Positions 1 through 64,000 of a stretch of 64,000 nt of DNA are shown here, piece after piece. The stretch is taken from the sequence record MZ443771.1; one strand, given 5' to 3'. Both the position numbers and the translations under genes were made by a program. Numbering within the stretch: position 1 is the stretch's first letter; every line of letters begins with the position of its first letter. The notes under the pieces were generated by a model. That model did not search any database and had not been told where the DNA came from. It saw nothing but the letters and a program-made list of their open reading frames with translations.

Positions 1-27
1 TCTTTTCTCAATCTGGACTATCCCACA

Positions 28-2559
28 ATGGCGAAAACGAACAACAAGGCCGAGAAAAAGGCAGAGAAGAAAGCTAAAGTCAAAGCCAAGAAAAGTGGCG
101 CATCGGCTGTAGCTTCTGACGATATCGGCGGCGTAGAGGTCATGGGCTTTGACCTTGCGAGTTTGATGGACGATGTGCTTGACGGCATCGAAAAGAAAAC
201 GAAAGTAAGCTCTCAGGATGCAGCACGTCACGCACCTCGTATTTCTACTGGTTGCCTTGCGCTTGACATGTACCTGTCTGGTGGTATTGTACCGGGCGGT
301 TGGTATACGTTCAGCGGCGGTGAGCAGTCGTGCAAGTCAACAATGACCATGAGTATCATGGCGAGCCTGATTCGTCTGCATTACTCTGGCATTAGTGTAG
401 TGTTCGACTACGAAGGTTCAACCGATGCAGAGTACGTTGCTGGTCAGTTGAAGACGTTCGGCGTTAAAGTTGATCCGAAGACAATCTTCGGTGTGCGTGA
501 CGACGAAGACGGTAGTTGGATCGTTAAGCCTAAGATCCGTTACTATGCACCAGACAACGGTGAGCGCTTCTTCGATTATATGTCGATGCTGCGTCGTCGT
601 CTGCCTGACAAGATCGTTGAGAAAGACGGCTCTGCGTACTACATCTTTGAGAACAACAAAGAGAACGCGAAGAAGCTGGCTGGCAAGTACGACAAGAAAT
701 GGTTCAGTCGTAACAACCAGTTCAAAGTCGCTGCGCCTGACGGTCACATGCAAGCGATGGTTATCGTTGACTCTTATCCGGCAATGCTGCCTGATCAGGT
801 CGATGATGATGACGGTTCGAAAGCAATGGCGCTGCAAGCGCGTATGTTCTCTGACGGCATCAAACGTTTCCGTGGCGGTATGCGTCGTAAGATGATGACC
901 ATCGTTGGCGTTAACCAGTTGCGTCAGAAACCTGCTGTAATGTTCGGCAGCCCTGAGTATGAGCCCGGTGGCGATGCGTTGAAGTTCTACTGCTTCGACC
1001 GTGATACTCAGATTCGTACTAATCACGGTGTGCTGACTGCACCTCAGATCAAAGAGCTGTTGGACAACGGCACTGAGGTGAGCGTTGAGTCGTTCGATGG
1101 CTACCAGAAGATCAATGGTGCGTGGAAAGTTGAAGACGCTCCGTTCCCAATCGAACTGAACGCTGGTGGACACGCATACGTTGGTAGCGCTGAACACCGC
1201 CAGTTTACTTTCATGTTCGACACAACTGCTGATGGTATGGCCGTGCTGCGTCCTGAGTGGAATACGCTCAACCAGCTTGCTCAGTACCCAGAGCAGAAAG
1301 GTCAGTATGCAGCACTGCGCGTACCGCCTGTGAAAGAACTGAAAGAGAACGTGCCTGATGCGTTTGATGAAGCAAGCCAGCTCGTTAGTAACCTGCTTGG
1401 TAATGCTGACTTCGAAAGCGTACAACTGCCTCTGGCATCTTTCGGTGATACCACGTTCGCAGCGAACGTACTGACCACCAATATGATTGGCGATCAGGAC
1501 GATGTTCACACGTTCTCTTTGTGGGCACGTCACCTGCTGTCTATCGGTATCTACGCGTATGCTGACGAAAGCGGTCTGCACATTCCGGGTCTGAACAAAC
1601 ATGAACTGGAAGCGGCTGTAGCGCAAGACGAACTCGGTGCGTTTGCTGGTATCAGCTTCGAAGCCACCAGCCGTCAACGTCAAACGCAGATGCTGTCTGT
1701 TATCGCTGACGTGTTCCCTGAACTGACTCGCTACGTTTTGGACTATCAGTTGCAGACAGGTCAGGATAAAATCTATCTGGGCCCAGAACAAGACTTCGCT
1801 CAGGCACTCGATCTGATTCTGCACAAACAGATTGAAGGTTACGATGACCTGTACGATCTGCTGATGCAGCAACTGGCCTACGTTGAAGACTGGTACAACT
1901 TCGACAACTCAATCGTTCCTGTTCCGTTCACGCTGAAAGCTATCGTGAATCCGACTGAGTTCTGGGATGTGAACGTTGCCGAAACGTCTGTGGTGATCAC
2001 TAACGGCTTCGTCAGTCACAACTCTGACGTGCGTGTGCGTCTGGCCTCTCGTGCTGTTCCTGAAGGTTGGCCGAAACTCAAAGACGCTCCAGGCATCGTT
2101 GGTGAGAAGTCTGTTACTGTCGAAGGCGGCACTGACCGCTATCGTTTCATTGCTGCTAAGACCATCAAGAACAAGATGGGTGGCATCCCTAACCAGAGCA
2201 CTTGGCTGCGCTTGTGGGAAGCTGACGGCAACGGTGAAGCGCGCGGCTTTGACCCAGTGTTTGATACGTGGCACTATCTGAAAACTCTCGGCCTGATTAA
2301 CGGTACTCGTAAGAGCTTCAAGATCAAAGCGCCTTGCCCGCTCGCATCTGATGTTAAGATGGACTGGGATGACTTCCGTACTCTCATCAACGGCAGCAAG
2401 ACTCAGGTTGTCGATGTGTGTAAGAAACTGAAAGTCAAACCTGCTGGCTTGCGTCTGTGGTGCTTCAAGTTCGTGCAGTCCACCAAGGGCAACGAGATGT
2501 TGAAGAACGCTATCAGTAAGTCGGCGAAGTCTTCTAACGACGATGACGACGACGAGTAA
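28..2559 (+). CDS. recA: RecA/UvsX-like recombinase precursor containing an intein
   Basis: Walker A-like GGEQSCKST, Walker B VIVDS, QARMFSDGI, NQLRQK..MFGSPEYEPGGDALKFY|SDVR (RecA core motifs interrupted by a 344-aa insert); Lys-rich N-tail, acidic C-tail. Confidence 0.9.
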   Translation: MAKTNNKAEKKAEKKAKVKAKKSGASAVASDDIGGVEVMGFDLASLMDDVLDGIEKKTKVSSQDAARHAPRISTGCLALDMYLSGGIVPGGWYTFSGGEQSCKSTMTMSIMASLIRLHYSGISVVFDYEGSTDAEYVAGQLKTFGVKVDPKTIFGVRDDEDGSWIVKPKIRYYAPDNGERFFDYMSMLRRRLPDKIVEKDGSAYYIFENNKENAKKLAGKYDKKWFSRNNQFKVAAPDGHMQAMVIVDSYPAMLPDQVDDDDGSKAMALQARMFSDGIKRFRGGMRRKMMTIVGVNQLRQKPAVMFGSPEYEPGGDALKFYCFDRDTQIRTNHGVLTAPQIKELLDNGTEVSVESFDGYQKINGAWKVEDAPFPIELNAGGHAYVGSAEHRQFTFMFDTTADGMAVLRPEWNTLNQLAQYPEQKGQYAALRVPPVKELKENVPDAFDEASQLVSNLLGNADFESVQLPLASFGDTTFAANVLTTNMIGDQDDVHTFSLWARHLLSIGIYAYADESGLHIPGLNKHELEAAVAQDELGAFAGISFEATSRQRQTQMLSVIADVFPELTRYVLDYQLQTGQDKIYLGPEQDFAQALDLILHKQIEGYDDLYDLLMQQLAYVEDWYNFDNSIVPVPFTLKAIVNPTEFWDVNVAETSVVITNGFVSHNSDVRVRLASRAVPEGWPKLKDAPGIVGEKSVTVEGGTDRYRFIAAKTIKNKMGGIPNQSTWLRLWEADGNGEARGFDPVFDTWHYLKTLGLINGTRKSFKIKAPCPLASDVKMDWDDFRTLINGSKTQVVDVCKKLKVKPAGLRLWCFKFVQSTKGNEMLKNAISKSAKSSNDDDDDE
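991..2022 (+). mobile_element. Intein (344 aa) in RecA-like gene
   Basis: Starts Cys (CFDRDTQIRT), block B-like SAEH, ends VITNGFVSHN followed by Ser; removal restores ALKFY-SDVRVR. Confidence 0.93.
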
Positions 2560-2566
2560 CACACGC

Positions 2567-2597
2567 GGGAGGGCTTCGGCTCTCCCATCTTTTGTTT
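2567..2597 (+). terminator. Intrinsic terminator
   Basis: GGGAGGGC-TTCG-GCTCTCCC then T-rich tract just after recA stop. Confidence 0.8.
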
Positions 2598-2609
2598 GAG
2601 GAGAATGTA

Positions 2610-3038
2610 ATGCGCACTCAAATCTTTACCGCTGATATCCTTAATCTGGAAACAGTGACTGTCAACGAAGAAGACGGTAGTGAAGTTCGTACACCCACTA
2701 TCGTGCCTAACGTTGAAGGCGAACCTGAGTTTAACATCTACACCATTCAGTCTCTGATTCAGTCAACAACTACCGGCGAGCCTGTGTCTGACACGCGCCT
2801 GATTGTGTTGATCACACCTGACCTGCTGGCGGGCTTCTCTACTAACGGTCTGGAAAACTACTTCGACCCTATTGCTCGCGTCGAAGATATCGCTGCTGGT
2901 AACGTCGGTAGCGTCCTCGGAAAACAGGTTGTTATCAACGACAAGTCTGTTGCGCCGTGTCTTGCAGTAGCAAACGTTAGCGATGTTGAAGAGGGTGTCA
3001 CAATCCTCGCGTACAGCGCCGCGCAGGTAAAACTGTAA
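2610..3038 (+). CDS. Hypothetical protein
   Basis: SD GAGGAG before ATG 2610; biased codon use; no motif recognised. Confidence 0.8.
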   Translation: MRTQIFTADILNLETVTVNEEDGSEVRTPTIVPNVEGEPEFNIYTIQSLIQSTTTGEPVSDTRLIVLITPDLLAGFSTNGLENYFDPIARVEDIAAGNVGSVLGKQVVINDKSVAPCLAVANVSDVEEGVTILAYSAAQVKL

Positions 3039-3092
3039 ATACTGATTAACAACCGAACACAAATGCTGTGTGTAGTCTCGCCCGTCTTGGGC

Positions 3093-3123
3093 ATGGGAGA
3101 GCCGGATGGCCTCCCATTTTTTT
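3093..3123 (+). terminator. Intrinsic terminator
   Basis: ATGGGAG..GCC-GGAT-GGC..CTCCCAT then T run. Confidence 0.7.
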
Positions 3124-3139
3124 ATTCTGAGGAATTTTT

Positions 3140-4213
3140 ATGAGCCAGCATAAAACTGAATTGTGGGATGAAGCTCTAGGCGGTGCACTGTCTGCTAAAT
3201 ACAATCAAACGGCTGAGTACGTCCCCGTGATTCGTAGCGTCAATGCACGACTCGTCGAGGAGATTGCTCCATTCCGTAGACGGCTTGTTGCGGGGTTTGA
3301 AAAGTTCCTGACTGACGCTAAAGGTAAGATTGAATACTTCGGTCCTTCACTCGAACAGTTCGCGTTATGGCTACAGCCGAACGGTAACTTCCAAAAGTCT
3401 GACTATGATATTGCTGTATTGTCTCATACGCATACCCATTTCTTTTGGCAGTATACCCGAGCAGAGTTTGAGTTCGAAGAAGAAGTGATGGAGCATATCA
3501 TCGAATCAGAAACACCTACCAAGATACCAGCGTCAATCATCAAGCAACTTCCTTACTGGACTCAATGGGTACGCGCACCTATAGGCGTTGATATCACAGG
3601 GGAACCTGCTGCATCTCAAGGCGCTAACCTGCACTTCTTTGGCGCTCTTGTGAGTTATTTGCGCTACGACAATAAAACGTTTCTGAATCTAAACGCGCCT
3701 GTGTTTACTGAGCGTGGGGATTGGAAAGACCCAGCGCTTATGGCTGCTAACGTTCGCGTGTGCATTGATGATGACATTGACTTCACCGACCCGAATACAA
3801 TCATTCCTTATATGCAGGGTACGCATGAAAATTTGAGTGAGGAAATGAAACAAAAGATATTCGGTGCTGTGCGTGAATGGGCGCCGAAGATGATCAGTTG
3901 TGTGTTGTTCTTGTGCTCCCAGCAAGAAGCAGTATACAAACAGGGTGCAGTGCAGCAAGCAGTTCGCCGTAAAGGCAACAACTATAAAATGCAAGCGCTG
4001 TCCAAATCGAAACAGTTTACTGTCGGCGGCGAGTTCGTTGACCAAATACGTGAGTACGAAGCTGACGCTATGCGCTCTGCATCATGGCAGCGCCGTGCTC
4101 ATATCAGACGTGGGCACTATCACCACTTCTGGACAGGGCCAAAAACAGGTGAGCGTAAACTCATTTGCAAATGGCTTCCACCGAGCATTGTTCGCGGTAC
4201 TGCCGCAGAGTAA
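3140..4213 (+). CDS. AcrVA2/FinQ-family-like protein
   Basis: C-terminal RRAHIRRGHYHHFWTG...KWLPPSIV plus W..T...F.FEEEV...IP.SI...LP.W..WV and LFLC segments match AcrVA2 as recalled from memory. Confidence 0.7.
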   Translation: MSQHKTELWDEALGGALSAKYNQTAEYVPVIRSVNARLVEEIAPFRRRLVAGFEKFLTDAKGKIEYFGPSLEQFALWLQPNGNFQKSDYDIAVLSHTHTHFFWQYTRAEFEFEEEVMEHIIESETPTKIPASIIKQLPYWTQWVRAPIGVDITGEPAASQGANLHFFGALVSYLRYDNKTFLNLNAPVFTERGDWKDPALMAANVRVCIDDDIDFTDPNTIIPYMQGTHENLSEEMKQKIFGAVREWAPKMISCVLFLCSQQEAVYKQGAVQQAVRRKGNNYKMQALSKSKQFTVGGEFVDQIREYEADAMRSASWQRRAHIRRGHYHHFWTGPKTGERKLICKWLPPSIVRGTAAE

Positions 4214-4261
4214 TAGCTCTTTTCTAAACTCCACGTATGGGCGTTATGCCCGGAGGTTAAT

Positions 4262-5020
4262 ATGTCCCGTGTACAAACTCTATGGATTCCAGATATGGAA
4301 TCGTATGAACCTTATGTCCGTTCTCTGTGTCATATGGCGCGAGCGCTGGAAAACAATGGCCTGAACTATGGTAAGTTGAAACGCGTAGTTGTTATCGGCC
4401 TGTCGAAACGCAGTGTTGAGTCTTACGTTAAACAACTGCTTAACTCTAACACTCTGCCTAACACTCTCGTCTGTTTCGGTATCGACGAAGCGCCTGACAG
4501 CCACAAAGAATTTTCGTTCATCGGCTCGCATGTTGTGTTGATGCACGACCTGACGTATGCCGGTGACAATGCGATGCACCGTGTGTCTCAACGTGTTCTC
4601 GAAATAATCCTGAGCTTGAAGCCTAAGCCACAAGACACTGAGCTTAAAAACGGTGCGCTGTCTCTCGTATACCAGAATCCTATGCTCTGGTCATTCATAC
4701 GTGACACTGGCTCAAGTATGTACGGACACAGCCGTCACATTCAATACGCAGAAGGGATCGCATCGACTGTCGGCGTAGATCAACTAATGTCCTGCGAGAA
4801 CAACGAGGACTTCCATAAGCTCCATGCGCAGACAATCACAATCGGCCAAGAGTTCTTCTACGTTAAGACCTCAGAACTGCTGTCAAGGTTAGGCAGTCTT
4901 AGTTGGTCGCTCGGCTGCATAAACAGTGAGTTCAGAGCCGACTATAAAATCGTGCTGCATGAGGATCTGCGCATACCAATCTTCGAAGAATTTCTGTTAG
5001 GTGACTTCGGGGGCTTTTAA
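4262..5020 (+). CDS. Hypothetical protein
   Basis: 252-aa ORF, SD GGAGG upstream. Confidence 0.75.
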   Translation: MSRVQTLWIPDMESYEPYVRSLCHMARALENNGLNYGKLKRVVVIGLSKRSVESYVKQLLNSNTLPNTLVCFGIDEAPDSHKEFSFIGSHVVLMHDLTYAGDNAMHRVSQRVLEIILSLKPKPQDTELKNGALSLVYQNPMLWSFIRDTGSSMYGHSRHIQYAEGIASTVGVDQLMSCENNEDFHKLHAQTITIGQEFFYVKTSELLSRLGSLSWSLGCINSEFRADYKIVLHEDLRIPIFEEFLLGDFGGF

Positions 5021-5093
5021 GAATATTCTTAGCCTGCTCTCTAATTTCTATATGTTGGCAAGTAGTGCTGACGTATCGTTATTGGAGAATAAC

Positions 5094-5354
5094 ATGTGCG
5101 AACGTAGCCATCTGCGGTTGAAGTACCTCGCACGGTCATCGAACTGGTGCAATAATAAAGTAAACGCTTGTAGTGAGCGGAAGGCGAGAGATGTTCAGTG
5201 CGAAGAATTTTTGGCTGCGACCAAAGATTGTCGTTCGATTCAGAACTCGTCCAGTGTTGTTTCTTTCTTCTCTGGCCAAGAGCTTGTTGGTCAGGCTATC
5301 TGGCGTGAGATAGAGGGAGACAACATGCTTCAATTCCGGTTGCTACTTGCTTAA
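5094..5354 (+). CDS. Possible small hypothetical protein
   Basis: SD GGAG then ATG 5094; fills gap before terminator; atypical composition. Confidence 0.4.
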   Translation: MCERSHLRLKYLARSSNWCNNKVNACSERKARDVQCEEFLAATKDCRSIQNSSSVVSFFSGQELVGQAIWREIEGDNMLQFRLLLA

Positions 5355-5358
5355 CGAC

Positions 5359-5396
5359 AAAAGGGCTTTCAGAGAAAATCTGATGGCCCTTTTCTT
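5359..5396 (+). terminator. Intrinsic terminator
   Basis: AAAAGGGC...TCAGA-GAAAA-TCTGA...GCCCTTTT hairpin with T tract. Confidence 0.7.
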
Positions 5397-5449
5397 ATTC
5401 TATTGCTAATTTTCATCGACAAACACACTAACCGAATCTGAGGTAATTT

Positions 5450-7090
5450 ATGTCTTTGATTTCACTTAAAGGCGTAGCGTCCACATCTGCCCCTACCAAA
5501 GCGCAGAAAGATGCTGCTGTCTATATGTTTGGCTCTAAGGGCCATTCAATCGTTGCTGTGCTCGACAAATTCAGTCGTGCGAAAGAGCTACGCACCGCAC
5601 ACGTTGACGGTATGCTCAAGATGATGAAAGAAGGTGAAGATGACGAGATCATCAAGTTCACCGAGTCTGCTGCGGGTCGTAAGGCAATCGCTGCTGCTAA
5701 AGCATTCGCCGTAGCTAAAACGCTGACCGCCAGTATCAAAGCGCTGAAACTGATTCGCGTTCCTGTTAAGTGGGTAGCTGGTCATTCAGACGCGGCTGCT
5801 GCGCGTATCACCGAGACAAAAGAGATTCGTGCTCGCAAGTCTGCTGCTGGTAAAGCAGAGAAGCCGATCAAGCTCGACAACCCGGGCGCACCTGAGTCTA
5901 CCACAGTAGACAACAAAGTGATTGACGCGAAGAAAGGTTCTGCAACACCGGCAACCGATGACGTAAGCGTGATTGACCGTGTAGTCAAAAACCCTTCTAT
6001 CAAAAACACGTCTATCATTATCCGCCGCCTCTTTAAAGGCCATGAGACTACATCTTCATTGATGTTCCGCAAGGGTGTCGGTACTCAATCGACGCTTCTG
6101 GGTCTTGGGTCTCACGGCAACGGACACGAGACTGGTGCCGGACTGCTGGTGGCTGCATTCAAAGCTACCGGCATCAAACCTAAGTGGTACTTAGCTGATG
6201 CTGGCGATGCTGCTTTCGATTTAGGTTCTGCTGCAAACGTAACGAAAGTGTTCAAGTGGTTGTCTGCGAGAAAGCCGGGCGAAACTTTTGCTGCCACTGC
6301 GAAGCTGCCTAAATCTGGTAAAGTACCTGCAGGTGCAACGCGTGTTGTGCGCGATCATATCGGCAAGCCTGAGCCTGTGTCGAAAGAAAAACTCGCTTCT
6401 TCGACGTTTGATTTTGTAGGCGTTAAGTCTGCTGCTGGTGGCGCACTTAAACTGCAATTCAAACAACCGAAGAATGACAACGAATGGTCACTGACAATCC
6501 GTCGTGATAAAGACTCTATTACGAGTGACCACGATGGTTCTTCTGGCTACCAGACTGCTGAGTCTTTCCTGCAACGCGGTATTACTGCAATCGGCGGTTC
6601 TGTTGTCGCAGAGCACCAGCAGCCGGGCAGCGCGATCTTCCAGTTTGCGAGCGAAGATCAGGCTAAAGCATATATTGCTTGGCTTAAAAAGCAGAAAGCT
6701 CAAACCATCAACTACAAAACTGAGCCTAAGATCACGGTAACCAAAGCTGCTTCATACACACCGTCAGGTAAAACTGATGTTTCGCTGGTGGATGAAATGG
6801 CAGAAGTACCTGCACGTAAGATCGCAGCCAAGCCTTTGCAGGCGCGTGAAGAATATTTCAATGCTCTGCGCAACATCCTGCAAAATAATCTGCCTAAGTC
6901 AGAAGTGTCCGCAACATCTAACGGTGTTGTCGTAGCGAAAGGTACCAAGATGTACACGATTCGCCTCGAGGACAAAGCGTGGACAATTCAGACTGGCGTT
7001 ACTGGCAAGGCGAAACGTATCGGCGCAACGTTCGATATCGTTGACCTGCTCGGTATGATCGACAAGTCAATTCTGCGTCCCAAAGCGTAA
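5450..7090 (+). CDS. Large Ala/Lys-rich hypothetical protein
   Basis: 546-aa ORF, SD GAGG, own terminator, strongly biased codons. Confidence 0.85.
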   Translation: MSLISLKGVASTSAPTKAQKDAAVYMFGSKGHSIVAVLDKFSRAKELRTAHVDGMLKMMKEGEDDEIIKFTESAAGRKAIAAAKAFAVAKTLTASIKALKLIRVPVKWVAGHSDAAAARITETKEIRARKSAAGKAEKPIKLDNPGAPESTTVDNKVIDAKKGSATPATDDVSVIDRVVKNPSIKNTSIIIRRLFKGHETTSSLMFRKGVGTQSTLLGLGSHGNGHETGAGLLVAAFKATGIKPKWYLADAGDAAFDLGSAANVTKVFKWLSARKPGETFAATAKLPKSGKVPAGATRVVRDHIGKPEPVSKEKLASSTFDFVGVKSAAGGALKLQFKQPKNDNEWSLTIRRDKDSITSDHDGSSGYQTAESFLQRGITAIGGSVVAEHQQPGSAIFQFASEDQAKAYIAWLKKQKAQTINYKTEPKITVTKAASYTPSGKTDVSLVDEMAEVPARKIAAKPLQAREEYFNALRNILQNNLPKSEVSATSNGVVVAKGTKMYTIRLEDKAWTIQTGVTGKAKRIGATFDIVDLLGMIDKSILRPKA

Positions 7091-7096
7091 ACAAAG

Positions 7097-7121
7097 AGGG
7101 TAGCTTCGGCTGCCCTTTTTT
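7097..7121 (+). terminator. Intrinsic terminator
   Basis: AGGGTAGC-TTCG-GCTGCCCT then T run. Confidence 0.85.
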
Positions 7122-7187
7122 ACGTCTGATTGACCTGAAAAGTGACTGTGACTTAACTCAAACTGAGACTGCCCAGAATCTGCGAAG

Positions 7188-7243
7188 TCTGCAAATAACT
7201 GGTCAAAATAGCTCTTTATACGCACACGCGCCCGTGATACAAT
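7188..7243 (+). promoter_or_regulatory. Repeated phage promoter (CTGGWCAAAAT box + extended -10)
   Basis: TCTGCAAATAACTGGTCAAAAT-28nt-TACAAT with TG at extended -10. Confidence 0.75.
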
Positions 7244-7296
7244 ATATGCAGACGCTACACAACGTAGCACATACAACTAATGCTGAGGAGCATACA

Positions 7297-7623
7297 ATGA
7301 AAACTTACAACGCTGAGAACAAACACGAAATCGAAGAATTTGCGGCTGAGATCAACAAACGCATGAAGCGTACCGATGCGAAAGCAATCGTAACCAACGC
7401 CTACGCAGACGACGAGTTTTGTTTGATGGTTGTTGAGTGGGACGCAGAACTAAATGAAGAAACTGGCGAGTGTGGTTACTTCATTGATATCCCGAGCGAA
7501 GACGGCGAAAAGCATCGCATCACCTATGCAGGTGTGCCGCACCCAGAAGATAAAGAGTACGTGTTCTACTTCGACATGTACGAAGAATTGATGCCTGAGA
7601 TTGAACGTCTGAATCTCGCCTAA
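7297..7623 (+). CDS. Acidic hypothetical protein
   Basis: SD GAGGAG before ATG 7297. Confidence 0.8.
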   Translation: MKTYNAENKHEIEEFAAEINKRMKRTDAKAIVTNAYADDEFCLMVVEWDAELNEETGECGYFIDIPSEDGEKHRITYAGVPHPEDKEYVFYFDMYEELMPEIERLNLA

Positions 7624-7676
7624 GCAAATATCTGGTCAAAAGCGCCGTTGCTTGAAGACGTGTGACGGCGTATTAT
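7624..7676 (+). promoter_or_regulatory. Repeated phage promoter
   Basis: GCAAATATCTGGTCAAAAG-28nt-TATTAT; TTGCTT 17 nt upstream of -10. Confidence 0.7.
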
Positions 7677-7725
7677 GTAATCTCTAGCGCAATGACGCGC
7701 TCAACACTGAAAGAGGCAACAAACA

Positions 7726-7971
7726 ATGGCTGAGAAACAAATCGCACTTGACCTGATCGCAGACGTAGCATCGCCAACTGAAATCGTATTTGAAGACGGC
7801 GAGACTTCTACTGAATGGCTTGCGCCTTACGATCTGCGCCTGACTGTGCTGAATGCCAGTGGCCCGAACGGCTACCCCGAAGTGAACATCATCGGCGAAG
7901 AAGATAATCTGCGCCGCTTCTTGGCAGAAAAGCTGCCTGACGTTGACGACTTAGTTGAAGACGTTAACTGA
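7726..7971 (+). CDS. Small acidic hypothetical protein
   Basis: SD GAGG; followed by hairpin 7989-8006. Confidence 0.75.
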   Translation: MAEKQIALDLIADVASPTEIVFEDGETSTEWLAPYDLRLTVLNASGPNGYPEVNIIGEEDNLRRFLAEKLPDVDDLVEDVN

Positions 7972-8033
7972 TCGACAACGCTGACACTGCGGGGTTACGG
8001 CCCCGCTTCTTCTATTCTGCCTGAGATAAAACA

Positions 8034-8540
8034 ATGAAAAATTCATATTTGATTATTCGCATTAACGCCAAAGACATGTATGATCGCCAGTTTTTAATGC
8101 GTGGCTTCAATGCGAAGCGCATTGAGAGAGTCATCGGCGTTATTGCTATTGTTGGCGAAGGTCTGCTGACAGATGAATCTAAGATGTATTACATGGGGCG
8201 TGTAGGCATCGAACTGCTTGAGTCTGATACTCAACAAAACTGGGCGCGTCTTACTTGGGCTGGCGTTGACGAGAAACGCATTGATGCAGGTATGCGCCGT
8301 CTGCCTGCGGAATTGCGCGATAGAATTATGACGATGCGTACTAATCGCATCTACACTGAGGTAGATGTAGCTATACCAGAAGCGTTTCGTGAATGTCACA
8401 CTAAGTTCGTGTACAAGACACGCCCCGAACGTCGCCTCGTTGTGGCATCTGATAAGACAGGTACACTTGACGATTTCTCTGTAGAAGAAATCGTCGCTAA
8501 CCTGAAGAAACGCATTAGCGGCGTCACTATCACTTTCTAA
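8034..8540 (+). CDS. Hypothetical protein
   Basis: 168-aa co-oriented ORF; followed by UACG hairpin 8553-8572. Confidence 0.75.
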   Translation: MKNSYLIIRINAKDMYDRQFLMRGFNAKRIERVIGVIAIVGEGLLTDESKMYYMGRVGIELLESDTQQNWARLTWAGVDEKRIDAGMRRLPAELRDRIMTMRTNRIYTEVDVAIPEAFRECHTKFVYKTRPERRLVVASDKTGTLDDFSVEEIVANLKKRISGVTITF

Positions 8541-8602
8541 TCATCATCTGACTGTGGCGTTACGGCGCCACATACTTCACATTCTAATTGAGAGAACATG
8601 CC

Positions 8603-9217
8603 ATGAACCTCGTAACAACTTTCTTCGTTAAACGCTCTTACGCTTCACTCGCTGCTGGCAGTTTTGCAATCGACGCCAAACACGTTCAAGAATTGATTGA
8701 ATGTGAGTGCATGATCGTACACGTTGATACGGGCCATCGTAATGCGTTCGCCTTGAAGAACATCGCTCTGACGCCTATCGACGAGCACAACGTGCGCGTT
8801 ACGTTCGACCCTCTGACAGACGCACACGCAATGCCGTCTTCTGTCATGCCGAAAGATCTGAAAGGCAGTATTCAAGTCTATGGCATGTACAGTGAAGATC
8901 TGAAAGACGTGCCACGCTTCGACGTGTCAAACGATGCGTCAGGCAACAACCCAAACATTCTGTCACTTGATCTTGAATGCCGCCAGCGCCTGATGCAGTA
9001 TCACGGTGGCATGTGTACGCTGACCGAACTGTGCCTGTCACTCTTTGAGAAAGGCATTCACATTGTCGATATTCATCACAACGTCAAACAGCACGATCAC
9101 GGCGTCGGCGTTTTCACTCAGCGCTATCGCACTGCGTTTGAGCTGAACAAAGACAACGGCATTAAACGCCACAACGATGATTATCCAGTTCTGGCGCGTA
9201 TGACTGTTTTAATGTAA
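8603..9217 (+). CDS. Hypothetical protein
   Basis: Co-oriented ORF; terminator-like hairpin 9227-9250 follows. Confidence 0.75.
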   Translation: MNLVTTFFVKRSYASLAAGSFAIDAKHVQELIECECMIVHVDTGHRNAFALKNIALTPIDEHNVRVTFDPLTDAHAMPSSVMPKDLKGSIQVYGMYSEDLKDVPRFDVSNDASGNNPNILSLDLECRQRLMQYHGGMCTLTELCLSLFEKGIHIVDIHHNVKQHDHGVGVFTQRYRTAFELNKDNGIKRHNDDYPVLARMTVLM

Positions 9218-9266
9218 ACACACAATGCCTCGCAACGTGCGGGGCTTTTTCTATTTGGAGAATGTT

Positions 9267-9527
9267 ATGGTATACGAACGCGAAGAACTTCAAGACATGC
9301 CGCTTGATGTGCTCTACCATCTGGCGTGCGCTAAAGGTCTGCTGGACGATCTCGACGATGAAGACGATGTGCCTGATCGTGAAGTGCTGGTGGGCATGAT
9401 TCTTGATGCGCAGAGCGAAGATGAACAGGCAGAACAAAACGCTGCCGACAAACAACGCGCCGAAGATGATCGCGATCCGCGTATCAATCGTCGTGATGGC
9501 CAAGACGGATCTGAGGACTACTGCTAA
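9267..9527 (+). CDS. Small acidic protein with HeH-like (Rho-N/SAP/LEM-like) module
   Basis: EELQDMPLDVLYHLACAKGL...DREVLVGMILDAQ; SD GGAG. Confidence 0.7.
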   Translation: MVYEREELQDMPLDVLYHLACAKGLLDDLDDEDDVPDREVLVGMILDAQSEDEQAEQNAADKQRAEDDRDPRINRRDGQDGSEDYC

Positions 9528-9745
9528 TGTCACCTACTGAACTGAATGAATATGTTCACCTCGTACTGACGCCTGTTGCTATGGCGTGGCGCGAGCAATT
9601 CCCCAAAAAGAAACAAACGATTTGTACGATGAAGACGCCGTACTCTTGTCGTATCAAGTTCGTTGATGACCGTGAAGTTGAAAAAGCGTGGCAAGCATTC
9701 TGCCGCACACACGGTATCAAGAACGAAGAAACACTCGAAGTCTAA
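9527..9745 (+). CDS. Hypothetical protein
   Basis: TAATG coupling with upstream gene. Confidence 0.7.
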   Translation: MSPTELNEYVHLVLTPVAMAWREQFPKKKQTICTMKTPYSCRIKFVDDREVEKAWQAFCRTHGIKNEETLEV

Positions 9746-9749
9746 ATTC

Positions 9750-9778
9750 AAGGGCTGCCATTGCTGGTGGCCCTTTTT
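9750..9778 (+). terminator. Intrinsic terminator
   Basis: AAGGGCTGCCA-TTGC-TGGTGGCCCTT then T run. Confidence 0.8.
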
Positions 9779-9824
9779 CATTTCTGTAAATACTCCGCAC
9801 ACTAACCACAACGCGGAACTTATA

Positions 9825-10193
9825 ATGCGCCGATTTGTACTCATCTTCAACGTCAGTCAGGAAGAGCTAGATGGCCGTCGTTTCTTTCAAGCAAAGCTCA
9901 ACATTGTCTCATCACTGCGCCGCGCTCGCTGTGTGTTTCTCGTCGTGCGCGAGACAAAGCAGGTACTCTGTGTCTCTGAGCTAACGTATCAACCAAGCGT
10001 CGAACCCGGCATTCGTCAGGTAGACTTCGACGCCCCGCGTGATGTGACCGCATACGTTCTGCCATTCACCGAACTCACTACTGCTATGGTCAATAACTCG
10101 CAAGACCCAAGCATTCGCTACTTCGGCCGTCAGCTTGAAATGGATGCTGACCAGCTCAAACGTTTTCACACTCAACTGGAGATTGTCCCATGA
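9825..10193 (+). CDS. Hypothetical protein
   Basis: ATG 9825 downstream of CTGTAAATA motif; ATGA overlap with next gene. Confidence 0.7.
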   Translation: MRRFVLIFNVSQEELDGRRFFQAKLNIVSSLRRARCVFLVVRETKQVLCVSELTYQPSVEPGIRQVDFDAPRDVTAYVLPFTELTTAMVNNSQDPSIRYFGRQLEMDADQLKRFHTQLEIVP

Positions 10194-10432
10194 GTCAGTC
10201 ATTAGGCGCTTCACTTGGTGCTCGCTTCGCTGTTAGCTCTCAGGAGAATATTGAGCGCCGTAAGAAGCGTGACCCGAAGAACAAGACGCTGACCTGTGCT
10301 GGCACTACAGCGCAGTACAATGCTGTCGGTATGCTCGCTAACAAACTCGACGTGTCACGCTCGCGTGTCATTGAAATGGCAATCGAAGAATTGCTGGCGA
10401 AGCATGGTATTAAGGTTGAGAGTGATGAGTAA
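10190..10432 (+). CDS. Ribbon-helix-helix (CopG-like) DNA-binding protein
   Basis: TLTCAGT...LANKLDVSRSRVIEMAIEELL matches the RHH pattern. Confidence 0.6.
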   Translation: MSQSLGASLGARFAVSSQENIERRKKRDPKNKTLTCAGTTAQYNAVGMLANKLDVSRSRVIEMAIEELLAKHGIKVESDE

Positions 10433-10790
10433 CGATACGCATATCTTTTGCCGACTGTATGGCGTACAGCACCGACTGCGTATCATCGCATATAACTTCC
10501 TCAAACCTCAGCACATGATAACAGTCGATCCCTCTGACGTGCTCAAGATGATGCCTCGCATTATGGTGGGCGCAGCATACGACACGTACACGCCGTACAA
10601 AGTGATCAAGGCGGGACGTGCTGACTTCAAAATCCGCCTGATAGAGCGCACTGATGCGAACGTGTGGCGCTACGTGTTCGAAGACTATCGAGGCAAGCTG
10701 TTTGAGACTTACTTAAATCGGAGAACGTATGATACAGCTGGGGACGATAACAGCGTTAAGTCTAAAAGACAAAGCGCCACGATCCACTGA
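10425..10790 (+). CDS. Hypothetical protein
   Basis: Overlapping start in operon. Confidence 0.65.
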   Translation: MSNDTHIFCRLYGVQHRLRIIAYNFLKPQHMITVDPSDVLKMMPRIMVGAAYDTYTPYKVIKAGRADFKIRLIERTDANVWRYVFEDYRGKLFETYLNRRTYDTAGDDNSVKSKRQSATIH

Positions 10791-11364
10791 CATTGATATC
10801 ACGCCCGTATCGAAAGACGAAGACTGGGGCTCATTGAGTCCCTTTCATCTCGGGCCGTGTCGCACACCTGATGGTACGATGTTTCTCAACATGGAGAACT
10901 TGTGGCAGTACAGCAAGGTCTATGAAGACCACATCGTCAACTCGAACGATATCTTTCACGGGGAGATAAGCAGGGAGTGGTACGAGTGGCATCTCAAAGG
11001 TGCTGGTTCAAAACAGGCGCATCGCTATCCTATGGGGAAAGGTCAAAAGGCTTTGTTCTCCAAATGGGGCGACTTGCGCCTTTCTTACGTTTCAGCACGA
11101 AAACAAATCTACGTGCCGGAATATGCCAAGCTGGTAATCAATCAGCCGAAGTTCAAACGTCTGCTCAAGGAATATAAGAAAGGTGCGAAGATCGTTGTAC
11201 GCGATTATGACACCTACGATATTCTACGCGCCTACCAAGATGCTCGTAGTCCTTGGCTAGAAGCGATCAACAACCCGAACGCGAAGTTTGGTCACTCATT
11301 TGTGATTGCCCTCGCCCTGCTGTTTCACGACAGACCACTATGGTACAATCAATGGATAATCTAA
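10729..11364 (+). CDS. NADAR/DUF6939-like protein
   Basis: LSPFHLGP...MENLWQYSKVY...HRYP...ARKQIYVPEY...DYD; resembles the NADAR E-x-x-[FW]-Q-x-x-K motif. Confidence 0.45.
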   Translation: MIQLGTITALSLKDKAPRSTDIDITPVSKDEDWGSLSPFHLGPCRTPDGTMFLNMENLWQYSKVYEDHIVNSNDIFHGEISREWYEWHLKGAGSKQAHRYPMGKGQKALFSKWGDLRLSYVSARKQIYVPEYAKLVINQPKFKRLLKEYKKGAKIVVRDYDTYDILRAYQDARSPWLEAINNPNAKFGHSFVIALALLFHDRPLWYNQWII

Positions 11365-11669
11365 AGTATCTGGCTTGCATTGAACTGAGCACAAGGGAAG
11401 GTAATCTGAATCTCCCTATCCTGCCTAAGTGTGATATGCAGGCGTTTCTGCTTGACAGCCGTACTAAAACGAAAGTGCCCATAAAGCTCAATGCCACAAA
11501 CGTGGTGAAAGTCTGCGGCAAGACGTGTGGCAGCCTACAATGGTTCGACTGCGTTAATCTGCTTATCTGGTCGTCGTTCGAGCCAGAGCGTTTCACGCTG
11601 TATATTGAGCGGACACTCAAAGCAGACGAGACAGCAAGCGCCCTGCAATCTGCTGAACTCTGCAAATAA
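11352..11669 (+). CDS. Hypothetical protein
   Basis: Overlapping ATG in operon. Confidence 0.65.
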   Translation: MDNLKYLACIELSTREGNLNLPILPKCDMQAFLLDSRTKTKVPIKLNATNVVKVCGKTCGSLQWFDCVNLLIWSSFEPERFTLYIERTLKADETASALQSAELCK

Positions 11670-11714
11670 CTGGTCAAAATAGCCGTTCTATTTAGTAGCT
11701 CGATATGATATACT
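11659..11714 (+). promoter_or_regulatory. Repeated phage promoter
   Basis: First 25 nt identical to 7188-7212; box-28nt-TATACT with extended TG. Confidence 0.75.
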
Positions 11715-11762
11715 AAGAGCGAGCGCTATTGCTCAAAAACAACTAAAGCTGAGGAGCTTATC

Positions 11763-12203
11763 ATGACTACTACTTACAACATCGCTGATCTGAAAACCCC
11801 TGAAATGTTCGCAGATGCCCGCCTGGGTCACTTGTCAGATTTTGCTGATAAACTTCGCGCTCTGCTGGGTCGTGAAGATATGTATCTGGAACTTGAAGCA
11901 GAAGAGGGCGCTGATATTTCCGATGTGTGCCCTGATGCAGATTCTGTTGTGGGTGACAATCTGATCAACCTGCACATTCATTATGCAGATGACCCTGATC
12001 ATGTAAGCGATAAGGGTGCATGGTACGCTTACTTAGCTTTCCCTCATGTTGAAAATCACTGGGGCGAGTGGACAAATAGTTTCATCCTGTTTGTCGAATC
12101 TAACGACGGGGATTTCCTTGAAGAGATCGCGTTCGAAAATGGCAACCCGAAAATGCTGTCTGATATTGTCGACCGCATTAACTACTGGTTCCCTGCCGAG
12201 TAA
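11763..12203 (+). CDS. Acidic hypothetical protein
   Basis: SD GAGGAG. Confidence 0.8.
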   Translation: MTTTYNIADLKTPEMFADARLGHLSDFADKLRALLGREDMYLELEAEEGADISDVCPDADSVVGDNLINLHIHYADDPDHVSDKGAWYAYLAFPHVENHWGEWTNSFILFVESNDGDFLEEIAFENGNPKMLSDIVDRINYWFPAE

Positions 12204-12250
12204 GTGATTTGTGTTGAGCATTCGCTGAGTGCTCAATGAAAATCCAAACA
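12201..12250 (+). repeat. Intergenic hairpin repeat, copy 1
   Basis: GATTTGTG-TTGAGCATTCGCTGAGTGCTCAA-TGAAAAT. Confidence 0.8.
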
Positions 12251-12274
12251 ACACCCTAAGCTAAGGAGCTTAAC

Positions 12275-12592
12275 ATGTCTTCATCTACTACTCTGACTTT
12301 CATCTTCCCAGAAATGACTACTCTGGAAGTTTCAATCGGTAACGGCGTTGTGCCCGCTTATCTGGGTCTCGCAGAAAACAGAGACATAACATTCAGCGAT
12401 GTTAAAGCGCTGCGTCTGATGGGCGATTCGAACATCGTGGGCGCAATGAACCGCTTCGATCAGTCGATGCTTAACATGCTGATCGCCCGTCATGAAACGC
12501 ATGAGCACATTCGTTGCCGTGATGCAATTGAGCAGGGTACTGAGTATTTCCCGTCTACTTGTCTCTACCTGAAAGTAGCGCACCACCGCTAA
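12275..12592 (+). CDS. Hypothetical protein
   Basis: SD AAGGAG. Confidence 0.8.
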   Translation: MSSSTTLTFIFPEMTTLEVSIGNGVVPAYLGLAENRDITFSDVKALRLMGDSNIVGAMNRFDQSMLNMLIARHETHEHIRCRDAIEQGTEYFPSTCLYLKVAHHR

Positions 12593-12636
12593 GATTTGTG
12601 AAGGGCATTCGCTGAGTGTCCTTTGAAAATCAAACA
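12590..12636 (+). repeat. Intergenic hairpin repeat, copy 2
   Basis: GATTTGTG-AAGGGCATTCGCTGAGTGTCCTT-TGAAAAT; compensatory stem changes relative to copy 1. Confidence 0.8.
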
Positions 12637-12655
12637 CTGTTCTGAGGAGAACAAC

Positions 12656-13009
12656 ATGCACAACATCGAACTGCCTGTAGACGCTCGCCACTTTGACGAT
12701 CTGACCAACGCAGAGTTCCTGCAAGTGTGTCGCGCTCTGTCTACTGTCACGGGTCGTGAAGACCTTGAGTTTCGTTCGCATCTGATGAGTCGCTTCATCG
12801 ACATTGCGTATCGCTCTGGCGGCACTAACACGTTCGGTATCAGTAAGTGCCGTGTGCTAATGCCGTCAGAAGTTCAACGTGAGGATATCGTTGAAGACTT
12901 CGAGATTCATCACGGCGATGCAGTCATCTCTATCGAACGCCAGCGCGATACAGAGACAACGCTGCAACGTATCGCAGGTGCCATTGAAGCCTGTTTGCCG
13001 AGAGAGTGA
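12656..13009 (+). CDS. Hypothetical protein
   Basis: SD GAGGAG. Confidence 0.8.
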   Translation: MHNIELPVDARHFDDLTNAEFLQVCRALSTVTGREDLEFRSHLMSRFIDIAYRSGGTNTFGISKCRVLMPSEVQREDIVEDFEIHHGDAVISIERQRDTETTLQRIAGAIEACLPRE

Positions 13010-13080
13010 TTGTTGCTCGCAGATTCTTACGAGAGTCTGCTGTCAACATAACCCAAACCACCTAGGCTGAGGAGCTTAAC

Positions 13081-13491
13081 ATGAAACAATTCCCACGTCG
13101 CGGCGAAACGTATACGCTGAAACAAATCGAAACTGAACTGGACCTGCGTGACGCACCGTTCCTGCGTTTCATCCCGCAGAAAGTGCGTTATGAGCATGAG
13201 AGTGCAGCGGGCATTCAGGTTATTCAGTCTGCGAATGTCGTTGACCTGCATCACCTTGACGGCTGGGCAGACACTGAGTGGGTATTCGTTCGTGAAACCG
13301 AAGAGTGGATTCCACTGTTCCGTGCGAAAGACGATGCCGCGATTGAAGCGCTCTGTGTTATCGAGCCTTCTACCGATTACAGTAGTCGTATTGATGGCGG
13401 TATGCACATCTACCCGAAAGGTACTGAGCATCGTCAATACGAACCGTATGACGAGAAGCTGCATGGCGATCTGCTGGTGGCAGTAAAATAA
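13081..13491 (+). CDS. Hypothetical protein
   Basis: SD GAGGAG. Confidence 0.8.
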   Translation: MKQFPRRGETYTLKQIETELDLRDAPFLRFIPQKVRYEHESAAGIQVIQSANVVDLHHLDGWADTEWVFVRETEEWIPLFRAKDDAAIEALCVIEPSTDYSSRIDGGMHIYPKGTEHRQYEPYDEKLHGDLLVAVK

Positions 13492-13497
13492 ATAACA

Positions 13498-13528
13498 GGG
13501 ATGCTCGCATAAGCGGGTGTCCCATTTT
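13498..13528 (+). terminator. Intrinsic terminator
   Basis: GGGATGCTCGC-ATAA-GCGGGTGTCCC then ATTTT. Confidence 0.75.
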
Positions 13529-13573
13529 ACATTCGGGTCATTAACCTGAATACTTAACTTGAAGGGAAATAAA

Positions 13574-14095
13574 ATGCTGGATAAAATCACCCACATCGTT
13601 CACACAATGATGACCTCTCTTAAAGACATTCGCAACGTGCAGGAAGTTCGCTTCATCGGTAACGAAGCTGTGCGTTTCCGTTTGCATGACAGAACGTTTG
13701 ACGTGCGCGGCAACTACCCGCTGTTCTCTGTGCATGAGATCGAAGGGTCTTGCATGTGTGGTTCGAAAGCTGCCCGCGATGTTGAAGCGCAGATGAATAG
13801 CGGTGGCGTAGACGGCGAAGAAGATTTCGGGCATAACGCTAGCGACGAAGCGCTCAATGATCTGCTGTGTGCTCACGTTGAGTCTATGGCAGAAGAAGCT
13901 GTGCGTCGATACAACGAAGAATGTGGTGGCCCTGACTTAGACCCGATTAACAGTCAGCGCACTTGGTTGAAGACGCACTTCCTGCATATCGGGCACAACA
14001 CGCCTGACCTACTCGAAACAGTATTGATGATGGAAGGTAGAGAGCGCCGTGACGAACTGGCAAAAGCCGTTAAGGAGAAGATATGGTCAGATTGA
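13574..14095 (+). CDS. Hypothetical protein
   Basis: SD-like AAGGGA; co-oriented. Confidence 0.75.
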   Translation: MLDKITHIVHTMMTSLKDIRNVQEVRFIGNEAVRFRLHDRTFDVRGNYPLFSVHEIEGSCMCGSKAARDVEAQMNSGGVDGEEDFGHNASDEALNDLLCAHVESMAEEAVRRYNEECGGPDLDPINSQRTWLKTHFLHIGHNTPDLLETVLMMEGRERRDELAKAVKEKIWSD

Positions 14096-14373
14096 TCATA
14101 GGCCTCATTCGTGACTGGCGCAAGCAGAAGCAACTCGAATTTAAGACTGAGGTGCTTGAGGCAATAATGATGTTAGACCTGCGTGACAAGCAACTGCTGT
14201 GTCGTGCATTCGGTGTCCCTGTTGATATGAATGGCATTCATGCTATCGCAAGCATGAACCGTAAAGAGTTAGCGAAACAGTGTGCGCAGTATTACGTGCG
14301 TTTCGCCGATAAGAAGTGGAAAGTGTTACCTGCTTTCCGCGATGTGCTGTACAACATCCGAAGAGGAAAATAA
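14083..14373 (+). CDS. Hypothetical protein
   Basis: SD AAGGAG. Confidence 0.75.
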   Translation: MVRLIIGLIRDWRKQKQLEFKTEVLEAIMMLDLRDKQLLCRAFGVPVDMNGIHAIASMNRKELAKQCAQYYVRFADKKWKVLPAFRDVLYNIRRGK

Positions 14374-14376
14374 GTA

Positions 14377-14814
14377 ATGAGCGAAATAGATATTCTGATC
14401 CGAGAGTTTGAGCGGGCGTATCTCAAGTCACTTGCGTCTGCCTGGGGAAACGTTGCATATCATGCTGGCGACTACAACCCTGAGCTGAAAAACATTCGCA
14501 TGTACTTGCGCTTTCGCACCCAGCAACAATGTTTGTGGAATCGTCCTGTTCTGGTACTCTCTACTATCGACGTCACTAATCCGGGTCAAGGCGAGTTCTC
14601 AAAGTTACTCGCACGTACCAAAGAGATGTGTCGTCAGCGTGACTGGATTCTGCAAATCGAAAACGTACTGACGCCTAAGTTCAGGAAGTTTCTTCAACGT
14701 GGTGGATTCAAACCTTTCGGTATTGACGCAGAAGTGCCGTACGGAAGTTTGTATTGGTTCCACGACGAAACAATCCCGCAGCAATGTGCGATGTACCCGG
14801 AGATTAGACGATGA
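14377..14814 (+). CDS. Possible GNAT-fold protein
   Basis: LSTIDVTNPGQGEFSKLL (motif A-like) and ENVLTPKFRKFLQRGGF (motif B-like). Confidence 0.45.
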   Translation: MSEIDILIREFERAYLKSLASAWGNVAYHAGDYNPELKNIRMYLRFRTQQQCLWNRPVLVLSTIDVTNPGQGEFSKLLARTKEMCRQRDWILQIENVLTPKFRKFLQRGGFKPFGIDAEVPYGSLYWFHDETIPQQCAMYPEIRR

Positions 14815-15257
14815 CTATCTGGTGGCCTACAATAATAATCTGCTTCGTGCTGCCCATGTCTGCTTGCTATGCGACTATCCCGTGGTTTCGTGCTGCTGTT
14901 AATCGCAGACTGACGTTCAAGCCGTTTGACTATGACGCGCTCACTCAAATCTTCGAGCGTGGTCTGCCTGAGCGTTTGACCATTGAGTGTCTGCAAGCAA
15001 CGTACAAGGGCAACACACCCGAACATTTGTTCGTGGATATTTATCCGCACAAAGAGAACGTTGCTGCTGTTCGTTTTCGTGTGGACGAAGACTTTCCCAT
15101 AGCGCATATCTTTCACAATGCGCTGGTGGGTAACTATAGTGCGCTGTGCATTCGTAGCAAGAAGCCGCCTGTGTTGAGTATCAACCAGTCTGTGTATCGT
15201 GTGATCGAATACGAATATGATAGCCAGTACCTGTTGATCTACCTCAAACACGAGTAA
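14811..15257 (+). CDS. Hypothetical protein with N-terminal hydrophobic segment
   Basis: ATGA overlap; hydrophobic first ~25 aa. Confidence 0.7.
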   Translation: MTIWWPTIIICFVLPMSACYATIPWFRAAVNRRLTFKPFDYDALTQIFERGLPERLTIECLQATYKGNTPEHLFVDIYPHKENVAAVRFRVDEDFPIAHIFHNALVGNYSALCIRSKKPPVLSINQSVYRVIEYEYDSQYLLIYLKHE

Positions 15258-15263
15258 ACAATC

Positions 15264-15563
15264 ATGGTCACTCAACAACAACTCAAAGAGTTCTCGGCGT
15301 TACCTTCTTTACAGCGGAAAGTGTTTCTTCGAAGTCTTCAGGTAGAGATGTTGAGTGGCCTACCCGAAGTAGAACCGATAGTACGTGAGATGCTATGTCG
15401 CGCTATCGTGGTTGATATTGCTCAGGCTGAACTGGCATTACTTGCCGCTCGTCAAATGTGCGAGAACAAGGACGTTAAGAAAGCCATTGATGAATTGCTT
15501 CAATTCGCTGCGCGTCTGCATGACGCCGCATCTGATACTTTATTCTTAGGAGATACCGCATGA
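15264..15563 (+). CDS. Hypothetical protein
   Basis: Co-oriented ORF in operon. Confidence 0.7.
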   Translation: MVTQQQLKEFSALPSLQRKVFLRSLQVEMLSGLPEVEPIVREMLCRAIVVDIAQAELALLAARQMCENKDVKKAIDELLQFAARLHDAASDTLFLGDTA

Positions 15564-16609
15564 ATACGATTTCTGGCGCAATGATTGATGAAGATGTTCT
15601 GGAGTGGCTGGACGATTTTAATGGTCACAAGATTCGTGAGATGTGCGAAGCGATCAATCAGCTTGCGTATGCGCATCGCACCGAGCTGTCTATCCCGAAC
15701 ATGGGTAGCGATGAAGATCTGGCTGCGCTGTCTCATGCTGACCTGTTTACTATTCTGTCTCTCGCTTGCCCTGATGCGAAGTATGACCTGATGTTGTCTA
15801 ACGTGCAACTGCTTGGTCTTGCGCTTGCTGCCAAAGGCGTTATCGACTATCACCTGCCTGAATTGAATAGCCCGATTCTGGCAAAGCGTGAGTTTGCAGA
15901 CAAGCACCGTAAAAACATCATCGGAGGCACAAGCACTCGTGGTCAGATCGTCGCTGCCCTTAACGAATGGATCTGCGGTATGCGTGATCTTGAGATTGTA
16001 CATGCGGGTACTGACTTACCGCCTGATATTGCAGGTATGTATCTGTGTCTCGACGAGCACGAACAAGTTCGCTACGGTCGCTTGTTCCCTAACGGCAGTC
16101 AGGGTTGGACGTTCTGTGAATCGTATGCTGACGGTGGCTCTACTGGTTGGTATAGCGGTGATACGGATCACATGAGCGATGACGATCTGCCTATGTCACT
16201 ACTGACTGGCTGGGTGCTCATCTCTGAGTGGCATAGCCCGTCGCGTGAAGTGAAAGACAACGTTGTACCCATTGGCCTGAGCGACACGCATCGCATCTTT
16301 ATGTTCCTGCGCAGTCTTAGCCCTCACGTAAAAGCAGAGCTGGTGGCACACTTCGAAGGTGTGCTTGACTATAAATCGCCGACCTCTGTTGACACTATCG
16401 GTCGTTTGACTACGCACGATTGGCGTATGGCTGCTGTTGCTGTTGCTGATGACAGTGAGATACCTGATGGTGCGACAAGCTGGACTAACGTACCTGCCTG
16501 GGCGTGTTTCGTTGCAGTCGCTAAAGCACTTGGCTTCAACTTCGAAACACGCCAGTTCGACCCTCAGTTCGACTATCAGGCTAACGACGATCATTTAGAA
16601 GGAGAGTAA
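15560..16609 (+). CDS. Hypothetical protein
   Basis: 349 aa, SD AGGAG, ATGA overlap. Confidence 0.8.
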   Translation: MNTISGAMIDEDVLEWLDDFNGHKIREMCEAINQLAYAHRTELSIPNMGSDEDLAALSHADLFTILSLACPDAKYDLMLSNVQLLGLALAAKGVIDYHLPELNSPILAKREFADKHRKNIIGGTSTRGQIVAALNEWICGMRDLEIVHAGTDLPPDIAGMYLCLDEHEQVRYGRLFPNGSQGWTFCESYADGGSTGWYSGDTDHMSDDDLPMSLLTGWVLISEWHSPSREVKDNVVPIGLSDTHRIFMFLRSLSPHVKAELVAHFEGVLDYKSPTSVDTIGRLTTHDWRMAAVAVADDSEIPDGATSWTNVPAWACFVAVAKALGFNFETRQFDPQFDYQANDDHLEGE

Positions 16610-16610
16610 C

Positions 16611-17144
16611 ATGGCAAAGTCACTGGGTGTATACATGACGTATATTCTGCGTCATAAACCTCAGGACATTGGCATCGCAATGGACACCCAAGGATGGGTG
16701 TCTGTTCTGGATTTCTTGCAGAAAGCAAAGTACAAAAAGCAAGTGACCAGAGAGATGCTGATCGAAGAAGTAGAAGCGGACGATAAAGGTCGTTTTGAGT
16801 TTAACTCGAACAAGTCCAAGATTCGCTGTGTTCAAGGGCATTCTGTTGAGCACGTCATTCTCAATCTCGAACCTTGGACTGATTGTTCGCCTCTGTATCA
16901 TGGCACCGCAGAGAAGAATGTCGCTGCTATCCAGCATGAAGGTATTCTCCGACGTAAACGCAAGCACGTCCATATCAGCAACGATATCGAAACAGCTCGA
17001 CGTGTTGGACAACGCCACGGTGTACCTGTTGTGTTTCAAATCGACACACAGGCAATGATCACTCACGGTTATAAGTTCTACCGCGCAGAGAACGGAGTCA
17101 TCCTCACCGATCACGTACCGTCGCGCTATATCAGATTGGTGTAA
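16611..17144 (+). CDS. kptA: RNA 2'-phosphotransferase (KptA/Tpt1)
   Basis: ILRH, DDKGRF, IRCVQGHS, LYHGT, RKHVHIS, NGVILTDHVP motifs. Confidence 0.93.
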   Translation: MAKSLGVYMTYILRHKPQDIGIAMDTQGWVSVLDFLQKAKYKKQVTREMLIEEVEADDKGRFEFNSNKSKIRCVQGHSVEHVILNLEPWTDCSPLYHGTAEKNVAAIQHEGILRRKRKHVHISNDIETARRVGQRHGVPVVFQIDTQAMITHGYKFYRAENGVILTDHVPSRYIRLV

Positions 17145-17146
17145 GT

Positions 17147-17548
17147 ATGGATAAAACGTACATGCGACATTGGGGATCACGCTACGTGCGGTCCTCATCT
17201 GGCAAGTGGTATTCAGTTCATGGACGTGAAGGAACGTGGGTGACGAATCGCTACGGCACATCATTCTATCGTAGCGGTTCAGAAGTGTGGCGCGACATAT
17301 CTGCCGCAGATCGTAATGCGTTGGAACGAGAGTTAGTTTCCCGTACACGCAAAGACTTCAAAGACACTAAGCTCAAGTATAACCACTGGGGCAAGATTGT
17401 CCTGACTATTGCGAGACAGTCAGAAGAAGAAAACAACCCACACACGTCAGAGCTAGCTGAGATGCTTGAGTCGCTGAGACAGACTTTCTACGGACAGAAG
17501 GTACAGCAACTAAGCACAATATTGGACGAAATAGGGCTTAAAGAGTAG
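17147..17548 (+). CDS. Hypothetical protein
   Basis: Co-oriented ORF in operon. Confidence 0.7.
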   Translation: MDKTYMRHWGSRYVRSSSGKWYSVHGREGTWVTNRYGTSFYRSGSEVWRDISAADRNALERELVSRTRKDFKDTKLKYNHWGKIVLTIARQSEEENNPHTSELAEMLESLRQTFYGQKVQQLSTILDEIGLKE

Positions 17549-17615
17549 GCTCGTTTGTGCTATAATAGAGATGAACGCTAGACACTCGTTTAGCTACTTA
17601 CATGAGGATATGTAT

Positions 17616-19070
17616 ATGAAAAAGATTAAATACACTTTTCGCCTGACTGACCTTGTTCGCATCTCCAAAACTCTGCCTGTAACTATGAAGCATTTCGATG
17701 GTGCAGGAGAAGAAGCCATTGTTGTTGGTCGTCAGAATGAAAAAGACGAGTACGCGTTACACATCAAACATCATGGTTATGTTGCATGGTACCCAGCCGA
17801 GTGCTTGACGCTGATCTCTCACAATAACGGTGAGCTGCTTGATCAGTGGGAAGCAGGTGACTACGGTCGCGATAAGAAGAAGAAACGCAAGATGCCAGAG
17901 GCGCTGCGTAACTTCACTGCTATTCTGCCTGTCACCTGCAACGCTGATTGCTCGTTTTGCCCAGAGAAAGAGATGGAGCAGAAAGCTGCCCAGCAAGAAT
18001 GGCAAGACGGTTTGATTGCTTCGATCAAACGCATGTACAAGAAAACGAAGTTCGACCACGTATCAATCTCTGGTGGCGAACCTACACTGCGCACGAAGTT
18101 CTTGTTTGAGACTATCGACCGCATTCAGAAAGAAACGCCAATCAAGAAAGTAGGCTTGACGTCTAACGGCTTCTTCCTTGAAAAGCAAAACAGCACGTTC
18201 GACTTCTTAGACCGTAACACTACGCCTGAGATGACGAGCAAGCTGTCGCATCTGAATATCAGTATGCACTCGTTCAATCGTGATCTCGCAAACAAGATCA
18301 TGGGCGTGAACTACAAACAGACTCTGGAAGATCTTGTGCGCTTCCGCCGTCAGCTTGGTCGTGAAGTTAGTTTCCACATTAACTTTGTGATCAACGACAA
18401 GACCGGCTCAATCACCGAAGAGTTCAAACGTGCCGCCAACTTCATGCGAGCGAACCCGTTCATCGACATTGTGTTCCGTGTTGACTACAACGATGTTGAA
18501 CTGTCCAAAGCACTGCGCAAATATGCTATGGATTATGCAGAGTGGGAAGAAGAAAGTCGCATCGCCGCTGCTGCTCGTAAGAAATGTAGAATGAAGGAGC
18601 CGAAAGCACCTCACATCGTTCAGAAGTTTGATCGTTTCTTTGGAGGCAGCACTAACGATGAAGCTGAGAGTGCATGGACTACAGGCTGCCCATCATGCTT
18701 CACCCATGCGTCTAACATCGTCAATAACAGTCGCGCATTCTTGAAAGCGTCTTCATACGAACCGAACGACGACGAAGAAGAATACACTGAGCTGGTCTAT
18801 CACATGGACGGCGCTCTGTATTGGGACTGGACTCGTAATGACCCTGTACCAGAACCACGCAGCAAACGTTTCGACTTCGAAATGAAAGAAGAAACTGTCA
18901 CTCAACCAAAAGCTGTTAAGAAACCTAAGAAGGCCAAACCTGTTGCTATGACCAGCAAGCAGAAGAAAGAAGTTGAGCGTGAGTCTGGTGTTGATAGCTG
19001 CAACTATTCATCTCGCTGTGGTTTTGTTGGCGGTAACGGTCGCTGTGGCTTCGGCAGCGGTCTGTGCTAA
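17616..19070 (+). CDS. Radical SAM protein with N-terminal beta-domain and C-terminal Cys/Gly tail
   Basis: CNADCSFC (CxxxCxxC), SISGGEPT, LTSNG, LNISMHS, GCPSC. Confidence 0.88.
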   Translation: MKKIKYTFRLTDLVRISKTLPVTMKHFDGAGEEAIVVGRQNEKDEYALHIKHHGYVAWYPAECLTLISHNNGELLDQWEAGDYGRDKKKKRKMPEALRNFTAILPVTCNADCSFCPEKEMEQKAAQQEWQDGLIASIKRMYKKTKFDHVSISGGEPTLRTKFLFETIDRIQKETPIKKVGLTSNGFFLEKQNSTFDFLDRNTTPEMTSKLSHLNISMHSFNRDLANKIMGVNYKQTLEDLVRFRRQLGREVSFHINFVINDKTGSITEEFKRAANFMRANPFIDIVFRVDYNDVELSKALRKYAMDYAEWEEESRIAAAARKKCRMKEPKAPHIVQKFDRFFGGSTNDEAESAWTTGCPSCFTHASNIVNNSRAFLKASSYEPNDDEEEYTELVYHMDGALYWDWTRNDPVPEPRSKRFDFEMKEETVTQPKAVKKPKKAKPVAMTSKQKKEVERESGVDSCNYSSRCGFVGGNGRCGFGSGLC

Positions 19071-19080
19071 GGACAATCGA

Positions 19081-19440
19081 ATGAAACAACGTACCTTCTA
19101 TTATGACAGCCCGTTCTATTACGGGCTTATCGTGTGGCGCAAGCGTCTGCGCAATGTTGTGCTGATGCTATGCGCAATACTCATCATTCACGGCTGGCAT
19201 GTGCCTGTAGTTGAAAACATGTGGGCATGGACTGGCACTATCTTCGGTATCTTGTTTCTCGTTTGCTACATTAAGATGTGGGAATACGAGCGCATGATTC
19301 TCGAAGCGTGTGGTCCGCTAGATACGCACACTGTTATCGGTGTGTTGAACTTCGAAAGTTTAGAGCGCAAACATGCTGTCTGGTACGAAAAGAAGTTCGG
19401 ACACAAGCCACCTAAAACTAACTCATGGAGTATCGACTAA
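19081..19440 (+). CDS. Small membrane protein
   Basis: Two hydrophobic segments; SD AAGGA. Confidence 0.7.
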   Translation: MKQRTFYYDSPFYYGLIVWRKRLRNVVLMLCAILIIHGWHVPVVENMWAWTGTIFGILFLVCYIKMWEYERMILEACGPLDTHTVIGVLNFESLERKHAVWYEKKFGHKPPKTNSWSID

Positions 19441-19862
19441 TGCCTCGCATGTTTACTGAGACTCATCGCAATAAGTATTTCCGTGATCGTAATCATCCTG
19501 GGTATCACGGTGACGTGTGCGCGCAAATCCATGTTGAGGGTATGGAAACGCTAAAAGACCTGAAATACTATCAGACAGCAATTTCGATGCTGCGCCGTAG
19601 TACACCTAAACGTACCAGTGAATACAGCCACGACATTCTGTATCTGCGTACTCACTTTAAAGAAGCTGCTGCGCGTATGAAGTCGCTACGCATTGCATAT
19701 ACCGAAGAGCATTGTCGCAGACACGGTGAGCGTATGCGCCTCGAAGTGAAAGACGCTGACGGCAATCGTGTTGATTTGTTCGTGACGTATGACGCGGCCA
19801 AATACTGCAAACTGCGTTCTGGTCTTGGCGCAACTATCGAACGTTACGAGGAAAAGAAATGA
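19440..19862 (+). CDS. Hypothetical protein
   Basis: TAATG coupling; SD GGAG. Confidence 0.75.
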   Translation: MPRMFTETHRNKYFRDRNHPGYHGDVCAQIHVEGMETLKDLKYYQTAISMLRRSTPKRTSEYSHDILYLRTHFKEAAARMKSLRIAYTEEHCRRHGERMRLEVKDADGNRVDLFVTYDAAKYCKLRSGLGATIERYEEKK

Positions 19863-20575
19863 TGCCGAAAATATTCACGCTGAAACATTCAGGCGCTGAC
19901 GTTATCATGCCTGTGATCTTGTTCGAATTGAACAAGCAAATGAAAGCTGGTGCAGTAGTCGACCTGGCCGAAGCGTACTCACTGTTGAACGATACGCAGG
20001 CTGTTTACCTGACGTTAGCTAGCTCCGACAATGATGCGTATTACAAACAGCTTGAGCCTACGATTCGTTCGTTGCTTGCTAAGTACGGGCTACAGTGGAT
20101 TCTCATTGAGAACGATCTGTCTCGATACTGTGAACGTTACGCAGAACTCAAAGGCTTCAAACGTGTAGACGGGAACGTATGGTCACACGCTACAGGCGAA
20201 GTTGAGATCGATAACTATGACCGCATCATGCTACGTGCTCTGCTGGAAGAATGCAGCGCTGCACGGTTTCTCGAAAGTGTCGATGAACTTGTCGAAGAAC
20301 AGACGGCAGTAGATGAGATTGACCACAAACTCGATCTCATTGAAGACGGCAAGTGTTCCGAATGCGGCGCAGAGCGTGACCCTGATGTAGACGATGAATA
20401 TATGTGTCTGTCGTGTCGCTTAGCCGCAGAGGATGAAGAACGTGCGGAAGAAACATACGACTATCATCTGGTTGACCCTCGAATGCGCGTTCGTTTCAAA
20501 ACAAACGATTTTGAAGCTGCTGAAAAGTATGCTGAGTCGCATCGAGAGTGTAAAGTGTTGTACGTAGGGGAATAA
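19859..20575 (+). CDS. Hypothetical protein with zinc ribbon
   Basis: CSEC-x13-CLSC. Confidence 0.75.
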   Translation: MMPKIFTLKHSGADVIMPVILFELNKQMKAGAVVDLAEAYSLLNDTQAVYLTLASSDNDAYYKQLEPTIRSLLAKYGLQWILIENDLSRYCERYAELKGFKRVDGNVWSHATGEVEIDNYDRIMLRALLEECSAARFLESVDELVEEQTAVDEIDHKLDLIEDGKCSECGAERDPDVDDEYMCLSCRLAAEDEERAEETYDYHLVDPRMRVRFKTNDFEAAEKYAESHRECKVLYVGE

Positions 20576-20579
20576 CAAA

Positions 20580-20843
20580 ATGGCTGTAGGCTTTGTCAAA
20601 GATGATGGCGTCAACGATACCATCGAAACAAACGTGCTGAATGAGATCGACCGCGCTCGTTCAGAACTTCAAGGCGCAGGTTCTGATTACTGCGTCAACC
20701 CTGATTGCGGTGAGAAGATTCCTGTGATGCGTAAACTCGCTATGCCCAATGCGCGTTACTGCATCAACTGTCAGGCAGCGCACGACGGCACTGCTAACGT
20801 CGGCTATAATCGCCGTGGCTCAAAAGATTCTCAACTGAGGTAG
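20580..20843 (+). CDS. ybiI: DksA/TraR-family C4 zinc finger protein, YbiI-like
   Basis: C..PDCGEKIP..R..AMP.ARYCINCQ and terminal GYNRRGSKDSQLR as in enterobacterial YbiI. Confidence 0.9.
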   Translation: MAVGFVKDDGVNDTIETNVLNEIDRARSELQGAGSDYCVNPDCGEKIPVMRKLAMPNARYCINCQAAHDGTANVGYNRRGSKDSQLR

Positions 20844-20848
20844 TTATT

Positions 20849-21277
20849 ATGGAAGCTAAAATAACGCAGACTGGTACTGAGTGGCACGTTAAAGCGACTC
20901 AAAACGATCAGCCAAGTAATACGTTCACCGCTGTCTATCACTCCGAAGAAGAGTACGAGAAGTGGATGAACCTGCACAAGAAAGACTTCACTGTAGAAGT
21001 GAACGTCGTTCAGGTGCTGACCATTGAAGTGAAGAAAGGCACCTACCCTGATGTTCAGCCTGTAGTTGACCCGAACGTGACGTACTCGCTCGAAGCGTTT
21101 GTCAAAACTGCCAACGACTGGGTAGTTATTCGTAGCGGCATCACAACACCAGAAGAAGTTATCCAGCTGGTTGATCGTCTTGATATCAGACAGCGCAAGC
21201 CGGAAGACGTGACTCATTTCCGTGTCGTGCGTGTCGTGCGTAGTGAAGTAGAACAACTGTGGGGAGAGATGTGGTGA
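20849..21277 (+). CDS. Hypothetical protein
   Basis: SD GAGG. Confidence 0.75.
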   Translation: MEAKITQTGTEWHVKATQNDQPSNTFTAVYHSEEEYEKWMNLHKKDFTVEVNVVQVLTIEVKKGTYPDVQPVVDPNVTYSLEAFVKTANDWVVIRSGITTPEEVIQLVDRLDIRQRKPEDVTHFRVVRVVRSEVEQLWGEMW

Positions 21278-21408
21278 GTGACAAAGAGCCATACTCACGT
21301 TGCGAAGACTGCCGTACACCTCTAGCAGAAGATGAAGTGTACGGCGAGTACGACGATCTGTGTGAGAACTGCTGTGCTGATCGCGAAGATGATGGAGAGC
21401 CAACATAA
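21274..21408 (+). CDS. 44-aa zinc-ribbon microprotein (not in supplied ORF track)
   Basis: GTG start overlapping upstream stop, SD GGGAG; MSDKEPYSRCEDCRTPLAEDEVYGEYDDLCENCCADREDDGEPT; TAATG coupling to next gene. Confidence 0.65.
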   Translation: MSDKEPYSRCEDCRTPLAEDEVYGEYDDLCENCCADREDDGEPT

Positions 21409-21725
21409 TGTTGCGTAAACTTTGGGTAGCTATAGGCTTCAAATTTCCTACGGTTGCTGACGCTATGCGTAAACGACAGGCATGTACACGCGTTGGCTAT
21501 AAGAGCTACTGCGTTATGAACCGTGCTGGATTCGCAGAGGCATTCACGCATCACCTGCATGAATACCGAGATTCTAGCCCATCGTTGGCCGTGCTTAATA
21601 AACACAAACACGAAGACGTGGCAGCAAAAGCGCAGCGTATGGATTATCCGTGTGTTGTCGTCTTTGCTGATGACGGCTTCTCTGCAATTGCAATTGATCC
21701 ACCTACTATGGAGCGCCATGTATGA
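21408..21725 (+). CDS. Hypothetical protein
   Basis: Coupled start and stop. Confidence 0.7.
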   Translation: MLRKLWVAIGFKFPTVADAMRKRQACTRVGYKSYCVMNRAGFAEAFTHHLHEYRDSSPSLAVLNKHKHEDVAAKAQRMDYPCVVVFADDGFSAIAIDPPTMERHV

Positions 21726-22075
21726 AACTGACAAAGCTGCCGCGTTACTTGTGGCTTACAGGCAAACAGGTGACGTACTTCTTCAAGCTGCTTAAAGCGA
21801 ATCGTGAACTCGCTGCTATGGAGCATGAAGCCGAAGTGCTCAAAGCTCTGCACGATCTCACTGAGCGCGATATGCAGAACGGAACTATTGTCTGCATCAA
21901 GGTGCTTTCGTTCTTTCAGGAGTTGAAGCGCCCTCGTGGTGTGAAGTTCAATCTCCCCTACCTGTGGCCGAAGCGTGACCTGATTCGCTTGCTCAACAAG
22001 AACGGTGTTGCAGTAGGCCCAGTGCCGAACTACTTCGCAGCTTTCCATCAACTCGTAGACAAAGGGTTTAAGTGA
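21722..22075 (+). CDS. Hypothetical protein
   Basis: ATGA overlap. Confidence 0.7.
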   Translation: MKLTKLPRYLWLTGKQVTYFFKLLKANRELAAMEHEAEVLKALHDLTERDMQNGTIVCIKVLSFFQELKRPRGVKFNLPYLWPKRDLIRLLNKNGVAVGPVPNYFAAFHQLVDKGFK

Positions 22076-22794
22076 TGAACCACCTAGAACATTTAGATGC
22101 AATCAAACAAATCACTGTTGACCAGATTCAAGCGTTCTCAGGTATCGCAGAAGTAATGCACGAACGGGGTCGCATTCAGCCTGAAATCTTTACCGAAGTG
22201 TGGCAGCGCACCGTATGCGAACAGCTTGGTCTGAACTACGATCACTGGCGCTACTACAACGAACTGGCTAACTTCATGACTCTGGGCATGGTGCCATACA
22301 TGCCTGTGCTGCAAATTGCTGTGACTGCTTTTGTCGGCGCTGACGTGCGCGAGACACTGCAACGCTTCTCGCATCTCGATAAAGAAACTGTGGTATCTGC
22401 CTATGAAGTTGGTAACGAGTGGGTGCTGGACAATCATCGCATGATTTGCACATGTCGCGCTATCGACTCCTTAGTTAGTTTGTACTCGACGCACAAGTTG
22501 GAGATTGACGAACAGGAAGAGAATCGTTGTGTAGCCTACCCGGGAATGCCGAACATGCCGCACCAGTTTGTTGAAATGTACAAGCTGATTGACGAGGCTC
22601 GTCTGATTGTTAGTGGTCGTTGGCGTACACCTCTGCGTTATTTCCATTCGAGAGAGCGTGACTACATCTGGAACTATCCGCCAACAATGTCAACTAAAGG
22701 TAACGTCATCATTCAGACAGACGCAGGTACTATCTATCTGAATGGCGCGCCTAAGCGCGGTGATACTAACGCAAACCATTTACGCTCAGTGTAA
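22072..22794 (+). CDS. Hypothetical protein
   Basis: Overlapping start in operon. Confidence 0.75.
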   Translation: MMNHLEHLDAIKQITVDQIQAFSGIAEVMHERGRIQPEIFTEVWQRTVCEQLGLNYDHWRYYNELANFMTLGMVPYMPVLQIAVTAFVGADVRETLQRFSHLDKETVVSAYEVGNEWVLDNHRMICTCRAIDSLVSLYSTHKLEIDEQEENRCVAYPGMPNMPHQFVEMYKLIDEARLIVSGRWRTPLRYFHSRERDYIWNYPPTMSTKGNVIIQTDAGTIYLNGAPKRGDTNANHLRSV

Positions 22795-22803
22795 GGGGCA
22801 ATC

Positions 22804-23466
22804 ATGAACATCATTCAATTCCTCATGGATGAGGACGAAGTACAGGACGCATTCGTTGCGTATCGCACTGACCCTACCGATGAAAACAAACGTCGTGTGA
22901 TCGAAACGCTTTTGCGTGAACAAGCGTCAGCAACTAACGTAACAGAGAAAGCTACGGTGCTGGGTAAGCCTCCACATCGTTTTGTGCTTATTCCACAAAC
23001 AGACGCTATCACTCGTGAGCGAGTAGAAACCAGTGAAGGTCAGATTAGCTGGGACAGGCCCGTTGATCGTAGACTACTCGATCTGGCGAAGTGTGCTACC
23101 CGTGTCAGTAATCACGTACACGAACTTGGTGGCTCTGCTGTGTTTGTGCGATTCACTGCCGAAGAGTGGCACGAGACTTTCCTGACTCAGGGCCTTCCGA
23201 TGTATCTTGCGGCGATGCAAGAAGCCTTGCAGGAAACAGAGAGTCTCGAAGCTATCGCAGTCTCTATGGAGAAACTAATTCGCGTTGTCGGTAACATGAC
23301 CGAACTTGCATATTCAAAACGACTGATAGGTCAGATGTATGCCGTTGCCGAAAACAGACACGACGACACTGTTAGCCCTGCGCTTGTCGCCATGGTAGAT
23401 CTGGGGAGAACGAAGAACATCCCTGCTATCTGTAAAGAGACAGAAGACGAGAACGAGGAAGAATAA
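22804..23466 (+). CDS. Hypothetical protein
   Basis: SD AAGGGG. Confidence 0.75.
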   Translation: MNIIQFLMDEDEVQDAFVAYRTDPTDENKRRVIETLLREQASATNVTEKATVLGKPPHRFVLIPQTDAITRERVETSEGQISWDRPVDRRLLDLAKCATRVSNHVHELGGSAVFVRFTAEEWHETFLTQGLPMYLAAMQEALQETESLEAIAVSMEKLIRVVGNMTELAYSKRLIGQMYAVAENRHDDTVSPALVAMVDLGRTKNIPAICKETEDENEEE

Positions 23467-23838
23467 ATGATCAAACAAATCCCAAGACAACTTTCGACCA
23501 AAGATCGTAGTCTGTCTATCGACGGCTTTGCTTCTACAGTCAATCTGGAAAACTATACTGCTGTCGTTCGCGGTCCGTGGAAGTTATTGCGCGGCACTAA
23601 CACCAGTGGTAACTTCACTATCGTGCTGGTGGGCCCTCATGCCGTCCCCTCGAATTTGGTAGGCATTCAAATCTTAATGGCTGCTGGCTTCTCTGATGTT
23701 GACGCGATGCTGGCACTCGGCGTTTCACGTAATGAATATCGTGCATGGACAAAAACGCAGCGCACTCGCAAACGCGAAGCAGCCGCACAACCACGCATGG
23801 GCAACACAACTTCACTCGACGATCTCCAGAGGAAATAA
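23467..23838 (+). CDS. Hypothetical protein
   Basis: Abuts upstream stop. Confidence 0.7.
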   Translation: MIKQIPRQLSTKDRSLSIDGFASTVNLENYTAVVRGPWKLLRGTNTSGNFTIVLVGPHAVPSNLVGIQILMAAGFSDVDAMLALGVSRNEYRAWTKTQRTRKREAAAQPRMGNTTSLDDLQRK

Positions 23839-23839
23839 G

Positions 23840-24622
23840 ATGAAACAGTTATTCGTAGGCAGTCACCCAAATACAGTTCGCTTCTCTGATCTCGATGCGC
23901 GTGATCGCGTGTGTGAGATTCGTGTACTGATCGCAAATGCGTATACTATCCTGCGCGATGCTATCGGTGAGAAAGCCAAAGACGAAGCGAACGTCTTCCA
24001 CGGCCCGTGGCTTGTGTTTCGTAACCTGATGAACGAGCACCCAGCATCCTGTCTTGAAGAGTTTCGTCACGCTTCAATCTACTTCGATGCAGATACCGAA
24101 AACATGGTGACTGAGATCGCTGACCTGATCGAACAGCACAACGAGCTGGTTCGTCAGGACTACGAACGAAAAGGCATTCACAGGCATCAGGCAGATGCAA
24201 TGATCAGTATTGACGATACTATCAAAAATACTGCGCGTGAAGTAACGATGCGTGTCGGCGCAGGTAAGACGCGCAGTGTTGTAGGTGAGATTGAGAGTAA
24301 CAATCCACATCTGATGTTGGCAGATAATGTTCGAGCGTATACGCAGTTTGCAGCCAAGACCACATCGGTATTTGCGTTCTGCTCGCGTTTGACCAAGAAA
24401 TTGGGATCTGATTGTTATGATCGCTACGACGACATGACCCAGGAAGAAATGATCGACTGCGTACACGGTCTCATTCTCGCTTCATCTAAAAGTGTAGATC
24501 AAATTCAGCGCCATGTACGTCAGTGCATCGAAGCCTTATCCATGCCTAAGTGTAAGGCTGATGGTGACTTCGACTTCAAAGTAGGTGGCTGTGACAATGG
24601 CACATTTGACTTCCGTATGTAA
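23840..24622 (+). CDS. Hypothetical protein
   Basis: SD GAGG before ATG 23840. Confidence 0.75.
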   Translation: MKQLFVGSHPNTVRFSDLDARDRVCEIRVLIANAYTILRDAIGEKAKDEANVFHGPWLVFRNLMNEHPASCLEEFRHASIYFDADTENMVTEIADLIEQHNELVRQDYERKGIHRHQADAMISIDDTIKNTAREVTMRVGAGKTRSVVGEIESNNPHLMLADNVRAYTQFAAKTTSVFAFCSRLTKKLGSDCYDRYDDMTQEEMIDCVHGLILASSKSVDQIQRHVRQCIEALSMPKCKADGDFDFKVGGCDNGTFDFRM

Positions 24623-24800
24623 ACGTTACTGGCGCGAAGCAATGGTGCTGGCAGTGCTTGTCATCATTGCTTTCGCTTTACCTTATTTCGAAGTACGCAA
24701 CCCAATGCTGACTATGCTGGTGGCTGTCATCGTTGCTGTGTACTTCTTTGCTACGTGGGCATGCAAGCCTCGTCACGGAGATAACAGTGAAAAAGAATGA
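24597..24800 (+). CDS. Small membrane protein
   Basis: Two hydrophobic helices. Confidence 0.6.
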   Translation: MAHLTSVCKRYWREAMVLAVLVIIAFALPYFEVRNPMLTMLVAVIVAVYFFATWACKPRHGDNSEKE

Positions 24801-25338
24801 GATCGTGTTGAGCAAGGAAGAAATTGCTGAGGGTGTTGAGAAGATCAATCACGCGCTGTTGCTTATTGGTCTTCGCTGCAACGAAGGTGATGTCGGTTAC
24901 GAGACTGTGTACACTGACGACCACGGTGAAACACAGGGAGGCTGGTACGCCGAGTTCGATACTAAGTCCCGGGAGAAACTGCGTAACTCTAAGCAAGTGT
25001 CGTGGCGTAACGTTGGTATGATTAGCGGTGATACGCTTGACAGCATTCTCAAAACAATAACGAACTTGAAGTTCCGCAACTGTGTGAAAGAACCAACGCC
25101 GCTGCAAGTTCGTCGCGCAGAGCACAAGCAGAACAAAGTCGAATCGACCAAGCGAGCGCTTGAGATCTTCAACTCTGCCCAGCCTCTGTCTGATGGTGAT
25201 CTGCACATCTGCATTGAGCACTTCCGCACTCTGGAAGAAATGATCAAAGCAGACCCGATGTTGAAACTGGCGCTGCCGTATGTTGTAAACAACCTGTATC
25301 AACTCGAAAACTATCTTCGCGCACGTAAAAGCAAGTAA
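24787..25338 (+). CDS. Hypothetical protein
   Basis: SD GGAG then GTG; terminator-like hairpin 25345-25370 follows. Confidence 0.75.
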   Translation: MKKNEIVLSKEEIAEGVEKINHALLLIGLRCNEGDVGYETVYTDDHGETQGGWYAEFDTKSREKLRNSKQVSWRNVGMISGDTLDSILKTITNLKFRNCVKEPTPLQVRRAEHKQNKVESTKRALEIFNSAQPLSDGDLHICIEHFRTLEEMIKADPMLKLALPYVVNNLYQLENYLRARKSK

Positions 25339-25396
25339 CAATCGTGGGAGACTCTTAACGGGGTTTCCCATTAGTCATTTCTGGAGCAAAATTCGC

Positions 25397-26377
25397 ATGA
25401 GACTTGGATTCGCCTGTAAGCTGATTGACGCACAAGGCAAGCAACCGTACCCAAACAAAAGCATTAGCTACACGCACTTTGCAAAACTCGATCTCGACCA
25501 GCGTCGTCAAAAGCTACTCGACATTGTGACCGTCAACCTGACGTCACTGTACGATATGATCGCACACGTTGCGATGTTACGCCGAGACATGCGCATGTTT
25601 CGTATCACCAGCGAATTGCTCCCGCTGTTCACGCACCCACAAGTTGCGCACTTATACCAAGAGCGTGAACTTGCCGCGCACATCGAACACTGGTTGTGGA
25701 AGTGCGGTACGTTAGCTCAGTCATCTGGCGTTAGACTTTCGTTTCACCCAGGTCAGTTTACCGTGCTCGCATCTGATCGACCTGACGTTGTGCTCAATTC
25801 AATCCACGAACTTGAGTACCATGCGTACTGCGCCTATCACATGGGGTACGGTCGACGCTTTCAAGACTTCAAGATCAACATTCACCTGTCTGGTCGTCTT
25901 GGTGCTAAAGGCTTTCGTGCTGCACACTCAAAACTTTCTGATCACTGCCGAAAGATGTTGACCGTTGAGAACGACGAGATCACGTCCAGCATTGAGGACT
26001 GTCTTGAGCTTGCGGACATTTGCCCGATTGTGCTCGATATTCATCATCACTGGGTAATGACTAACGAGTACATACAGCCGACCGATGATCGTGTGCAACG
26101 TGTCATTGAGTCGTGGCGAGGCATTACACCGACAGCGCATTACTCTGTGTCTAAGCCTGAGTTCGTGCCGTCGCGTGGTCTGCCAGATCAAAACAAGCTG
26201 ACTGCTAATCGAATGCAGCTACGCGCACACTCTGACTACTACCACAACGATGACGTAAACGAGTGGGCCCTCAGCTTCACTGATTTTGACTTAATGTGCG
26301 AGTCGAAAGCGAAGAATCTCGCTCGTGCAAAATTGGCGTGTTTTACAGCGAACTCTGCAAATAACTGGACAAAATAA
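25397..26377 (+). CDS. uvsE: UV damage endonuclease (UvsE/UVDE)
   Basis: RLGFAC, FRITSELLP, RLSFHPGQF, INIH, LTVENDE, VLDIHHH, AHSDY, MCESKAK. Confidence 0.93.
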   Translation: MRLGFACKLIDAQGKQPYPNKSISYTHFAKLDLDQRRQKLLDIVTVNLTSLYDMIAHVAMLRRDMRMFRITSELLPLFTHPQVAHLYQERELAAHIEHWLWKCGTLAQSSGVRLSFHPGQFTVLASDRPDVVLNSIHELEYHAYCAYHMGYGRRFQDFKINIHLSGRLGAKGFRAAHSKLSDHCRKMLTVENDEITSSIEDCLELADICPIVLDIHHHWVMTNEYIQPTDDRVQRVIESWRGITPTAHYSVSKPEFVPSRGLPDQNKLTANRMQLRAHSDYYHNDDVNEWALSFTDFDLMCESKAKNLARAKLACFTANSANNWTK

Positions 26378-26410
26378 GGCTTGTTTCTGATGGTTGCCCT
26401 ATGATACACT
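26354..26410 (+). promoter_or_regulatory. Repeated phage promoter
   Basis: TCTGCAAATAACTGGACAAAAT-29nt-TACACT with extended TG. Confidence 0.75.
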
Positions 26411-26457
26411 GTTTATGAGCACTTTTGCTCGTTATAACTAGACAGAGGAAATAGACA

Positions 26458-26760
26458 ATGTTCAATACAACAACCATCGTGAAGAAAGCAAGCGCTGTCC
26501 AGAACGTCAACCACTCTTTTGGCATTACCGGTATCACACCGACTAACCGCATCTCCTGCGTTTGGCCTGGCGCTCTGGAAGTACCTGCGAATATCAAACG
26601 TTGGTGTCGTGTAAACGAAATCACCAATGACCTTGATGCTTACATGCGTGTTCGCTTCAAGGGTCGTCGTGCAGACATTCTGAATTTGGTTGCTAAACAT
26701 TTAGCGCCGAACAATCCTGAACTGGCTGTGCGTATTCTCGCTACTATCACTGAGGCCTAA
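26458..26760 (+). CDS. Hypothetical protein
   Basis: SD GAGG. Confidence 0.75.
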   Translation: MFNTTTIVKKASAVQNVNHSFGITGITPTNRISCVWPGALEVPANIKRWCRVNEITNDLDAYMRVRFKGRRADILNLVAKHLAPNNPELAVRILATITEA

Positions 26761-26761
26761 A

Positions 26762-27025
26762 ATGAAAGTCCAAGCAATGGAAGCTATTTACGGTGCTACG
26801 AACACCAACACTTCTCTCGTAGAGAAGCGGGGCTTCCGTACTGTCGAATCGAAATACGTCGATGGAACGGAGGTTAGATTACAACGTCTATCACACGATA
26901 TACATGAACGTGTGGTTGTGGGTTACGACCGTTTTGGTCGAGCTGTGTATGGAACACAAGTACCACAATCCACGTTCGAAGTGCGTGACAGCAAGGAAAG
27001 CGAACCGAATAACACGGCGCCCTAG
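26762..27025 (+). CDS. Hypothetical protein
   Basis: SD GAGG. Confidence 0.7.
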   Translation: MKVQAMEAIYGATNTNTSLVEKRGFRTVESKYVDGTEVRLQRLSHDIHERVVVGYDRFGRAVYGTQVPQSTFEVRDSKESEPNNTAP

Positions 27026-27096
27026 CAAGCTCACAACCAGAAGCCATAGAATAACCAACAATAAATTCATGCGCTGACCTATCGTGGGGTGTCAAA

Positions 27097-27474
27097 ATGA
27101 TTGTCATTTGTAACAGTTCAAAACAGTTTTGTGCTGATCGCCTAGCACATGGGGATGCTTTTGTTTTTGGGAAGACACGCATGTTACTACGTGCTGACTT
27201 CATCGTCCTGACCGACAAGAACAATTGCTTCTATGTAGTACGCAAATCTGATGTTGTTTGGGCTCCCGAGCTTACGGGTGCGACGCATGTGATTAAAATC
27301 CGGGCGTTCGCCCAGATTAAGCCGTTCGAACTTAACGCAGCATGTCCTCAGTTCAATAGCCGTGTGTTTGGAACAATCGCGTTCCGTAACCCACACTTCG
27401 AACATAGACTTAGCGGTCTAAACTATGTAGAGACAATCTTCGGAGGTTTACATGGCACGGTATCATGTGTTTAG
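27097..27474 (+). CDS. Hypothetical protein
   Basis: Co-oriented ORF. Confidence 0.65.
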   Translation: MIVICNSSKQFCADRLAHGDAFVFGKTRMLLRADFIVLTDKNNCFYVVRKSDVVWAPELTGATHVIKIRAFAQIKPFELNAACPQFNSRVFGTIAFRNPHFEHRLSGLNYVETIFGGLHGTVSCV

Positions 27475-27703
27475 CGCTACCCACAAATACTACGGCGAAG
27501 CATATCAAGGTACGTGGCTGAAAGAGATCGCTCTCAACGGCCAGCAAGTATCAGAAGCCGAGTTTAAAGACTTCGAGACCGCAAAGGAATGCGCGGATAA
27601 GTTACATCAGGTTTGCGACATAGGGTGGATCGTCTATAACGCTTTTTCAGAAAGAGCGATGTACGACACCCGTACTGAAAGCCAAGAGTCTGTAAATAAC
27701 TAG
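27452..27703 (+). CDS. Hypothetical protein
   Basis: SD GGAGG. Confidence 0.7.
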   Translation: MARYHVFSATHKYYGEAYQGTWLKEIALNGQQVSEAEFKDFETAKECADKLHQVCDIGWIVYNAFSERAMYDTRTESQESVNN

Positions 27704-27775
27704 CAGGCTCGCCTGCACTTCTACTCAACGTGGAGCTTACGGGCTTCACAAAATTCACTATCAATGAGGTTCAAA

Positions 27776-28288
27776 ATGAAATTCACTTCAATCGCTATCG
27801 CACTGGTCATGGCTGCTTCTTCTGCTAACGCTGCAAACTTCAAAGCGCCAGCTCCTGCTGCGGGCATGGAGTCTTCCGGCATGACTATCTCTGACAAACT
27901 GGACGACTCTTGCCTGAGCAAGCTCGCTGCTGCATCTGACCTGCGTGGCGCTGTTGTTGACTTCGCTGTGTCGCGTGATGCTATCGACACGGTAGCTCTT
28001 TGGCCTCTCGTCTGTGCGCCGACTGTCGAATCAAAATCAATCGACGTTGAGCGCTCCGGCGCTGACATGACTCTGACGTACATCAACAAAGATGCGACGA
28101 TGCCCAAACTCGTTCTGGTGCTGCAACGTGTCAAGTCTGAAAACGACGACGATGCACCTGCGTATCAAGTTGTTCAGGTCGGTGATATGAATGCTATGGG
28201 TTATGAAGAACAGGCCGCCGTCAAAGACTGGCTGCTTGATTGCTATGCAGCTACCGTACAAGATGACCTGACGGTGGTACTGAACTAA
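27776..28288 (+). CDS. Exported protein with Sec signal peptide
   Basis: MKFTSIAIALVMAASSANA|A signal pattern; SD GAGG. Confidence 0.75.
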   Translation: MKFTSIAIALVMAASSANAANFKAPAPAAGMESSGMTISDKLDDSCLSKLAAASDLRGAVVDFAVSRDAIDTVALWPLVCAPTVESKSIDVERSGADMTLTYINKDATMPKLVLVLQRVKSENDDDAPAYQVVQVGDMNAMGYEEQAAVKDWLLDCYAATVQDDLTVVLN

Positions 28289-28596
28289 TGCCAAAGAAGG
28301 ATATGTCTGCGTTCAATGCGCAACGCACTTTAATAAACAAAGCCGCATCAACTCCCGCAGATTGGGAAACGTTCAAACAAATGTTACTCAATCTGCGTCT
28401 GGCTGTTGCTGTTGAGCCTCGTCCTGATGCTGCTGTACGTCACCTTGCGCGTACATGGTACACTGACGACAAATACCCGCTGCCTGTCTGCAAAGCAACG
28501 CTGTTGAAACTTATGGCGTTGAAGAAGGCTAACCGCAATCTTGAAGAAATGATCGCGCTCTATATTGACCTCGAAGGAGAAACAACTAATGTCTGA
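28288..28596 (+). CDS. Hypothetical protein
   Basis: TAATG coupling. Confidence 0.7.
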   Translation: MPKKDMSAFNAQRTLINKAASTPADWETFKQMLLNLRLAVAVEPRPDAAVRHLARTWYTDDKYPLPVCKATLLKLMALKKANRNLEEMIALYIDLEGETTNV

Positions 28597-29785
28597 TCTG
28601 AATGAACTGTCTGTGGCCGCTCGTCGTCTGTTTGCTAACGGTGATGCTCATGTGCGTGATGCGCTTCGTGCCGTAGCAAACACGGTTATCGCAGACTCTG
28701 CTCGATTCAAGTATGAGTTCTCCGAGCCTGCTGTCGAGTCTGTCTATCGTACTCTCGAAAGTCTGACGTTCTCAGGTGACGGTACGTTGCTTCTGCCCGC
28801 AGATGAAATTTATGCGTTTGACCAGCTTCTGAACAAGAAGTACCGCGACAACTTCTACTCGTCTGTGTGCAACGTTGCGTTCACTCAACGGCAAACCAAC
28901 CCGCGTACTTCAATGCTCGAAGCGTTCCCGCGCAGCAACGAATACATGTGCGAAATTCTGGCTCGCGCATTTGTGTGGGTGCTGATGCAGACTGGACTGG
29001 ATAATCTTCTGGTAAAAGATTGCATCGTTGCTGGTCACACGCGTCTGCCGCAATTCATTATTGCGTTGCAGACAGAAGGCCAGGACGAAGGCTATACCAG
29101 CCTGTTCTCGTTATTCAACCCTCTGTCCGATGATTATCAGGCAGTGTCTGCTACAAACTTCTTCCCAGAAGAATACCGTAAGCAGTTGCTGGCAGAAGCT
29201 ACCGGGAATCTGCCGCCTGAGTACCGAGAAGTTGACAACATGACATTCGAACAACTCGGTGCGCTGTTGACTCGTCTTAACTTGGTAGGCCCAGCGTCTG
29301 CTAAGAAGAAATATCGCTGTGGTTGTGAAGGTGATTGCGAAGATGATTGCGATGCGTCTGGCTCCTCTTACAATAACCTTGAAGACTTCGATGACGCCAG
29401 CGATCTGCGTGACGTCTTCTACAACCACTACGGTTGGCCTGACGACGATATCGAAATTGACGACTCTCTGTGGGTAACTGGTAAGTCGAAGATGAAAGTC
29501 AACATCGACATTCCGGTAGTAACTCTTGCCGAACCTAAAGCTGCGAAAGAGCGTGGCTACAGGTCTAAAAAGATGCCGAAGAAAGCTATGGCTAAGTCCG
29601 GCACTCGTATTGAACTGGACTACACCCAACAACTGTGGCATCCGGTAACTCTCGATACCGAAGGCGCGAATCGCGTGTTTGCTATCACTCTCGTTTCTCG
29701 TCACACGTCTGGTGTCAATCGCGCAGTAGCTACTGCCCGTGAAGCGTTCGCAATTGCCGCCGTACTTGCTGATCTTGACAAATAA
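28589..29785 (+). CDS. Hypothetical protein with Cys/acidic linker
   Basis: SD AAGGAG; CGCEGDCEDDCD segment. Confidence 0.8.
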   Translation: MSDLNELSVAARRLFANGDAHVRDALRAVANTVIADSARFKYEFSEPAVESVYRTLESLTFSGDGTLLLPADEIYAFDQLLNKKYRDNFYSSVCNVAFTQRQTNPRTSMLEAFPRSNEYMCEILARAFVWVLMQTGLDNLLVKDCIVAGHTRLPQFIIALQTEGQDEGYTSLFSLFNPLSDDYQAVSATNFFPEEYRKQLLAEATGNLPPEYREVDNMTFEQLGALLTRLNLVGPASAKKKYRCGCEGDCEDDCDASGSSYNNLEDFDDASDLRDVFYNHYGWPDDDIEIDDSLWVTGKSKMKVNIDIPVVTLAEPKAAKERGYRSKKMPKKAMAKSGTRIELDYTQQLWHPVTLDTEGANRVFAITLVSRHTSGVNRAVATAREAFAIAAVLADLDK

Positions 29786-29830
29786 CTGGACAAACTAGCG
29801 CTTCGATTTGAGGCGCTTTTCTGCTATAAT
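29779..29830 (+). promoter_or_regulatory. Repeated phage promoter
   Basis: CAAATAACTGGACAAACT-28nt-TATAAT with extended TG. Confidence 0.75.
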
Positions 29831-29897
29831 AGCAGCTAGAGCAATATAGCTCTCAACGTCATTTTTAACTATACGTTTATCACGGGAAACTTTTATA

Positions 29898-30200
29898 ATG
29901 TCACGCAAAATTTCACGCAAGAAAGCAGTCGACCTGATGTCCAAAACTTACAACGCAAAACATCCTGAATATCTTCCGCGTCTGTTAGCCGAAGATATGG
30001 ACTCGACTCACCTGTTCGAGTTTCGTGAGATGGTCGTTGCTAAGATTCAGGCTGGCGAAGACCCAACTAAAGTTGTCGATGATATGATCGACACTGCGAT
30101 TCGTGTGACTCAGGTTCGTCGTCGCACCAGCAACGACTACAACCCGAAAATTGCAGACGTACTTACTGACGAACTGCGTGATATGCTCCGTAACCTCTAA
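29898..30200 (+). CDS. Hypothetical protein
   Basis: First ORF after promoter; biased codons. Confidence 0.75.
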   Translation: MSRKISRKKAVDLMSKTYNAKHPEYLPRLLAEDMDSTHLFEFREMVVAKIQAGEDPTKVVDDMIDTAIRVTQVRRRTSNDYNPKIADVLTDELRDMLRNL

Positions 30201-30208
30201 GGATAAAA

Positions 30209-30763
30209 ATGAAAAGCTACGGTTACTTCTATATTCTGAATCACATCGCTATGGCCGTAGATGCACCCAACAAGGAAGTTGGGTTTAAAGCTCTCGTTGA
30301 ACTGGACATGTTCAATCGCGCATCTATCTTCACTCGTCCTGATAGCGAACCACGCGCTGCAAAGCTCGTTCGTGATCTGACAGACGCTATCTATCCGAAG
30401 TCTGCTGATGCAAACCCGACTATCGAGCAACGCATGATGCTTGTGCAAGCGCTGCACGATCAGGAACTCGAATCGATCTTAGGTGACATTCGCTTCTTCG
30501 TGCCGTTCGCGTACACGAAAGAGCAGTTGACCGAGCAGTTCGGTTTCTTCGATACAGGCGAAGCGCTCAACGTGCCGTACTTCTTACGTCACATGTTCAT
30601 GGATGATCAAGCTGTCTTCTGTGACGGCAAGCTGACTAGCTTCGCTCATTCATGTACTCACGGTGAAGTATCTCAGACTGCCCGTCAGTACGGTCTCTTC
30701 CCTGCTCAGGCGTATGGCAAAAACGATATCCCTGAGCGTTACAAACATCTGCCTCTGTTTTAG
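30209..30763 (+). CDS. Hypothetical protein
   Basis: SD AAGGA. Confidence 0.8.
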   Translation: MKSYGYFYILNHIAMAVDAPNKEVGFKALVELDMFNRASIFTRPDSEPRAAKLVRDLTDAIYPKSADANPTIEQRMMLVQALHDQELESILGDIRFFVPFAYTKEQLTEQFGFFDTGEALNVPYFLRHMFMDDQAVFCDGKLTSFAHSCTHGEVSQTARQYGLFPAQAYGKNDIPERYKHLPLF

Positions 30764-30775
30764 GAGACACTGCTC

Positions 30776-31234
30776 ATGGGAGTTGTTCGCGGTATAACAG
30801 CAACCACGTTCCCATCACGGGGACGTGACGAGGGCCAGAAGATTGCTCTCAAGACTCGCTGGGGAATCTACCCAGCAGTCATCGTTCGTCAAGACAACGA
30901 TCAGCCATACAATGAGATATGGAAGATCGATGCGAAGAATCTTCCTCGTCGCTATTTCACCGAGAGCGACGACCTGTTCGTGTCGCGTCATTACATTGAG
31001 AACTACGCCAAGCATTCGCCTATCTGTGCTAAGGGTGAGCTTGAAGGTCAGTTCGTCGATGTAGTGTTTGACTACGACACGGCGAACAAATGCGAGGGCG
31101 TCATCATGACGCATCGTGATCTGCTTTTGGTAATTCTGATTACCACGGGCCCACATTCAGGACGCTACGTCACAGGCAAAGAATGTCAGTACGCACCGCG
31201 ACCTCGTTCCACCAAAGAACTTATCGACAACTAA
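30776..31234 (+). CDS. Hypothetical protein
   Basis: SD AGGAG. Confidence 0.75.
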   Translation: MGVVRGITATTFPSRGRDEGQKIALKTRWGIYPAVIVRQDNDQPYNEIWKIDAKNLPRRYFTESDDLFVSRHYIENYAKHSPICAKGELEGQFVDVVFDYDTANKCEGVIMTHRDLLLVILITTGPHSGRYVTGKECQYAPRPRSTKELIDN

Positions 31235-31244
31235 GGATATAAGA

Positions 31245-31814
31245 ATGCAATTCAAAGTAATGCCAGATCTCGAACGTTTCCCTGACTTCATTATGCCTAA
31301 ACGCGCCACTGCGCATTCTGCTGGGTTTGATTTGTTTGCTCAGGAAGATATGATTATCACTGAACAAACAACTCTGTTCGAGCTGGGCTTCAAAGCTGCC
31401 GTACCCCGCGACTTTAGCGGCGCAAATGATCAGGTACCGAAAGAGTATGTCGGCATCATCTTCCCTCGCAGCGGCCTGGGCGCTAAGTTCAACTGCCAAC
31501 TGTCAAACACTCTGGGCGTTATTGATTGTGATTATCGCGGTCAGTGGATGGCTGCCATGCACCTCGGCGGTAAAGGCACTAAGAGCGGCGCGCTTGAAAA
31601 AGTACGTGCTTTATTACAGCGCGTTGCGCCTGCGGTCGCTTCTCTGGTGTCAGGGCCAGACACTCAACTTGCGCTCCACATCAAACGCGGCGAAGCATTT
31701 GCACAAGTGCTGTTCTTCGAAGTGCCTATGATGGATATCGTTCAGGTGGCCGAGCTGGACGACACTGAGCGCGGCGAGGGTGGCTTCGGTTCTACCACGA
31801 AGTCTCGTGGTTAG
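31245..31814 (+). CDS. dut: Trimeric dUTPase
   Basis: SAGFDL, PRSGLG, GVIDCDYRG, FAQ, TERGEGGFGST (five dUTPase motifs). Confidence 0.95.
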   Translation: MQFKVMPDLERFPDFIMPKRATAHSAGFDLFAQEDMIITEQTTLFELGFKAAVPRDFSGANDQVPKEYVGIIFPRSGLGAKFNCQLSNTLGVIDCDYRGQWMAAMHLGGKGTKSGALEKVRALLQRVAPAVASLVSGPDTQLALHIKRGEAFAQVLFFEVPMMDIVQVAELDDTERGEGGFGSTTKSRG

Positions 31815-32022
31815 TTTCATTGTCATATTGACTGCCTACTATATTGTGGGCGTCATCATTTTTGTGCGGGACGTCATGAGCCTTGACGACGATGATCCAG
31901 CGCTCAAGATTCTCAATCAAACATTGGACAAAGAAAGCGACCGAAGCGTTCTTTGGACGGCAGTGAAGCTGGCAACGTTCATTGTATTCGTGCATATCCC
32001 TATGTGGATTATCCGATTATAG
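31807..32022 (+). CDS. Small membrane protein
   Basis: Two hydrophobic segments; start uncertain. Confidence 0.55.
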   Translation: MVSFIVILTAYYIVGVIIFVRDVMSLDDDDPALKILNQTLDKESDRSVLWTAVKLATFIVFVHIPMWIIRL

Positions 32023-32080
32023 TGATGTTACTCACACGAGGGGCCTTACGTGGGCTCCTCATTATCGTAATATAAACACT

Positions 32081-32395
32081 ATGGCAAAGAAAACTTATCT
32101 GCTACCCCGAGAGCGACCAAGCCCGTTGCCTAACTTACGAGCCTATCTCGCGTATCTCGCCCGGAAGCCAAATGCTAATCGTGAAGTATTAGAATCGTAC
32201 TGCAAAGCAAGTCTGGCCCAGATGCGTCGCAATCGTTTCTTTGTAGGTAAACTCTTTGGCTATAAGGTGTATACGAAGTCGAACAAGCTCGCATACACGG
32301 TTGTGTGGATTGACCCATACAACTATGACTGTCTTGTTCTGAATCATCAAAGGAGAGAAGTAGAGTTCAAAAACCTTTATGGCCTGCTTTTATAG
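32081..32395 (+). CDS. Basic hypothetical protein
   Basis: ATG 32081 after hairpin 32038-32061. Confidence 0.65.
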   Translation: MAKKTYLLPRERPSPLPNLRAYLAYLARKPNANREVLESYCKASLAQMRRNRFFVGKLFGYKVYTKSNKLAYTVVWIDPYNYDCLVLNHQRREVEFKNLYGLLL

Positions 32396-32432
32396 TTAGG
32401 TCCTAGCGCCTTCACACTAGGGGATTCTTCCG

Positions 32433-33113
32433 ATGATAACTGTTCTTAACAATCGTACCGACGAGGTAATTAAACGCCTGAACGTAGCAGTATGGTCTTG
32501 TGTAGCGTTTGCAACTGTATGTCTGATTGCAGTGCTCTTAACGCCAGCAAACGCCAGTATGTCTACAGGCCCTGACAACGCCATTGATATGTCTTCCACC
32601 GTGTCGCTCGATCCCTCCAATCGTGTAGCGACAAAATACAAGGAGATCGAAAAGGCAATTGTAGTCAAAGAGGAACGAAGGCCAAAACGCTATGTAACAC
32701 GCGAGCGCCTCCGACAACTCTATGCGCATCTGCCTCACCCGACTGACTTAGGCAAGCAGATTGATTTGGCCGCAGAGAAGTACAGTGTAGACGCAAAATT
32801 GCTTCTCTCTATCTGCGTCTCCGAGTCGCATCTTCGTGCTAAAGTCAGGAACAAGTCCGGCGCTACTGGCTTATGTCAAGTAATGCCAAAGATGCACGGA
32901 CGTTCTGCACGGGAACTCATGGACTACCGAATCAATCTTGATCAGGCAGCCCAGATAGTAGCAACACTAGACAAGCAGTGTAAAGGTCGTCGTGCTTGTA
33001 TCATTCAGGCATACAACACTGGTTGGGGAGCATATTTAAAAGGTGTGCGTTCACCACAATACTTAGCGAAAGTCCAGACAGAGTATCGCAAAAAGCATAC
33101 TCCTTCTTCCTGA
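32433..33113 (+). CDS. Lytic transglycosylase (SLT family) with N-terminal signal anchor
   Basis: AAEKYSVD..LL.SICVSES, ATGLCQVMP, AYNTG; hydrophobic N-terminal segment. Confidence 0.88.
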   Translation: MITVLNNRTDEVIKRLNVAVWSCVAFATVCLIAVLLTPANASMSTGPDNAIDMSSTVSLDPSNRVATKYKEIEKAIVVKEERRPKRYVTRERLRQLYAHLPHPTDLGKQIDLAAEKYSVDAKLLLSICVSESHLRAKVRNKSGATGLCQVMPKMHGRSARELMDYRINLDQAAQIVATLDKQCKGRRACIIQAYNTGWGAYLKGVRSPQYLAKVQTEYRKKHTPSS

Positions 33114-33127
33114 TAGAGGATATAATA

Positions 33128-33802
33128 ATGAACATGAATATCACCACACTGTACAAGATGCAATTCCAGTTGCTGAAACCTTTCTCGCCTCGTCAGGAGT
33201 ATGCGCTTGTTGTGCTGCTTAATGACAACGTGCGTGATGGTGACGTTGCTGCAATGGCAGAGATAATCGTTCGTGACTACCCGCACGTTGCTCGTCTGTA
33301 TGACGCGTTCGCTGCGGCTAATCAGTATGAAAACGCAGTGCCATTCATCGTGCCTGTGTTGAACTCGGAAGAAGTGACCGAAGAGATCTTCTGCATCCGT
33401 GATCACGCGCTGGTTGTAGCCCCGGAATTACGTGAACTCCTGCAACAGGCTTTATCTCGCGTTGTGATGATGCGTGAAACGCCTGATGAATTGCTGATGC
33501 GTGACGGCATCGAACTGATCTTAGTCGCAGACGCTATTCCACATCTGCTCGGTCAGTTTGTTGACAGTATGCTTGACGCGTACAACTGTGGTGTGTTGCC
33601 AATGGTCGTGCGTCCGACTAAAGGTCAACAGGCGATGCGTGATGATCGTCTGCTGTCCTTCGAGTTGCTGCGCGAACATGATATGTTCTCTGGAAGTCTG
33701 GACTTCACTAAAGCATTACAGCCGAGCGAACGTGCTCGCGTTGTAGCCCAACAACTGCTTGCCCGCTTGCGCAATAACACGCTGCAAGCTGTAACACAAT
33801 AA
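33128..33802 (+). CDS. Hypothetical protein
   Basis: SD GAGGA. Confidence 0.75.
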   Translation: MNMNITTLYKMQFQLLKPFSPRQEYALVVLLNDNVRDGDVAAMAEIIVRDYPHVARLYDAFAAANQYENAVPFIVPVLNSEEVTEEIFCIRDHALVVAPELRELLQQALSRVVMMRETPDELLMRDGIELILVADAIPHLLGQFVDSMLDAYNCGVLPMVVRPTKGQQAMRDDRLLSFELLREHDMFSGSLDFTKALQPSERARVVAQQLLARLRNNTLQAVTQ

Positions 33803-33806
33803 AACA

Positions 33807-33837
33807 AACGGGAGACCTTAACTGGTTTCCCGTTTTT
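33807..33837 (+). terminator. Intrinsic terminator
   Basis: AAACGGGAGACC-TTAACT-GGTTTCCCGTTT then T run. Confidence 0.8.
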
Positions 33838-33862
33838 CATTTCTGCGCAAATTTTTGAGACT

Positions 33863-34813
33863 ATGACAATGACAAAGACTGCTACCTTCCCGTGGAAAAG
33901 TGCCGACCATCGTAACGTGGATTTCGCACTGCGTATCAACAAACTGAATCTGATGGAAACGTGGAACTACGTTAAGGCTAATAACAAGCCTGACGCAGAA
34001 GGTGACGCGCTTCTATCCATGATGCACTACCACTCTACCGAGCACATGCGTCAGGTAACAGTGATTGCTCTCTGGTTGTTAGAGCGTGAGTCAGAACAAG
34101 CATGGCAGTATGACGTCGGTGCGTTACCTCTGGCAGTCGCGTGTATGTTCCACGACATGAATCACTCGCTCGGTAAAACTGACGACGAGCAGAACGTGGC
34201 CGTAGCCCAAGAGGCATTCAAGCAGTATCTCACTGTTACCGAAGATCAGCGTATCATCGATCAACAGGACATTATTCTTGAGCTGATCAAAATCACTCAA
34301 TTCCCGTACTCGAGGACACGTCAGCCGAAGAATCTTGTCGAGCGCTGCATCCGTGATGCGGATATCCTGTACGGTATGCAGGAAGATGTTATCGACTATG
34401 TAATGTTTTCGCTTCGCCGTGAACTGAATCGTCGTCCGAAAACTTCTACGTTGAAGTATGACCGAGAGCAGTGGGCAGCAATGCGCATTGACTTCCTGTT
34501 CTCAATCGAAATCTATACGCCGACAGCCGAAGCAATCATGGGCTGGGAGTTGTCTTCGACCAACGACAATAGCCACGAAGATAAATTGCAGGCGTGGGTG
34601 AGCGATGACCCTGTGTTCTACGTTACCACCGCAAATGCGTTGAAAGCGAATGACGTGTTGTTTATCGACACGCCAGAAGACGCAACGACGAAGCGCCGTC
34701 TGATCGAGCGCATTACAGACATGGGTGTTGGCTTCAACATCTATTTCAATGACGGTGACTCGCTTCATCTGCGCAACGGTGAGAAGTGCGTAGCAGTCGA
34801 AAGACGCAAATAA
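33863..34813 (+). CDS. HD-domain phosphohydrolase
   Basis: YHSTEH...MFHDMNH...IRDAD (H-HD-D arrangement). Confidence 0.8.
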   Translation: MTMTKTATFPWKSADHRNVDFALRINKLNLMETWNYVKANNKPDAEGDALLSMMHYHSTEHMRQVTVIALWLLERESEQAWQYDVGALPLAVACMFHDMNHSLGKTDDEQNVAVAQEAFKQYLTVTEDQRIIDQQDIILELIKITQFPYSRTRQPKNLVERCIRDADILYGMQEDVIDYVMFSLRRELNRRPKTSTLKYDREQWAAMRIDFLFSIEIYTPTAEAIMGWELSSTNDNSHEDKLQAWVSDDPVFYVTTANALKANDVLFIDTPEDATTKRRLIERITDMGVGFNIYFNDGDSLHLRNGEKCVAVERRK

Positions 34814-34858
34814 TAGGCTGAAATCGCCGTACTGTCTAAAGTGCGTTTATGCTACAAT
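34806..34858 (+). promoter_or_regulatory. Degenerate copy of repeated promoter
   Basis: GCAAATAATAGGCTGAAAT-28nt-TACAAT with extended TG. Confidence 0.6.
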
Positions 34859-34890
34859 ATGCGTAGACGCACTAACAAAGAGAAAACGAT

Positions 34891-35595
34891 ATGAAGCCAT
34901 TAAAACGCATCTATATTGGTTCAGATACAAATCTGTTTGCGATTAACGCCATCGTCCATCGAACCGCATTTATGTATTTGGACGTCACGGTACATTCTGA
35001 TACTCGGGGAGACAGGGAAATAAAATTACCTGTGCGTGTCAATCCTGATGTTCCTGCCGAATTACGTATGGCCGGTGTGAGTTATGGTATATACATGCCT
35101 GTATTAGCGTGTCACCCTGCTTCTGATACCGAGTTCCACATTGAGCTGGGTTACACCGATGTTGACGCGAAGCACTTCGACCTGTACAGCCAGAAGTGTA
35201 CGCACTGGGCGTATATGGGGCTGCTGCCGGATGTAGCTACTTCTGATGTGCGTGATGCTCGGTACGTTGCCCCGTTGCGTGTGTACGAAGTACCGAAGCC
35301 ATTCAACATGCCTGCCAGATATCACCACTATCGCAAATACGGCGCATCGTTGCGTACTGACTATCTGCGTACTTCTGCGCTCGATAGCATTGACGATGAA
35401 ACGTGGGCGGCGCTTCTAAGCAAACCTGACCACGGTACTTCATGGTCGCAGTTCTTGAACTCTGTTACTAATGGTCGCTTGACGCCGCATGACGATCTGT
35501 CCGAGTGTCTCGTAGACATTGACCAAGAGTTCATGCCCGAGAACGTCATTAAACGTCTGCGTCTTGCTCAACTCGAAAGACGCCTGAGAGGTTAA
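34891..35595 (+). CDS. Hypothetical protein
   Basis: First ORF after promoter. Confidence 0.75.
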   Translation: MKPLKRIYIGSDTNLFAINAIVHRTAFMYLDVTVHSDTRGDREIKLPVRVNPDVPAELRMAGVSYGIYMPVLACHPASDTEFHIELGYTDVDAKHFDLYSQKCTHWAYMGLLPDVATSDVRDARYVAPLRVYEVPKPFNMPARYHHYRKYGASLRTDYLRTSALDSIDDETWAALLSKPDHGTSWSQFLNSVTNGRLTPHDDLSECLVDIDQEFMPENVIKRLRLAQLERRLRG

Positions 35596-35597
35596 TC

Positions 35598-35828
35598 ATG
35601 ATGCACGATATATACAAGGTGAGTGCTGTCCTGTTCTATCTGCTTGGCGCTATGGCTTTCCTTGCACATATCGTTGGCTTCGTGAAGAACTGGATGAAGA
35701 TAAAAGAGATGCGGCAGAAAGCACAGGCGAAGATTGCTAAAGTGAAAACGCCTCATGAATTGATTAAACGCCGCTTGCGTAAAGCAGAAGAACGCGCACG
35801 GTACCGCCCGCGTAAGATAGGAAATTGA
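35598..35828 (+). CDS. Small membrane protein with basic tail
   Basis: One hydrophobic helix then K/R-rich tail; SD GAGG. Confidence 0.7.
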   Translation: MMHDIYKVSAVLFYLLGAMAFLAHIVGFVKNWMKIKEMRQKAQAKIAKVKTPHELIKRRLRKAEERARYRPRKIGN

Positions 35829-35830
35829 CT

Positions 35831-36139
35831 ATGCCTGTTGTTACTCGCAGTAAACGTCTGGAAGATAAAGTCAAACACGCTGTAGAAATGTGTTGGGATG
35901 AAACTACTACAGACAATGAGGGGCCGAAGACGTATAGTTTCTTGGCCACAACATTTGCACAGGATGGAAAAGAACTGCATGGCAGGGAAGTGCAAATGAT
36001 CAACCATATCCTGAGTGATGCGCGTTACGTTAACCTTTATGGGCGCTACGTGACCGCGTTACAAAAGAGCAAGCACGGTGACAGACTCATATTCCAACCC
36101 GTCGCTGATCTCGAAGACATTATTGAACTGGAGCTGTAA
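35831..36139 (+). CDS. Hypothetical protein
   Basis: SD AGGA. Confidence 0.7.
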   Translation: MPVVTRSKRLEDKVKHAVEMCWDETTTDNEGPKTYSFLATTFAQDGKELHGREVQMINHILSDARYVNLYGRYVTALQKSKHGDRLIFQPVADLEDIIELEL

Positions 36140-36140
36140 C

Positions 36141-36449
36141 ATGGAAAAGATTAAACCTAATCTGCAATATATCCAAACGGTAACGCTGCGTACTCTTGAG
36201 GACATTGCGCAGCGTAAGCGTGAGCGCAATCTTCCGCCTAACACGTCATTCTCTATCAAGCAGTCACATCTGTTCCCTGAGCATGAGATGACGATTCGTA
36301 ATGCAAGCGACATGGCGATCTTTCTATCATCACCGAGTTTGTGTGAAAAGTATGGTCGCTGGGCGATAGCTCCTGAGCGTAATGCACAAGGGGATCGCGT
36401 TGTCGTCTTCGTCCCTGTCCCAGAAATCCCTGATGTTGAGGAGCTGTAA
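36141..36449 (+). CDS. Hypothetical protein
   Basis: SD GGAG. Confidence 0.7.
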   Translation: MEKIKPNLQYIQTVTLRTLEDIAQRKRERNLPPNTSFSIKQSHLFPEHEMTIRNASDMAIFLSSPSLCEKYGRWAIAPERNAQGDRVVVFVPVPEIPDVEEL

Positions 36450-36450
36450 C

Positions 36451-37029
36451 ATGGAGCAGATCGATTTGTTTGATACTAAAGGTGCCCACGAGATTTCTGA
36501 GTATATAGAACTCGGTTCAGATGGACTTCCTCTAATGTTGGCTACACGCAATGACTGGCGAGTGTATGCTGCGTTCGGCGATCCTGTAGTGCGCGCGGAA
36601 CTTTTGGAAAAGCACCCAGACCTGAAGCCGGGAAAATTGAAGTTCCGCAAGAAGCTGGTCATGATTCAAGAGTTTGTGTTGGTCACTCATGACACACTCA
36701 AGGAAAGTCTGCGCAAGAAACAAGGCGATGTATACTCTGGAAGCTACGACAGGGACCCGCAGTACCTGATCAATGTGTATAATCACACTGAGAAGGTAGC
36801 GTTGTTCATGCGTGACTTCGAAGACTTCATGTCGGGCTTCATGAACGCCGTGCATCTGTTCACTGTGTCAACTGTGTATGACGGTCGCCTGTTGATCTTC
36901 GCAGAGAACGGAGCACCTATTGTCTCCGCAGAAGAAACGCTGGAGATGCTTAACGAGATTGAGCACTTCATTAACCGAAGCAAAGTGTATCGCGTACACT
37001 CACAACACGCCATCTACCGTACAATCTAA
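36451..37029 (+). CDS. Hypothetical protein
   Basis: SD GAGGAG. Confidence 0.75.
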   Translation: MEQIDLFDTKGAHEISEYIELGSDGLPLMLATRNDWRVYAAFGDPVVRAELLEKHPDLKPGKLKFRKKLVMIQEFVLVTHDTLKESLRKKQGDVYSGSYDRDPQYLINVYNHTEKVALFMRDFEDFMSGFMNAVHLFTVSTVYDGRLLIFAENGAPIVSAEETLEMLNEIEHFINRSKVYRVHSQHAIYRTI

Positions 37030-37076
37030 TCTATCAATAGCGGCAGCGCTCACGGGTGCTGCACAGGAGAAACATT

Positions 37077-38726
37077 ATGTCATTCGATATGCGCAAAAAC
37101 GTACTCATGGTTCGCTCTATGTCTCACGGCCAACCGTTCTATAACTTCTACAATGCAGTGGGCATCGAGTTTACGCTTGCCGGTTACCAGCTTAAAGAGA
37201 TTTATGATTGCCATTACCAAGGTAAGCTGAGTGGCATTCGCACGTATTGGGGCTTCTCAAACAAAGCCACCAGTGAGACTTTCGAGTTCTCATCGCGCGG
37301 CGATCTGATGTGGAACGTGTCGCTGAACAATACTTGCCACACTCTGCTTCCGTTTGAAATGATTATCGGGCATGAGGGTTTCAACGTTGTTAATGGCTTC
37401 ATGATTGAAGACCATGTACGCAAGCTGATCCGAATCCACCAGAGAGCTGTTGGTCGCACTCTCGAAAGTTATGTGTGGTTCGAAAAAATGACTGAACCTC
37501 AGATGCGTGAGATGCTGGCTGCTCTTGGCCTGGGCCCGCTGCGCATTGAACGTGCAGACCGTGCTGAACTGATCAAGATTCATACCGAATGGCTGCGTAA
37601 GCATGACGACGAGTTTAAGTATACGCACGATGCTATTGGTCTCGATCACGACCAGAAGATACCTGCTGACTTCTACGATGACCACGGTCGCCGTATCTCT
37701 CGTCGTATGCTGGCTGCACACAAAACAGTTGAGATGATGGCCACCGAGCTGTCCAATCTCATTCGCATTTTCGACCTGAACCCTAACTTCAATCACAAAG
37801 ATCCGATGTGGGAGTTCGGGCTTGCTACAATCGCCGAGCGTTTCATCTATGCAGAAGACGCGAAAGAAGCGCTTGCTGCTATTCTCGAAAACAGCCAGTT
37901 CGTTGTTAACGGTGTGTATGCGTTAGCGCGTGATTACGATTGGCGTCAAGTCAACGAAGAAACAGAGGAATACCGCCAATCGTTGATTCGTCGTCTGCTG
38001 CAAGAACTGCGCAATGAAATCGAAGCCGAAGATTCGATGTTTGTTGTCGAAGACGGGATTGTGATGATCAAAGCTGTCGCTGTCACTGCGCACAACGAAC
38101 AACTGTTGGCCGAACCTGACCTCGAAGAAGATGAAGAAGAGGACGAAGAAGAAGAGGTTGATGAGGTAGAAGATACGTCCGAAGAACAACGCGCCGTGTT
38201 GAAAGCACTCACTGCTCTGCCTGACGATTCTCTGCGTAAGCTGTGTACTAATCATAAGCTCGCGCCTAAGCATCGTATTAGAAAGCTGACTCGCACTGAG
38301 ATGATTGAACTGTGCTGCGATTCATTCGGTACTGAACTGCCTGACGATATGGATGACGTAGACCCAGAAGCTGAGGCGGAAGTTGAGGCAAAAGCTGAAT
38401 CAGGCAAACGTCCACGCAAGTACCCAGCTTTGGTTGATGACGTTAATATCAGCTACGACACTATTCGCTCTATTCTCATTCGTGCTAAAATCCCAGGCAC
38501 TGATCATAAAGGCGAACTGCATCGTGGTACGAAAGAGGCCCGAGCTATCGCTCGCAAGAAAATACTCAATAGCCTGAAAACTGCTGTTGATACAGGCTTG
38601 CTTGAGACACTGGCTGCCTTTACGCTCGAAGCACTCGCCTGTGCTCTGACTAAAATGAAAGACGGTGATCGCTATCCTCGTGACTCTGCGTACCTGAAAG
38701 AACTAATTAAACACGCAACTCGTTAA
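37077..38726 (+). CDS. Multidomain protein with two HeH-like modules and an acidic linker
   Basis: FEKMTEPQMREMLAALGL...DRAELIKI; LTALPDDSLRKLCTNHKLAPKHRIRKLTRTEMIELCCDSFG; SD AGGAG. Confidence 0.8.
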   Translation: MSFDMRKNVLMVRSMSHGQPFYNFYNAVGIEFTLAGYQLKEIYDCHYQGKLSGIRTYWGFSNKATSETFEFSSRGDLMWNVSLNNTCHTLLPFEMIIGHEGFNVVNGFMIEDHVRKLIRIHQRAVGRTLESYVWFEKMTEPQMREMLAALGLGPLRIERADRAELIKIHTEWLRKHDDEFKYTHDAIGLDHDQKIPADFYDDHGRRISRRMLAAHKTVEMMATELSNLIRIFDLNPNFNHKDPMWEFGLATIAERFIYAEDAKEALAAILENSQFVVNGVYALARDYDWRQVNEETEEYRQSLIRRLLQELRNEIEAEDSMFVVEDGIVMIKAVAVTAHNEQLLAEPDLEEDEEEDEEEEVDEVEDTSEEQRAVLKALTALPDDSLRKLCTNHKLAPKHRIRKLTRTEMIELCCDSFGTELPDDMDDVDPEAEAEVEAKAESGKRPRKYPALVDDVNISYDTIRSILIRAKIPGTDHKGELHRGTKEARAIARKKILNSLKTAVDTGLLETLAAFTLEALACALTKMKDGDRYPRDSAYLKELIKHATR

Positions 38727-38761
38727 TCGTCTAACCATACCTAACATTGTAGGGAATCAAA

Positions 38762-39214
38762 ATGAAAGAGAAAAATATTCTGGTACTGAATCGTGTTCGC
38801 CTCGTTATGGAAGATATGCTCGTTGAGCAATTCGCTGACTTGGCCCGCAAAGACCAAGAACGTGCAGGCGACCTGAGCGTTATCATGCTGTCTAAGATTC
38901 AGCAGGGTGTTAACGCTATGCTTGCGAACGGTAACCCAGAAGCATGTTGTCGTGCTGATGTTGCGTGGACAGAATGCTCGTTCTTATCGACGACTGGTCT
39001 GTTCGTGATTGCATCGTCTGCCGATGCTGAGGTGCTCAATCACTTTGAAGACTCGGACTATCTATGCCACATACGGGCTATCGAGCACTTCGCAAAAGAA
39101 GCTGGCTTCAAGTTCACTGTTGAGCCTATTCGTGTAGCGTTTCCATTCGAGAGCACGATCATCCCAGAAGCTCTGCGCTACGTGCCACCTACAGATAACT
39201 TGACTAAGCGCTAA
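38762..39214 (+). CDS. Hypothetical protein
   Basis: SD AGGGA. Confidence 0.75.
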   Translation: MKEKNILVLNRVRLVMEDMLVEQFADLARKDQERAGDLSVIMLSKIQQGVNAMLANGNPEACCRADVAWTECSFLSTTGLFVIASSADAEVLNHFEDSDYLCHIRAIEHFAKEAGFKFTVEPIRVAFPFESTIIPEALRYVPPTDNLTKR

Positions 39215-39217
39215 AAC

Positions 39218-39271
39218 AGCAAAAATCTGGACAAAATGAGGGTAGTATGCGAAACTGCCCTATGCTATAAT
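39218..39271 (+). promoter_or_regulatory. Repeated phage promoter
   Basis: AGCAAAAATCTGGACAAAAT-28nt-TATAAT with extended TG; 26 nt identical to 41479-41504. Confidence 0.78.
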
Positions 39272-39322
39272 AGAAGCGTAGCATGTGCTACGCTTTCTAA
39301 CGTATGTCTGAGGAGACAAATC

Positions 39323-39784
39323 ATGCAAGAGCATAAAGCAACCCCGGCCGATATCGAACTGCAAGATCGTATGATGGAAGCGGGTGTCCAGCGCATCATC
39401 GAATTGAAACCTGAGTGGATCGACGTTTGTACTGCGGGACTTCGTTTGTACCTGACCGTGTGCGATCAAATCGGCGGTCCGATTCCTGAACTGCGTTTCG
39501 TCCATAACAGCAAACCTTGTCGCATTCAATTCAACTTGAACGAATCGGCAGAAGGTACCGAGTTCACTGCGAACGATATCGATCACGAAAAGCAAATGGC
39601 AATATGTGATGCCATTCTTGATGTGGCCGACGCGAACGAAGATGGCCACTCGCTGTTAGACCTTGCCATTTGTTCTGGTCGCCTGTTCATGATTGGTTAT
39701 GACGGGCTTGCGGGTACGGTTGAGAAAGTTTGCTTCCGTTTCGCCAAGAAGAACTACACAATGAATCTGGTCAAAGGTGAATAA
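39323..39784 (+). CDS. Hypothetical protein
   Basis: SD GAGGAG. Confidence 0.8.
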   Translation: MQEHKATPADIELQDRMMEAGVQRIIELKPEWIDVCTAGLRLYLTVCDQIGGPIPELRFVHNSKPCRIQFNLNESAEGTEFTANDIDHEKQMAICDAILDVADANEDGHSLLDLAICSGRLFMIGYDGLAGTVEKVCFRFAKKNYTMNLVKGE

Positions 39785-39785
39785 C

Positions 39786-40475
39786 ATGAAACTCTCGCCA
39801 ACTATGTTGAAACGCAGCAAGCTAAACCCTGATGTGTTTGCGCTTGTTCGTGAAGGTGAAGTGCTGTCCTCATTCAAACCGAGCAAGCTCTTTGCGGCGC
39901 TCAATGCCGTTGTTAAAGACAGCGGGCTGAAAGAAGTCGATATCGTGTGGCGTGACGGTACGCGCACTGTAGAACATCTCATTGTTCACCACACGCGCAA
40001 GCTAGTATCGACTGACACAATCATGAACTACTACAACGTGTGCCTGATGCTTCGCGCTCAAGGCGCTGCTGCTAGTCTGTCTACGCCTGTAGACATTCGT
40101 ACTATGTTTGATTCGAACGGGCCTCTGATTAGCGAGATTCACATTGACCCTGAAATCGTCGATAAGCTGGTGGACGCACTTACACCCAAGCATCCTATGT
40201 TTGATGATGCGCATGGCATCTGCGAAGAAGACGATGACATGTTCGACGACGATGACGATTACGACCCTGATGACTTCGACGATGAAGACGATCTCTCCGA
40301 AGATATCTCACCAGAAGAAGATCGTCTGAGCATTAGCGCTTGGGGATATCGCGCCGAAGACTGGACGACTACTCTGACGGACGACGATATTCAGGAAGTG
40401 CATAGCCTCGAAGTGGGTGTTGACCCTGACATTGAATTGCCACTCGCACCTGACGCGAAGGACAAATACTTCTAA
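39786..40475 (+). CDS. Hypothetical protein with acidic C-terminal half
   Basis: SD AAGGTG; D/E-rich tract. Confidence 0.8.
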   Translation: MKLSPTMLKRSKLNPDVFALVREGEVLSSFKPSKLFAALNAVVKDSGLKEVDIVWRDGTRTVEHLIVHHTRKLVSTDTIMNYYNVCLMLRAQGAAASLSTPVDIRTMFDSNGPLISEIHIDPEIVDKLVDALTPKHPMFDDAHGICEEDDDMFDDDDDYDPDDFDDEDDLSEDISPEEDRLSISAWGYRAEDWTTTLTDDDIQEVHSLEVGVDPDIELPLAPDAKDKYF

Positions 40476-40666
40476 TGAAAAGCACTAACGAACTGGTCAA
40501 AGAATTGAAGCAACGCGGCGAGCTTATTATTGACGAGCGAAACAAAGACATGCTGCCTGATTTGACATTCACGCTTGATTGCATGTGTATCACCTACAAG
40601 AAGCGGGAAGTAGAAACAACTAAGCGCGGCCGCGTTGTCAGAATCAAACTGACCAGTATTCACTGA
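40475..40666 (+). CDS. Small hypothetical protein
   Basis: TAATG coupling, SD AAGGA. Confidence 0.65.
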   Translation: MKSTNELVKELKQRGELIIDERNKDMLPDLTFTLDCMCITYKKREVETTKRGRVVRIKLTSIH

Positions 40667-40805
40667 TGTTCTCTTTGGCCCGACTGCCCAGCGATGCTCA
40701 TCCCCCAGAAGAGGTGCCTCGCGCAGAGGCATGGCAGTTCGGGTCCTTTTTGAAGCGCACTTGCGAGTACGCTGCATAAAGTAAAAACAAACAGGAGGCT
40801 GTTGA

Positions 40806-41267
40806 ATGAAATTCACCGAAGTAAGTAAAGATGCACAGGTCATTCTCATGGGTTCCGCACTTGCGGGAGTTATCGAAGTGTTTGGCCGCGATGCCGATGA
40901 CGGCGGGCGCAAGCTGCTGATTACTGCATTGAATCAGATTGGCCTGACGCCTGACGAGTTCAAGGCTCTGATCAACAACATGACAATTTCAGTCAGGGCA
41001 GAAGTTGGTGCAGTGCGTGTGCTCGAAGCAGATCCGGACGATGACTTCGAAGAAGACGCCGAAGACTTCGGTGCCTGTGCTGAGTGCGATCGTCCAGTAG
41101 AAGATTGCGTGTGTGACGATGAAGACGACGACCTCGATACGTCAGAGCAACGTCCAGGCAATCTGAACGATGACGGTCGGACAGACGAAAATGGCTGGCA
41201 GAATCTCGATGAAGATGCCGTCTGCCGTGTATGCCACCAACAAGTGTGTGAGTGCCGAGGCTACTGA
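40806..41267 (+). CDS. Acidic protein with two small Cys clusters
   Basis: CAECDRPVEDCVC and CRVCHQQVCEC; SD AGGAGG. Confidence 0.8.
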   Translation: MKFTEVSKDAQVILMGSALAGVIEVFGRDADDGGRKLLITALNQIGLTPDEFKALINNMTISVRAEVGAVRVLEADPDDDFEEDAEDFGACAECDRPVEDCVCDDEDDDLDTSEQRPGNLNDDGRTDENGWQNLDEDAVCRVCHQQVCECRGY

Positions 41268-41479
41268 TGAGCAGACCGACACAAGACGAAATCAATGGTC
41301 AGATAGCTGCCTCCGAAGAGCAACGCTATAACGAGCAGATCGCTCAATACGATGACTGGACAGACGACGAGCTGGCTGATGCTGTAGAAGCAAACGAGCT
41401 TGTGGGTGAAGACGAAGACGCAAGCGACTACAGCCGCGAAGCGCTGATTCGAATGCTGCTGGCGGATCGACGATTCTAA
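41267..41479 (+). CDS. Small acidic HeH-like protein
   Basis: YDDWTDDELADAVEANEL...DYSREALIRMLLAD. Confidence 0.7.
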   Translation: MSRPTQDEINGQIAASEEQRYNEQIAQYDDWTDDELADAVEANELVGEDEDASDYSREALIRMLLADRRF

Positions 41480-41532
41480 GCAAAAATCTGGACAAAATGA
41501 GGGTTGTCTCAAAACAGCGCCCCTGATACAAT
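41479..41532 (+). promoter_or_regulatory. Repeated phage promoter
   Basis: Box-28nt-TACAAT; TTGTCT 17 nt upstream; extended TG. Confidence 0.8.
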
Positions 41533-41539
41533 ATAAAGA

Positions 41540-41733
41540 CAGCGAGACATGTTCTCTCTGTTATGTGCCTATAACGTTTTGACCGTGTGTTTATCTTTTC
41601 CCGGGCACACGGTCCTTTTTAAAGTCGCTTCGATGAGGCTGCTTTAAAAAGGGTTCAATACCCTTTGAGCGCACCGGGCTTTACGCGGTTTCCGCCTTGT
41701 GTGCTCTCATGCTAAACCGCAAAGGAAATAGAT
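41540..41733 (+). ncRNA. Structured ~195-nt 5' leader or ncRNA with candidate pseudoknot
   Basis: Stems 41581-89/41606-14, 41616-24/41642-50, 41667-74/41699-706, and loop 41685-91 complementary to 41714-20. Confidence 0.55.
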
Positions 41734-42546
41734 ATGCCAAACTTACGTGCTAAACCAGAAGACAAATTCTCTAAAGCTCGTTCTGCGAAGAACTCACCTG
41801 AACGTCAGGCTGCTGCTGAGAAGAAACGCACAACCCCACGCGGTCCGTCTTCTGCTAAACCTCGTCAGTTGCCGCCGGGCTATGGCTATAAGTCAAAAGC
41901 TACAGGCGAACGTGCGCCAGAGCGTGACGATAAAGAGTCCCAGAAACCTGATTTGAGTAAGAAAGACTGGGTTGCTCGTCGTGACGCAACGCCGAAGATG
42001 CGTGATGAAGAACGTGTATTCAATCTCGTTCACGCAATTCTGGCTGCATGGAAAGCGGATATCGGACACGCCGAACATACGGCAGCATCTTCTGGTATCA
42101 TCAAAGTGTCTCGTCGTAAAGTTGAAGGCGCATTGCGCGATCTCAAGAATACGCGCTTCACTAAAATCCCAACGCTCATCAATGAAATTCTGACACACTC
42201 TGATGTGTGTGAGGAATTCGGGATGTGGGTGTACGTCGAGCACGACACGCCGGATTGGATCTTCGTGCGTCTGCCTGAAGACAGCACGCCTGTGCTTCGC
42301 GCTGATATCGTCTACGACCGCACAGGTCAAACTGCTACGACGATCACGACTTCGAGTGAACCGCTGCTTGAAGTCTTAGGGGAAGACGACGAGCCAGAAA
42401 TGCTCGAATGCAATGAGCGCGATATTGAAGACCTTGAAACTAAGGCAATGCGCAAAGAGCTGATCGACAAGGGCATCATCAAGCCAGAAGCTGCTGATAA
42501 GCTGAGTCGACCGGATCTGATGAAGCTGTTAGCGTACTACGCATAA
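41734..42546 (+). CDS. Protein with basic disordered N-terminus and C-terminal HeH-like module
   Basis: K/R/P-rich first ~90 aa; IEDLETKAMRKELIDKGII...KLSRPDLMKLL; SD AAGGA. Confidence 0.8.
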   Translation: MPNLRAKPEDKFSKARSAKNSPERQAAAEKKRTTPRGPSSAKPRQLPPGYGYKSKATGERAPERDDKESQKPDLSKKDWVARRDATPKMRDEERVFNLVHAILAAWKADIGHAEHTAASSGIIKVSRRKVEGALRDLKNTRFTKIPTLINEILTHSDVCEEFGMWVYVEHDTPDWIFVRLPEDSTPVLRADIVYDRTGQTATTITTSSEPLLEVLGEDDEPEMLECNERDIEDLETKAMRKELIDKGIIKPEAADKLSRPDLMKLLAYYA

Positions 42547-42555
42547 GCAATAACG

Positions 42556-42585
42556 AGCAGGGCGCTGAAATATAGCTGCCCTGCT
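42556..42585 (+). terminator. Terminator-like hairpin
   Basis: AGCAGGGC...GCCCTGCT; weak T tract. Confidence 0.55.
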
Positions 42586-42596
42586 ATCTGCGAAGT

Positions 42597-42652
42597 ATGC
42601 AGAAAACTGGACAAAATCGTGGTTGTTATCTGACAGCCACCTATGCTACAAT
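42597..42652 (+). promoter_or_regulatory. Repeated phage promoter
   Basis: AAAACTGGACAAAAT-29nt-TACAAT; TACAATATATGCAGACGC identical to the 7238 copy. Confidence 0.78.
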
Positions 42653-42712
42653 ATATGCAGACGCAGTGAGCGTCGAAATCAAACTAAACAACAATACTGA
42701 GGAGTATTTATC

Positions 42713-44314
42713 ATGGCACGTATCGAAACTAACTCTAACCTGGTTGGCAAAACTATCATCCTGCTGAACGGCACCAAATCTAAAATCGAAGATGCTATCG
42801 CGTCCGGTTACAAGGTGAAAGGTCAGAGCAAACGTATCGCAACCCGCTGCGTTATCAAAGAGGGTTCTCACTTCCGTGAGATCGAGCGCATGAATCTGAG
42901 CCAGCTTGAAGATACCGGCGAAGGTTACGTCAAGCTGAAAGAAGCGAAAGCGTCCGGCAAGAAAACTGCCGGTAAGAAAGAAGCTGCAACGCCGAAAGCG
43001 TCCGGCAAGAAAACTTCTGGTAAGAAAGATGCGAAACCGTCGAAAGACAAAGAACCTAAAGTTCGTCGCAAATCTTCCGAAGAGCAGTCCGAAGATTATC
43101 AGAATCTGGCACACGCTATCATCAAAGGCGGCAAAGCTAAACCTGCAGTTGAAATCGAAACTGTTGACGAAGCGCTGACCGATACTGTGGCAAAACGTAT
43201 CGCCGATATCGTGCTTAACACTGACGTTGCGAAAGTGTGCGCTGATAACAAAACGCCGATCGCAAACGCCCTGGATGTTACTTACGGCGCCGAGTATGCT
43301 GCTGATGGTAACGTCATGCAGATCACTCTGAACCTGCAATACGCGAAGCCTGTCAAAGTGCTTGCTCGCCCTACGCTCGAAAATGCAGAAGCTATCGCAA
43401 TGCGAGCGCAGAAAATGATCGCGCCTAAGCTGTCTAAGAAGCTGGCGAAAGCGATTCGTGAAGCGTTCAATATCGAAGACGCAGACGAGCTGGAAGCAGG
43501 TACTATGCTGCTGAAAGACGGCGAAGAGTTTGTCTTCTACGGCGAATCTGCGAAGCACCTCGGCAAAGCGCTGCTGTATGTCGTAGCTACCGACAAGTTC
43601 AAATCTGTCCTTGGCTCTACGCTGGGTGAGTACGAAATCCCAGACGCAGAAGAAGAAAACGACGACGAGGAAGAAGTCGAAGAAGAGGAAGAAGAAGAGG
43701 TCGAAGAGGAAGAGGAAGAAGAAGACGGCGAAGAAGATAGTGAAGAAGACGGCGAAGAAGAAGATGCCGCCGAGTACGAATACGTCAAAGTCACTAAAGA
43801 CCATATCAGCATGGTTAACAAGAAAGTGACCGCGAAGTATCACGCCGCGCTGGCTGAACGCTTCAACACTACCGAAGAAGTTCTCGTCCCTGGCCTCGTA
43901 TTGACTGACGGCGACACAACGTTCGCGTACCTTGGCTGTGATAGCAAAGGCGGCCTGCTCGTTATCGACGTAGAAGCTGAGGCAGATGATGAAGATGTTC
44001 TGCTGTATAGCAAAGCGGATATCAAAACGCTGAACGACTTCAACCCTGTGATCGATAGCGGCCTCGTTTCTGACGACGAAGAAGAAGACGGTGAAGAAGA
44101 TACCGAAGACTTCGAAGACGGTAACGACGATGAAGAAGAAGAAGAAGACGGCGAAGACGAAGAAGAGAGCTTCGAATTTGACGACGAAGAATCTGTTGAC
44201 CTCGAAGATCTGTCTGACGACGAACTGCGTGAACGTGCCGTTGAGCTGGGTCTGACTACACCGCGCAAATCTGAAAACATGACCGGCGCACAACTGCGCA
44301 AGCTGCTGAAATAA
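42713..44314 (+). CDS. Multidomain basic/acidic low-complexity protein with C-terminal HeH-like module
   Basis: SD GAGGAG; K-rich linker, two E/D tracts, duplicated ~45-aa beta-module, LEDLSDDELRERAVELGL...MTGAQLRKLL. Confidence 0.88.
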   Translation: MARIETNSNLVGKTIILLNGTKSKIEDAIASGYKVKGQSKRIATRCVIKEGSHFREIERMNLSQLEDTGEGYVKLKEAKASGKKTAGKKEAATPKASGKKTSGKKDAKPSKDKEPKVRRKSSEEQSEDYQNLAHAIIKGGKAKPAVEIETVDEALTDTVAKRIADIVLNTDVAKVCADNKTPIANALDVTYGAEYAADGNVMQITLNLQYAKPVKVLARPTLENAEAIAMRAQKMIAPKLSKKLAKAIREAFNIEDADELEAGTMLLKDGEEFVFYGESAKHLGKALLYVVATDKFKSVLGSTLGEYEIPDAEEENDDEEEVEEEEEEEVEEEEEEEDGEEDSEEDGEEEDAAEYEYVKVTKDHISMVNKKVTAKYHAALAERFNTTEEVLVPGLVLTDGDTTFAYLGCDSKGGLLVIDVEAEADDEDVLLYSKADIKTLNDFNPVIDSGLVSDDEEEDGEEDTEDFEDGNDDEEEEEDGEDEEESFEFDDEESVDLEDLSDDELRERAVELGLTTPRKSENMTGAQLRKLLK

Positions 44315-44395
44315 TCTCGCTGTAAACTGAACGACTGTGCGGTTCAAATCGAGCCGCACATTTATTGACAACTAAGCTGATTGAGGAATCACACT

Positions 44396-45634
44396 ATGTC
44401 AAACGCAAACAAAAATCTGCTGAATGCCCGTGTTCGTCGTCTGGACGGTACTACCACTTACATCAACAAAGTGAACGCTAACGGTTATAGCACCGACGCG
44501 AAGGGCCCTCAAATCCCTGTGAAACGCATCGTGCTCGCGGGCAAAACGCTGAAAGAGATTGAAGCGCCCTACGCGAAAACTGAGCACGTTCTGATTGACG
44601 GCATCACTGTGAAGCTGAACAAGCGCCAGCAAAAAGATCTGCGCAACGATGAAATCGACGTTGACACGATCAAGCCTGATTTTAGTTCTCTGGTGTACAT
44701 CGACCCGGAAACAGGCAAGCCTGCTGTAGCGAAAGCTACGAAGCCGAAAGGCGGTGTGAAAGCGACGCGCGAGCGCAACAAAGACACGCGCTCTAAGAAA
44801 GAGCGTAAAGCAGAAGCAGACGCGTCGAGTGCTGACCTCGATATGATCCCACGCTCTGATGCGATTGACCGCAAAGCAGAGCTGGTGCAAATGATCGACG
44901 CGACAATCGCCGACGCAACGACGAAAGATCGTCGCAAGATGTTGAGCGAAGCGTTTGACATGGACTGGAAAGATGTTAAGCATCACGGTGGCAAGGGTGT
45001 TGTCAAGCACATGGGACGCAAGGCAGCACAACGCGCCTGTGATAAGCTGCGCGTAGCAACTACCAGCGATGCGTATATTAAGCAGATGCCCATCGAGCTT
45101 AAACGTCTTATTCAAGACGGTAAGCTGACGCTCAACAAGAAACAGATTGAGCGTGTGTTAGACGTGTTTGGGCTTGATATGCAGTTCTATGCAACTGCGA
45201 TGCAGACGCTGCTGGGTAATCTCAAGCTGTCGCTCGATAAATCTATCGAGAACCCGAAAGTGAAAGAGAAGAAAGCGAAACACAAACTCGCTGTGCCGAC
45301 CTACGCGTCTGAGAAAGAACAGACCAAGCGTGTGCGCAAGATGACTGTAAAACTCATCAAGCCGCCGAAGTCTGCAATGGCAGAGGCGAAAGCGCACATC
45401 AAAGAGTCGAAAGCGACTATCGCCAAGAAGCTGGGCATCAAGCCTGCTGACGTGAAGCGTGGTCTGCTGTGTTATAAACCGAACGGCGTTGAGCTGATGT
45501 TCGTAGCTTGCGACATGACCGGCCCTGTCTTCGTTGAGAAAGACGGTAGCGAGTGCGTAATGTCACACGCGAACGTGAAGCACACTTTCAACCTGACGCT
45601 GGGCACTAACTCTGAACTGGACGCGGCTGTATGA
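44396..45634 (+). CDS. Basic protein, partial paralogue of 42713-44314
   Basis: SD GAGGA; N-terminal 50 aa align ungapped with the upstream gene (14 identities by eye). Confidence 0.85.
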   Translation: MSNANKNLLNARVRRLDGTTTYINKVNANGYSTDAKGPQIPVKRIVLAGKTLKEIEAPYAKTEHVLIDGITVKLNKRQQKDLRNDEIDVDTIKPDFSSLVYIDPETGKPAVAKATKPKGGVKATRERNKDTRSKKERKAEADASSADLDMIPRSDAIDRKAELVQMIDATIADATTKDRRKMLSEAFDMDWKDVKHHGGKGVVKHMGRKAAQRACDKLRVATTSDAYIKQMPIELKRLIQDGKLTLNKKQIERVLDVFGLDMQFYATAMQTLLGNLKLSLDKSIENPKVKEKKAKHKLAVPTYASEKEQTKRVRKMTVKLIKPPKSAMAEAKAHIKESKATIAKKLGIKPADVKRGLLCYKPNGVELMFVACDMTGPVFVEKDGSECVMSHANVKHTFNLTLGTNSELDAAV

Positions 45635-46014
45635 CGAACAACGAGATTATCCTGACAGGTGTATTTGCTCAATTGTACTCGCGGCTGACTACAGCCGCTG
45701 TACTTGAAACGTATGTGTACTATTCTGATTTGGCCCCTGTAGTGTTTGGTGTGCAACTGTCCACCGTGAGCAATTCGCAGTACAACGCCTTGTGGGAACT
45801 CGTTGCGAAAACAATGCGCGTCGATATCGCAGCGGGCAGACCACCGCTTGCTGCGTTGTACGTGTCTCGCGCAACTGACGAGAAGACACCGAGCAAAAAG
45901 TTCTTCAAAGAATACTACAAACTCACGGGCGTACATCTGTCTGAGACAGACTGGCGAGCACTCGTTGAACATGTGTGGAAATCTTATGCACCAGATCTTC
46001 GGGAGCCATCATGA
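45631..46014 (+). CDS. Hypothetical protein (possible winged-helix)
   Basis: YSDLA...GRPPLAALYVSR..P.KKFF pattern; ATGA overlap. Confidence 0.6.
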   Translation: MTNNEIILTGVFAQLYSRLTTAAVLETYVYYSDLAPVVFGVQLSTVSNSQYNALWELVAKTMRVDIAAGRPPLAALYVSRATDEKTPSKKFFKEYYKLTGVHLSETDWRALVEHVWKSYAPDLREPS

Positions 46015-46472
46015 AAAAGGCCAAAGTTGTAATTAGTCGCGGTGGCTATAGACCGTCATCGCAAGAAGAATCTCAAAAGCTGGTCGCTGAGTTTCTTCTC
46101 GGTAATATCGGAATCAACCCTACTGTTATCAGCCAGCAAATGTTGCTCAACATTGCGAACTATAACTACCTGACGTCTATCGTAGACACGGGCAAAGCTA
46201 CGCAAGCGAACCAGAGCACATTGCATAAAACTGTAAAAGAACTTAATGCGTTCTGTAGATCGCACAAAATTCCTCTGGGTTTGCTAATTATGCCCCATAC
46301 TTCGACCAGCGATTATGCCGGTGATGAGGTGGTAGCGATTCCTTGGGAGCATGTGCGCTCGAACACATTGAGCCAGTCGGCCATCGAATCTCTGTTTGAA
46401 ACAGTTGAAGCTGATGGTTACCCGCAGTTTGTGACTGATGCGAAGACAGTAGAGGGATACAATGTTTTATGA
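46011..46472 (+). CDS. Hypothetical protein
   Basis: SD GGGAG; ATGA overlap. Confidence 0.7.
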   Translation: MKKAKVVISRGGYRPSSQEESQKLVAEFLLGNIGINPTVISQQMLLNIANYNYLTSIVDTGKATQANQSTLHKTVKELNAFCRSHKIPLGLLIMPHTSTSDYAGDEVVAIPWEHVRSNTLSQSAIESLFETVEADGYPQFVTDAKTVEGYNVL

Positions 46473-47742
46473 TCACGTATTCAACCACGACGAGAAGCAA
46501 TTGCTTTTGAAGGTGGCTGAGTCTAAATATCTGGTGCGGCTAGACTGCCCCGACTATTTGAAGAAGTCGAAACACGCGATTGAGATCAGACATACTGTGA
46601 CCAACCGTGGCGAGCAACGTCGAAGCGGTACGATAACAACCGCATTCGTACCGCGCATTCATTCTGCGACTGTGCAGCGACTGGTACGTGAAGTGCGAGA
46701 CAGCCAAAGCAAAAGCGCGTCTGAGGGACTCGCTGCGTTATTCGAGTTAGGCCTGGGTGTGCCGAAGCAACGTGATATCGCAACGTACCTGCGCGACTAC
46801 TCGCGTGAGAACGATAAGAAGGGTGTGGGTATCAAGTATATCCGCAAACTGATTAATGAGTATCACCGCAAGCACCGTCATAGTTTTGCTGGCAGTCGCT
46901 GGTTGATGCCCGCTGCGTATACAGCGAACATGCTCAACATGCAGTCGTTCATTCATCTGAAAGAGAACGGTTACTCGAAGAAAGTCAAAGTACCTGACGG
47001 CGTTCCTGTGATCTTCATCTATCAGAACACGAACCACGAGAATGCAACGTACAGCATGTGTGACGCATTCGTGATTAGCCCGCTCGGTTACCCGATGCCG
47101 TTCGCTCAAATCGCGTTGCGCCCTGAGTTCAAAGCTGCGCCGAAAGAGTTCAGCTCGAAAGCGTTTCGTGGTAAGAGCATGTACGCTATGGTAATGGGTG
47201 TGCTGCACTGGGAGAAGGGCGATGCGCTCGATAACTTCCGTGAGCTGGTGGAGATTGACGACGAGCCGTATCTGACGTTGCTTAGTGATGAACGTTATGC
47301 TGATCGTCGTTCGCCTGAGTATCAAGCTCTACTGGACGAACGTGCTGCGATGAATGCGAAGCGCCAGAAGTGGAGTGACGTGATTGCGAAGTATGGCAAC
47401 ACGACACGCACACTCAAGCCAGAACAGGCTGAGCGTCTGGCAAAAGCCGAAGCGTTCTTCATTAAGCGCAAAGAGTTCTTGGACGCTTTCGACAAGTTCG
47501 AAAAGAAAGAGAACAGCAAAGCCGCCCGTAAGTTTGCTGCCGCATCTGCATCGTTCGCTGCTGTTGATTGTGGTGTTGTGATTGACCGAACAACGTATCG
47601 CTCTGTGTCGTCAGGCTTGGATGTTGTGAACAAGATTCTCACTCGCTGGGGATTCACGACAATCAACACTGTCGATAGTAGTCAGAAGAAATCCATTTTA
47701 ACCTATGACCTGAAAAATGCAAGTCGCATTTGGTCTCTGTAA
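46462..47742 (+). CDS. Basic hypothetical protein
   Basis: 426-aa ORF. Confidence 0.8.
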   Translation: MFYDHVFNHDEKQLLLKVAESKYLVRLDCPDYLKKSKHAIEIRHTVTNRGEQRRSGTITTAFVPRIHSATVQRLVREVRDSQSKSASEGLAALFELGLGVPKQRDIATYLRDYSRENDKKGVGIKYIRKLINEYHRKHRHSFAGSRWLMPAAYTANMLNMQSFIHLKENGYSKKVKVPDGVPVIFIYQNTNHENATYSMCDAFVISPLGYPMPFAQIALRPEFKAAPKEFSSKAFRGKSMYAMVMGVLHWEKGDALDNFRELVEIDDEPYLTLLSDERYADRRSPEYQALLDERAAMNAKRQKWSDVIAKYGNTTRTLKPEQAERLAKAEAFFIKRKEFLDAFDKFEKKENSKAARKFAAASASFAAVDCGVVIDRTTYRSVSSGLDVVNKILTRWGFTTINTVDSSQKKSILTYDLKNASRIWSL

Positions 47743-47768
47743 ACAACTTATCTGAGGAGATAACGCAC

Positions 47769-50700
47769 ATGTCTAATAACAATCTGGGTGGCGCTGCTGC
47801 TTTTGGCTCTGAGACACAAAAGCATCTGTCCGAACAACAACGCCGCGCTTCATCGTCTGAAAGCGGTCACGTAAACAAATGCACAATCGTTGTGCTGACC
47901 TCGCTTAATGCTCATAATCGTTTCTCGTGGATGACGGCAGACGAGCAACTGAAAGAAAAGCAGATCGAAGGTAAAGTGCTCGACCGTTTGCCAAAACTGA
48001 TCGAACGTGCGACTGGCCCGTCTACTGACACGAACAGCGCGTACTTCATTTTGCACCCAAACAACGGTGTGCCTACTCGCATTGACGAGCGTATCAAAGT
48101 CGGCGAAGGCGATGCAGTAATCGTTTCATATACTGTAAACAAAGCAGTGTCTGAAATGCACGGTAGTTTATCGCTTGCTCTGTTTAGCGCGGGTGAAACT
48201 GACCTGGCTGATCTGGCATCTGAGTATGGCATCCACACCATCTCGATTGTCGAAGAAAGCAAAGCTGGTCCGTTCATCAAAGCGCTCGCCGCACAGGTGG
48301 AAGCTCTGCAAACTGTAAATATCAGTAGCATTGACGAAACTGATGGTGCGTTCGAAAAAGCGGTAATTGACTACAGCGTTCTGCCGGGTAACCCTGTAAC
48401 TGTACTGACCGGCGCTGTGCGTACCTTCATCATGCAAACTATTAGTGGCGAAGTCTTCGCTGCAATCCCCAATAACGGAGAACTGAACGTGAAACAACCT
48501 ACCACTGCACCGATTGTCGACCTGAGCGAAGACTTCGACGAAGGTGATGAAATCATCGACCAGAACGAAGGCGACAATGACGGTGAAGCTACCGGTACTG
48601 ATCTGCTGGGCTACAAAGCAGAAACTCTGACTATCGAACAGATGGTCGAAGCGCTCGAAGCGCTGGAGTACGATGTGTCTGCGATGAGCGAAGAAGGTAT
48701 TCGTGAATCGTTCCTCACTGAGCAGGAACTCTGGTTGAGCAACAACGATCAGTCTGCCACTGACGACGAAGAAGAAGAAGACGGTGAAGAAGTTGACGGC
48801 GATGCCGAAGACGAAGAAGCCGAAGAGGACAGCGAAGAAGAAGAGTTTGACGCTGTGCAATTCCTCGCTTCTGTGCTGGTTGCCGAAGAACTGGATCGTG
48901 ACGGCCTGAAAGTTCTGATTCGTACTCAAGACCTGAAGGTCATGAAGTCTGACACCGTCGAAACTCTGACCGCCAAACTGCTTGAGCTGGTCGAAGGCGC
49001 TACCGAAGAAGAGATGGTAGAAACGCTGAACACCTTCGTAGCTGCTCTGCAAGAGCGTGGCATCGACTGTCCAAACATGCTGGCCGCTCTGTCTTCTGAT
49101 GAAGAAGACGAAGAAGAAGAAGTTGACGGCGAATCCGAAGAAGAGGAAGAAGAAGATTCTTCCGAAAGCGCGGACGAAGAAGAAGACGAAGACGACATTC
49201 AGGCGCAAATCGACGCTGTGACTGATCCTCTCGACTACTTCGCTTTCGCCGGCGGTATGCTTGACGCTGAACAGCGTTCTGCCGCAGTTGCTGCGATGGG
49301 CGAAGACACCACGAACATGACCATTGTTCAGGTGATGAAAGCGTTCACCCGTATTCAAAGCCAGACCAATACTCTGGACATTGAAGCCGAAGCGCATGAC
49401 GAAGACGCAGAAGACGCGTCAAACGTTGACACTCTGACTGAACTGCTGGGTCAGTATGACGAAGACACCGTTGAGCACGTAGCTGGCGCTCTGGGTATCG
49501 ACACTGCTGGTTGCGAAAATGTAGACGAAGTAATTGCAGCAATCGCAGACGGCGGTAGCGAAGAAGACTTCGCAGTAATCGAAGCGCTGGCAACCGACCT
49601 GGGTGTTGACCTGTCAGAAGTTGCTGACGGCGATCAGCTGGATTATGTTGACGCTGTGCTCGCTGTGCTGCCGGTGTACTTCGAAGACTCAGACGAAGAC
49701 GACACCGAGCAGGAAGAAGAGTCCGACGAAGAAGTTGAAGACGAAGGCGATAACGAACACGAGCAAGCTGCCGAAGGCGATGACGCTAACGATAGCATGA
49801 AGTTCGTCACTGACGTTGACACCGAAAACTCTGTCGGCCCGATGCTGTCTGTCGATATGGACCAGACGCTGATCATCAACTACACCCTGACCGACGGTGA
49901 CACCTACTCTGCAATCGAAAGCGAGCTGGCTGATATCGAAGGTGTTAACTACCGCTTCCCGTTCAACCTGGGTAAAGCCGGTAAAGCGCAGGGCTCTATG
50001 CACCTGCCAGCGCAGTCTCTGCTGGAAATCTGCGAGCGTGTTAAAACAACTCGTTTCCTCGCTGACCCGCGTTCGTTCGATGTTGCTGTGTGGTCTAGCA
50101 GTCTTGAGCAAACTCTGGAGCAGGAAATCCGTGCTGCGCTGTATGCCGGTCGTATCGAAGAAGGTATGGACCCAAGCGAAGCGGGCATCGTAGTTGGTGA
50201 CTTCATCGACGACGAAGAAATGCGCGAAGCGATGGAACTCGGTCACATTGACCCGTCGCAGTACGACGAACTGCAGGGTGAGCGTCTGCCGATTGAAAGC
50301 CTGTATAGCGCACGTACTCGCGTTCGCCCAGTTCAGGTTGACACTGCACACGTTGCACTGCACACCACCGTGCTGAACATTGCGCTGCCGGGCTTCTGGG
50401 GTGATCAGTCTGTTGCACGTATGATGCAGGGCGCAGTTAACCGCGTCATCGCTCAGGCGCAGTCTACCGAAGGCATCAAAGTGTACGCTGGCTTCACTAT
50501 GGAATCTGCTGCACTGGTCAACAACGACCGCCTGTTTGAAGCGCTGGAAACTCTGCGTAGCTTCGACGGTGTTCAGTCTTACTCTGCCGCTGATGCTGCA
50601 AACTTCGACGACGCCGAAGACGTTATCGAAGTAGCGTCTGCACTGGACACCCGCGACCTGCCGCTGTCTGTGCTGTCTGGTGGCCTGGCCGCTGCAACGT

Positions 50701-50798
50701 TCGACAACGGCGGTGACCTGACCATTCTGATTCCGTGCTCTGTCGAAGAAGAAGACGAGCTGGACGAAGAAGCAGAAGACGAAGGCGACGACGAGTAA
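47769..50798 (+). CDS. Very large acidic protein with repeated HeH-like modules and D/E linkers
   Basis: SD GAGGAG; ~1010 aa; several E/D tracts between short helical modules; highly expressed codon bias. Confidence 0.9.
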   Translation: MSNNNLGGAAAFGSETQKHLSEQQRRASSSESGHVNKCTIVVLTSLNAHNRFSWMTADEQLKEKQIEGKVLDRLPKLIERATGPSTDTNSAYFILHPNNGVPTRIDERIKVGEGDAVIVSYTVNKAVSEMHGSLSLALFSAGETDLADLASEYGIHTISIVEESKAGPFIKALAAQVEALQTVNISSIDETDGAFEKAVIDYSVLPGNPVTVLTGAVRTFIMQTISGEVFAAIPNNGELNVKQPTTAPIVDLSEDFDEGDEIIDQNEGDNDGEATGTDLLGYKAETLTIEQMVEALEALEYDVSAMSEEGIRESFLTEQELWLSNNDQSATDDEEEEDGEEVDGDAEDEEAEEDSEEEEFDAVQFLASVLVAEELDRDGLKVLIRTQDLKVMKSDTVETLTAKLLELVEGATEEEMVETLNTFVAALQERGIDCPNMLAALSSDEEDEEEEVDGESEEEEEEDSSESADEEEDEDDIQAQIDAVTDPLDYFAFAGGMLDAEQRSAAVAAMGEDTTNMTIVQVMKAFTRIQSQTNTLDIEAEAHDEDAEDASNVDTLTELLGQYDEDTVEHVAGALGIDTAGCENVDEVIAAIADGGSEEDFAVIEALATDLGVDLSEVADGDQLDYVDAVLAVLPVYFEDSDEDDTEQEEESDEEVEDEGDNEHEQAAEGDDANDSMKFVTDVDTENSVGPMLSVDMDQTLIINYTLTDGDTYSAIESELADIEGVNYRFPFNLGKAGKAQGSMHLPAQSLLEICERVKTTRFLADPRSFDVAVWSSSLEQTLEQEIRAALYAGRIEEGMDPSEAGIVVGDFIDDEEMREAMELGHIDPSQYDELQGERLPIESLYSARTRVRPVQVDTAHVALHTTVLNIALPGFWGDQSVARMMQGAVNRVIAQAQSTEGIKVYAGFTMESAALVNNDRLFEALETLRSFDGVQSYSAADAANFDDAEDVIEVASALDTRDLPLSVLSGGLAAATFDNGGDLTILIPCSVEEEDELDEEAEDEGDDE

Positions 50799-50810
50799 TG
50801 TCGTCTGATT

Positions 50811-50840
50811 GAGTGGCTCGAAAGGGCCACTCGCTTTTCT
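50811..50840 (+). terminator. Intrinsic terminator
   Basis: GAGTGGCTC-GAAA-GGGCCACTC then GCTTTTCT. Confidence 0.7.
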
Positions 50841-50854
50841 GGGGATCTGTAAAC

Positions 50855-51685
50855 ATGACACAAGAAGTAGACCACGGCGCTAACATTGTACAGATGATTA
50901 CTGCCCGTGACGATAAAATCCGCGAACTGACTGAAAGCAACGAACAGACTGCTGGCCGCAACGAAGATGTTGAAGCCGAGTTGCAGGAACTGTCCCGCGA
51001 TCATCTGGCGCTCAAAATCAAACTGCGTAGTACCGAGCGTGAGCACACCGCTGAAATCGCACTACGCGATGAGCGCATTCGTGAAGTTGTTGGATTCTGC
51101 AATGAGCAGTCCCAACAAATTCGTGAACTGCAAGCAGAACTCGAATCTGTAAAGAATAGTCAGACACCGATGAGTGTAACGCAGCATGCCCTGCATACAA
51201 TCATGACCGCTGGTGTTAGCAAGTATCATGCTATCGTTGCGCAGTTATCCCAGCATAGCGTGAACAACGATTCAAACAAATCGCGGCGCGCTATCAATAC
51301 GCTGTATCAAACCGATACCGTGACAGCGCATCCCTCGATGTACCGCGCAATTGCTCGCTACGTTAATGCCTCAGGTAGTACGCTACCATCGGTAGACGCA
51401 CTGCGTAAAGCGATTCGCCAGTACATCGTCGATAACCACGACCTCTTCTACAAAGATGCTGAGTACGAGTTATCGCGGTTGGCACTACGTGAAGTCTGGG
51501 TGATGAAACGCAACCCTGCGCACCTGGGTTTTGCTGCACGTAATATCTGTCAGGCGTTCGATTGGTTACCCGCTGCATACAACGATGACCTCGATATGCT
51601 TGACGACGAAAGTGAGTATGAAGATTTATTTGTCGATTCTGTTGCGAAAATTTGTACGCATTTGATTGACGATAGCTTTAAATAA
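50855..51685 (+). CDS. Coiled-coil hypothetical protein
   Basis: Heptad-like N-terminal half. Confidence 0.8.
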   Translation: MTQEVDHGANIVQMITARDDKIRELTESNEQTAGRNEDVEAELQELSRDHLALKIKLRSTEREHTAEIALRDERIREVVGFCNEQSQQIRELQAELESVKNSQTPMSVTQHALHTIMTAGVSKYHAIVAQLSQHSVNNDSNKSRRAINTLYQTDTVTAHPSMYRAIARYVNASGSTLPSVDALRKAIRQYIVDNHDLFYKDAEYELSRLALREVWVMKRNPAHLGFAARNICQAFDWLPAAYNDDLDMLDDESEYEDLFVDSVAKICTHLIDDSFK

Positions 51686-51731
51686 ATCTGTAAAACTTTC
51701 CTGCAATCGAATCTGTAAACACTAATTGAAG
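51686..51731 (+). promoter_or_regulatory. CTGTAAAYA motif (candidate phage-specific promoter), two copies
   Basis: ATCTGTAAAAC and AATCTGTAAACACTAATTGAAG, intergenic. Confidence 0.55.
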
Positions 51732-51778
51732 TTCGAACCGAGCACTACGCTCAAACTAATACATCCCGGAGTATTACA

Positions 51779-52324
51779 ATGTCTAAAGTTGCAAAGAACA
51801 GTTCACTGGTTCCTACCCTGGCTCAACGTATCGCTAAGAAGTCTGGCTCTATCGGTACTTCAAAAGTTAAGCCGTCTGAGCTGCCGCACGACATTCTGAT
51901 CGAAAGCGTTCACGCTGTTGAGCTGATTGGCTTCATCACTGACCGCACCGAAAACAGCGTTACCATTCGTCACAAACGTGGCTTTGGTTCTTCTGCGCAA
52001 ATCGTTTCTACTTTCGGTCCTAACCAAATCCTGTCTGTCCTGGGTGAAGCCGGTACGCACGGTAGCGTTACTGCTCTGATCTCTGCTCCGATTCGTGAGT
52101 ACAAAGGCTTCAAAGTTAAATACGTTGGCTCCATGATCCACGCGACCTCCGTTGAAACCGGTGAAGTTGTTCAGATCAATACCGCGCTGCCTGGTTACAC
52201 CGTGCGTCCTACCGTGAACGAAACTGCTGCTGCTAAAAAGTACGGCACCCCGGCGCCAGCCAAAGCTGCTAAGAAAGACAAAGCAGAAAAATCTGGCAAG
52301 CTGGCCAAGAAAGTAAAAAAGTAA
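51779..52324 (+). CDS. Beta-rich protein with Lys/Ala tail
   Basis: SD GGAG; highly expressed codon bias; PAPAKAAKKDKAEK tail. Confidence 0.85.
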   Translation: MSKVAKNSSLVPTLAQRIAKKSGSIGTSKVKPSELPHDILIESVHAVELIGFITDRTENSVTIRHKRGFGSSAQIVSTFGPNQILSVLGEAGTHGSVTALISAPIREYKGFKVKYVGSMIHATSVETGEVVQINTALPGYTVRPTVNETAAAKKYGTPAPAKAAKKDKAEKSGKLAKKVKK

Positions 52325-52358
52325 TAAAGTCTGACGAAGACTTTTAACTGACTTTCTG

Positions 52359-52438
52359 AAATCTGTAAATATTAAGTATGCAGCGAGATAAAAAGTTCTC
52401 GCTGCCTGTCTCTCGAAATCTGTAAATATTAATTGAAG
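52359..52438 (+). promoter_or_regulatory. CTGTAAATA motif, tandem copies around a hairpin
   Basis: AAATCTGTAAATATTAA twice; CAGCGAGA/TCTCGCTG stem between them. Confidence 0.6.
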
Positions 52439-52473
52439 CAACGTCGCTTCTACTCAAACAGGAAATAAATACC

Positions 52474-53265
52474 ATGGCTAAAGCAACCGCAAATACCGCA
52501 GCAATCGTTCTGGCTAAAATGCTGGGCGTAGTTATCGAAAGCGCCGATGCGAAAGAAATCGCAGCAATTCTGAAAGAAGCCGGTCTGACTGTCTCTGGCG
52601 GTAAAGTGGTAAAAGCTGAAAAAGGCGGTAAAGCTGCTAAAGGCAAAAAGGCTAAAGCGCCTACCGTTGCTGAAATCGTCGCTGCTGTTAAAGACGAAGA
52701 AGAACTGGACATCTCCGGCGTTGACGAAGATACTCTGCGCGAAGCAGTGATCAAAGCCAAGCTGTCTACCAAGAAAAAGGCAGGCGCGCTGGACGAAGAT
52801 GAACTGCGCGAACTGCTGAACGACAACCTGGGCGGCGAGTCCGAAGAGGACGAAGACGACGAAGAAGAAGAAGAGGACGAGGACGAAGACGACTCGGACG
52901 ACGAAGATGAAGACGGCGACGACGACGAAGACGAAGACGACGACTCTGATGATGAAGAAGAGGACGAAGACGACGAAGACGGCGACGACGAAGAAGAGGA
53001 CGAAGACGACGAGGACGAAGATGAAGACGAGGACGAAGATGATGAAGACGCCCTCGACCTCGACGACCTCGACAAGAAAGAGCTGTTAGCTCTGGTCCTG
53101 GAACACAAGCTCGCGCCGAAGAAAAAGGCGTCTAAGATGGACGAAGACGAACTGCGCGAACTGTGCGAATCTCACTTCGGCGGTGACGACGAAGAAGACG
53201 ACGAAGACGAAGATGAAGACGACGAAGACTTCGACGACGAAGACGAAGACGAAGACGACGAGTAA
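52474..53265 (+). CDS. Protein with basic N-terminus, two HeH-like modules and ~70-residue D/E tract
   Basis: SD AGGA; DEDTLREAVIKAKL...LDEDELRELL and LDKKELLALVLEHKLAPKKKASKMDEDELRELCESHFGG. Confidence 0.88.
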   Translation: MAKATANTAAIVLAKMLGVVIESADAKEIAAILKEAGLTVSGGKVVKAEKGGKAAKGKKAKAPTVAEIVAAVKDEEELDISGVDEDTLREAVIKAKLSTKKKAGALDEDELRELLNDNLGGESEEDEDDEEEEEDEDEDDSDDEDEDGDDDEDEDDDSDDEEEDEDDEDGDDEEEDEDDEDEDEDEDEDDEDALDLDDLDKKELLALVLEHKLAPKKKASKMDEDELRELCESHFGGDDEEDDEDEDEDDEDFDDEDEDEDDE

Positions 53266-53344
53266 TATCATCTGATCTCCGGCGCGCCCCTCTAGTTCTG
53301 ACGAATGAGCGAGGGGCAAATATTCGATAAAATATTTCGAATAT

Positions 53345-53397
53345 TTTTGTAAAAAGTTTCAAAATTTCTTGCAGACGTATGTTGAATATAATAATGT
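53345..53397 (+). promoter_or_regulatory. Sigma70-like promoter with AT-rich UP element
   Basis: TTGCAG-17nt-TAATGT preceded by A/T tracts; lacks the CTGGAC box. Confidence 0.5.
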
Positions 53398-53483
53398 ACG
53401 TCTACAGGAAATCAAAACCTGAACAAATTTATCTTTTCATCCAGCGGTGAAAACGCCGCATCAAAACAAAGTAAGGAAATCCA

Positions 53484-54002
53484 ATGAGCAAGAAAATCGT
53501 TAGCGGCCTGAACAAAGAAATCCGCGCCCTGGACAAGTCTGAGAAAAACCTGGTTAAAACTGCTGCTGGCCTGACCAAAGAAGCAGAAGCGATCGCTGAA
53601 CGTCGCGCTAACCTGACTGCCCAGGTTGAAGCTCTGCAAACTGGCGGTGACGCTGCTCCAGCTAAAGCTGCTAAGCCTGCGAAAGCAGACAAGAAAGCTA
53701 AAGCTGAAAAAGCGGCCAAGCCTGCTAAAGCAGAAAAAGCTGGCAAGAAGGCTAAAGCTGAGAAAGCTGAGAAGCCTGCCAAAGCTGAAAAAGCTGGTAA
53801 GAAAGCTAAAGCAGAAAAAGCTGAAAAGCCTGCTAAAGCTGACAAGAAAGCTAAAGCTGCTAAGGCAGACAAAAAATCCGCTAAGCCTGCCAAAGCTGAA
53901 AAAGCTGGCAAGAAAGCAAAAGCTGAAAAGCCGGCCAAAGCTGATAAAAAAGCTAAAGGCAAAAAGAAAGAAGCCGAAGACTTCGACTTCGATATGGAAT
54001 AA
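53484..54002 (+). CDS. Histone H1-like (PAKA repeat) protein
   Basis: N-terminal coiled coil, 7 PAKA units within K/A/E repeats, acidic tip EDFDFDME; SD AAGGA. Confidence 0.85.
   Translation: MSKKIVSGLNKEIRALDKSEKNLVKTAAGLTKEAEAIAERRANLTAQVEALQTGGDAAPAKAAKPAKADKKAKAEKAAKPAKAEKAGKKAKAEKAEKPAKAEKAGKKAKAEKAEKPAKADKKAKAAKADKKSAKPAKAEKAGKKAKAEKPAKADKKAKGKKKEAEDFDFDME
53650..53965 (+). repeat. Imperfect coding tandem repeats (KAEKAEKPAKAEKAGKK)
   Basis: Recurrent GCTAAAGCWGAAAAAGC units. Confidence 0.85.
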
Positions 54003-54035
54003 GCAAGTAATCGCGCACTAGCGGTCACTTGATCG

Positions 54036-54068
54036 AAAGGGCAGCGCTGACGAGCGTTTGCCCTTTTG
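54036..54068 (+). terminator. Intrinsic terminator
   Basis: AAAGGGCAGCGCT-GACG-AGCGTTTGCCCTTTT. Confidence 0.8.
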
Positions 54069-54101
54069 TCATATCTGTCTCGAATTTTTTGAGGTTACCC
54101 A

Positions 54102-54596
54102 ATGTCTGCTGAACATCTTCTCAATGACGACCTACCAGACGATACTCGCGTCGTTAACGTTCCCCAAACAAAAGAAAAGCCTAGCTACTACGAGCTAATG
54201 TCTCTGCGCTTAGAAGCTGGTGCACGTCTTTCCCGCGCTATCAAAACGTTACGTGATGCTAACGTTCTCCCAACATCTGGCACTGGTTCAACGCTTCTCG
54301 CTGCTGCTCTAGACGTAGCCGAACGTCACTTCGCTGATATCTGCATGGGACTTGTTCCTGTTCGTGACGGTGCTGACGTATGCACAATCAAAATGCGTGA
54401 AGACCTTCCCGCGTGTGTCGAAGCGTTTCGTATTATCGTCATGGAACATGCGCAACGTGAAGCCCTTGAGCGTGAGTGCCGCAACATGATCGCTGACGGT
54501 AACGGCTTCAAGATTCTCACTCAGCCTCAAGTGCTGCACATCGAAAACAAACACGTCTGTAATGAGGACTGCAATCATGGGCCAGAAACTGTCTGA
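54102..54596 (+). CDS. Hypothetical protein
   Basis: SD GAGG. Confidence 0.75.
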   Translation: MSAEHLLNDDLPDDTRVVNVPQTKEKPSYYELMSLRLEAGARLSRAIKTLRDANVLPTSGTGSTLLAAALDVAERHFADICMGLVPVRDGADVCTIKMREDLPACVEAFRIIVMEHAQREALERECRNMIADGNGFKILTQPQVLHIENKHVCNEDCNHGPETV

Positions 54597-55323
54597 GCAA
54601 ATCAACCGCTATTTCAATCTCATGGAGAAAATCCGTGAGCAAATGTACCGCGTACTGCCTGTATCTAATCGCTACCTGTGTGTAGTAAGTTTCAGCACTC
54701 AACTACAGGCACTCCAGTGTGTGCTTGTAAGCAAAGAGTCGCTCATGGAAGCGAAGCTCATTGAAGGCCTAACGGGGCAAGAGCTGATCACCTATGGTCA
54801 GTACATGAGAACAGCCGAAGAGTGGGTCGCCAACGGTATGCAAGATGATTACCCGTTCACTCAGGATAAAGATGTGTACGAGGAGTACCGCAGCCTGACA
54901 CGCGACGAACAGATGCCTGTTCCTGAAATGGATGATGGCGAAGAAGATGATCTCGACGTACAGGAGATGGACGATCTGCGTACATCAATTCTCTGCGCCG
55001 ACAAAGCCACACTGATGCAGATGTTTGCTGACGAAGGCTTAGGTACAAAAGGAACTGCTGCTGATATGGATGTGGGTCAGTTGCAGGATGCTCTGTGCGA
55101 TCACTATGGCCTTAACCCGGATGTTGGCGTCAAAGTTGTTGACGTTGTTGGTGCGTTGGTTGAGCGTTTAGAAAACATGCCTAAACACGAAGCTCTGAAA
55201 GAAGCGCATCACCTGACAAAAGAGGAACTGCTCAGTCTCGCAGACGCATGGGGAATTGAGAAAGACGCACACGAAAGCACAATGCGCTCTCTGATTAAGG
55301 GTCATATACTGCGCCGTACTTAA
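54577..55323 (+). CDS. Protein with two C-terminal HeH-like modules
   Basis: ADKATLMQMFADEGL...MDVGQLQDALCDHYG; LTKEELLSLADAWGI...TMRSLIKGHI. Confidence 0.78.
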   Translation: MGQKLSEQINRYFNLMEKIREQMYRVLPVSNRYLCVVSFSTQLQALQCVLVSKESLMEAKLIEGLTGQELITYGQYMRTAEEWVANGMQDDYPFTQDKDVYEEYRSLTRDEQMPVPEMDDGEEDDLDVQEMDDLRTSILCADKATLMQMFADEGLGTKGTAADMDVGQLQDALCDHYGLNPDVGVKVVDVVGALVERLENMPKHEALKEAHHLTKEELLSLADAWGIEKDAHESTMRSLIKGHILRRT

Positions 55324-55330
55324 CTCAAAC

Positions 55331-55386
55331 TCTGCAAATAGTTGGACAGAATGCGGGTATATAAGAATAGTCTTATGTGATATAAT
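55331..55386 (+). promoter_or_regulatory. Repeated phage promoter upstream of gyrB
   Basis: TCTGCAAATAGTTGGACAGAAT-28nt-TATAAT with extended TG. Confidence 0.75.
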
Positions 55387-55460
55387 AGCTAGAGACAAGT
55401 AGTGTCTGAACTTGCTAATATCGAGTAGTCTACATGCTACTCACTCAGGAGAACACGAAA

Positions 55461-57491
55461 ATGGCCAAAGCGCCTAAAGCCGTTAAGGTTAAAAAGAAAA
55501 CGGGAGATGGGTCCGAACAAGAAGGATTCATGATCGCAGAAGGTCTTGATGGTATAAGACTGAATCCCGGGATGTACATGGGGGAGCGCGGTCCCGATAT
55601 GGCTTACCGTGCTGTCAAAGAACCTGTAGATAACGATTACGACGAATACATCGCAGGTCGAAACAAACTTATCGAAGTAGTCATTGATTACGATAACGAC
55701 CTGAACGTTGTCGCAGATATGGCGAAAGGTATTCCTACCGACTTCAAGAAATTGAAAGATGGTTCGAAAGAAACGATCATGACCGCAGCGTTTAGCCGTG
55801 CTCACGCTGGTGGCAAGTTCGATGATAAAGCATATAAGACCTCTGCCGGTACTCACGGTGTAGGCGTTGCAGCACTGAACGCAATCTCAAGTCGCCTGCG
55901 TGTGTGGTCAATGTACAAAGGCGGTTGTGCGTATCAGATGTGGGAGTGCGGCGTTGCCAAATCTGGCAAAGACCCGAAACAAGTTAAAGCAGTAGACAAA
56001 GATGTTATGTCTCTGCTGCGTGAAAAGAAACACAACAAGTACGGTACGATTGTCGCGTGGACGCTCGACCAGACTGTCGTGTCTGCTGACGTGCAGCGTG
56101 GTAAGAAGCTGCCTAAGAACTATCGTCACGCTGCACCAGACCCAGCGCAACTTGGTTCGTGGCTGCGTAACATGTCTATGCTCAACCCTGGACTCGAAGT
56201 TCGCCTGACGTTGATCAAGAAAGGCAAGCGCAAAGAGTTCACTTTCATCAACAAGAAAGACCTTGTGCATGTCGTGAAGACGATGGTGGAAGAACGTGAG
56301 CTGGGTTCTGTTGGCAAGCCGTTCATCTTCAAAAACGACAACATCACTGCTGCGCTGACGTGGACAGATCACGCCGACACTGATAACTTCCTCAGTTTCG
56401 TTAACACAAGCCCTACAATTGACGGCGGGTGGCACGTTGTAGGTTTCCGTGATGCGCTGTTCGAAGCAATCAAACCTTTCATGAAAGAATCGAAAGGCAA
56501 AGGCAAGAAGAAGCAGAACTTCAAACAGGAAGATTTGCTTATCGGCCTGACTGGTATGTTCGACTGGCGTATGCACGGCGCTCAGTACACGTCACAGGTT
56601 AAAGACAAGCTGGCGAGCCGTGTTGAAAAAGAAGTATACGAGATGCTGAAAGATGCGTTCGTGAAATACTTCAAGGACAATAAGAAAGTCGCAACGACGA
56701 TCATCAAACGTGCCGAAGCGATGAACAAAGGCCGCGAAGAATTGTCCGCTGTTGTTAAGTCTATGGCAGACACGAAGAAGAAGCTGAAGGGCAACGCACT
56801 CCCTGCTGACCTGATATCTGCGCTCAAGTGTAAGCCCCACGAACGTGAGCTTATCGTTGTAGAAGGTGACTCTGCTGGTGGTACTGCGAAACACGCACGT
56901 AACCCTGACCATCAGGAAGTTATGCTCGCTGGTGGTAAACCGCTCAACGGTCTGAAAGCAAGTCTGGCTGATGTGCTCAAACACAAAGAAGTTCAAGGCA
57001 TGTTGGTATCTGTTGGTGCAGACCTGAAATCGTTAGACCCGAAAGCAGAAGCGCCGAAACTGAGTACGAAGAATCTGCGTATCGGTAACCTACTGTTCCT
57101 GATGGATGCTGACCCAGACGGCTTCCACATCGCAACGTTGTTCCTGGGTGTTATCTATCGTCTGCTGCCTGACCTGATGAAAGAAGGGCGTGTGTGGATT
57201 GTCGATGCTCCTCTGTATAACGTGATGCACAAAGGCATTCACTATGGCGGTATGTCATTTGACGAATGCCGCGCGAAAGCGCCTGCTGCTGTAAAAGATA
57301 AAGAAATCGTTCGTGCAAAAGGTTGGGGTGAAGTCGAACCTGATGTGCTCGAAGCGATTGCATTTAATCCGAAGACTCGCCGCTTGATTCGTGTGAACCC
57401 ATTCACTAGCGTTGAGCAAGAGCGCTTCTTCCGTGGTGTGCTGGCAGAAGATGCAGTCCATCGTCGTCGTCTGCTGGGTCTGGAGGAATAA
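55461..57491 (+). CDS. gyrB: Type IIA topoisomerase B subunit (GyrB/ParE-like)
   Basis: EPVDN..DE, HAGGKFD..YKTSAGTHGVG, EGDSAGG, MDADPDG..I. Confidence 0.95.
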   Translation: MAKAPKAVKVKKKTGDGSEQEGFMIAEGLDGIRLNPGMYMGERGPDMAYRAVKEPVDNDYDEYIAGRNKLIEVVIDYDNDLNVVADMAKGIPTDFKKLKDGSKETIMTAAFSRAHAGGKFDDKAYKTSAGTHGVGVAALNAISSRLRVWSMYKGGCAYQMWECGVAKSGKDPKQVKAVDKDVMSLLREKKHNKYGTIVAWTLDQTVVSADVQRGKKLPKNYRHAAPDPAQLGSWLRNMSMLNPGLEVRLTLIKKGKRKEFTFINKKDLVHVVKTMVEERELGSVGKPFIFKNDNITAALTWTDHADTDNFLSFVNTSPTIDGGWHVVGFRDALFEAIKPFMKESKGKGKKKQNFKQEDLLIGLTGMFDWRMHGAQYTSQVKDKLASRVEKEVYEMLKDAFVKYFKDNKKVATTIIKRAEAMNKGREELSAVVKSMADTKKKLKGNALPADLISALKCKPHERELIVVEGDSAGGTAKHARNPDHQEVMLAGGKPLNGLKASLADVLKHKEVQGMLVSVGADLKSLDPKAEAPKLSTKNLRIGNLLFLMDADPDGFHIATLFLGVIYRLLPDLMKEGRVWIVDAPLYNVMHKGIHYGGMSFDECRAKAPAAVKDKEIVRAKGWGEVEPDVLEAIAFNPKTRRLIRVNPFTSVEQERFFRGVLAEDAVHRRRLLGLEE

Positions 57492-57492
57492 C

Positions 57493-57750
57493 ATGGACTT
57501 CAATCTTGGCTGCATGTCAGACGATACGCAGATTCGTTTTCTGGATATGCCTGTGCTCGAACACAAGCAGTTGACCGCCGAGCAGCATAAGCAGTACGGT
57601 GAACTTATGCCTAAGATTCGTGAGCTGTCAAAGCACTGCATCGTATCTGCGCATCGCGTAGTTGACGGCAAACCTGTGGAGCGTGTGCAACTGCAAATGT
57701 CACGTACAACTCTGGATAAGATTAACGCGATTGCCAAAGGGGAACTGTAA
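57493..57750 (+). CDS. Small hypothetical protein between topoisomerase subunits
   Basis: SD GGAGG; TAATG coupling to gyrA. Confidence 0.75.
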   Translation: MDFNLGCMSDDTQIRFLDMPVLEHKQLTAEQHKQYGELMPKIRELSKHCIVSAHRVVDGKPVERVQLQMSRTTLDKINAIAKGEL

Positions 57751-59399
57751 TGGCAGTTAAGCCGAAGAAAGTTAAAGTCGTGAAGAAAGCGACTGCGGTG
57801 GCGAAGCCTGCAAAGGTGAAGTTGAAATCGAAAGCTGTTGCTGTCGATGACATGCCGAAAAAGAAAAAGAAGAAAGGCGAAGTTGCTGTAGCCAGCACTG
57901 GTGCTTCATTGTACCCGATGCTTGGGCAAGACGAGTCTCTCATTCGTGACGAGAACCTCGCAGACTATACGCGTCGTGCTCTCTTCCAGTACGGTTCATA
58001 TGTTGTTGAAGACCGAGCGATTGCTGACTATCGTGACGGCCTCAAGCCTGTACACCGTGCGTTACTTTGGTCATTGTGTGACTTGGGCTTGCGTCCCGGA
58101 GGCGCATTCAAGAAGTCTGCGCGTACAGTGGGTGATGCGTTAGGTAAGTATCACCCACACGGTGACGCTGCTTGTTATGGTGCGATGGTCACTATTGCAA
58201 ACACAGTGCCTCCTGCTGTAGCTGGTCAAGGTAACTGGGGCGACCCTGTAGCACCTGCCGCGGCGATGCGTTACACAGAAGCGAAAATGAGTAAGTTTGC
58301 TGGTAGCTTCCTGCTGGACCCTGACTATCTTGAAGTAACGCCTATGGTGGACAACTTCTCAAACGATATGAAGATTCCACTGTATCTGCCAGCGCTGTTG
58401 CCGTACATGTTGTTTAACGGTAGTGTGCCTGCGCCAGCATACGGCGTTAAGTGTGGCAACCCTACATTCAGCTTCACGTCAGTCGCCAAAGTCGTTTGCG
58501 ATATGCTCAACGGCAAAGAGTATAGCGCGAAGAAACTCGCTGACACGCTCAAAGTCAACCACGAGTATGGTTGCTTGGACGTAAGCTCGGATGAAGACTT
58601 CCTCGCTCTCATGTCTACTGGTCGTGGTAAAGTAACCTACGAACCGCAGATGAAGATTGACGAGAAAGCGAAGACGATCACGATTCAGACCTACGTGCCG
58701 GGTGGAATGTCGAACAACTCCACCATCACTAAGAAGCTGGAGAAGATTGCCGAGTGGCCGGGCGTTGTATCTGCGTCTAACGCCAGTTCTAAAAAGAACA
58801 AAGATGCAGGTCCGTGGGGCGCAGCATTCGCCATCAAATGTCGTGGCAGCGAAGACCAGCTGTATGAACTCGCAACCAAGATTCAGCGTGAAGTAACATC
58901 TGCCATCAACTACTCGTTGGGTGTTACCGTTCGCCGTGCAGACGCATCGAACAAGTTTATGTACCTGTCGTATGTGAACTACTTCAAAGCGTGGGTTGCA
59001 TATCGCATCAAGCTGGAAACAGCGATGCTCAAAAACAAATTGGCCAAAGCAGAACGGCAGTTGTACCTCAATGAGGTATATTTGTGGGCTGTGGATAACA
59101 TGGACAAGTTGCTCAAAGCTCTGCCTAAAGTTCTTATGGCTAAAGACCCTGACGAAATGCTGGCGAAGATTTTCAAGATTAAACTTGAAAGCGCCAAGAT
59201 CATACTCGACCGTCAGGTTCGTAAGCTGGCAAGACTCGAACGCGCAGCATTAGCCCAAAAAGTTAAAGAGCTGAAGGCTGAGATTGCCGAATATAAAGGC
59301 GGTCTGAAAGAACCAGGCAAATACGCTGCTGCTGGTACTGCTGCAAAAGTTAAGGCTTATCTGAAATCACCAGACGATAAACTCCCTGTCGCTCTGTGA
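57750..59399 (+). CDS. gyrA: Type IIA topoisomerase A subunit (GyrA/ParC-like, no C-terminal pinwheel)
   Basis: DGLKPVHR, KSARTVG, YHPHGD, AAMRYTE; 549 aa. Confidence 0.95.
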   Translation: MAVKPKKVKVVKKATAVAKPAKVKLKSKAVAVDDMPKKKKKKGEVAVASTGASLYPMLGQDESLIRDENLADYTRRALFQYGSYVVEDRAIADYRDGLKPVHRALLWSLCDLGLRPGGAFKKSARTVGDALGKYHPHGDAACYGAMVTIANTVPPAVAGQGNWGDPVAPAAAMRYTEAKMSKFAGSFLLDPDYLEVTPMVDNFSNDMKIPLYLPALLPYMLFNGSVPAPAYGVKCGNPTFSFTSVAKVVCDMLNGKEYSAKKLADTLKVNHEYGCLDVSSDEDFLALMSTGRGKVTYEPQMKIDEKAKTITIQTYVPGGMSNNSTITKKLEKIAEWPGVVSASNASSKKNKDAGPWGAAFAIKCRGSEDQLYELATKIQREVTSAINYSLGVTVRRADASNKFMYLSYVNYFKAWVAYRIKLETAMLKNKLAKAERQLYLNEVYLWAVDNMDKLLKALPKVLMAKDPDEMLAKIFKIKLESAKIILDRQVRKLARLERAALAQKVKELKAEIAEYKGGLKEPGKYAAAGTAAKVKAYLKSPDDKLPVAL

Positions 59400-59420
59400 T
59401 AAATCTGTAAATACAACTCA

Positions 59421-59472
59421 GCAAATTCTTGGACGAAATGCGGTTGTATCAGAATAGTCTTAATGATATAAT
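59421..59472 (+). promoter_or_regulatory. Repeated phage promoter downstream of gyrA
   Basis: GCAAATTCTTGGACGAAAT-27nt-TATAAT; TTGTAT 17 nt upstream; near-identical to the 55331 copy. Confidence 0.75.
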
Positions 59473-59479
59473 GGTACTG

Positions 59480-59740
59480 TTGAGATGGGTCAGATAACGG
59501 CATTGTTTGACCCATCTTTTAACCACGAGGAAAAAATGAGGAGGAGCTAGCGCAGCAAATCACAACTCAAGGGCAATAGAATAAACCGAGCCTAAAAGGC
59601 CGAACCGCCAGACTCTGGATATAACCAGAGCAGAGCAATACTATAATCGACCCAAGTAATACTAATATGCTTATGCAACATTGGTATTCGAAGTGTCGCT
59701 AGGACTAGAACGTATGGTCCTCAACTCTTAATGAAGTTTG
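59480..59740 (+). ncRNA. Candidate structured non-coding RNA or long leader
   Basis: Stem 59483-92/59508-17 plus U tract, CTCTGG/CCAGAG, AATACTAAT/ATTGGTATT, AGGAC/GTCCT; no long ORF. Confidence 0.45.
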
Positions 59741-59752
59741 GAAACCACAAGC

Positions 59753-61027
59753 ATGAAAAATCCGGTAAACAACCTTAAGGCTGGTTTAGAGACAGTTAAT
59801 GGAACATTGGCTGCACTCCGTTCAGGCAGTAATTTGAAACGCCAGCACGTTGTTGAATCGCTGGGTCAACCGAAGAACATCTTGGCTGATCTCACGAAAT
59901 CATTAAAGAGTAATACCTACAAGTCGTACCCCGATGTTTTGCAACTGCGTGATTCTGTACGCGCAACTTGCACCACCTGCCTAAGCCTGTCAGAACAAGT
60001 GGCCGCTAAACGCATCAAGCCACGCGAACTGATGGAAAAGCTCGGTGAAATTGTGAAGTCGTTCAAGGCTGATATCGCATTAGCCAACGCCTGTTTAGAA
60101 TATCTCCCTGCATCGCGTAAAGCCGTTTCGCTCGACGATATGCCCGCAGATGTTGAAGGCAAAGCTCGCTTACAAGCGGCGCAAGCTATCGACAAAGAGA
60201 TGTACGAACAGGAAGTGAATGACAAGGCCGTTCGTCGTGAACAGCGCGAAGATGCAGCGACTGCCAAAACAAGTCGCGTATTGAGCCGTCTCAAAGACGC
60301 ACATGCCCACAAAGTACCGAGAACGTTCAACAAAGCTATTCAGATAATCCAACTTCCTGTGATGGCCAGATTCGGTACACTCTCAATGAGTCCCGAAGCG
60401 CTGTCTCGCATGGGCTTCAAAATCGAAACTGCCGGTCTGCACTCGACCCCTAGTTCTGACCTCGGCATCATCTTTGAAGGCCAGCTTCTGTTATTCTTCC
60501 GTATGTCCGACGCGAAAGGCATGGCAGAAGAAGCTGCGAAAGATCACAAGAACCTTGACGGTACCCTCGTCGAACGCAAACGCCTCCAGAAAGAACGCAA
60601 CGCTGAACGCCGCGATCTCAAGAAGCTCAATCAGCTTTTAGAGCAAGCAAAGTCGCTGAAAGCTCGTCGTGCTATTCGTGAACAAATCGAAGACGCGCAG
60701 ACGAACATCAATGACGCTACAGCGAAGCTCGAAGCTATGGATGCGCGTGTGCGTCTTGCTGGGTCCCGTGAGCGTGTGTATCGTCAGATGAAGACGTCGA
60801 ACGATCACGCGATGTTAGATTATCTTAACCCCATTGTCGATATGCTCAATGAGAAAAGCAGTTCATCGCTTGGACTGTTTACCACAATGCCTCTGCGTGG
60901 TGTGATGAAAGACGCAGATGTTTACTGTGCGTGGCTCATGGAGAAATCAGCTATCAACCTATTGTTGCGCCATACAGGCGGCGACATGAAGTTGCAGAAC
61001 TGGTTCCTGCCGTGGACTAATGGCTAA
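59753..61027 (+). CDS. Hypothetical coiled-coil protein
   Basis: ~424-aa ORF with long helical K/E/R segment. Confidence 0.8.
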   Translation: MKNPVNNLKAGLETVNGTLAALRSGSNLKRQHVVESLGQPKNILADLTKSLKSNTYKSYPDVLQLRDSVRATCTTCLSLSEQVAAKRIKPRELMEKLGEIVKSFKADIALANACLEYLPASRKAVSLDDMPADVEGKARLQAAQAIDKEMYEQEVNDKAVRREQREDAATAKTSRVLSRLKDAHAHKVPRTFNKAIQIIQLPVMARFGTLSMSPEALSRMGFKIETAGLHSTPSSDLGIIFEGQLLLFFRMSDAKGMAEEAAKDHKNLDGTLVERKRLQKERNAERRDLKKLNQLLEQAKSLKARRAIREQIEDAQTNINDATAKLEAMDARVRLAGSRERVYRQMKTSNDHAMLDYLNPIVDMLNEKSSSSLGLFTTMPLRGVMKDADVYCAWLMEKSAINLLLRHTGGDMKLQNWFLPWTNG

Positions 61028-61559
61028 CGAAAACCGACTTCCTGCGGTAGTGAAAGGTGAGTTGACTCAGTGTGTGATTTGCGGTAGATTTGTGCGCAAC
61101 ATTCACTGGCACCACACAACACCCCGCTCACTGGGTGGCGAGCACATGCTCCAAATCCCAATAGACGGTGACTGCCACACAACGCTACATGCGAAAGCAG
61201 AAGCGGTGGTAGCGAAGTTAGCAGGTAACCGTAAACAACCTATCGGTACGTTCTGGGATGACCCGGAAGTTGAAGATAGGGCACAAACGTGGTTAGACAT
61301 TCTGGTACAAGCTATGCTCAACCCGCCGGTGCAGCCCGGACAGAAAGAAGTGCTGCTGCCGATGATTAAGGTTGACATGACTACCAGACATGCTCTCGAA
61401 CTCTTGAAGCGCGACACGCCTGGCATTACTAATATGAGCCAAGTGTTGCGGTATTGCATTGAGACAACATTAAAATCAAAGGGGTTAAAAAATGGCGAAT
61501 CAAAAAGTACGCACTCTGGACATCAAAACTCTCGTAAAAAGCGAACTGAGCTGTGGTGA
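61020..61559 (+). CDS. HNH-motif protein with possible C-terminal RHH
   Basis: CVIC...HWHHTTPRSLGG...DGDCHTTLH; IKVDMTTRHALELLK...NMSQVLRYCIE. Confidence 0.7.
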   Translation: MANENRLPAVVKGELTQCVICGRFVRNIHWHHTTPRSLGGEHMLQIPIDGDCHTTLHAKAEAVVAKLAGNRKQPIGTFWDDPEVEDRAQTWLDILVQAMLNPPVQPGQKEVLLPMIKVDMTTRHALELLKRDTPGITNMSQVLRYCIETTLKSKGLKNGESKSTHSGHQNSRKKRTELW

Positions 61560-62358
61560 TTGCCGTGGCCTGACACGAGATGCTTTACTCCCGACTGCCG
61601 AAAAGCCGTGTGCTACACAAGGTCAGTTAGCAGATTCTAAGATCTGCAAACACTATCGTTCTGACAGCCAATCACTGACTGAACTGATGACCGAGCATGG
61701 CGATACGCTCGTTGCTCTTTTCAACACGTTCCGTAAACTGAGTGACAAAGACCTGCGCGTTGTCGCTGGTATGTTGTTGTCAGAATCTAAAACACGCCGT
61801 CACGGTGTGAAGATGGGACAAGCTGTTTTCGTTCGTTATCAAGGTCGTGAGACTCGCAACTACCTGAATAACTTCATGGCTGCGCGTGTTCTCGATGTAG
61901 ACGCAGATTCGATTCGCCTTATTTCCGAGAAAGGTGATATCGTTCTGACGTATGCAAACACCGGCTTCAATGGTCCTTCCGTATATACCAAAAAGCAGTT
62001 TGCTAAGTTACGCGCTGACATGATCAAAGCAGGTAAGCTGGTTGATCCTGAGCGTGAGATCAAAACTACCAAACGTCTTCTGCCGCAAGAAGACAACGTT
62101 AACTTCTCTGCACCAAGCGAACTCGATGGCTTCTCTCTTCCTCGTATGGAAGAAGTTACCAAGGGTCGTGGTGGCAAGCGTAAAGGTCGTAAGACTCAGA
62201 CGCTGGTCGATATCGTGTCAATGATTGAGAACGGTCATGACATGGGTGCTGAACAAGACGAGTCAGGTGTGATGAGTCTTGGTGGCAATAGCTACAAAGC
62301 CAAGAAGAAGAAAATCAGCGTTGGTAAAAACGGTGTTGTCGAACTCGGCGACCTGTAA
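61492..62358 (+). CDS. Hypothetical protein with N-terminal Cys cluster
   Basis: CGDC...C...CKHY; SD AGGGG. Confidence 0.8.
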   Translation: MANQKVRTLDIKTLVKSELSCGDCRGLTRDALLPTAEKPCATQGQLADSKICKHYRSDSQSLTELMTEHGDTLVALFNTFRKLSDKDLRVVAGMLLSESKTRRHGVKMGQAVFVRYQGRETRNYLNNFMAARVLDVDADSIRLISEKGDIVLTYANTGFNGPSVYTKKQFAKLRADMIKAGKLVDPEREIKTTKRLLPQEDNVNFSAPSELDGFSLPRMEEVTKGRGGKRKGRKTQTLVDIVSMIENGHDMGAEQDESGVMSLGGNSYKAKKKKISVGKNGVVELGDL

Positions 62359-62412
62359 TTAAGATCTAATACTCACAGCAACCTCAAATATACGAATAGG
62401 ATCTCGGAAAAA

Positions 62413-63552
62413 ATGATCACAGAAGAATTAGGTCTTAATGCTTATCTGGCACAGCGTCTGGGTATTGAGGAAACCTCAGAGGCGTTCCAACGAGTATACG
62501 CTGCAACGATTCGTTACATTGGCAGCGGGTATAAATCTATCGCGGGTTATCACCGCGACTTGCAAGCAGCCGTGGATTTTAAGCAGTACGAATTTACTGC
62601 CCCGGACTTGCGTATCGAACTTTCTTCCATCTGTCGTTTCACGTTGAAGATGCGTTTCTTTGTGCTGGCCGTGTGTCTGCATAAAGACCCTAAAGCAACA
62701 ATCCAGAAGTATGCTCAGTATGGGCTGTCGCGCCGTGAAGCAGTGTTAGCATGGAACCTGATTTTGAAGCACAACGATCAGCGTACTCAAATTCGTCGTT
62801 GTGCTAAAGCGCGTTCAAAAACCAAGGGTGGTCTTGATATCACTATGGTGAGCAGTAACGAACTGCAAATGCGCTTAGAACAAACAGCCAGCCTGTTTGG
62901 TGAGATTCATCGTAACGCCAAGCGTCTGGTCAGAAAGAACCTGCAGTGGGTGTCAGTCAGTCATAACATTCCGATTGCTGACTTGACGTGTGACATTATG
63001 TGCAAGGTGCTGCTGTCGTACTATCAGTCCTTGCCTAATCGTTTCAGCGAGGGCCACCAGCTCAACTATCTTCGTGCATCACTGACGAACCGCATTAACA
63101 ACATGAACAACTACTACGGCGCTGAGAAGCGCAAGCGTATGAAGAAAGTGGGCGAAGACAAATACGAGATCATTGTTATGTCTGACAATCAGATGTGGCA
63201 TAATCCAGAAGATGATTCATCCAATTCATACGAAGACATGTTGGGTGTGGATGCTCGCGTACATACCGAGCAGATGGAAAACAACTTGACGATCAATCGT
63301 CTGTTGGAAGATTCAGAAGGAACGAAACGCCACAAACTGTATCAAACGGTACTCGGCCGTGATTGTGCTGAGTTCACCGAATATCTGCGTGAGAACGGAA
63401 TGTTGAAACAGACCATGACGTGTGCTACCCAGTGGATAATGGCGAAGCCCGCGAAGTTCATACGCAAGACTCTAGCCAAGTGGCTTGAGGTTAGCGTTGA
63501 TGCCGTGTCTGGCGGTCTGGACACATTACGTGGTTCATTACAGGTCGCATGA
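62413..63552 (+). CDS. Putative divergent RNA polymerase sigma factor
   Basis: Region 2-like ADLTCDIMCKVLLSYY...FS...LNYLRASLTNRINN; region 4-like TLAKWLEVSVDAVSGGLDTLR. Confidence 0.5.
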   Translation: MITEELGLNAYLAQRLGIEETSEAFQRVYAATIRYIGSGYKSIAGYHRDLQAAVDFKQYEFTAPDLRIELSSICRFTLKMRFFVLAVCLHKDPKATIQKYAQYGLSRREAVLAWNLILKHNDQRTQIRRCAKARSKTKGGLDITMVSSNELQMRLEQTASLFGEIHRNAKRLVRKNLQWVSVSHNIPIADLTCDIMCKVLLSYYQSLPNRFSEGHQLNYLRASLTNRINNMNNYYGAEKRKRMKKVGEDKYEIIVMSDNQMWHNPEDDSSNSYEDMLGVDARVHTEQMENNLTINRLLEDSEGTKRHKLYQTVLGRDCAEFTEYLRENGMLKQTMTCATQWIMAKPAKFIRKTLAKWLEVSVDAVSGGLDTLRGSLQVA

Positions 63553-63569
63553 GAGGTCACCGTATAAAT

Positions 63570-63938
63570 ATGCAAGCTATCCTTAACACTGATGTGGAGC
63601 GTTCTGCATTAGCGCTGTTCAGCCGTCCTCAACTGGAAGAGGACTATAAGCGTACCGTGATGTACCTCGTGTATAAGACTGTAAATCGTAATGGCATGAT
63701 GCAAGTCAAGCGTCTGATGTTTGAACTGAGTCAGACGTATGGCCTGAACAAAGAAGATGTTATGTCTGCTATCAGTGCTCTCAAAGCGCCAGCGACATTC
63801 AACGCGCTCTCTGTGTTCGTGCCTCGTGCAGATATGAAGGCTAATCGTGTTTGTCGCGTCAATTCGAATACTGCGATTGAAAGTTGGATTGCAGAAGTAG
63901 AAGCGACTCGACCGCACATCACTCGCTTGTTGCAGTAG
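63570..63938 (+). CDS. Hypothetical protein (possible winged helix)
   Basis: SD GAGG; helical pattern VKRLMFELSQTYGLNKEDVMSAISAL. Confidence 0.7.
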   Translation: MQAILNTDVERSALALFSRPQLEEDYKRTVMYLVYKTVNRNGMMQVKRLMFELSQTYGLNKEDVMSAISALKAPATFNALSVFVPRADMKANRVCRVNSNTAIESWIAEVEATRPHITRLLQ

Positions 63939-63946
63939 GGGCATAG

Positions 63947-64000
63947 ATGGAAATGTTTTCGCTTGGCCTTGAAGTCAGGGCCATTCGAACTGTTACGAAC
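63947..64000 (+). CDS. Partial ORF at window edge
   Basis: SD AGGGG then ATG 63947; open to the window end. Confidence 0.4.
   Translation, partial: MEMFSLGLEVRAIRTVTN

Follow-up and report, generated by a model that had tools for sequence, protein, structure and literature searches.

A phage radical SAM enzyme family coupled to a conserved cysteine-repeat peptide, usually as a C-terminal fusion

We found that a gene of Erwinia phage pEa_SNUABM_20 (MZ443771.1), a 266 kb jumbo phage of the genus Alexandravirus, encodes a predicted radical SAM enzyme with a tethered Cys-repeat tail, and that across its family enzyme and Cys-unit peptide constitute a two-part functional unit that is usually fused. 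In our judgement the chances are even that this peptide is the enzyme's own substrate, attached to it through a long, disordered, basic linker. The window is the whole stretch of 64,000 nucleotides that was analysed, in which each position equals the record position minus 201,871. The gene lies on the plus strand at 17,616–19,070, with its coding part at 17,616–19,067 and the stop codon at 19,068–19,070, and gives a protein of 484 aa. The product matches the annotated CDS QZE56809.1 ("hypothetical protein") residue for residue, and homologues are present in 47 phage records. An upstream in-frame ATG at 17,571 would add 15 residues; because all homologues begin at the MKK/MKN position, the true start is likely 17,616. 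The first-pass annotation, made from the letters of the DNA, had described the open reading frame, a CNADCSFC motif, a K/P-rich linker and an end with four Cys, all of which we recovered in place.

The anatomy of the protein was examined with an AlphaFold2 (AF2) model built from 55 relatives (mean pLDDT 82). The N-terminal ~85 aa (17,616–17,870, plus strand) are modelled as a five-stranded beta-barrel domain (strands 13–68, helix 72–79, pLDDT ~90), followed by a KKKKRK hinge that extends to ~17,903. This domain, which has no Pfam family and no significant library match, is confined to the Alexandravirus-side clade and is missing from SNUABM_5/_7 and from all outer-family members. Residues 97–417 (17,904–18,866, plus strand) comprise the radical SAM core and a beta-rich C-terminal subdomain, as indicated by Pfam (PF04055, PF13353), by Foldseek and by a pLDDT mostly above 90. 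Within the core, the motif CNADCSFC (residues 108–115; 17,937–17,960, plus strand) is invariant in alignments of 55 and 63 sequences, and C108, C112 and C115 are assigned by this motif as ligands of the SAM-cleaving [4Fe-4S] cluster. It had been pointed out earlier that CNADCSFC differs from the viperin motif, to which we attach no weight, the motif being simply the CX3CX2C of the superfamily. Further along, a CPSC knuckle (C358, C361; 18,687–18,698, plus strand) is likewise invariant, falls in a beta-hairpin (residues 354–365) in the AF2 model, and is possibly a partial auxiliary metal site. The only invariant Cys among the 55 and 63 aligned relatives are those of the CX3CX2C triad, the CPxC pair and the tail, and CPxC is also found in nearly all outer-family members. 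Residues 418–484 are predicted to be disordered (pLDDT < 50), comprising a K/P/E-rich linker (residues 418–461; 18,867–18,998, plus strand) and the Cys-repeat tail (residues 462–484; 18,999–19,067, plus strand). Across the family the linker varies from 11 to 106 aa, and its sequence is unconserved and unalignable. The tail, CNYSSRCGFVGGNGRCGFGSGLC, is 23 aa long and contains 4 Cys, arranged as three C-x-[Y/F] units and a terminal Cys, so that the protein ends in ...GSGLC; no docking of the tail onto the core is seen in the AF2 models.

Next, we investigated whether the tail could be a chance feature. With Cys making up 1.6% of the long plus-strand open reading frames of the window, the probability that a given stretch of 23 aa contains at least 4 Cys is 5e-4. 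At least three C-x-aromatic units in the last 23 residues occurred once in 200,000 shuffles of the protein, and such a triple is unique among the 1,351 six-frame segments of the window. Furthermore, among close phages the pN/pS of the tail is ~0.05–0.25, which indicates purifying selection and includes the internal units. The Cys-repeat tail is not a chance feature. In all 17 of 17 phage homologues, from five genera with Erwinia, Dickeya and Yersinia hosts, a low-complexity basic linker is followed by 2–4 copies of C-x-[Y/F], and C468 is invariant in the 55-sequence alignment. Conservation of the tail in homologues, which had been put forward as a check on the original reading, is clear: in a search of 5.8 billion proteins, 65 of 65 close relatives carry at least two Cys in the extension, as does most of the outer family. 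Upon examining the residues around the tail Cys of these 65 relatives, we observe S, G or R at position −1, G (46%) or S (18%) at +1, and F/Y (65%) or G (14%) at +2. Successive Cys are mostly 4–9 residues apart (mode 6) with Gly/Ser spacers, and the last Cys is third from last in 41 of the 65 and the final residue in 17. The tail gave no significant library match.

To the 13 close representatives, the ranking of an exhaustive profile search adds an outer family of 266–485-aa proteins. The search returned 4,169 representatives at E ≤ 1e-3, 513 at E ≤ 1e-10 (these being 50%-identity clusters) and 120 at E ≤ 1e-30. At least two Cys lie within the last 30 residues in 114 of 140 outer-family representatives, which typically end in ...[S/G]CG-x(2-6)-GC at the extreme C-terminus. 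Judging from these ends, the aromatic residue at +2 is a speciality of the window's clade, and the Cys pair is the family-wide invariant. When counting Cys in the extensions of 186 proteins, we find none or one in 15, two in 74, three in 22, four in 46, five in 14 and 6–10 in 15. At least two are thus present in 171, among which even counts outnumber odd ones by 131 to 40, and 152 of the 171 tails end no more than two residues beyond the last Cys. In some tails a single unit is repeated in tandem, and across the family the number of Cys ranges from 2 to 10. We also observe some tails in which the Cys units are followed by a long charged extension, and the source names of outer-family members are generic.

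A subgroup of ~270-aa enzymes ends directly after the core, without a tail, and at most of the readable tail-less loci the tail is instead a separate gene adjoining the enzyme. These separate genes encode 26–82 aa with a basic or leader-like region and the same Cys units. They include a 79-aa protein that is Arg/Lys-rich in one stretch and ends in two Cys pairs (L023), proteins of 75 aa (L024) and 82 aa (L025, L026) with Cys units beside a tail-less enzyme, a 65-aa peptide 3 nt downstream of the enzyme gene (L028) and a peptide directly upstream of it (L030). At two further loci (L048, L067), mini-ORFs of 29 and 26 aa start 3 nt after the stop codon of the enzyme gene in another frame, and they are kept although the two enzymes share only 61% identity. 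In one case the Cys motif lies near the N-terminus of a 217-aa upstream protein (L027), and at four loci (L029, L033, L043, L047) no clear peptide gene was found. As background, 5 of 388 other open reading frames of these loci have such a Cys-unit end under a strict criterion, and the stand-alone peptides gave no significant library matches. Among 22 strong IMG/VR loci, 15 are fused, 3 split and 4 unclear, while a scan of 185,579 species genomes gave seven strong matches, six fused and one split, every one of them on a MAG contig (5–13 kb in six cases and 84 kb in one). The first-pass annotation had seen no separate precursor gene near the window's enzyme, and indeed no other open reading frame of the window ends in such a motif. 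Generic criteria for a RiPP are a gene-encoded peptide that is genetically coupled to its modifying enzyme, and modification of this peptide followed by its release. Such genetic coupling is what the family presents, fused in the window and in most relatives and split elsewhere.

Members of the family come almost exclusively from phage contigs, and the phages range from T4-like ones to jumbo phages of 260 kb; all contexts inspected are phage-like, one of them on a contig from a Proteus mirabilis assembly. Near the window's enzyme gene lie genes for an RNA 2'-phosphotransferase (Tpt1/KptA) and a DksA/TraR zinc finger protein, together with unknown genes; Pfam and PHROGs searches of the neighbours gave nothing except Tpt1 and the DksA-like zinc finger. 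At other loci we find Thg1 with phosphatases, a T4-type RNA ligase (Rnl1), thymidylate synthase and dCMP deaminase. No neighbour common to distant loci was detected by blastp. A conserved partner in the form of a protease, a transporter or exporter, or an RRE was sought and rejected, none being linked to the enzyme at the loci examined, and the same holds for a thioredoxin-like partner. Because no other neighbour is conserved, enzyme and peptide appear to be the whole unit.

We then asked to which radical SAM family the enzyme belongs. Profile scores place the 484-aa protein in the radical SAM superfamily (PF04055, 50.6 bits against a cut-off of 29.5; PF13353, Fer4_12, 39.8 against 22), and all more specific scores lie far below their cut-offs. 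Against the MoaA models of NCBIfam it reaches 62.3 bits for NF001199 (cut-off 231), 58.9 for TIGR02668 (325) and 50.1 for TIGR02666 (284); against viperin_w_prok 48.8 (180) and TIGR04278 25.9 (450); against HxsC (TIGR03977) 55 (267.9); and against the PapB, CefB, GggB, WgkB and YydG models 19–35 (300–650), with YydG at 35 (300). These scores argue against membership of MoaA, viperin, HxsC, YydG, PapB and other SPASM families. There is no Pfam match to SPASM at E ≤ 1, no SPASM or twitch Cys motif and no detectable RRE or leader-binding domain in the protein. HxsC is further set apart by the repeats, which are Cys-centred rather than H-x-S. The thymidine-hypermodification radical SAM enzyme of phage M6 (gp53) is SPL-like and of a different family. 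In PHROGs only weak, generic "radical SAM" matches were obtained, and NrdG/PflA profiles match the window protein weakly. Sequence matches in the PDB are led by MoaA (2e-4) and viperin (1e-3). The family profile matches viperin, MoaA, YydG/EpeE, anSME and SuiB in alignments that cover core positions 20–178 only. In Foldseek, a compact 276-aa relative is closest to MoaA (TM 0.61–0.65 over ~275 columns), then to SuiB, viperin, SkfB and EpeE; the window protein returns the same list, with PFL-AE also among the fold matches. By these comparisons no named family fits, the core being closest to MoaA and viperin yet under every family cut-off, and none of the 8 outer members scanned (of 140) reaches a curated cut-off. 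Clustering with a known small-molecule family whose members lack the tail, which had been named at the outset as counting against a fused substrate, is thus not seen for the protein and these outer members. The family is absent as a distinct family from Pfam, NCBIfam and PHROGs.

The comparison with MoaA, the GTP 3',8-cyclase, deserves closer attention. It is the best structural match (TM ~0.65) and the best NCBIfam and PDB sequence match, and the two share a C-terminal subdomain with a CxxC motif and a C-terminal tail that is disordered and basic, and in MoaA functionally essential. The auxiliary [4Fe-4S] cluster in the C-terminal half of MoaA is held by three Cys, whereas in the folded part of the phage family only C358 and C361 are invariant outside the SAM motif, and the profile alignment to MoaA spans just core positions 20–178. 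The phage gene stands alone, with no Moco genes near it, and the score of 62 bits compares with a cut-off of 231. The tail also separates the two, in that relatives finish in C, C-x-[Y/F] or CG, with 2–10 Cys and a linker of up to 106 aa, and the GG ending of MoaA is absent. The prokaryotic and other viperins have a similar barrel and are top Foldseek and profile matches; however, only the first ~160 residues of the core are similar, the family score stays at 48.8 bits where 180 are required, and viperins lack a Cys tail.

Several features of the peptide point to it being what the enzyme works on, because the units occur in variable tandem copies, the linker is variable and disordered, and the separate genes are peptide-sized and leader-like. 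We argue, by analogy with known systems, that variable tandem copies, a disordered variable linker and separate leader-like peptide genes are hallmarks of precursor peptides. A substrate with several cores would accommodate tandem arrays and 2–10 Cys, which a single structural or gating element would not. Additionally, the nearest structures and profiles include the peptide-modifying radical SAM enzymes SuiB, SkfB, EpeE/YydG and anSME. Against this, no RRE, SPASM domain, protease or exporter was found at the loci examined, and the nearest structures overall, MoaA and viperin, act on nucleotides. Furthermore, in 152 of 171 tails no more than two residues follow the last Cys, a placement suggesting that a free C-terminus matters, as in MoaA, and the dominance of even Cys counts (131 to 40) would also fit metal-binding or redox pairs. 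The first-pass annotation had proposed a self-modifying enzyme-substrate fusion with a RiPP-like product or an unusual auxiliary metal site. Of these, the fusion is favoured by the family-wide tail, its copy number, the linker and the split genes, but we can only infer the terms substrate and RiPP-like product, because a protease, exporter and RRE were not found and the tail of MoaA is a sensor and not a substrate.

If the peptide is the substrate, the arm would fold back, either in cis or into an adjacent subunit, and bring a Cys unit to the active site. There, one or more Cys thiols may serve as ligands of an incomplete auxiliary Fe-S site to which the CPxC knuckle contributes, in the manner of the substrate Cys in thioether-forming maturases. 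The 5'-deoxyadenosyl radical would then abstract a hydrogen at or next to the Cys, from Calpha or Cbeta of the Cys or of the following Gly/Ser, which would give, unit by unit, a cross-link of the thioether type or some other modification centred on Cys.

The alternative that survives best, though we regard it as unlikely, is that the tail is a catalytic accessory, either an active-site sensor or gate as in MoaA or a Cys pair with which the CPxC knuckle would make up a complete auxiliary Fe-S or metal site. In that case the enzyme would act on something else, for example a nucleotide or a nucleic acid that the basic linker holds. In MoaA the terminal GG and carboxylate of the disordered basic C-terminal tail dock in the active site and trigger SAM cleavage, a free 11-mer peptide can replace the tail, and AlphaFold confidence for the tail is low (PMC12625886). 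The structural match to MoaA (TM ~0.65 over nearly the whole compact domain) is in keeping with such a role, as are the split forms and low pLDDT of the phage tails, which match the behaviour of the MoaA tail. In addition, the folded part offers only the two invariant extra Cys of CPxC, too few alone for a cluster, while 2 or 4 Cys are the commonest tail counts, 152 of 171 tails have their last Cys no more than two residues from the C-terminus, and the neighbours are often RNA or nucleotide enzymes (Tpt1, Thg1, Rnl1, dCMP deaminase, thymidylate synthase). However, a gate or ligand is expected to be single and at a fixed distance, and here we observe 2–10 Cys in tandem behind a disordered linker of 11–106 residues, with the internal units under purifying selection too. 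The units are also found at the N-terminus of the 217-aa neighbour (L027) or before a long charged extension, and the GG end and family score that define MoaA are absent. For one member whose linker is 20 residues long, the AF2 model shows the Cys pair still undocked, with a pLDDT of 64 falling to 50, which weakens a fixed structural Cys4 site as well; the result is not decisive for that site because the functional tail of MoaA also has low pLDDT.

An improbable alternative is that the tail swings as a redox or sulfur-relay arm, whose Cys pairs would deliver electrons or sulfur to the active site by switching from dithiol to disulfide (or persulfide) and back. In class I ribonucleotide reductase a C-terminal Cys pair acts as a swinging redox arm of this kind. 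The prevalence of even Cys counts (131 versus 40), the short Cys-Cys spacing (mode 6, mostly 4–9), the Gly/Ser spacers and the flexible arm would all suit such a role, but 40 of 171 tails have odd counts, the close clade keeps an aromatic residue at +2, and a relay would not require tandem arrays with as many as 10 Cys. Moreover, redox partners are not typically separate 26-aa peptides that begin with a leader-like stretch, and a thioredoxin-like partner is not linked to the enzyme. A tethered mimic of the glycyl-radical loop, in which an activase-like domain would install a radical on RCG[Y/F] in place of the RVxG[FWY] of glycyl radical enzymes (GRE), is largely refuted on sequence and hardly credible: [RK]-C-G-[YFW] occurs in 25 of 65 close relatives, NrdG/PflA profiles match weakly, PFL-AE is among the fold matches, the loop of class III RNR reads RVCGYLG and activases can work on 7-mer peptides (PMC13450708), but neither RVxG[FWY] nor the full GRE fingerprint RVxG[FWY]x6-8[FL]x4Qx2[IV]x2R (PMC13450708) is found in any of the 65, no Gly follows any Cys in 22 of the 65 tails, the invariant residue is Cys and not Gly, and activase family scores are far under their cut-offs.

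Returning to the reading of the tail as the enzyme's own substrate, the closest parallel in architecture is provided by the borosins: in OphMA-type precursor proteins the core peptide is at the C-terminus of its own enzyme, and in split borosins the two are encoded by adjacent genes (PMC7878506; 10.1101/2021.12.24.474128). The same fused and split pattern of enzyme and core is seen in the phage family, as an analogy of architecture and not of membership, and because borosins show both forms, one RiPP family can hold autocatalytic fused and split members. Instead of radical SAM enzymes, borosins use SAM-dependent alpha-N-methyltransferases, which have no sequence relationship to the phage proteins; borosin cores are hydrophobic rather than Cys/Gly-rich, the systems are fungal or bacterial rather than from phages, and release proteases are present. 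The sactipeptide and ranthipeptide maturases (SkfB, CteB, PapB) and the epimerase YydG/EpeE are radical SAM enzymes that act on Cys/Gly-rich, often repeated cores. SkfB, SuiB and EpeE are among the nearest structures, and the split phage relatives have adjacent small peptide genes as in RiPP loci. Unlike these enzymes, the phage family has no SPASM or twitch domain, RRE, protease or exporter, its scores are far under the cut-offs, and its substrate candidate is usually fused.

We place the phage system of enzyme and peptide with the peptide-modifying radical SAM systems, and there is a real chance that it forms a new class. Somewhat short of an even prospect, we would say, is the broader proposal that this is the first radical SAM family that carries its own substrate, a large, phage-restricted group of self-modifying proteins or enzyme/mini-peptide pairs with an undescribed Cys-centred radical modification on repeated C-G/C-x-[Y/F] units and a modified protein or peptide as the product that acts during infection. 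Our literature search, which covered few subscription journals, returned nothing specific on this family, on phage RiPPs or on fusions of radical SAM enzymes with precursors, and within the same scope of searchable literature and databases we found no curated family, PHROG or paper on a radical SAM enzyme fused to its own peptide. Peptide-modifying radical SAM enzymes are a major source of new chemistry, and their substrates are nearly always separate genes and hard to predict. Here a candidate substrate is written into the enzyme and the pairing is confirmed by the split relatives, which makes the relationship testable with one protein. A substrate role would provide a radical SAM counterpart to the borosin-type autocatalytic precursor protein and would point to widespread phage-encoded protein modification, whereas gating as in MoaA would extend a recently described control of radical initiation to a new, very divergent branch.

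Finally, we observed a gene for a small predicted membrane protein of 119 aa directly after the enzyme gene in the window (19,081–19,440, plus strand). It was not found at distant loci, and its link to the enzyme is therefore possibly one of shared synteny only. It is a weak candidate for a partner of the enzyme, lying no more than two genes away in 17 of 17 loci of Erwinia, Dickeya and Yersinia phages, including SNUABM_5, where the gene order is rearranged and it is upstream of the enzyme gene.

We observe that the radical SAM protein of Erwinia phage pEa_SNUABM_20 begins with a beta-barrel domain of ~85 aa and a KKKKRK hinge (window 17616-17903, plus strand), which are joined to the radical SAM protein in the Alexandravirus-side clade only. 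The barrel had no match in Pfam, and in BFVD two short stand-alone viral proteins could be aligned to it (ranks 11 and 50). Translation from an upstream in-frame ATG would add 15 codons (17571-17615, plus strand), giving 499 aa; the positions at which homologues start favour 17616 over the ATG at 17571, which argues for 17616 as the probable translation start.

At the other end of the protein, the Alexandra-type homologues (L003, the locus of phage Alexandra, and loci L004, L005 and L006) carry two Cys modules in their C-terminal extension: an internal RCSFGPAAPHHCSYDSTG block comes first, then another K/P-rich linker, the second in the protein, and CGYGxSRCGY stands at the end. Judging from this two-module layout, modules have been gained or lost between close phages, so remodelling the extension.

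Upstream, an RNA 2'-phosphotransferase gene (Tpt1/KptA; 16611-17144, plus strand; Pfam 5.7e-45) lies two genes 5' of the radical SAM gene and is syntenic across related jumbo phages. Several relatives have an extra zinc-finger-like ORF of 106-111 aa with a CCPYC...HMIEHH pattern, inserted immediately 5' of the radical SAM gene (L002, 2150-2473; L004, 2139-2474; also L005, L009, L012 and L014); the window phage is without a counterpart, having only a 67-nt gap there (17549-17615). Downstream, a predicted membrane protein of 119 aa (19081-19440, plus strand) adjoins the radical SAM region. Its gene is found at most two genes away in all 17 Erwinia, Dickeya and Yersinia phage loci, lying upstream instead of downstream in phage SNUABM_5, and none was found in the distant loci of the family. 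A DksA/TraR-type C4 zinc-finger gene also lies 3' (20580-20843, plus strand; Pfam 4.9e-9; phrog_54), its position being kept in related phages.

Near distant family members, Thg1 occurs with phosphatases in locus L025 and a T4 RNA ligase in L021, both being RNA-repair-type neighbours other than the Tpt1/KptA of the window. In L021, a phage contig, a gene of the Tad3 family (anti-Thoeris) and another with a faint likeness to QueC lie close to the distant member P0059 (1-630 and 1968-2819), and this setting suggests an anti-defence or nucleotide-modification island.

Follow-up and report, generated by a model that had tools for sequence, protein, structure and literature searches.

A conserved, pseudoknotted leader RNA upstream of a hypothetical gene in Erwinia jumbo phages

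The locus and its promoter

The stretch of DNA analysed here (the window, 64 kb in length) is the final part of a 265,871-bp record of an Alexandravirus-type Erwinia jumbo phage. Within it, positions 41540–41733 of the + strand constitute the 195-nt leader of a hypothetical gene, 41734–42546 (+), which encodes a protein of 270 aa. The 2 kb surrounding the leader are identical in Erwinia phage pEa_SNUABM_20 and its near-twins, and show 80–90% identity to about 20 further Erwinia and Dickeya jumbo phages (Alexandravirus, then Rivsvirus, Snuvirus and Yoloswagvirus). Nearly all of the genes in the pEa_SNUABM_20 record are annotated as hypothetical and, to our knowledge, nothing is known about gene regulation in these 260-kb phages.

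The leader follows a phage promoter at 41488–41532 (+) that is kept in all relatives. The promoter comprises, on the + strand, an upstream motif, CTGGACAAAAT (41488–41498), a –35-like TTGTCT (41504–41509) and an extended –10 element of the form TG-n-TACAAT (41524–41532); it is sigma-70-like, with a 17-nt spacer, and would place the start of the leader transcript at about 41539–41541. The same motif set, which can be written as GCAAA-n-AACTGGACAAAAT, about 28 nt, then TG-n-TAyAAT, recurs some ten times in the 266-kb genome. A scan of the entire genome returned 11 sites, all on the + strand and about 10 of them promoter-like; the good ones all fall within the window, at positions 7199, 11670, 17522, 26365, 29786, 39227, 41488, 42607, 55342 and 59429. 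The family does not occur outside the final 57 kb of the genome, and most of its copies precede a Shine–Dalgarno (SD) sequence of the CUGAGGAG type.

A small hairpin, different in sequence each time, is found at the inferred start site after every promoter of this family. Its counterpart at the 5' end of the present transcript, P0 (41540–41560, +), is supported by folding as well as by this recurrence. The leader measures 195 nt, versus 41–83 nt at the nine other promoter-like sites for which a start codon was found (41–68 nt at the eight of these nine that lie in the window).

A conserved structured RNA

Downstream of P0 the leader contains several further stems. P1 (41581–41620, +) is a G+C-rich hairpin of 9 bp, formed by GACCGTGTG (41581–41589) and CACACGGTC (41606–41614) and followed by a C and a run of five T (41616–41620). 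This run is used again in the A/U-rich base of P2 (41616–41650, +), UUUUUAAAG/CUUUAAAAA, whose arms read TTTTTAAAG (41616–41624) and CTTTAAAAA (41642–41650) in the DNA and enclose an inner stem, 41625–41631/41635–41641. P3 (41648–41666, +), a hairpin of 6–7 bp with a 7-nt loop of the T-loop type, pairs AAAGGGT (41648–41654) with ACCCTTT (41660–41666). P4 (41667–41706, +) consists of 8 + 4 bp, with GAGCGCAC (41667–41674) and GTGTGCTC (41699–41706) as its outer arms, and carries a 14-nt loop at 41680–41693. Seven letters of this loop, GCGGTTT (41685–41691), are complementary to AAACCGC (41714–41720), immediately upstream of the ribosome-binding site. Every stem of the original prediction, which was made from the bare sequence of the window, is present in the leader. 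The same prediction had P2 and P3 competing with each other; both stems do exist, but their overlap amounts to just three nucleotides, all of them A.

Folding of a 206-nt stretch gave –67.8 kcal/mol, with an MFE z-score of –4.09, and none of 200 shuffled sequences was as stable. We collected homologous leaders from GenBank phages, from IMG/VR, metagenomic contigs and one MAG catalogued under a bacterial genus, and from contigs encoding homologues of the downstream protein. A covariance model aligned 30 full-length leaders, 29 of them distinct. Over these 29 sequences, 94.3% of the pair cells were paired, as opposed to 33–53% when the partners were slid, and the observed covariation was reached in none of 500 shuffles. 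Compensatory changes affected all nine pairs of P1, 4 of the 12 pairs of P2 (where G·U pairs are also numerous), 2 of 7 in P3 and 4 of 12 in P4. When more distant members were added, compensatory positions in P4 rose to 8 of 13, and the loop letters UUUACG.GGUUU were invariant. RNAalifold independently recovered P1, P3 and P4. The stems contain many G·U pairs that would be mismatches if read on the other strand, which fits an RNA transcribed from the + strand rather than a palindrome in the DNA.

P3 is not found throughout the family: its loop is replaced in phage SNU7, and the whole hairpin is missing from leaders of the type found in the Dickeya JA phages. Where present, the loop reads UUCAAUA (this phage) or UUCGAUA (most relatives) above a G-C closing pair, and by sequence it conforms to the T-loop motif U-U-C-R-A-N-N.

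A search of Rfam 15 over the whole window yielded no match at the gathering score; with E-values up to 10, the best hit reached 19 bits, against a threshold of 65.7 bits, and was on the wrong strand. ARAGORN found no tRNA in the window. We found no conserved open reading frame in the leader either, as a 32-aa frame at 41549–41647 is without counterpart in the relatives. Since the starts and frames of such ORFs vary, and several leaders have no ORF at all, we rejected the possibility of a leader peptide.

Gene 41734 is preceded by a leader RNA of the + strand that is structured, conserved and outside Rfam. The idea of a structured RNA at this place, put forward in the original prediction, is borne out by its conservation and covariation. 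Our search of the literature on this leader RNA found nothing, and it is an undescribed RNA family of an already known sort, namely the pseudoknotted translational leader.

A separable, terminator-like module

We refer to the segment 41581–41650, composed of P1, the U-run and P2 and perhaps also including P3, as module A. Its position in this clade is some 40 nt past the start site. P1, with a stem of 9 bp (six of them G-C) followed by C and U5, fits the description of an intrinsic terminator as a G+C-rich hairpin plus a U-run, and the U-run is invariant even in those members in which its partner within P2 has changed. P1 is nevertheless atypical for this genome, having a loop of 10–16 nt and a 1-nt spacer before the U-run, whereas the canonical terminators are hairpins of 18–26 nt, of the type GGGnGGC...GCCnCCC, then U5; a scan with the terminator consensus did not call P1.

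Module A turns up in settings where the gene is absent. Phages phB78, SNU30 and SNU52 are devoid of the gene, of P4 and of the pseudoknot; they retain promoter and P0 as well as P1, U-run and P2, and another promoter with the following gene comes directly after. Phages phB78 and SNU30 still show a P3 in decay and the opening letters of P4, meaning that the gene was lost by deletion. Units made of hairpin-CCUUUUUAAAG-hairpin occur in three copies in an intergenic region of phage Yoloswag, one of them ahead of a promoter, and a second such unit in SNU13 is located between two promoters. Within the window, a weaker copy of P1–U5–P2 at 40677–40782 (a large hairpin, CCUUUUUGAAG and a second hairpin) comes directly after gene 40475–40666, with no promoter ahead of it. 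Contig L074, a distant relative, has a hairpin like P1, a U-run and a further hairpin upstream of the promoter, the usual place for a terminator. Leaders in the JA phages and in contigs L081 and L074 span only about 85–95 nt and are made up of P0, P4, the pseudoknot and the SD sequence, without P1–P3.

From these comparisons we conclude that P1–U5–P2 is a separable, terminator-like module. The original prediction had treated the 195 nt as a single riboregulator, a view that we abandon: P1, U-run and P2 occur without the gene, at other sites and, in the distant relative, upstream of the promoter, and are missing from the Dickeya JA leaders, so that the leader consists of two modules. In our model, module A would end transcripts arriving from upstream genes and would also attenuate those originating at the gene's own promoter, leaving an RNA of about 80 nt as a by-product; P2 would act as a second hairpin that clamps the U-run. 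Comparable situations are represented by the promoter-proximal terminators of lambdoid phages, such as pR'–tR' (6S RNA) and oop, where downstream expression needs read-through. At the present locus, too, a hairpin and a U-run come within about 80 nt of a strong promoter.

The association of a repeated promoter with a stem-loop also recalls the PeSL cassettes of T4-like phages, in which a sigma-70-like promoter and a stem-loop flank small orphan genes (PMC2839356, PMC4122927). The present locus is PeSL-like in that the promoter travels with a stem-loop and in that the presence or absence of a gene between relatives is bounded by cassettes. It differs in the phage group and in the motif, as well as in having the stem-loop after the start site and P1–P2 inside the leader.

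Public sequencing runs containing the leader sequence include wastewater metatranscriptomes. Four runs labelled as metatranscriptome or RNA gave short, mixed-strain contigs and no transcript ends. The contigs extend across the promoter and P1 and accumulate over the leader, a pattern that may reflect DNA carry-over and that would be expected from the conservation of the leader alone.

The pseudoknot at the ribosome-binding site

The remainder of the leader, 41667–41733, which we call module B, consists of P4, the pseudoknot and the SD sequence and represents the gene-linked core. Its second stem, S2 (41685–41720, +), results from the pairing of 41685–41691, in the P4 loop, with 41714–41720. 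S2 comprises 7 bp and its 3' arm ends one base 5' of the SD sequence AAGGA (41722–41726), leaving both this element and the start codon (41734–41736; together 41722–41736, +) outside the helix. By pairing with this 3' arm, the 14-nt loop of P4 would generate an H-type pseudoknot. Its loops L1 (41680–41684), L2 (41692–41693) and L3 (41707–41713), all on the + strand, would be 5, 2 and 7 nt long, and the crossing of a 12–13-bp stem by the 7-nt L3 is feasible by arithmetic only. The S2 duplex was calculated at –10.5 kcal/mol, a value matched by 3.5% of composition-preserving shuffles, and its two arms were unpaired at 0.86 and 0.72 in the nested ensemble. We saw no conserved alternative pairing of the pseudoknot tail in the members of the family. 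One candidate, a hairpin that would hide the AUG, was discarded, being weak (–1 to –3.6 kcal/mol) and not conserved.

Across the clade of the Erwinia phages the arms of S2 are invariant, save for one C-to-U change that gives a G·U pair, and this invariance prevents covariation from being judged within the clade. More distant homologues of the gene product were therefore of use; they came from a profile search of 1.8 billion proteins, and a recognisable P4 and tail were found in L074, in the Dickeya phages JA29, JA33, JA13 and JA11, and in two IMG/VR contigs. In the distant leaders (those of the Dickeya JA phages and of three metagenomic contigs) the two arms have changed jointly, from GCGGUUU/AAACCGC to GGGGUUU/AAAUCCC, with pairing kept. 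Over the 21 distinct leaders aligned, the pair 41686–41719 is C-G in 17 and G-C in 4, the pair 41688–41717 is G-C in 14 and G·U in 7, and no cell is broken, S2 being 100% paired in 21 out of 21.

By sequence, then, the element qualifies as an H-type pseudoknot, with complementarity between a loop and a 3' strand, interleaved stems and covariation of S2 at one exchanged pair. Covariation of 41685–41691/41714–41720 in relatives was one of the checks attached to the original prediction, and it came out in favour of the helix: 41686–41719 is exchanged on both sides and all cells are paired, though the evidence is thin. The exchange is a true compensatory change, which probably arose from a single event in one clade.

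The predicted loop-to-tail pseudoknot beside the SD also proved to be the best-conserved part of the leader. For the P4 loop, the linker, the 3' arm and the SD, the mean identity to the window is 97%, compared with 74% for the best-conserved coding domain and 54% for its third codon positions. Around the SD, the letters AAAGGAA are unchanged in all aligned members except one (AUAGGAA in L055). In general, the loops, linker, 3' arm and SD (L1, which reads UUUAC, L2, L3 and the SD flank) are near-invariant while the stems drift. Such constancy of unpaired letters suggests sequence-specific recognition or tertiary contacts. A U·A-U triplex, in which the UUU of L1 would contact three A-U pairs of S2, is geometrically plausible.

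Module B is present at every locus that carries the gene, and is missing together with it in phB78, SNU30 and SNU52. It occurs once in the 266-kb genome, and a search of that genome for further pseudoknot arms or T-loop hairpins, as a regulon would have, found none. Pattern scans with the pseudoknot arms fixed retrieved the same phages and chance matches only.

The product of gene 41734

The 270-aa product begins with a conserved basic N-terminal peptide, continues with a variable, basic and disordered stretch, a strongly conserved core (aa 88–195) and an acidic linker, and ends with an optional C-terminal tail resembling SAP/HeH domains. At 90% identity its homologues fall into 56 clusters, which come exclusively from phages or metagenomes and carry no functional name. 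The protein matched nothing in Pfam, in PHROGs or among PDB sequences, and no RNA-binding domain was recognised in it. An AlphaFold model of moderate confidence (pLDDT 73.6) gave nothing significant when compared with the PDB by Foldseek, and the weak hits leaned towards winged-helix DNA-binding domains. Structure matches in the ESM Atlas were also weak and winged-helix-like, and the feature matches there included SAP/HeH families. Judging from these models and matches, it is plausible that the product binds nucleic acids.

Two neighbouring proteins, encoded at 41252–41479 and 42713–44314, share with the product of 41734–42546 a similar SAP/HeH-like tail (S/T-x-x-x-L-I/M/R-K/R-L/M-L), and all three combine low-complexity stretches that are very basic with others that are very acidic. 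The three may make up a family of nucleic-acid-associated proteins.

Possible functions of the pseudoknot module

The reading that we tentatively prefer is that module B serves as a translational operator on the 5' border of the ribosome-binding site, bound by a trans-acting factor that limits initiation. The factor would recognise the folded site and restrict binding of the 30S subunit; it would most probably be a protein, and plausibly the product of gene 41734 itself, whose basic N-terminus the original prediction put forward as the part that might bind. Autogenous control typically goes with strict linkage to a single gene, as exemplified by rpsO/S15 and by T4 genes 32, 43 and regA. Module B combines such strict linkage with a conservation exceeding that of the gene, which is what would generally be expected of an autogenous translational operator.

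On the other hand, S2 ends one base before the SD without covering it. Repression is consequently not self-evident, and the pseudoknot could equally keep the SD open. A further point against the operator is that the product has no recognised RNA-binding domain. The position of the SD outside the helix makes a constitutive element the main rival explanation, which we regard as possible but rather unlikely: module B would operate with no trans-acting factor, shielding the mRNA from decay in concert with the 5' hairpins and holding the SD single-stranded, in other words as an enhancer of translation or stability and not as a switch. The location of the SD just beyond the pseudoknot stem, the otherwise unstructured tail in all members, and the protective hairpin with which each promoter of the class starts its transcript are consistent with this. 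However, if pairing were all that mattered the loops would be free to drift, yet the unpaired L1, L2, L3 and SD flanks are near-invariant and it is the stems that change freely.

Another explanation, improbable in our estimate and compatible with the operator reading, concerns the other end of the leader. The promoter, P0, P1 and U-run would give a stand-alone sRNA of about 80 nt, the leader role of the rest being secondary. Units made of promoter, hairpin and U-run do persist without the gene in phB78, SNU30 and SNU52 and recur after a promoter in SNU13 and Yoloswag, and the predicted 81-nt product folds with hairpins at both its 5' and 3' ends. Against this, the interval from P0 to P1 shows little conservation from one genus to another and offers no clear seed, and the same hairpin unit also sits directly behind genes with no promoter ahead, like an ordinary terminator. 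A stand-alone sRNA is possible only for the part from the promoter to the U-run.

Returning to module B, we assign a similarly low probability to its being a compact sensor RNA, together with P3 in the Erwinia-phage clade, for a specific ligand or host factor instead of the gene's own product. Such a sensor would be built around a U·A-U major-groove triplex and, in this clade, a docked T-loop. If it were real, it would amount to a new class of phage riboswitch or tRNA mimic controlling a nucleic-acid-binding protein of jumbo phages.

A riboswitch with a small-ligand pseudoknot aptamer of the SAM-II or preQ1-II architecture seems to us very unlikely. In its favour are the H-type pseudoknot next to the SD, loop letters that do not vary, and a U-rich L1 running along three A-U pairs, where a major-groove triplex may form, but there is no Rfam match even at an E-value of 10 and the element is tied to one gene family of non-metabolic function, as is usual for protein-mediated autogenous control.

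Least credible of all is that the repeats are inverted-repeat DNA operators or a decayed tRNA gene, since the weak winged-helix and Rep-like fold hints for the product are outweighed by stems that keep pairing rather than sequence, by the many G·U pairs (mismatches on the other strand) and by an interleaved arm order that amounts to pseudoknot topology, and since the T-loop-like loop of P3 and one 95-nt tRNA-Glu, called by ARAGORN and annotated in GenBank over P1–P3 of pEa_SNUABM_13, stand against the failure of ARAGORN to find any tRNA in the window or in seven relatives scanned and the lack of an acceptor stem.

The leader flags gene 41734 as one that is probably under tight control, and the RNA gives access to post-transcriptional regulation in jumbo phages that infect plant pathogens, some of these phages serving as biocontrol agents. 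Natural compensatory variants of the pseudoknot are available, e.g., in the Dickeya JA phages, where 41686 has changed from C to G along with 41719 from G to C. A protein partner, if found, would establish a new phage operator–repressor pair.

Relation to known pseudoknotted leaders

The operator of E. coli rpsO (encoding S15) forms an H-type pseudoknot between a hairpin loop and a sequence adjacent to the SD, affording autogenous control of initiation. Module B is akin to it in that a hairpin loop of an mRNA leader is predicted to pair beside the SD. There is no relation of sequence or family between the two, however, and in module B the second stem includes no part of the SD or the AUG, the first stem has 12–13 bp and the regulatory factor is putative.

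The leader of T4 gene 32 offers a second parallel, being a phage leader with a conserved pseudoknot linked to a single gene. That pseudoknot reportedly lies far upstream of the ribosome-binding site and nucleates the cooperative binding of the ssDNA-binding protein along an unstructured A/U tract. Here, in contrast, only 1 nt separates the pseudoknot from the SD, and the product has neither features of an SSB nor a match to a known family, so that the leader is not of the gene 32 type.

Finally, the riboswitches SAM-II, preQ1-II, preQ1-III and guanidine-III resemble module B as compact pseudoknots at the ribosome-binding site, with invariant loop letters and a U-rich loop facing A-U pairs. Module B departs from them in having no Rfam match, in leaving the SD outside the helix and in accompanying a single phage gene family of non-metabolic function.

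Observations on annotation

The leader RNA allows two corrections of existing annotation, concerning a tRNA-Glu and a CDS placed over it. The tRNA-Glu(ttc) of pEa_SNUABM_13 (95 nt; L002, 1474–1568, equivalent to MZ475891.1, 241695–241789) was the single ARAGORN call at the eight loci scanned, with none in the sister phage SNU7, and probably represents a false positive. We rejected a tRNA or tmRNA reading, nothing having been found apart from this one isolated call in SNU13. No sequence complementary to the letters after P3 was found that could complete an acceptor stem. A resemblance of the pseudoknot arms to helix 45 of 16S rRNA was considered and dropped, the order of the strands being reversed.

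In Yoloswag, gp311 (L017, 758–955) is annotated as a CDS of 65 aa that lies wholly over the structured leader and overlaps the start of the true gene. This CDS is probably spurious.

Two contigs of the same phage group are filed under bacteria: a 266-kb contig (L048, GCA_007314735.1) within an assembly of Salmonella Infantis, and another (L059, JAVWLC010000023.1) within a MAG named 'Raoultibacter'. These filings point to contamination, mis-binning or a wider host range of the group.

The linker of the pseudoknot (UCAUGCU) contains an out-of-frame AUG at 41709–41711, which opens a frame of 14 codons running across the true start. It has no SD of its own and is gone in members whose linker reads UCAUAUU.

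Between the stop codon of gene 41734 and the next promoter, at 42556–42583, there is a hairpin of the form GCAGGGC...GCCCUGC that is not followed by a U-run. Its 3' half coincides with the downstream boundary of the deletion in phB78 and SNU30.

What the first reader, a model, noticed from the sequence alone, without database searches (positions are those of the whole stretch)
41734..59399. Candidate phage nucleoid/condensate system: poly-acidic scaffolds, H1-like protein and topoisomerase in one locus
Seen: within ~18 kb are a ~1010-aa acidic protein, a protein with a ~70-residue pure D/E tract, a 533-aa mixed-charge protein, several Lys-rich proteins, an H1-like PAKA-repeat protein and a Lys-tagged type II topoisomerase. 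Most show highly expressed codon bias and carry HeH modules. Known: D/E tracts act as histone chaperones and DNA mimics (nucleoplasmin, nucleolin), and oppositely charged disordered proteins (prothymosin-alpha/H1) form complexes and coacervates. I see no chimallin or PhuZ in this window. Inference: a shell-independent way to compact, compartmentalise or shield phage DNA, i.e. a chromatin-like or phase-separated replication factory.
Basis: partly seen in the sequence, partly recalled or inferred. Interest (0 to 1): 0.82.

Follow-up and report, generated by a model that had tools for sequence, protein, structure and literature searches.

The report
Conserved super-charged protein module in jumbo phage
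A family of giant bacteriophages carries, next to its DNA topoisomerase genes, a conserved set of very abundant proteins that are either extremely acidic or extremely lysine-rich; they probably organise DNA and DNA enzymes by charge, but no experiment has tested this.

Summary
The window is the last 64 kb of Erwinia jumbo phage pEa_SNUABM_20 (Alexandravirus, Lu11/PaBG/Y3 clade). The charged proteins are real. Their net charge holds across 20 related genomes while identity falls to 23-60%: the 1009-aa protein is -163 to -206, the 263-aa polyacidic protein -84 to -106, and the H1-like protein +26 to +32.

Five of them use synonymous codons like the major capsid protein. They sit behind sigma70-like or tandem 'ATCTGTAAA' promoter motifs, which are shared with replication genes. 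None carries the 'GCTAATTT' motif found before structural genes.

A core trio recurs in PaBG, Lu11 and distant metagenomic phages, usually close to topoisomerase II:
- a basic beta-domain protein (phrog_22271);
- a polyacidic protein;
- a coiled-coil K/A/P-repeat protein.

In some relatives the beta-domain is fused to its own acidic tail. Lys-rich tags also occur on many other replication enzymes in this genome.

Pfam, PHROGs, NCBIfam, PDB sequence searches and AlphaFold2/Foldseek assigned no function. The 'HeH' label is unproven, and the H1-like protein has no histone fold. I found no chimallin or PhuZ homologue in the genome.

Best reading: an abundant, non-virion pairing of DNA-coating basic proteins with acidic chaperone or hub partners. 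A phase-separated, nuclease-shielding compartment is possible but untested.

The parts
37077..38726 (+). It carries two copies of the same ~40-aa helix-linker-helix module and a short acidic tract.
   Evidence: BLASTP to the 263-aa protein, E 3e-4. An HMM built only from 263-aa orthologues finds it at E 4e-6. Sequence.
41489..41532 (+). Early-type promoter-like site: upstream element TGGACAAAAT, -35 TTGTCT, 17-nt spacer, TG-extended -10 TACAAT.
   Evidence: It is one of 7 such sites, all in the window.
41734..42546 (+). 270-aa protein: basic disordered N-terminus, central domain, C-terminal helix-linker-helix module.
   Evidence: No Pfam or PHROG family.
42608..42652 (+). Early-type promoter-like site for the 533-aa gene.
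42713..44314 (+). 533-aa blocky polyampholyte (net -68). Order of parts: N-terminal 56-aa domain, Lys-rich linker, domain, poly-E tract, domain, acidic tract with DFxF, C-terminal module.
   Evidence: Alignment A7. phrog_33433, function unknown. Net charge -56 to -83 in 20 genomes. Fop rank 14 of 319.
44336..44360 (+). Terminator-like hairpin after the 533-aa gene.
44396..45634 (+). 412-aa Lys-rich protein (net +27). It shares its N-terminal 56-aa domain with the acidic 533-aa protein.
   Evidence: hhalign probability 95%, E 2e-8. Net charge +26 to +34 in 20 genomes, although length varies 310-470 aa and identity falls to 23%.
45631..46472 (+). Two small near-neutral proteins (127 and 153 aa), conserved in synteny.
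46462..47742 (+). 426-aa basic globular protein (net +19) of unknown function.
   Evidence: Only 23 homologues among 5.8 billion proteins, all within the clade and none with a Pfam domain. No PDB sequence match.
47769..50798 (+). 1009-aa acidic protein (net -191). Folded N-terminal (~35-240) and C-terminal (~675-940) alpha/beta domains flank helical modules separated by disordered D/E tracts.
   Evidence: AlphaFold2 mean pLDDT 65.9, with segment confidences. No Foldseek PDB match below E 0.04. Net charge -163 to -206 in 20 genomes. Fop rank 9.
50810..50833 (+). Terminator-like hairpin after the 1009-aa gene.
50855..51685 (+). 276-aa protein with an N-terminal coiled coil. An ATCTGTAAA motif lies immediately upstream.
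51686..51721 (+). Two tandem ATCTGTAAA (middle-type) promoter motifs.
   Evidence: The same motif is annotated 'putative middle/late promoter' in the Lu11 record.
51779..52324 (+). 181-aa basic protein (net +15): a tandem all-beta domain followed by a Lys-rich tail. It belongs to phrog_22271.
   Evidence: AlphaFold2 pLDDT 84.6. 64 representative clusters in 1.84 billion proteins. Foldseek finds no PDB analogue, and its significant (E<=0.001) BFVD matches are all uncharacterized phage proteins, the identifiable ones from Alexandra and PaBG. Fop rank 6.
52361..52428 (+). Two tandem ATCTGTAAATATTAA promoter motifs ahead of the polyacidic gene.
   Evidence: There are 2-4 tandem copies at the same place in Yoloswag, JA29, fHe-Yen9-02 and Lu11.
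52474..53265 (+). 263-aa polyacidic protein (47% D/E, net -96). Order of parts: small helical N-terminal domain, Lys-rich patch, module, ~80-aa D/E tract, module, acidic tail ending EDFDDEDEDEDDE.
   Evidence: Net charge -84 to -106 in 20 genomes. PaBG and Lu11 counterparts are 150 and 159 aa with net -93 and -99. Fop rank 4.
53368..53408 (+). Conserved hairpin or palindrome enclosing a TTGCAG-N17-TATAAT promoter-like site upstream of the H1-like gene.
   Evidence: 18 predicted pairs, 5 of them with compensatory changes, in 11 phages.
53484..54002 (+). 172-aa 'H1-like' protein (29% K, net +26): ~55-aa predicted coiled-coil N-terminus, K/A/P/E repeats, acidic-aromatic tip EDFDFDME.
   Evidence: Net charge +26 to +32 in 20 genomes. 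The (D/E)F(D/E)F tip is conserved in Yoloswag, JA29, Yen9, PaBG, Lu11 and L033. No Pfam family.
54102..55323 (+). Two overlapping genes (164 aa and 248 aa). The second is mildly acidic and carries the helix-linker-helix module.
   Evidence: E 0.04, borderline.
55343..55390 (+). Early-type promoter-like site for the topoisomerase operon.
55461..57491 (+). Topoisomerase II large (GyrB-like) subunit with a Lys-rich N-terminal tag, MAKAPKAVKVKKK. The start at 55461 is more likely than 55434.
   Evidence: Pfam DNA_gyraseB 1e-27, Toprim and GyrB_C. RefSeq start and AGGAG ribosome-binding site. Tags also present in PaBG and Lu11.
57750..59399 (+). Topoisomerase II GyrA/ParC-like subunit with a ~45-aa Lys-rich N-terminal tag.
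   Evidence: Pfam DNA_topoisoIV 9e-58. Homologues outside the clade align only from residues ~57-93 onward, mostly 59-81. Tags shown.

Best explanation
The locus encodes an abundant, non-virion, early/middle-expressed module of oppositely charged proteins that work as partners on phage DNA.

**Proposed roles (inferred)**
- The basic members are the 181-aa beta-domain protein, the coiled-coil K/A/P-repeat 'H1-like' protein and the 412-aa protein. They coat or bridge DNA through their Lys-rich tails.
- The polyacidic members are the 263-aa, 533-aa and 1009-aa proteins. They act as detached acidic tails, that is, DNA-like polyanions. They would chaperone, buffer and displace the basic proteins.
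- Through their charge and a shared acidic-aromatic motif (DFxF), the acidic proteins would also act as hubs for the Lys-rich tags on topoisomerase II and other replication enzymes.
- The net effect would be an electrostatically organised phage nucleoid or replication zone. It would work like histone plus acidic chaperone (prothymosin-alpha/H1, nucleoplasmin) or like the acidic tails of HMGB1, SSB, T4 gp32 and T7 gp2.5.

**Shown**
- The anatomy of the proteins.
- Conservation of charge and gene order.
- Codon bias, promoter-motif classes, gene fusions and linkage to topoisomerase II.

**Inferred**
- DNA binding, mutual binding, hub function and any compaction.
For: 1. Net charge and length are held nearly constant in 20 genomes and in PaBG and Lu11, while sequence identity falls to 23-60%. 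Selection therefore appears to act on charge itself.
2. The trio (beta-domain basic protein, polyacidic protein, coiled-coil K-rich protein) is adjacent in Alexandravirus, Yoloswagvirus, Salmondvirus, fHe-Yen9-02, PaBG, Lu11 and the metagenomic contig L033.
3. In distant members of phrog_22271 the beta-domain is fused to its own poly-D/E tail (P0074, P0075, P0076, P0102). This is Rosetta-stone evidence that the basic and acidic parts act together.
4. About half of that family (27 of 59) end in a Lys-rich tail followed by an acidic tip, often with a terminal hydrophobic residue (DDDDEF, DEDF, DDDGDL). This is the architecture of SSB-type hub proteins.
5. The module lies 1.4-3 kb upstream of topoisomerase II here and directly upstream in L033 and L035. 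It lies 8-13 kb away in PaBG and Lu11.
6. Codon usage equals that of the capsid and sheath genes. Two to four tandem promoter motifs precede the polyacidic gene. Both suggest stoichiometric rather than catalytic amounts.
7. The promoter motifs are those shared with the clamp loader, dCMP deaminase and ParB-like genes, not the motif found before structural genes and the endolysin.
8. PaBG counterparts match none of the 14 virion protein masses.
9. Lys-rich tags occur on the DnaB-like helicase, ParB-like protein, clamp loader, UvsX-like recombinase, SSB and both topoisomerase II subunits.
Against: - No domain with known DNA-binding, chaperone or hub function was detected. Pfam, PHROGs, NCBIfam, PDB sequence and profile searches and Foldseek on two AlphaFold2 models were all negative.
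- Expression timing rests on motif association, not on transcript data. The Lu11 record calls the same motif 'middle/late'.
- The apparent sigma70 promoter of the H1-like gene lies inside a covarying hairpin and may not be a promoter.
- The PaBG virion proteome lists only 14 abundant bands, so it is an insensitive test.
- Lys-rich tags would bind DNA without any acidic partner.
- The phage's own head module also contains a D/E-rich protein (gp143), which shows that acidic tracts can serve assembly roles in this phage.
Confidence: 0.4

Rival explanations
1. The oppositely charged disordered proteins coacervate with DNA into a shell-less, phase-separated compartment. The compartment concentrates Lys-tagged enzymes and excludes host nucleases, making it a functional substitute for the chimallin nucleus.
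For: - All the evidence for the best explanation applies.
- The 533-aa protein has blocky charge patterning.
- The 1009-aa protein is a multivalent chain of helical modules and acidic disordered regions.
- Predicted abundance is at capsid level.
- Chimallin and PhuZ are absent.
- There is precedent for phase separation in phage infection (SPO1, ChmC).
Against: - Nothing computed here bears on demixing, selective permeability or nuclease exclusion.
- The acidic proteins have a large net negative charge, so together with DNA they would need a large pool of counter-charge. The summed positive charge of the basic partners in the locus is much smaller than the summed negative charge.
- Lys-rich tags are present in relatives regardless of where the module sits.
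Confidence: 0.12
2. The polyacidic proteins are nucleic-acid mimics aimed at the host. They would sequester abundant basic host proteins such as HU, H-NS, Fis, RNase E RNA-binding segments, restriction enzymes or defence sensors. The Lys-rich proteins would separately coat or shut off the host nucleoid.
For: - D/E tracts of ~80-100 residues have a linear charge density close to that of single-stranded nucleic acid.
- Early/middle promoter motifs and very high predicted abundance fit stoichiometric titration of abundant host proteins.
- Known phage precedents include acidic DNA or RNA mimics such as T7 Ocr, T4 Arn and phiKZ Dip. This point rests on established knowledge and was not tested here.
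Against: - The module is conserved with near-constant charge across phages of Erwinia, Dickeya, Yersinia and Pseudomonas.
- In relatives it is fused to the phage's own beta-domain protein.
- Both points argue for a phage-internal partnership rather than an arms-race factor. Anti-defence genes are usually variable and accessory.
- There is no homology to any known mimic.
Confidence: 0.2
3. They are head-assembly or packaged proteins. They would be acidic scaffold or core proteins and basic internal proteins, like the T4 prohead core and internal proteins or the phiKZ inner body. They would be made in capsid-like amounts and removed or injected with the DNA.
For: - Codon bias equals that of structural proteins.
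- Scaffold proteins are typically acidic, and a D/E-rich protein does sit in this phage's head module.
- The Lu11 record labels the shared promoter motif 'middle/late'.
Against: - The genes lie ~90-130 kb from the head, tail and protease genes, on the opposite strand, among replication and recombination genes.
- They lack the GCTAATTT motif found before structural genes, the portal and the endolysin.
- No PaBG counterpart matches a virion band.
- Linkage is to topoisomerase II, not to capsid genes.
Confidence: 0.08
4. There is no joint system. These would be independent, individually functioning proteins whose low-complexity charged tracts come from replication slippage in GAA/GAC and AAA/GCT repeats, and whose neighbourhood is inherited synteny only.
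For: - The tracts are tandem-repetitive at the DNA level.
- Gene order in this clade is conserved genome-wide.
Against: - Slippage-driven tracts should vary in length. Instead net charge is held within about 10-15% across genera and hosts.
- Fusions exist.
- The proteins share modules, a DFxF motif and an N-terminal domain.
- They share promoter architecture.
Confidence: 0.1

Closest known systems
Linker histone H1 with prothymosin-alpha, and nucleoplasmin-type acidic histone chaperones (eukaryotes)
   Same: - A Lys/Ala/Pro-rich polycation is paired with a poly-D/E polyanion of high, conserved net charge.
- The expected mode of action is disordered electrostatic complex formation and competition with DNA.
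   Different: - There is no homology. The H1-like protein has no winged-helix globular domain, and the acidic proteins have no nucleoplasmin core (Pfam negative).
- The phage H1-like protein has a coiled-coil N-terminus and an acidic-aromatic C-terminal tip.
- This is a bacterial virus context.
Acidic C-terminal tails of DNA-binding proteins (E. coli SSB tip, T7 gp2.5, T4 gp32, HMGB1)
   Same: - In the 181-aa family, a DNA-binding-type basic region is followed by an acidic tip that often ends in a hydrophobic residue.
- In some members the acidic tail is fused, and in this phage it is a separate gene.
- Such tails both autoinhibit DNA binding and recruit partner enzymes.
   Different: - The beta-domain is not recognisably an OB fold (Foldseek negative).
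- The linker is Lys-rich rather than Gly/Pro/Gln-rich.
- The acidic tracts are 10-fold longer.
- The phage has a separate annotated SSB.
Bacterial 'histone H1-like' Lys/Ala/Pro-repeat proteins (Pseudomonas AlgP, Chlamydia Hc1/Hc2, mycobacterial HupB tail, PhaF/PhaM)
   Same: The composition and repeat type (KAAK/PAKA) of residues 57-164 of the 172-aa protein.
   Different: - No family match in Pfam or NCBIfam.
- The architecture is different.
- The resemblance is recalled from knowledge and composition, not tested by homology.
Chimallin-based phage nucleus (Chimalliviridae) and other phage replication compartments or condensates (ChmC, SPO1)
   Same: - Jumbo phage setting.
- The possible goal of organising and protecting replicating DNA.
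   Different: - No chimallin or PhuZ homologue.
- Alexandra was included only for comparison in the Chimalliviridae study, not as a chimallin-encoding phage.
- No multisubunit RNA polymerase was seen in the annotation.
- Any compartment here would have no protein shell.
T4-type type II DNA topoisomerase (gp39/gp52/gp60)
   Same: GyrB-like ATPase plus Toprim subunit, and a GyrA/ParC-like cleavage subunit.
   Different: - Both subunits carry Lys-rich N-terminal extensions of ~20 and ~45 residues. These are shared with PaBG and Lu11 but fall outside the region that aligns with other phage enzymes.
- To my knowledge the T4 enzymes lack such tags. I did not test this here.

Membership tests
Linker histone H1/H5 | Winged-helix globular domain (Pfam Linker_histone) | tested here: not met
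   No Pfam family at E <= 0.01 for the 172-aa protein. The N-terminal half is a predicted coiled coil, judged from the sequence.
Linker histone H1/H5 | Lys/Ala/Pro-rich disordered tail | tested here: met
   29% K, with KAEK/PAKA 18-aa repeats over residues 57-164.
HeH / SAP / LEM / Rho_N helix-extended-helix domains | Match to the family profiles or to solved members | tested here: not met
   Pfam at E up to 10 lists none of these families for six module-bearing proteins. A profile of 8 modules against all PDB sequences finds no SAP, LEM, HeH or Rho entry. Homologues carry no precomputed Pfam domain.
HeH / SAP / LEM / Rho_N helix-extended-helix domains | Two short helices joined by an extended linker of about 10 residues | tested here: inconclusive
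   The AlphaFold2 model of the 1009-aa protein shows helix 377-386, a non-helical stretch 387-396 and helix 397-407, at pLDDT ~85. This is compatible but not specific.
Chimalliviridae phage nucleus | Chimallin shell protein | tested here: not met
   tblastn and phmmer with phiKZ gp54 against the pEa_SNUABM_3 genome and the window gave a best E of 5.8. This is a single-sequence search, so very remote homologues could be missed.
Chimalliviridae phage nucleus | PhuZ tubulin | tested here: not met
   phiKZ gp39 gave a best E of 1.4.
Type IIA DNA topoisomerase | GHKL ATPase/transducer, Toprim, and GyrA/ParC breakage-reunion domain | tested here: met
   DNA_gyraseB 1.3e-27, Toprim 6e-9, DNA_gyraseB_C 1e-7, DNA_topoisoIV 8.7e-58.
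Nucleoplasmin-type histone chaperone | Pentameric beta-sandwich core domain | tested here: not met
   No Pfam hit in any acidic protein. Only the acidic tract is shared.
SSB-type OB-fold hub protein | OB fold | tested here: not met
   The AlphaFold2 model of the 181-aa protein (pLDDT 84.6) has no significant PDB match (best E 0.02, TM 0.14-0.19).
SSB-type OB-fold hub protein | Disordered linker ending in an acidic tip with a terminal hydrophobic residue | tested here: met
   27 of 59 family members have at least 3 D/E in the last 10 residues, and many end in F or L. In this phage the tip is on the neighbouring H1-like protein (EDFDFDME).
Phage scaffold / internal head proteins | Location in the head module, late expression, and presence in proheads or virions | tested here: not met
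   The genes lie far from the head genes on the other strand. There is no late-type GCTAATTT motif. No mass matches the PaBG virion bands. Expression and virion content were not measured directly.
Structured DNA-mimic proteins (Ocr, ArdA, Arn) | Homology or a folded surface mimicking B-DNA | tested here: inconclusive
   No family hit. Its tract is expected to be disordered.

The most novel reading that the evidence does not exclude
A whole clade of chimallin-less jumbo phages (Lu11/PaBG/Y3/Alexandra and metagenomic relatives) may build its replication zone from a dedicated polyelectrolyte kit. Polyacidic scaffold proteins of fixed charge (about -95, -70 and -190) and Lys-rich DNA coats would form a charge-driven condensate on phage DNA. 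Lys-rich N-terminal tags on topoisomerase II, recombinase, clamp loader, helicase, ParB and SSB would act as targeting signals into it. This would be a shell-less analogue of a nucleus, with a charge-based 'localisation signal'.
Probability: 0.12. Interest if true: 0.9.

Novelty: new variant of a known kind. Interest (0 to 1): 0.66.

Why it matters
- **A second organising principle.** Jumbo phages outside the Chimalliviridae replicate 250-kb genomes in the open cytoplasm, and how they organise and protect that DNA is unknown. This module is predicted to be among the most abundant phage products and is conserved across hosts. If it is a polycation/polyanion system that organises DNA and recruits Lys-tagged enzymes, it would be a second principle for phage replication factories, quite different from the chimallin nucleus. 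It would also be a bacterial-virus counterpart of histone and acidic-chaperone chemistry.
- **Annotation.** The work gives a testable function to phrog_22271 and four other unknown-function PHROGs matched by these proteins.
- **A simple recognition rule.** The module can be found as three adjacent genes near topoisomerase II: a basic beta-domain protein, a protein of more than 45% D/E with net charge about -95, and a coiled-coil K/A/P-repeat protein ending in DFxF.
- **If the rival decoy reading is right instead,** these would be the largest nucleic-acid-mimic proteins known in phages.

Tried and rejected
**Searches that gave nothing**
- Pfam, PHROGs and NCBIfam scans of all cluster proteins found only unknown-function PHROGs and noise.
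- PDB sequence searches with the 426-aa and 1009-aa proteins, and with a profile of the 40-aa module, found nothing meaningful. The dTALE hit is a repeat artefact.
- Large-database homologue searches for the 426-aa, 1009-aa and 263-aa proteins found in-clade hits only, with no Pfam domain.
- Foldseek of the 1009-aa and 181-aa AlphaFold2 models against the PDB gave no significant match. BFVD's significant matches were uncharacterized phage proteins, the identifiable ones from the same clade.
- Profile-profile comparison of the 533-aa and 181-aa families showed no relationship.
- Rfam and tRNA scans of the window were empty.
- The generic sigma70/terminator scan was not enriched over shuffles. 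It was useful only for the two TG-extended sites and two hairpins.
- Literature searches found no description of these proteins, and no transcriptome for the clade.

**Corrections to my own reading**
- I first concluded that PaBG and Lu11 lack the cluster, because it is not upstream of their topoisomerase II. That was wrong. A profile search found the trio 8-13 kb downstream.
- I first read the site upstream of the H1-like gene as a plain early promoter. The covarying hairpin makes that uncertain.
- An HMM of the module built from all six proteins only re-found its own training set, so it was circular. I replaced it with a model built from the 263-aa orthologues alone.

Full report
**Identity of the sequence.** The region is 100% identical to Erwinia phage pEa_SNUABM_20 (MZ443771, 265,871 bp). 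The window is the last 64 kb of that record. The phage belongs to genus Alexandravirus. This genus is part of the 'hairy myovirus' jumbo clade, with Y3, Yoloswag, the Dickeya phages AD1 and JA11/JA29, Yersinia phage fHe-Yen9-02 and the Pseudomonas phages PaBG and Lu11. Public records annotate every gene of the finding as 'hypothetical protein', except the two topoisomerase II subunits.

**The observation.** All the ORFs exist on the + strand at the stated places.

| Window coordinates | Length | Key composition | Net charge |
|---|---|---|---|
| 47769-50798 | 1009 aa | 24% D/E | -191 |
| 52474-53265 | 263 aa | 47% D/E | -96 |
| 42713-44314 | 533 aa | blocky mixed charge | -68 |
| 44396-45634 | 412 aa | 14% K | +27 |
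| 51779-52324 | 181 aa | pI 10 | +15 |
| 53484-54002 | 172 aa | 29% K | +26 |

- The 263-aa protein has an 80-residue window of at least 80% D/E, with a few S and G interspersed.
- The 172-aa protein has about 4.7 copies of an 18-aa KAEK/PAKA repeat.
- None of the other ~70 ORFs of the window comes near these values.
- Pfam confirms the topoisomerase: GyrB, Toprim and GyrB_C in 55434-57491, and DNA_topoisoIV in 57750-59399.
- Both subunits start with Lys-rich extensions. Outside the clade, homologues of the small (GyrA-like) subunit align only from residues ~57-93 onward, mostly 59-81.
- The large subunit most likely starts at 55461 (MAKAPK...), behind an AGGAG ribosome-binding site.

**Conservation.** Gene order is the same in Yoloswag, JA29 and fHe-Yen9-02. 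In 20 related genomes fetched from IMG/VR, net charge is held within a narrow band while identity to the window drops to 23-60%.

| Protein | Net charge across 20 genomes | Note |
|---|---|---|
| 1009-aa | -163 to -206 | |
| 263-aa | -84 to -106 | length 250-275 aa |
| H1-like (172 aa) | +26 to +32 | |
| 533-aa | -56 to -83 | |
| 412-aa | +26 to +34 | length 310-470 aa, identity down to 23% |
| 181-aa | +11 to +16 | |

This pattern points to selection on charge rather than on sequence. Free slippage of the GAA/GAC and AAA/GCT repeats seen at the DNA level would not produce it.

**A core trio reaches well beyond Erwinia phages.**
- A profile of the 181-aa protein finds 64 representative clusters among 1.84 billion proteins, all about 170-260 aa and all in phrog_22271, whose function is unknown.
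- Foldseek against viral models and a local profile search place members in PaBG and Lu11.
- In PaBG the member is followed by a 150-aa protein (67% D/E, net -93) and then a 202-aa protein (33% K, net +31). That last protein has a coiled coil, PAKA-type repeats and a C-terminal DDDFEDFDDLD.
- Lu11 has the same arrangement, with net charges of -99 and +25.
- So the trio is: a basic beta-domain protein, a polyacidic protein of about -95, and a coiled-coil K/A/P-repeat protein ending in an acidic-aromatic tip.
- I had first concluded that PaBG and Lu11 lack the cluster, because it is not upstream of their topoisomerase II. In fact it lies 8-13 kb downstream.
- In a 94-kb metagenomic contig (L033) the order is: large acidic protein, 181-like protein, polyacidic protein, H1-like protein, then GyrB-like topoisomerase.
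- In a 205-kb contig (L035) the 181-like beta-domain is fused to an Arg/Ala/Lys-rich N-terminus and to its own poly-D/E tail. It is followed by a coiled-coil basic protein and sits directly upstream of topoisomerase II.
- Other family members (P0074, P0075, P0102) show the same fusion.
- Of 59 aligned members, 27 end in an acidic tip, often after a Lys-rich tail and often with a terminal F or L.
- These fusions are the strongest computational sign that the basic and acidic components act together.

**Expression level.** With E. coli optimal codons, the 263-, 181-, 172-, 1009- and 533-aa genes rank 4, 6, 7, 9 and 14 of 319 ORFs in the genome. The major capsid protein ranks 3. This is not just amino-acid composition, because synonymous choices follow the top structural genes:
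- Leu CTG is 0.77 in the five genes, 0.80 in structural genes and 0.38 in the rest;
- Thr, Ile, Arg and Ser behave likewise.

The 412-aa protein, the 426-aa protein and the small topoisomerase subunit are unremarkable.

**Expression timing.** Three promoter-like motif classes can be separated.
- *Sigma70-like sites.* These have a TG-extended -10 and a conserved upstream TGGACAAAAT element. There are seven, all in the window. They precede the 270-aa gene, the 533-aa gene, the topoisomerase operon and the gene at 59753.
- *ATCTGTAAA.* There are 23 copies in the genome, always in the sense orientation. In the cases where I measured it, the motif lies mostly 39-68 nt before the start codon. It precedes the clamp loader, dCMP deaminase and ParB-like genes, among others. 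By my own rough estimate about 2 copies would be expected by chance.
  - It occurs in tandem pairs before the 181-aa and 263-aa genes.
  - Two to four tandem copies precede the polyacidic gene in Yoloswag, JA29, fHe-Yen9-02 and Lu11.
  - The Lu11 record annotates it as a 'putative middle/late promoter'.
- *GCTAATTT.* There are 15 copies. Most on the minus strand sit just upstream of genes in the structural and lysis regions, such as gp137, gp151, gp189 and the endolysin, and one precedes the portal gene. None is in the finding region.

The locus also lies on the opposite strand from, and roughly 90-130 kb away from, the capsid, protease, sheath and tube genes. Its neighbours include SSB, a UvsX-like recombinase and topoisomerases.

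None of the PaBG cluster proteins matches the mass of any of the 14 proteins in the published PaBG virion proteome (PMC7412058, Table 1). Taken together, these proteins look early/middle and non-structural. That conclusion rests on motif association and an insensitive proteome, not on direct measurement.

**Anatomy of the proteins.**
- *The 1009-aa protein.* The AlphaFold2 model (27-sequence alignment, mean pLDDT 65.9) shows a well-folded N-terminal alpha/beta domain (~35-240, pLDDT 80-90) and a C-terminal alpha/beta domain (~675-940). Between them are four helical blocks, separated by disordered acidic tracts at 328-358, 445-485 and 642-673. Foldseek finds no PDB analogue (best E 0.04).
- *The 181-aa protein.* It models confidently (pLDDT 84.6, 59-sequence alignment) as two tandem beta units with long hairpins, followed by a disordered Lys-rich tail. 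It has no PDB analogue, and its significant viral matches are all uncharacterized phage proteins, the identifiable ones from Alexandra and PaBG.
- *The 533-aa protein.* Its conserved layout is: a 56-aa N-terminal domain, a Lys-rich linker, a domain, a poly-E tract, a domain, an acidic tract with DDDFxF, and a C-terminal 40-aa module.
- *Shared N-terminal domain.* The basic 412-aa neighbour has the same N-terminal domain (hhalign 95%, E 2e-8).
- *Shared acidic-aromatic motif.* It recurs as EDFDFDME at the end of the H1-like protein, DFxF in the 533-aa protein, EDFD in the 1009-aa protein and EDFDDEDEDEDDE at the end of the 263-aa protein.

**The 'HeH' claim.**
- A ~40-aa helix-linker-helix module is truly shared. 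PHROG profiles of the 533-aa and 263-aa families cross-hit at it.
- BLASTP links the 263-aa protein to the 549-aa protein at 37077.
- A model built only from 263-aa orthologues finds the 549-aa protein (E 4e-6), the 533-aa protein (5e-5) and, weakly, the 248-aa protein (0.04) among 319 ORFs.
- Pfam at E up to 10 reports no HeH, SAP, LEM or Rho_N, and a module profile finds no such structure in the PDB.
- Homology to HeH is therefore unproven. Only the secondary-structure pattern fits.

**The 'H1-like' claim.** The 172-aa protein has no linker-histone domain. It resembles only the tail of H1, or bacterial AlgP/Hc1-type repeats, in composition.

**Lys-rich tags are a genome-wide theme.** In the 99%-identical pEa_SNUABM_3 genome, Lys-rich segments occur on:
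- the DnaB-like helicase;
- the ParB-like protein (N-terminus);
- the clamp loader (N-terminus);
- the UvsX-like recombinase (N-terminus);
- SSB (alternating K and D blocks);
- both topoisomerase II subunits;
- several unknown proteins.

PaBG and Lu11 topoisomerase II subunits carry them too. The tags are therefore older and broader than this locus. They would raise DNA affinity on their own, and they would also be natural ligands for polyacidic proteins.

**Chimallin and PhuZ.**
- Searches with phiKZ gp54 and gp39 against the whole pEa_SNUABM_3 genome and the window found nothing below E = 1.
- The Chimalliviridae study included Alexandra only for comparison, not as a chimallin-encoding phage.
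- The annotation shows a sigma factor but no multisubunit RNA polymerase.

**Interpretation.** The evidence best fits an abundant, non-virion module of oppositely charged partners acting on phage DNA and its enzymes.
- The basic members are the 181-aa beta-domain protein, the H1-like protein and the 412-aa protein. They would coat or bridge DNA.
- The polyacidic members would behave as detached acidic tails. They would chaperone and displace the basic proteins and offer a polyanionic platform for Lys-tagged enzymes such as topoisomerase II.
- The nearest working analogies are H1 with prothymosin-alpha, nucleoplasmin, and the acidic tails of HMGB1, SSB, gp32 and gp2.5.
- I put this at about 0.4.

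The rivals stand as follows.
I put it at about 0.12.
- *A host-directed nucleic-acid-mimic role* is plausible given the abundance and timing. However, the deep, charge-exact conservation across hosts and the fusions to a phage protein argue against an arms-race factor. About 0.2.
- *A scaffold or internal-protein role* is disfavoured by location, promoter class and the PaBG proteome. About 0.08.
- *Mere synteny of unrelated low-complexity proteins* is disfavoured by the charge conservation, shared modules and fusions. About 0.1.

**Novelty.** I found no paper describing these proteins or the module. The comparative overview of jumbo phages by Iyer et al. does not mention them. No member has a homologue of known function. 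The physical principle, a polycation/polyanion pair on DNA, is known from eukaryotic chromatin and from acidic tails of DNA-binding proteins. I therefore rate it a new variant of a known kind. It could be more than that if a charge-based compartment or targeting system is shown.

Noticed in passing
window 53368-53408: An 18-pair hairpin or palindrome encloses the -10-like TATAAT upstream of the H1-like gene. It is kept with compensatory changes on both arms in 11 related phages (5 pairs changed on both sides). It could be an RNA processing or stability hairpin (RNase III-type) in a read-through transcript, or a co-evolving operator.
   Followed up: partly
window 17523, 26366, 39228, 41489, 42608, 55343, 59430 (all + strand): Seven sigma70-like promoters share an unusual conserved upstream element, (C)TGGAC(A/G)(A/G)AAT, about 32 nt before a TG-extended -10. 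All lie in the last 50 kb of the genome. This may be an activator site or an UP-like element that defines an early regulon.
   Followed up: partly
window 28-2559, and NC_061445 genome-wide: Lys-rich N- or C-terminal tags, often starting MAK..., occur on the UvsX-like recombinase (window 28-2559), DnaB-like helicase, ParB-like protein, clamp loader, SSB and several unknown proteins. This is a clade-wide habit of tagging DNA enzymes.
   Followed up: partly
window 5450-7090: A 546-aa basic protein (pI 9.9, 11% K) is the only gene in the window preceded by the late-type GCTAATTT motif (record position 207242). It may be a packaged or virion-associated basic protein.
   Followed up: no
window 61492-62358: RefSeq annotates this as 'DNA topoisomerase'. 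[quoted passage not shown] If this gene is its counterpart, the locus would carry two unrelated topoisomerases within 7 kb. Pfam did not recognise it.
   Followed up: no
NC_061445 108779-110833 (L004 8779-10833), outside the window: The protein labelled 'ATPase', between the head maturation protease and the major capsid protein, contains a 139-residue D/E-rich tract and has high codon bias. It is probably the scaffold protein and mis-named.
   Followed up: no
NC_061445 86707-88030 (L003 36707-38030), outside the window: A 1.3-kb stretch has no annotated gene. Two ATCTGTAAATAA motifs sit at its upstream end. It may be an unannotated gene or a non-coding RNA.
   Followed up: no
window 42713-42880 and 44396-44570: The acidic 533-aa protein and the basic 412-aa protein are encoded by adjacent genes and share a 56-residue N-terminal domain (hhalign 95%, E 2e-8). 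They look like a paralogous pair with opposite charge.
   Followed up: yes
window 55434-55461: The longest ORF of the topoisomerase II large subunit starts at 55434. However, AGGAG lies 8 nt before the ATG at 55461, and RefSeq uses that start. It gives the MAKAPK... N-terminus typical of this phage's tagged proteins.
   Followed up: yes
This is almost certainly a compositional artefact of its D/E run.
   Followed up: no
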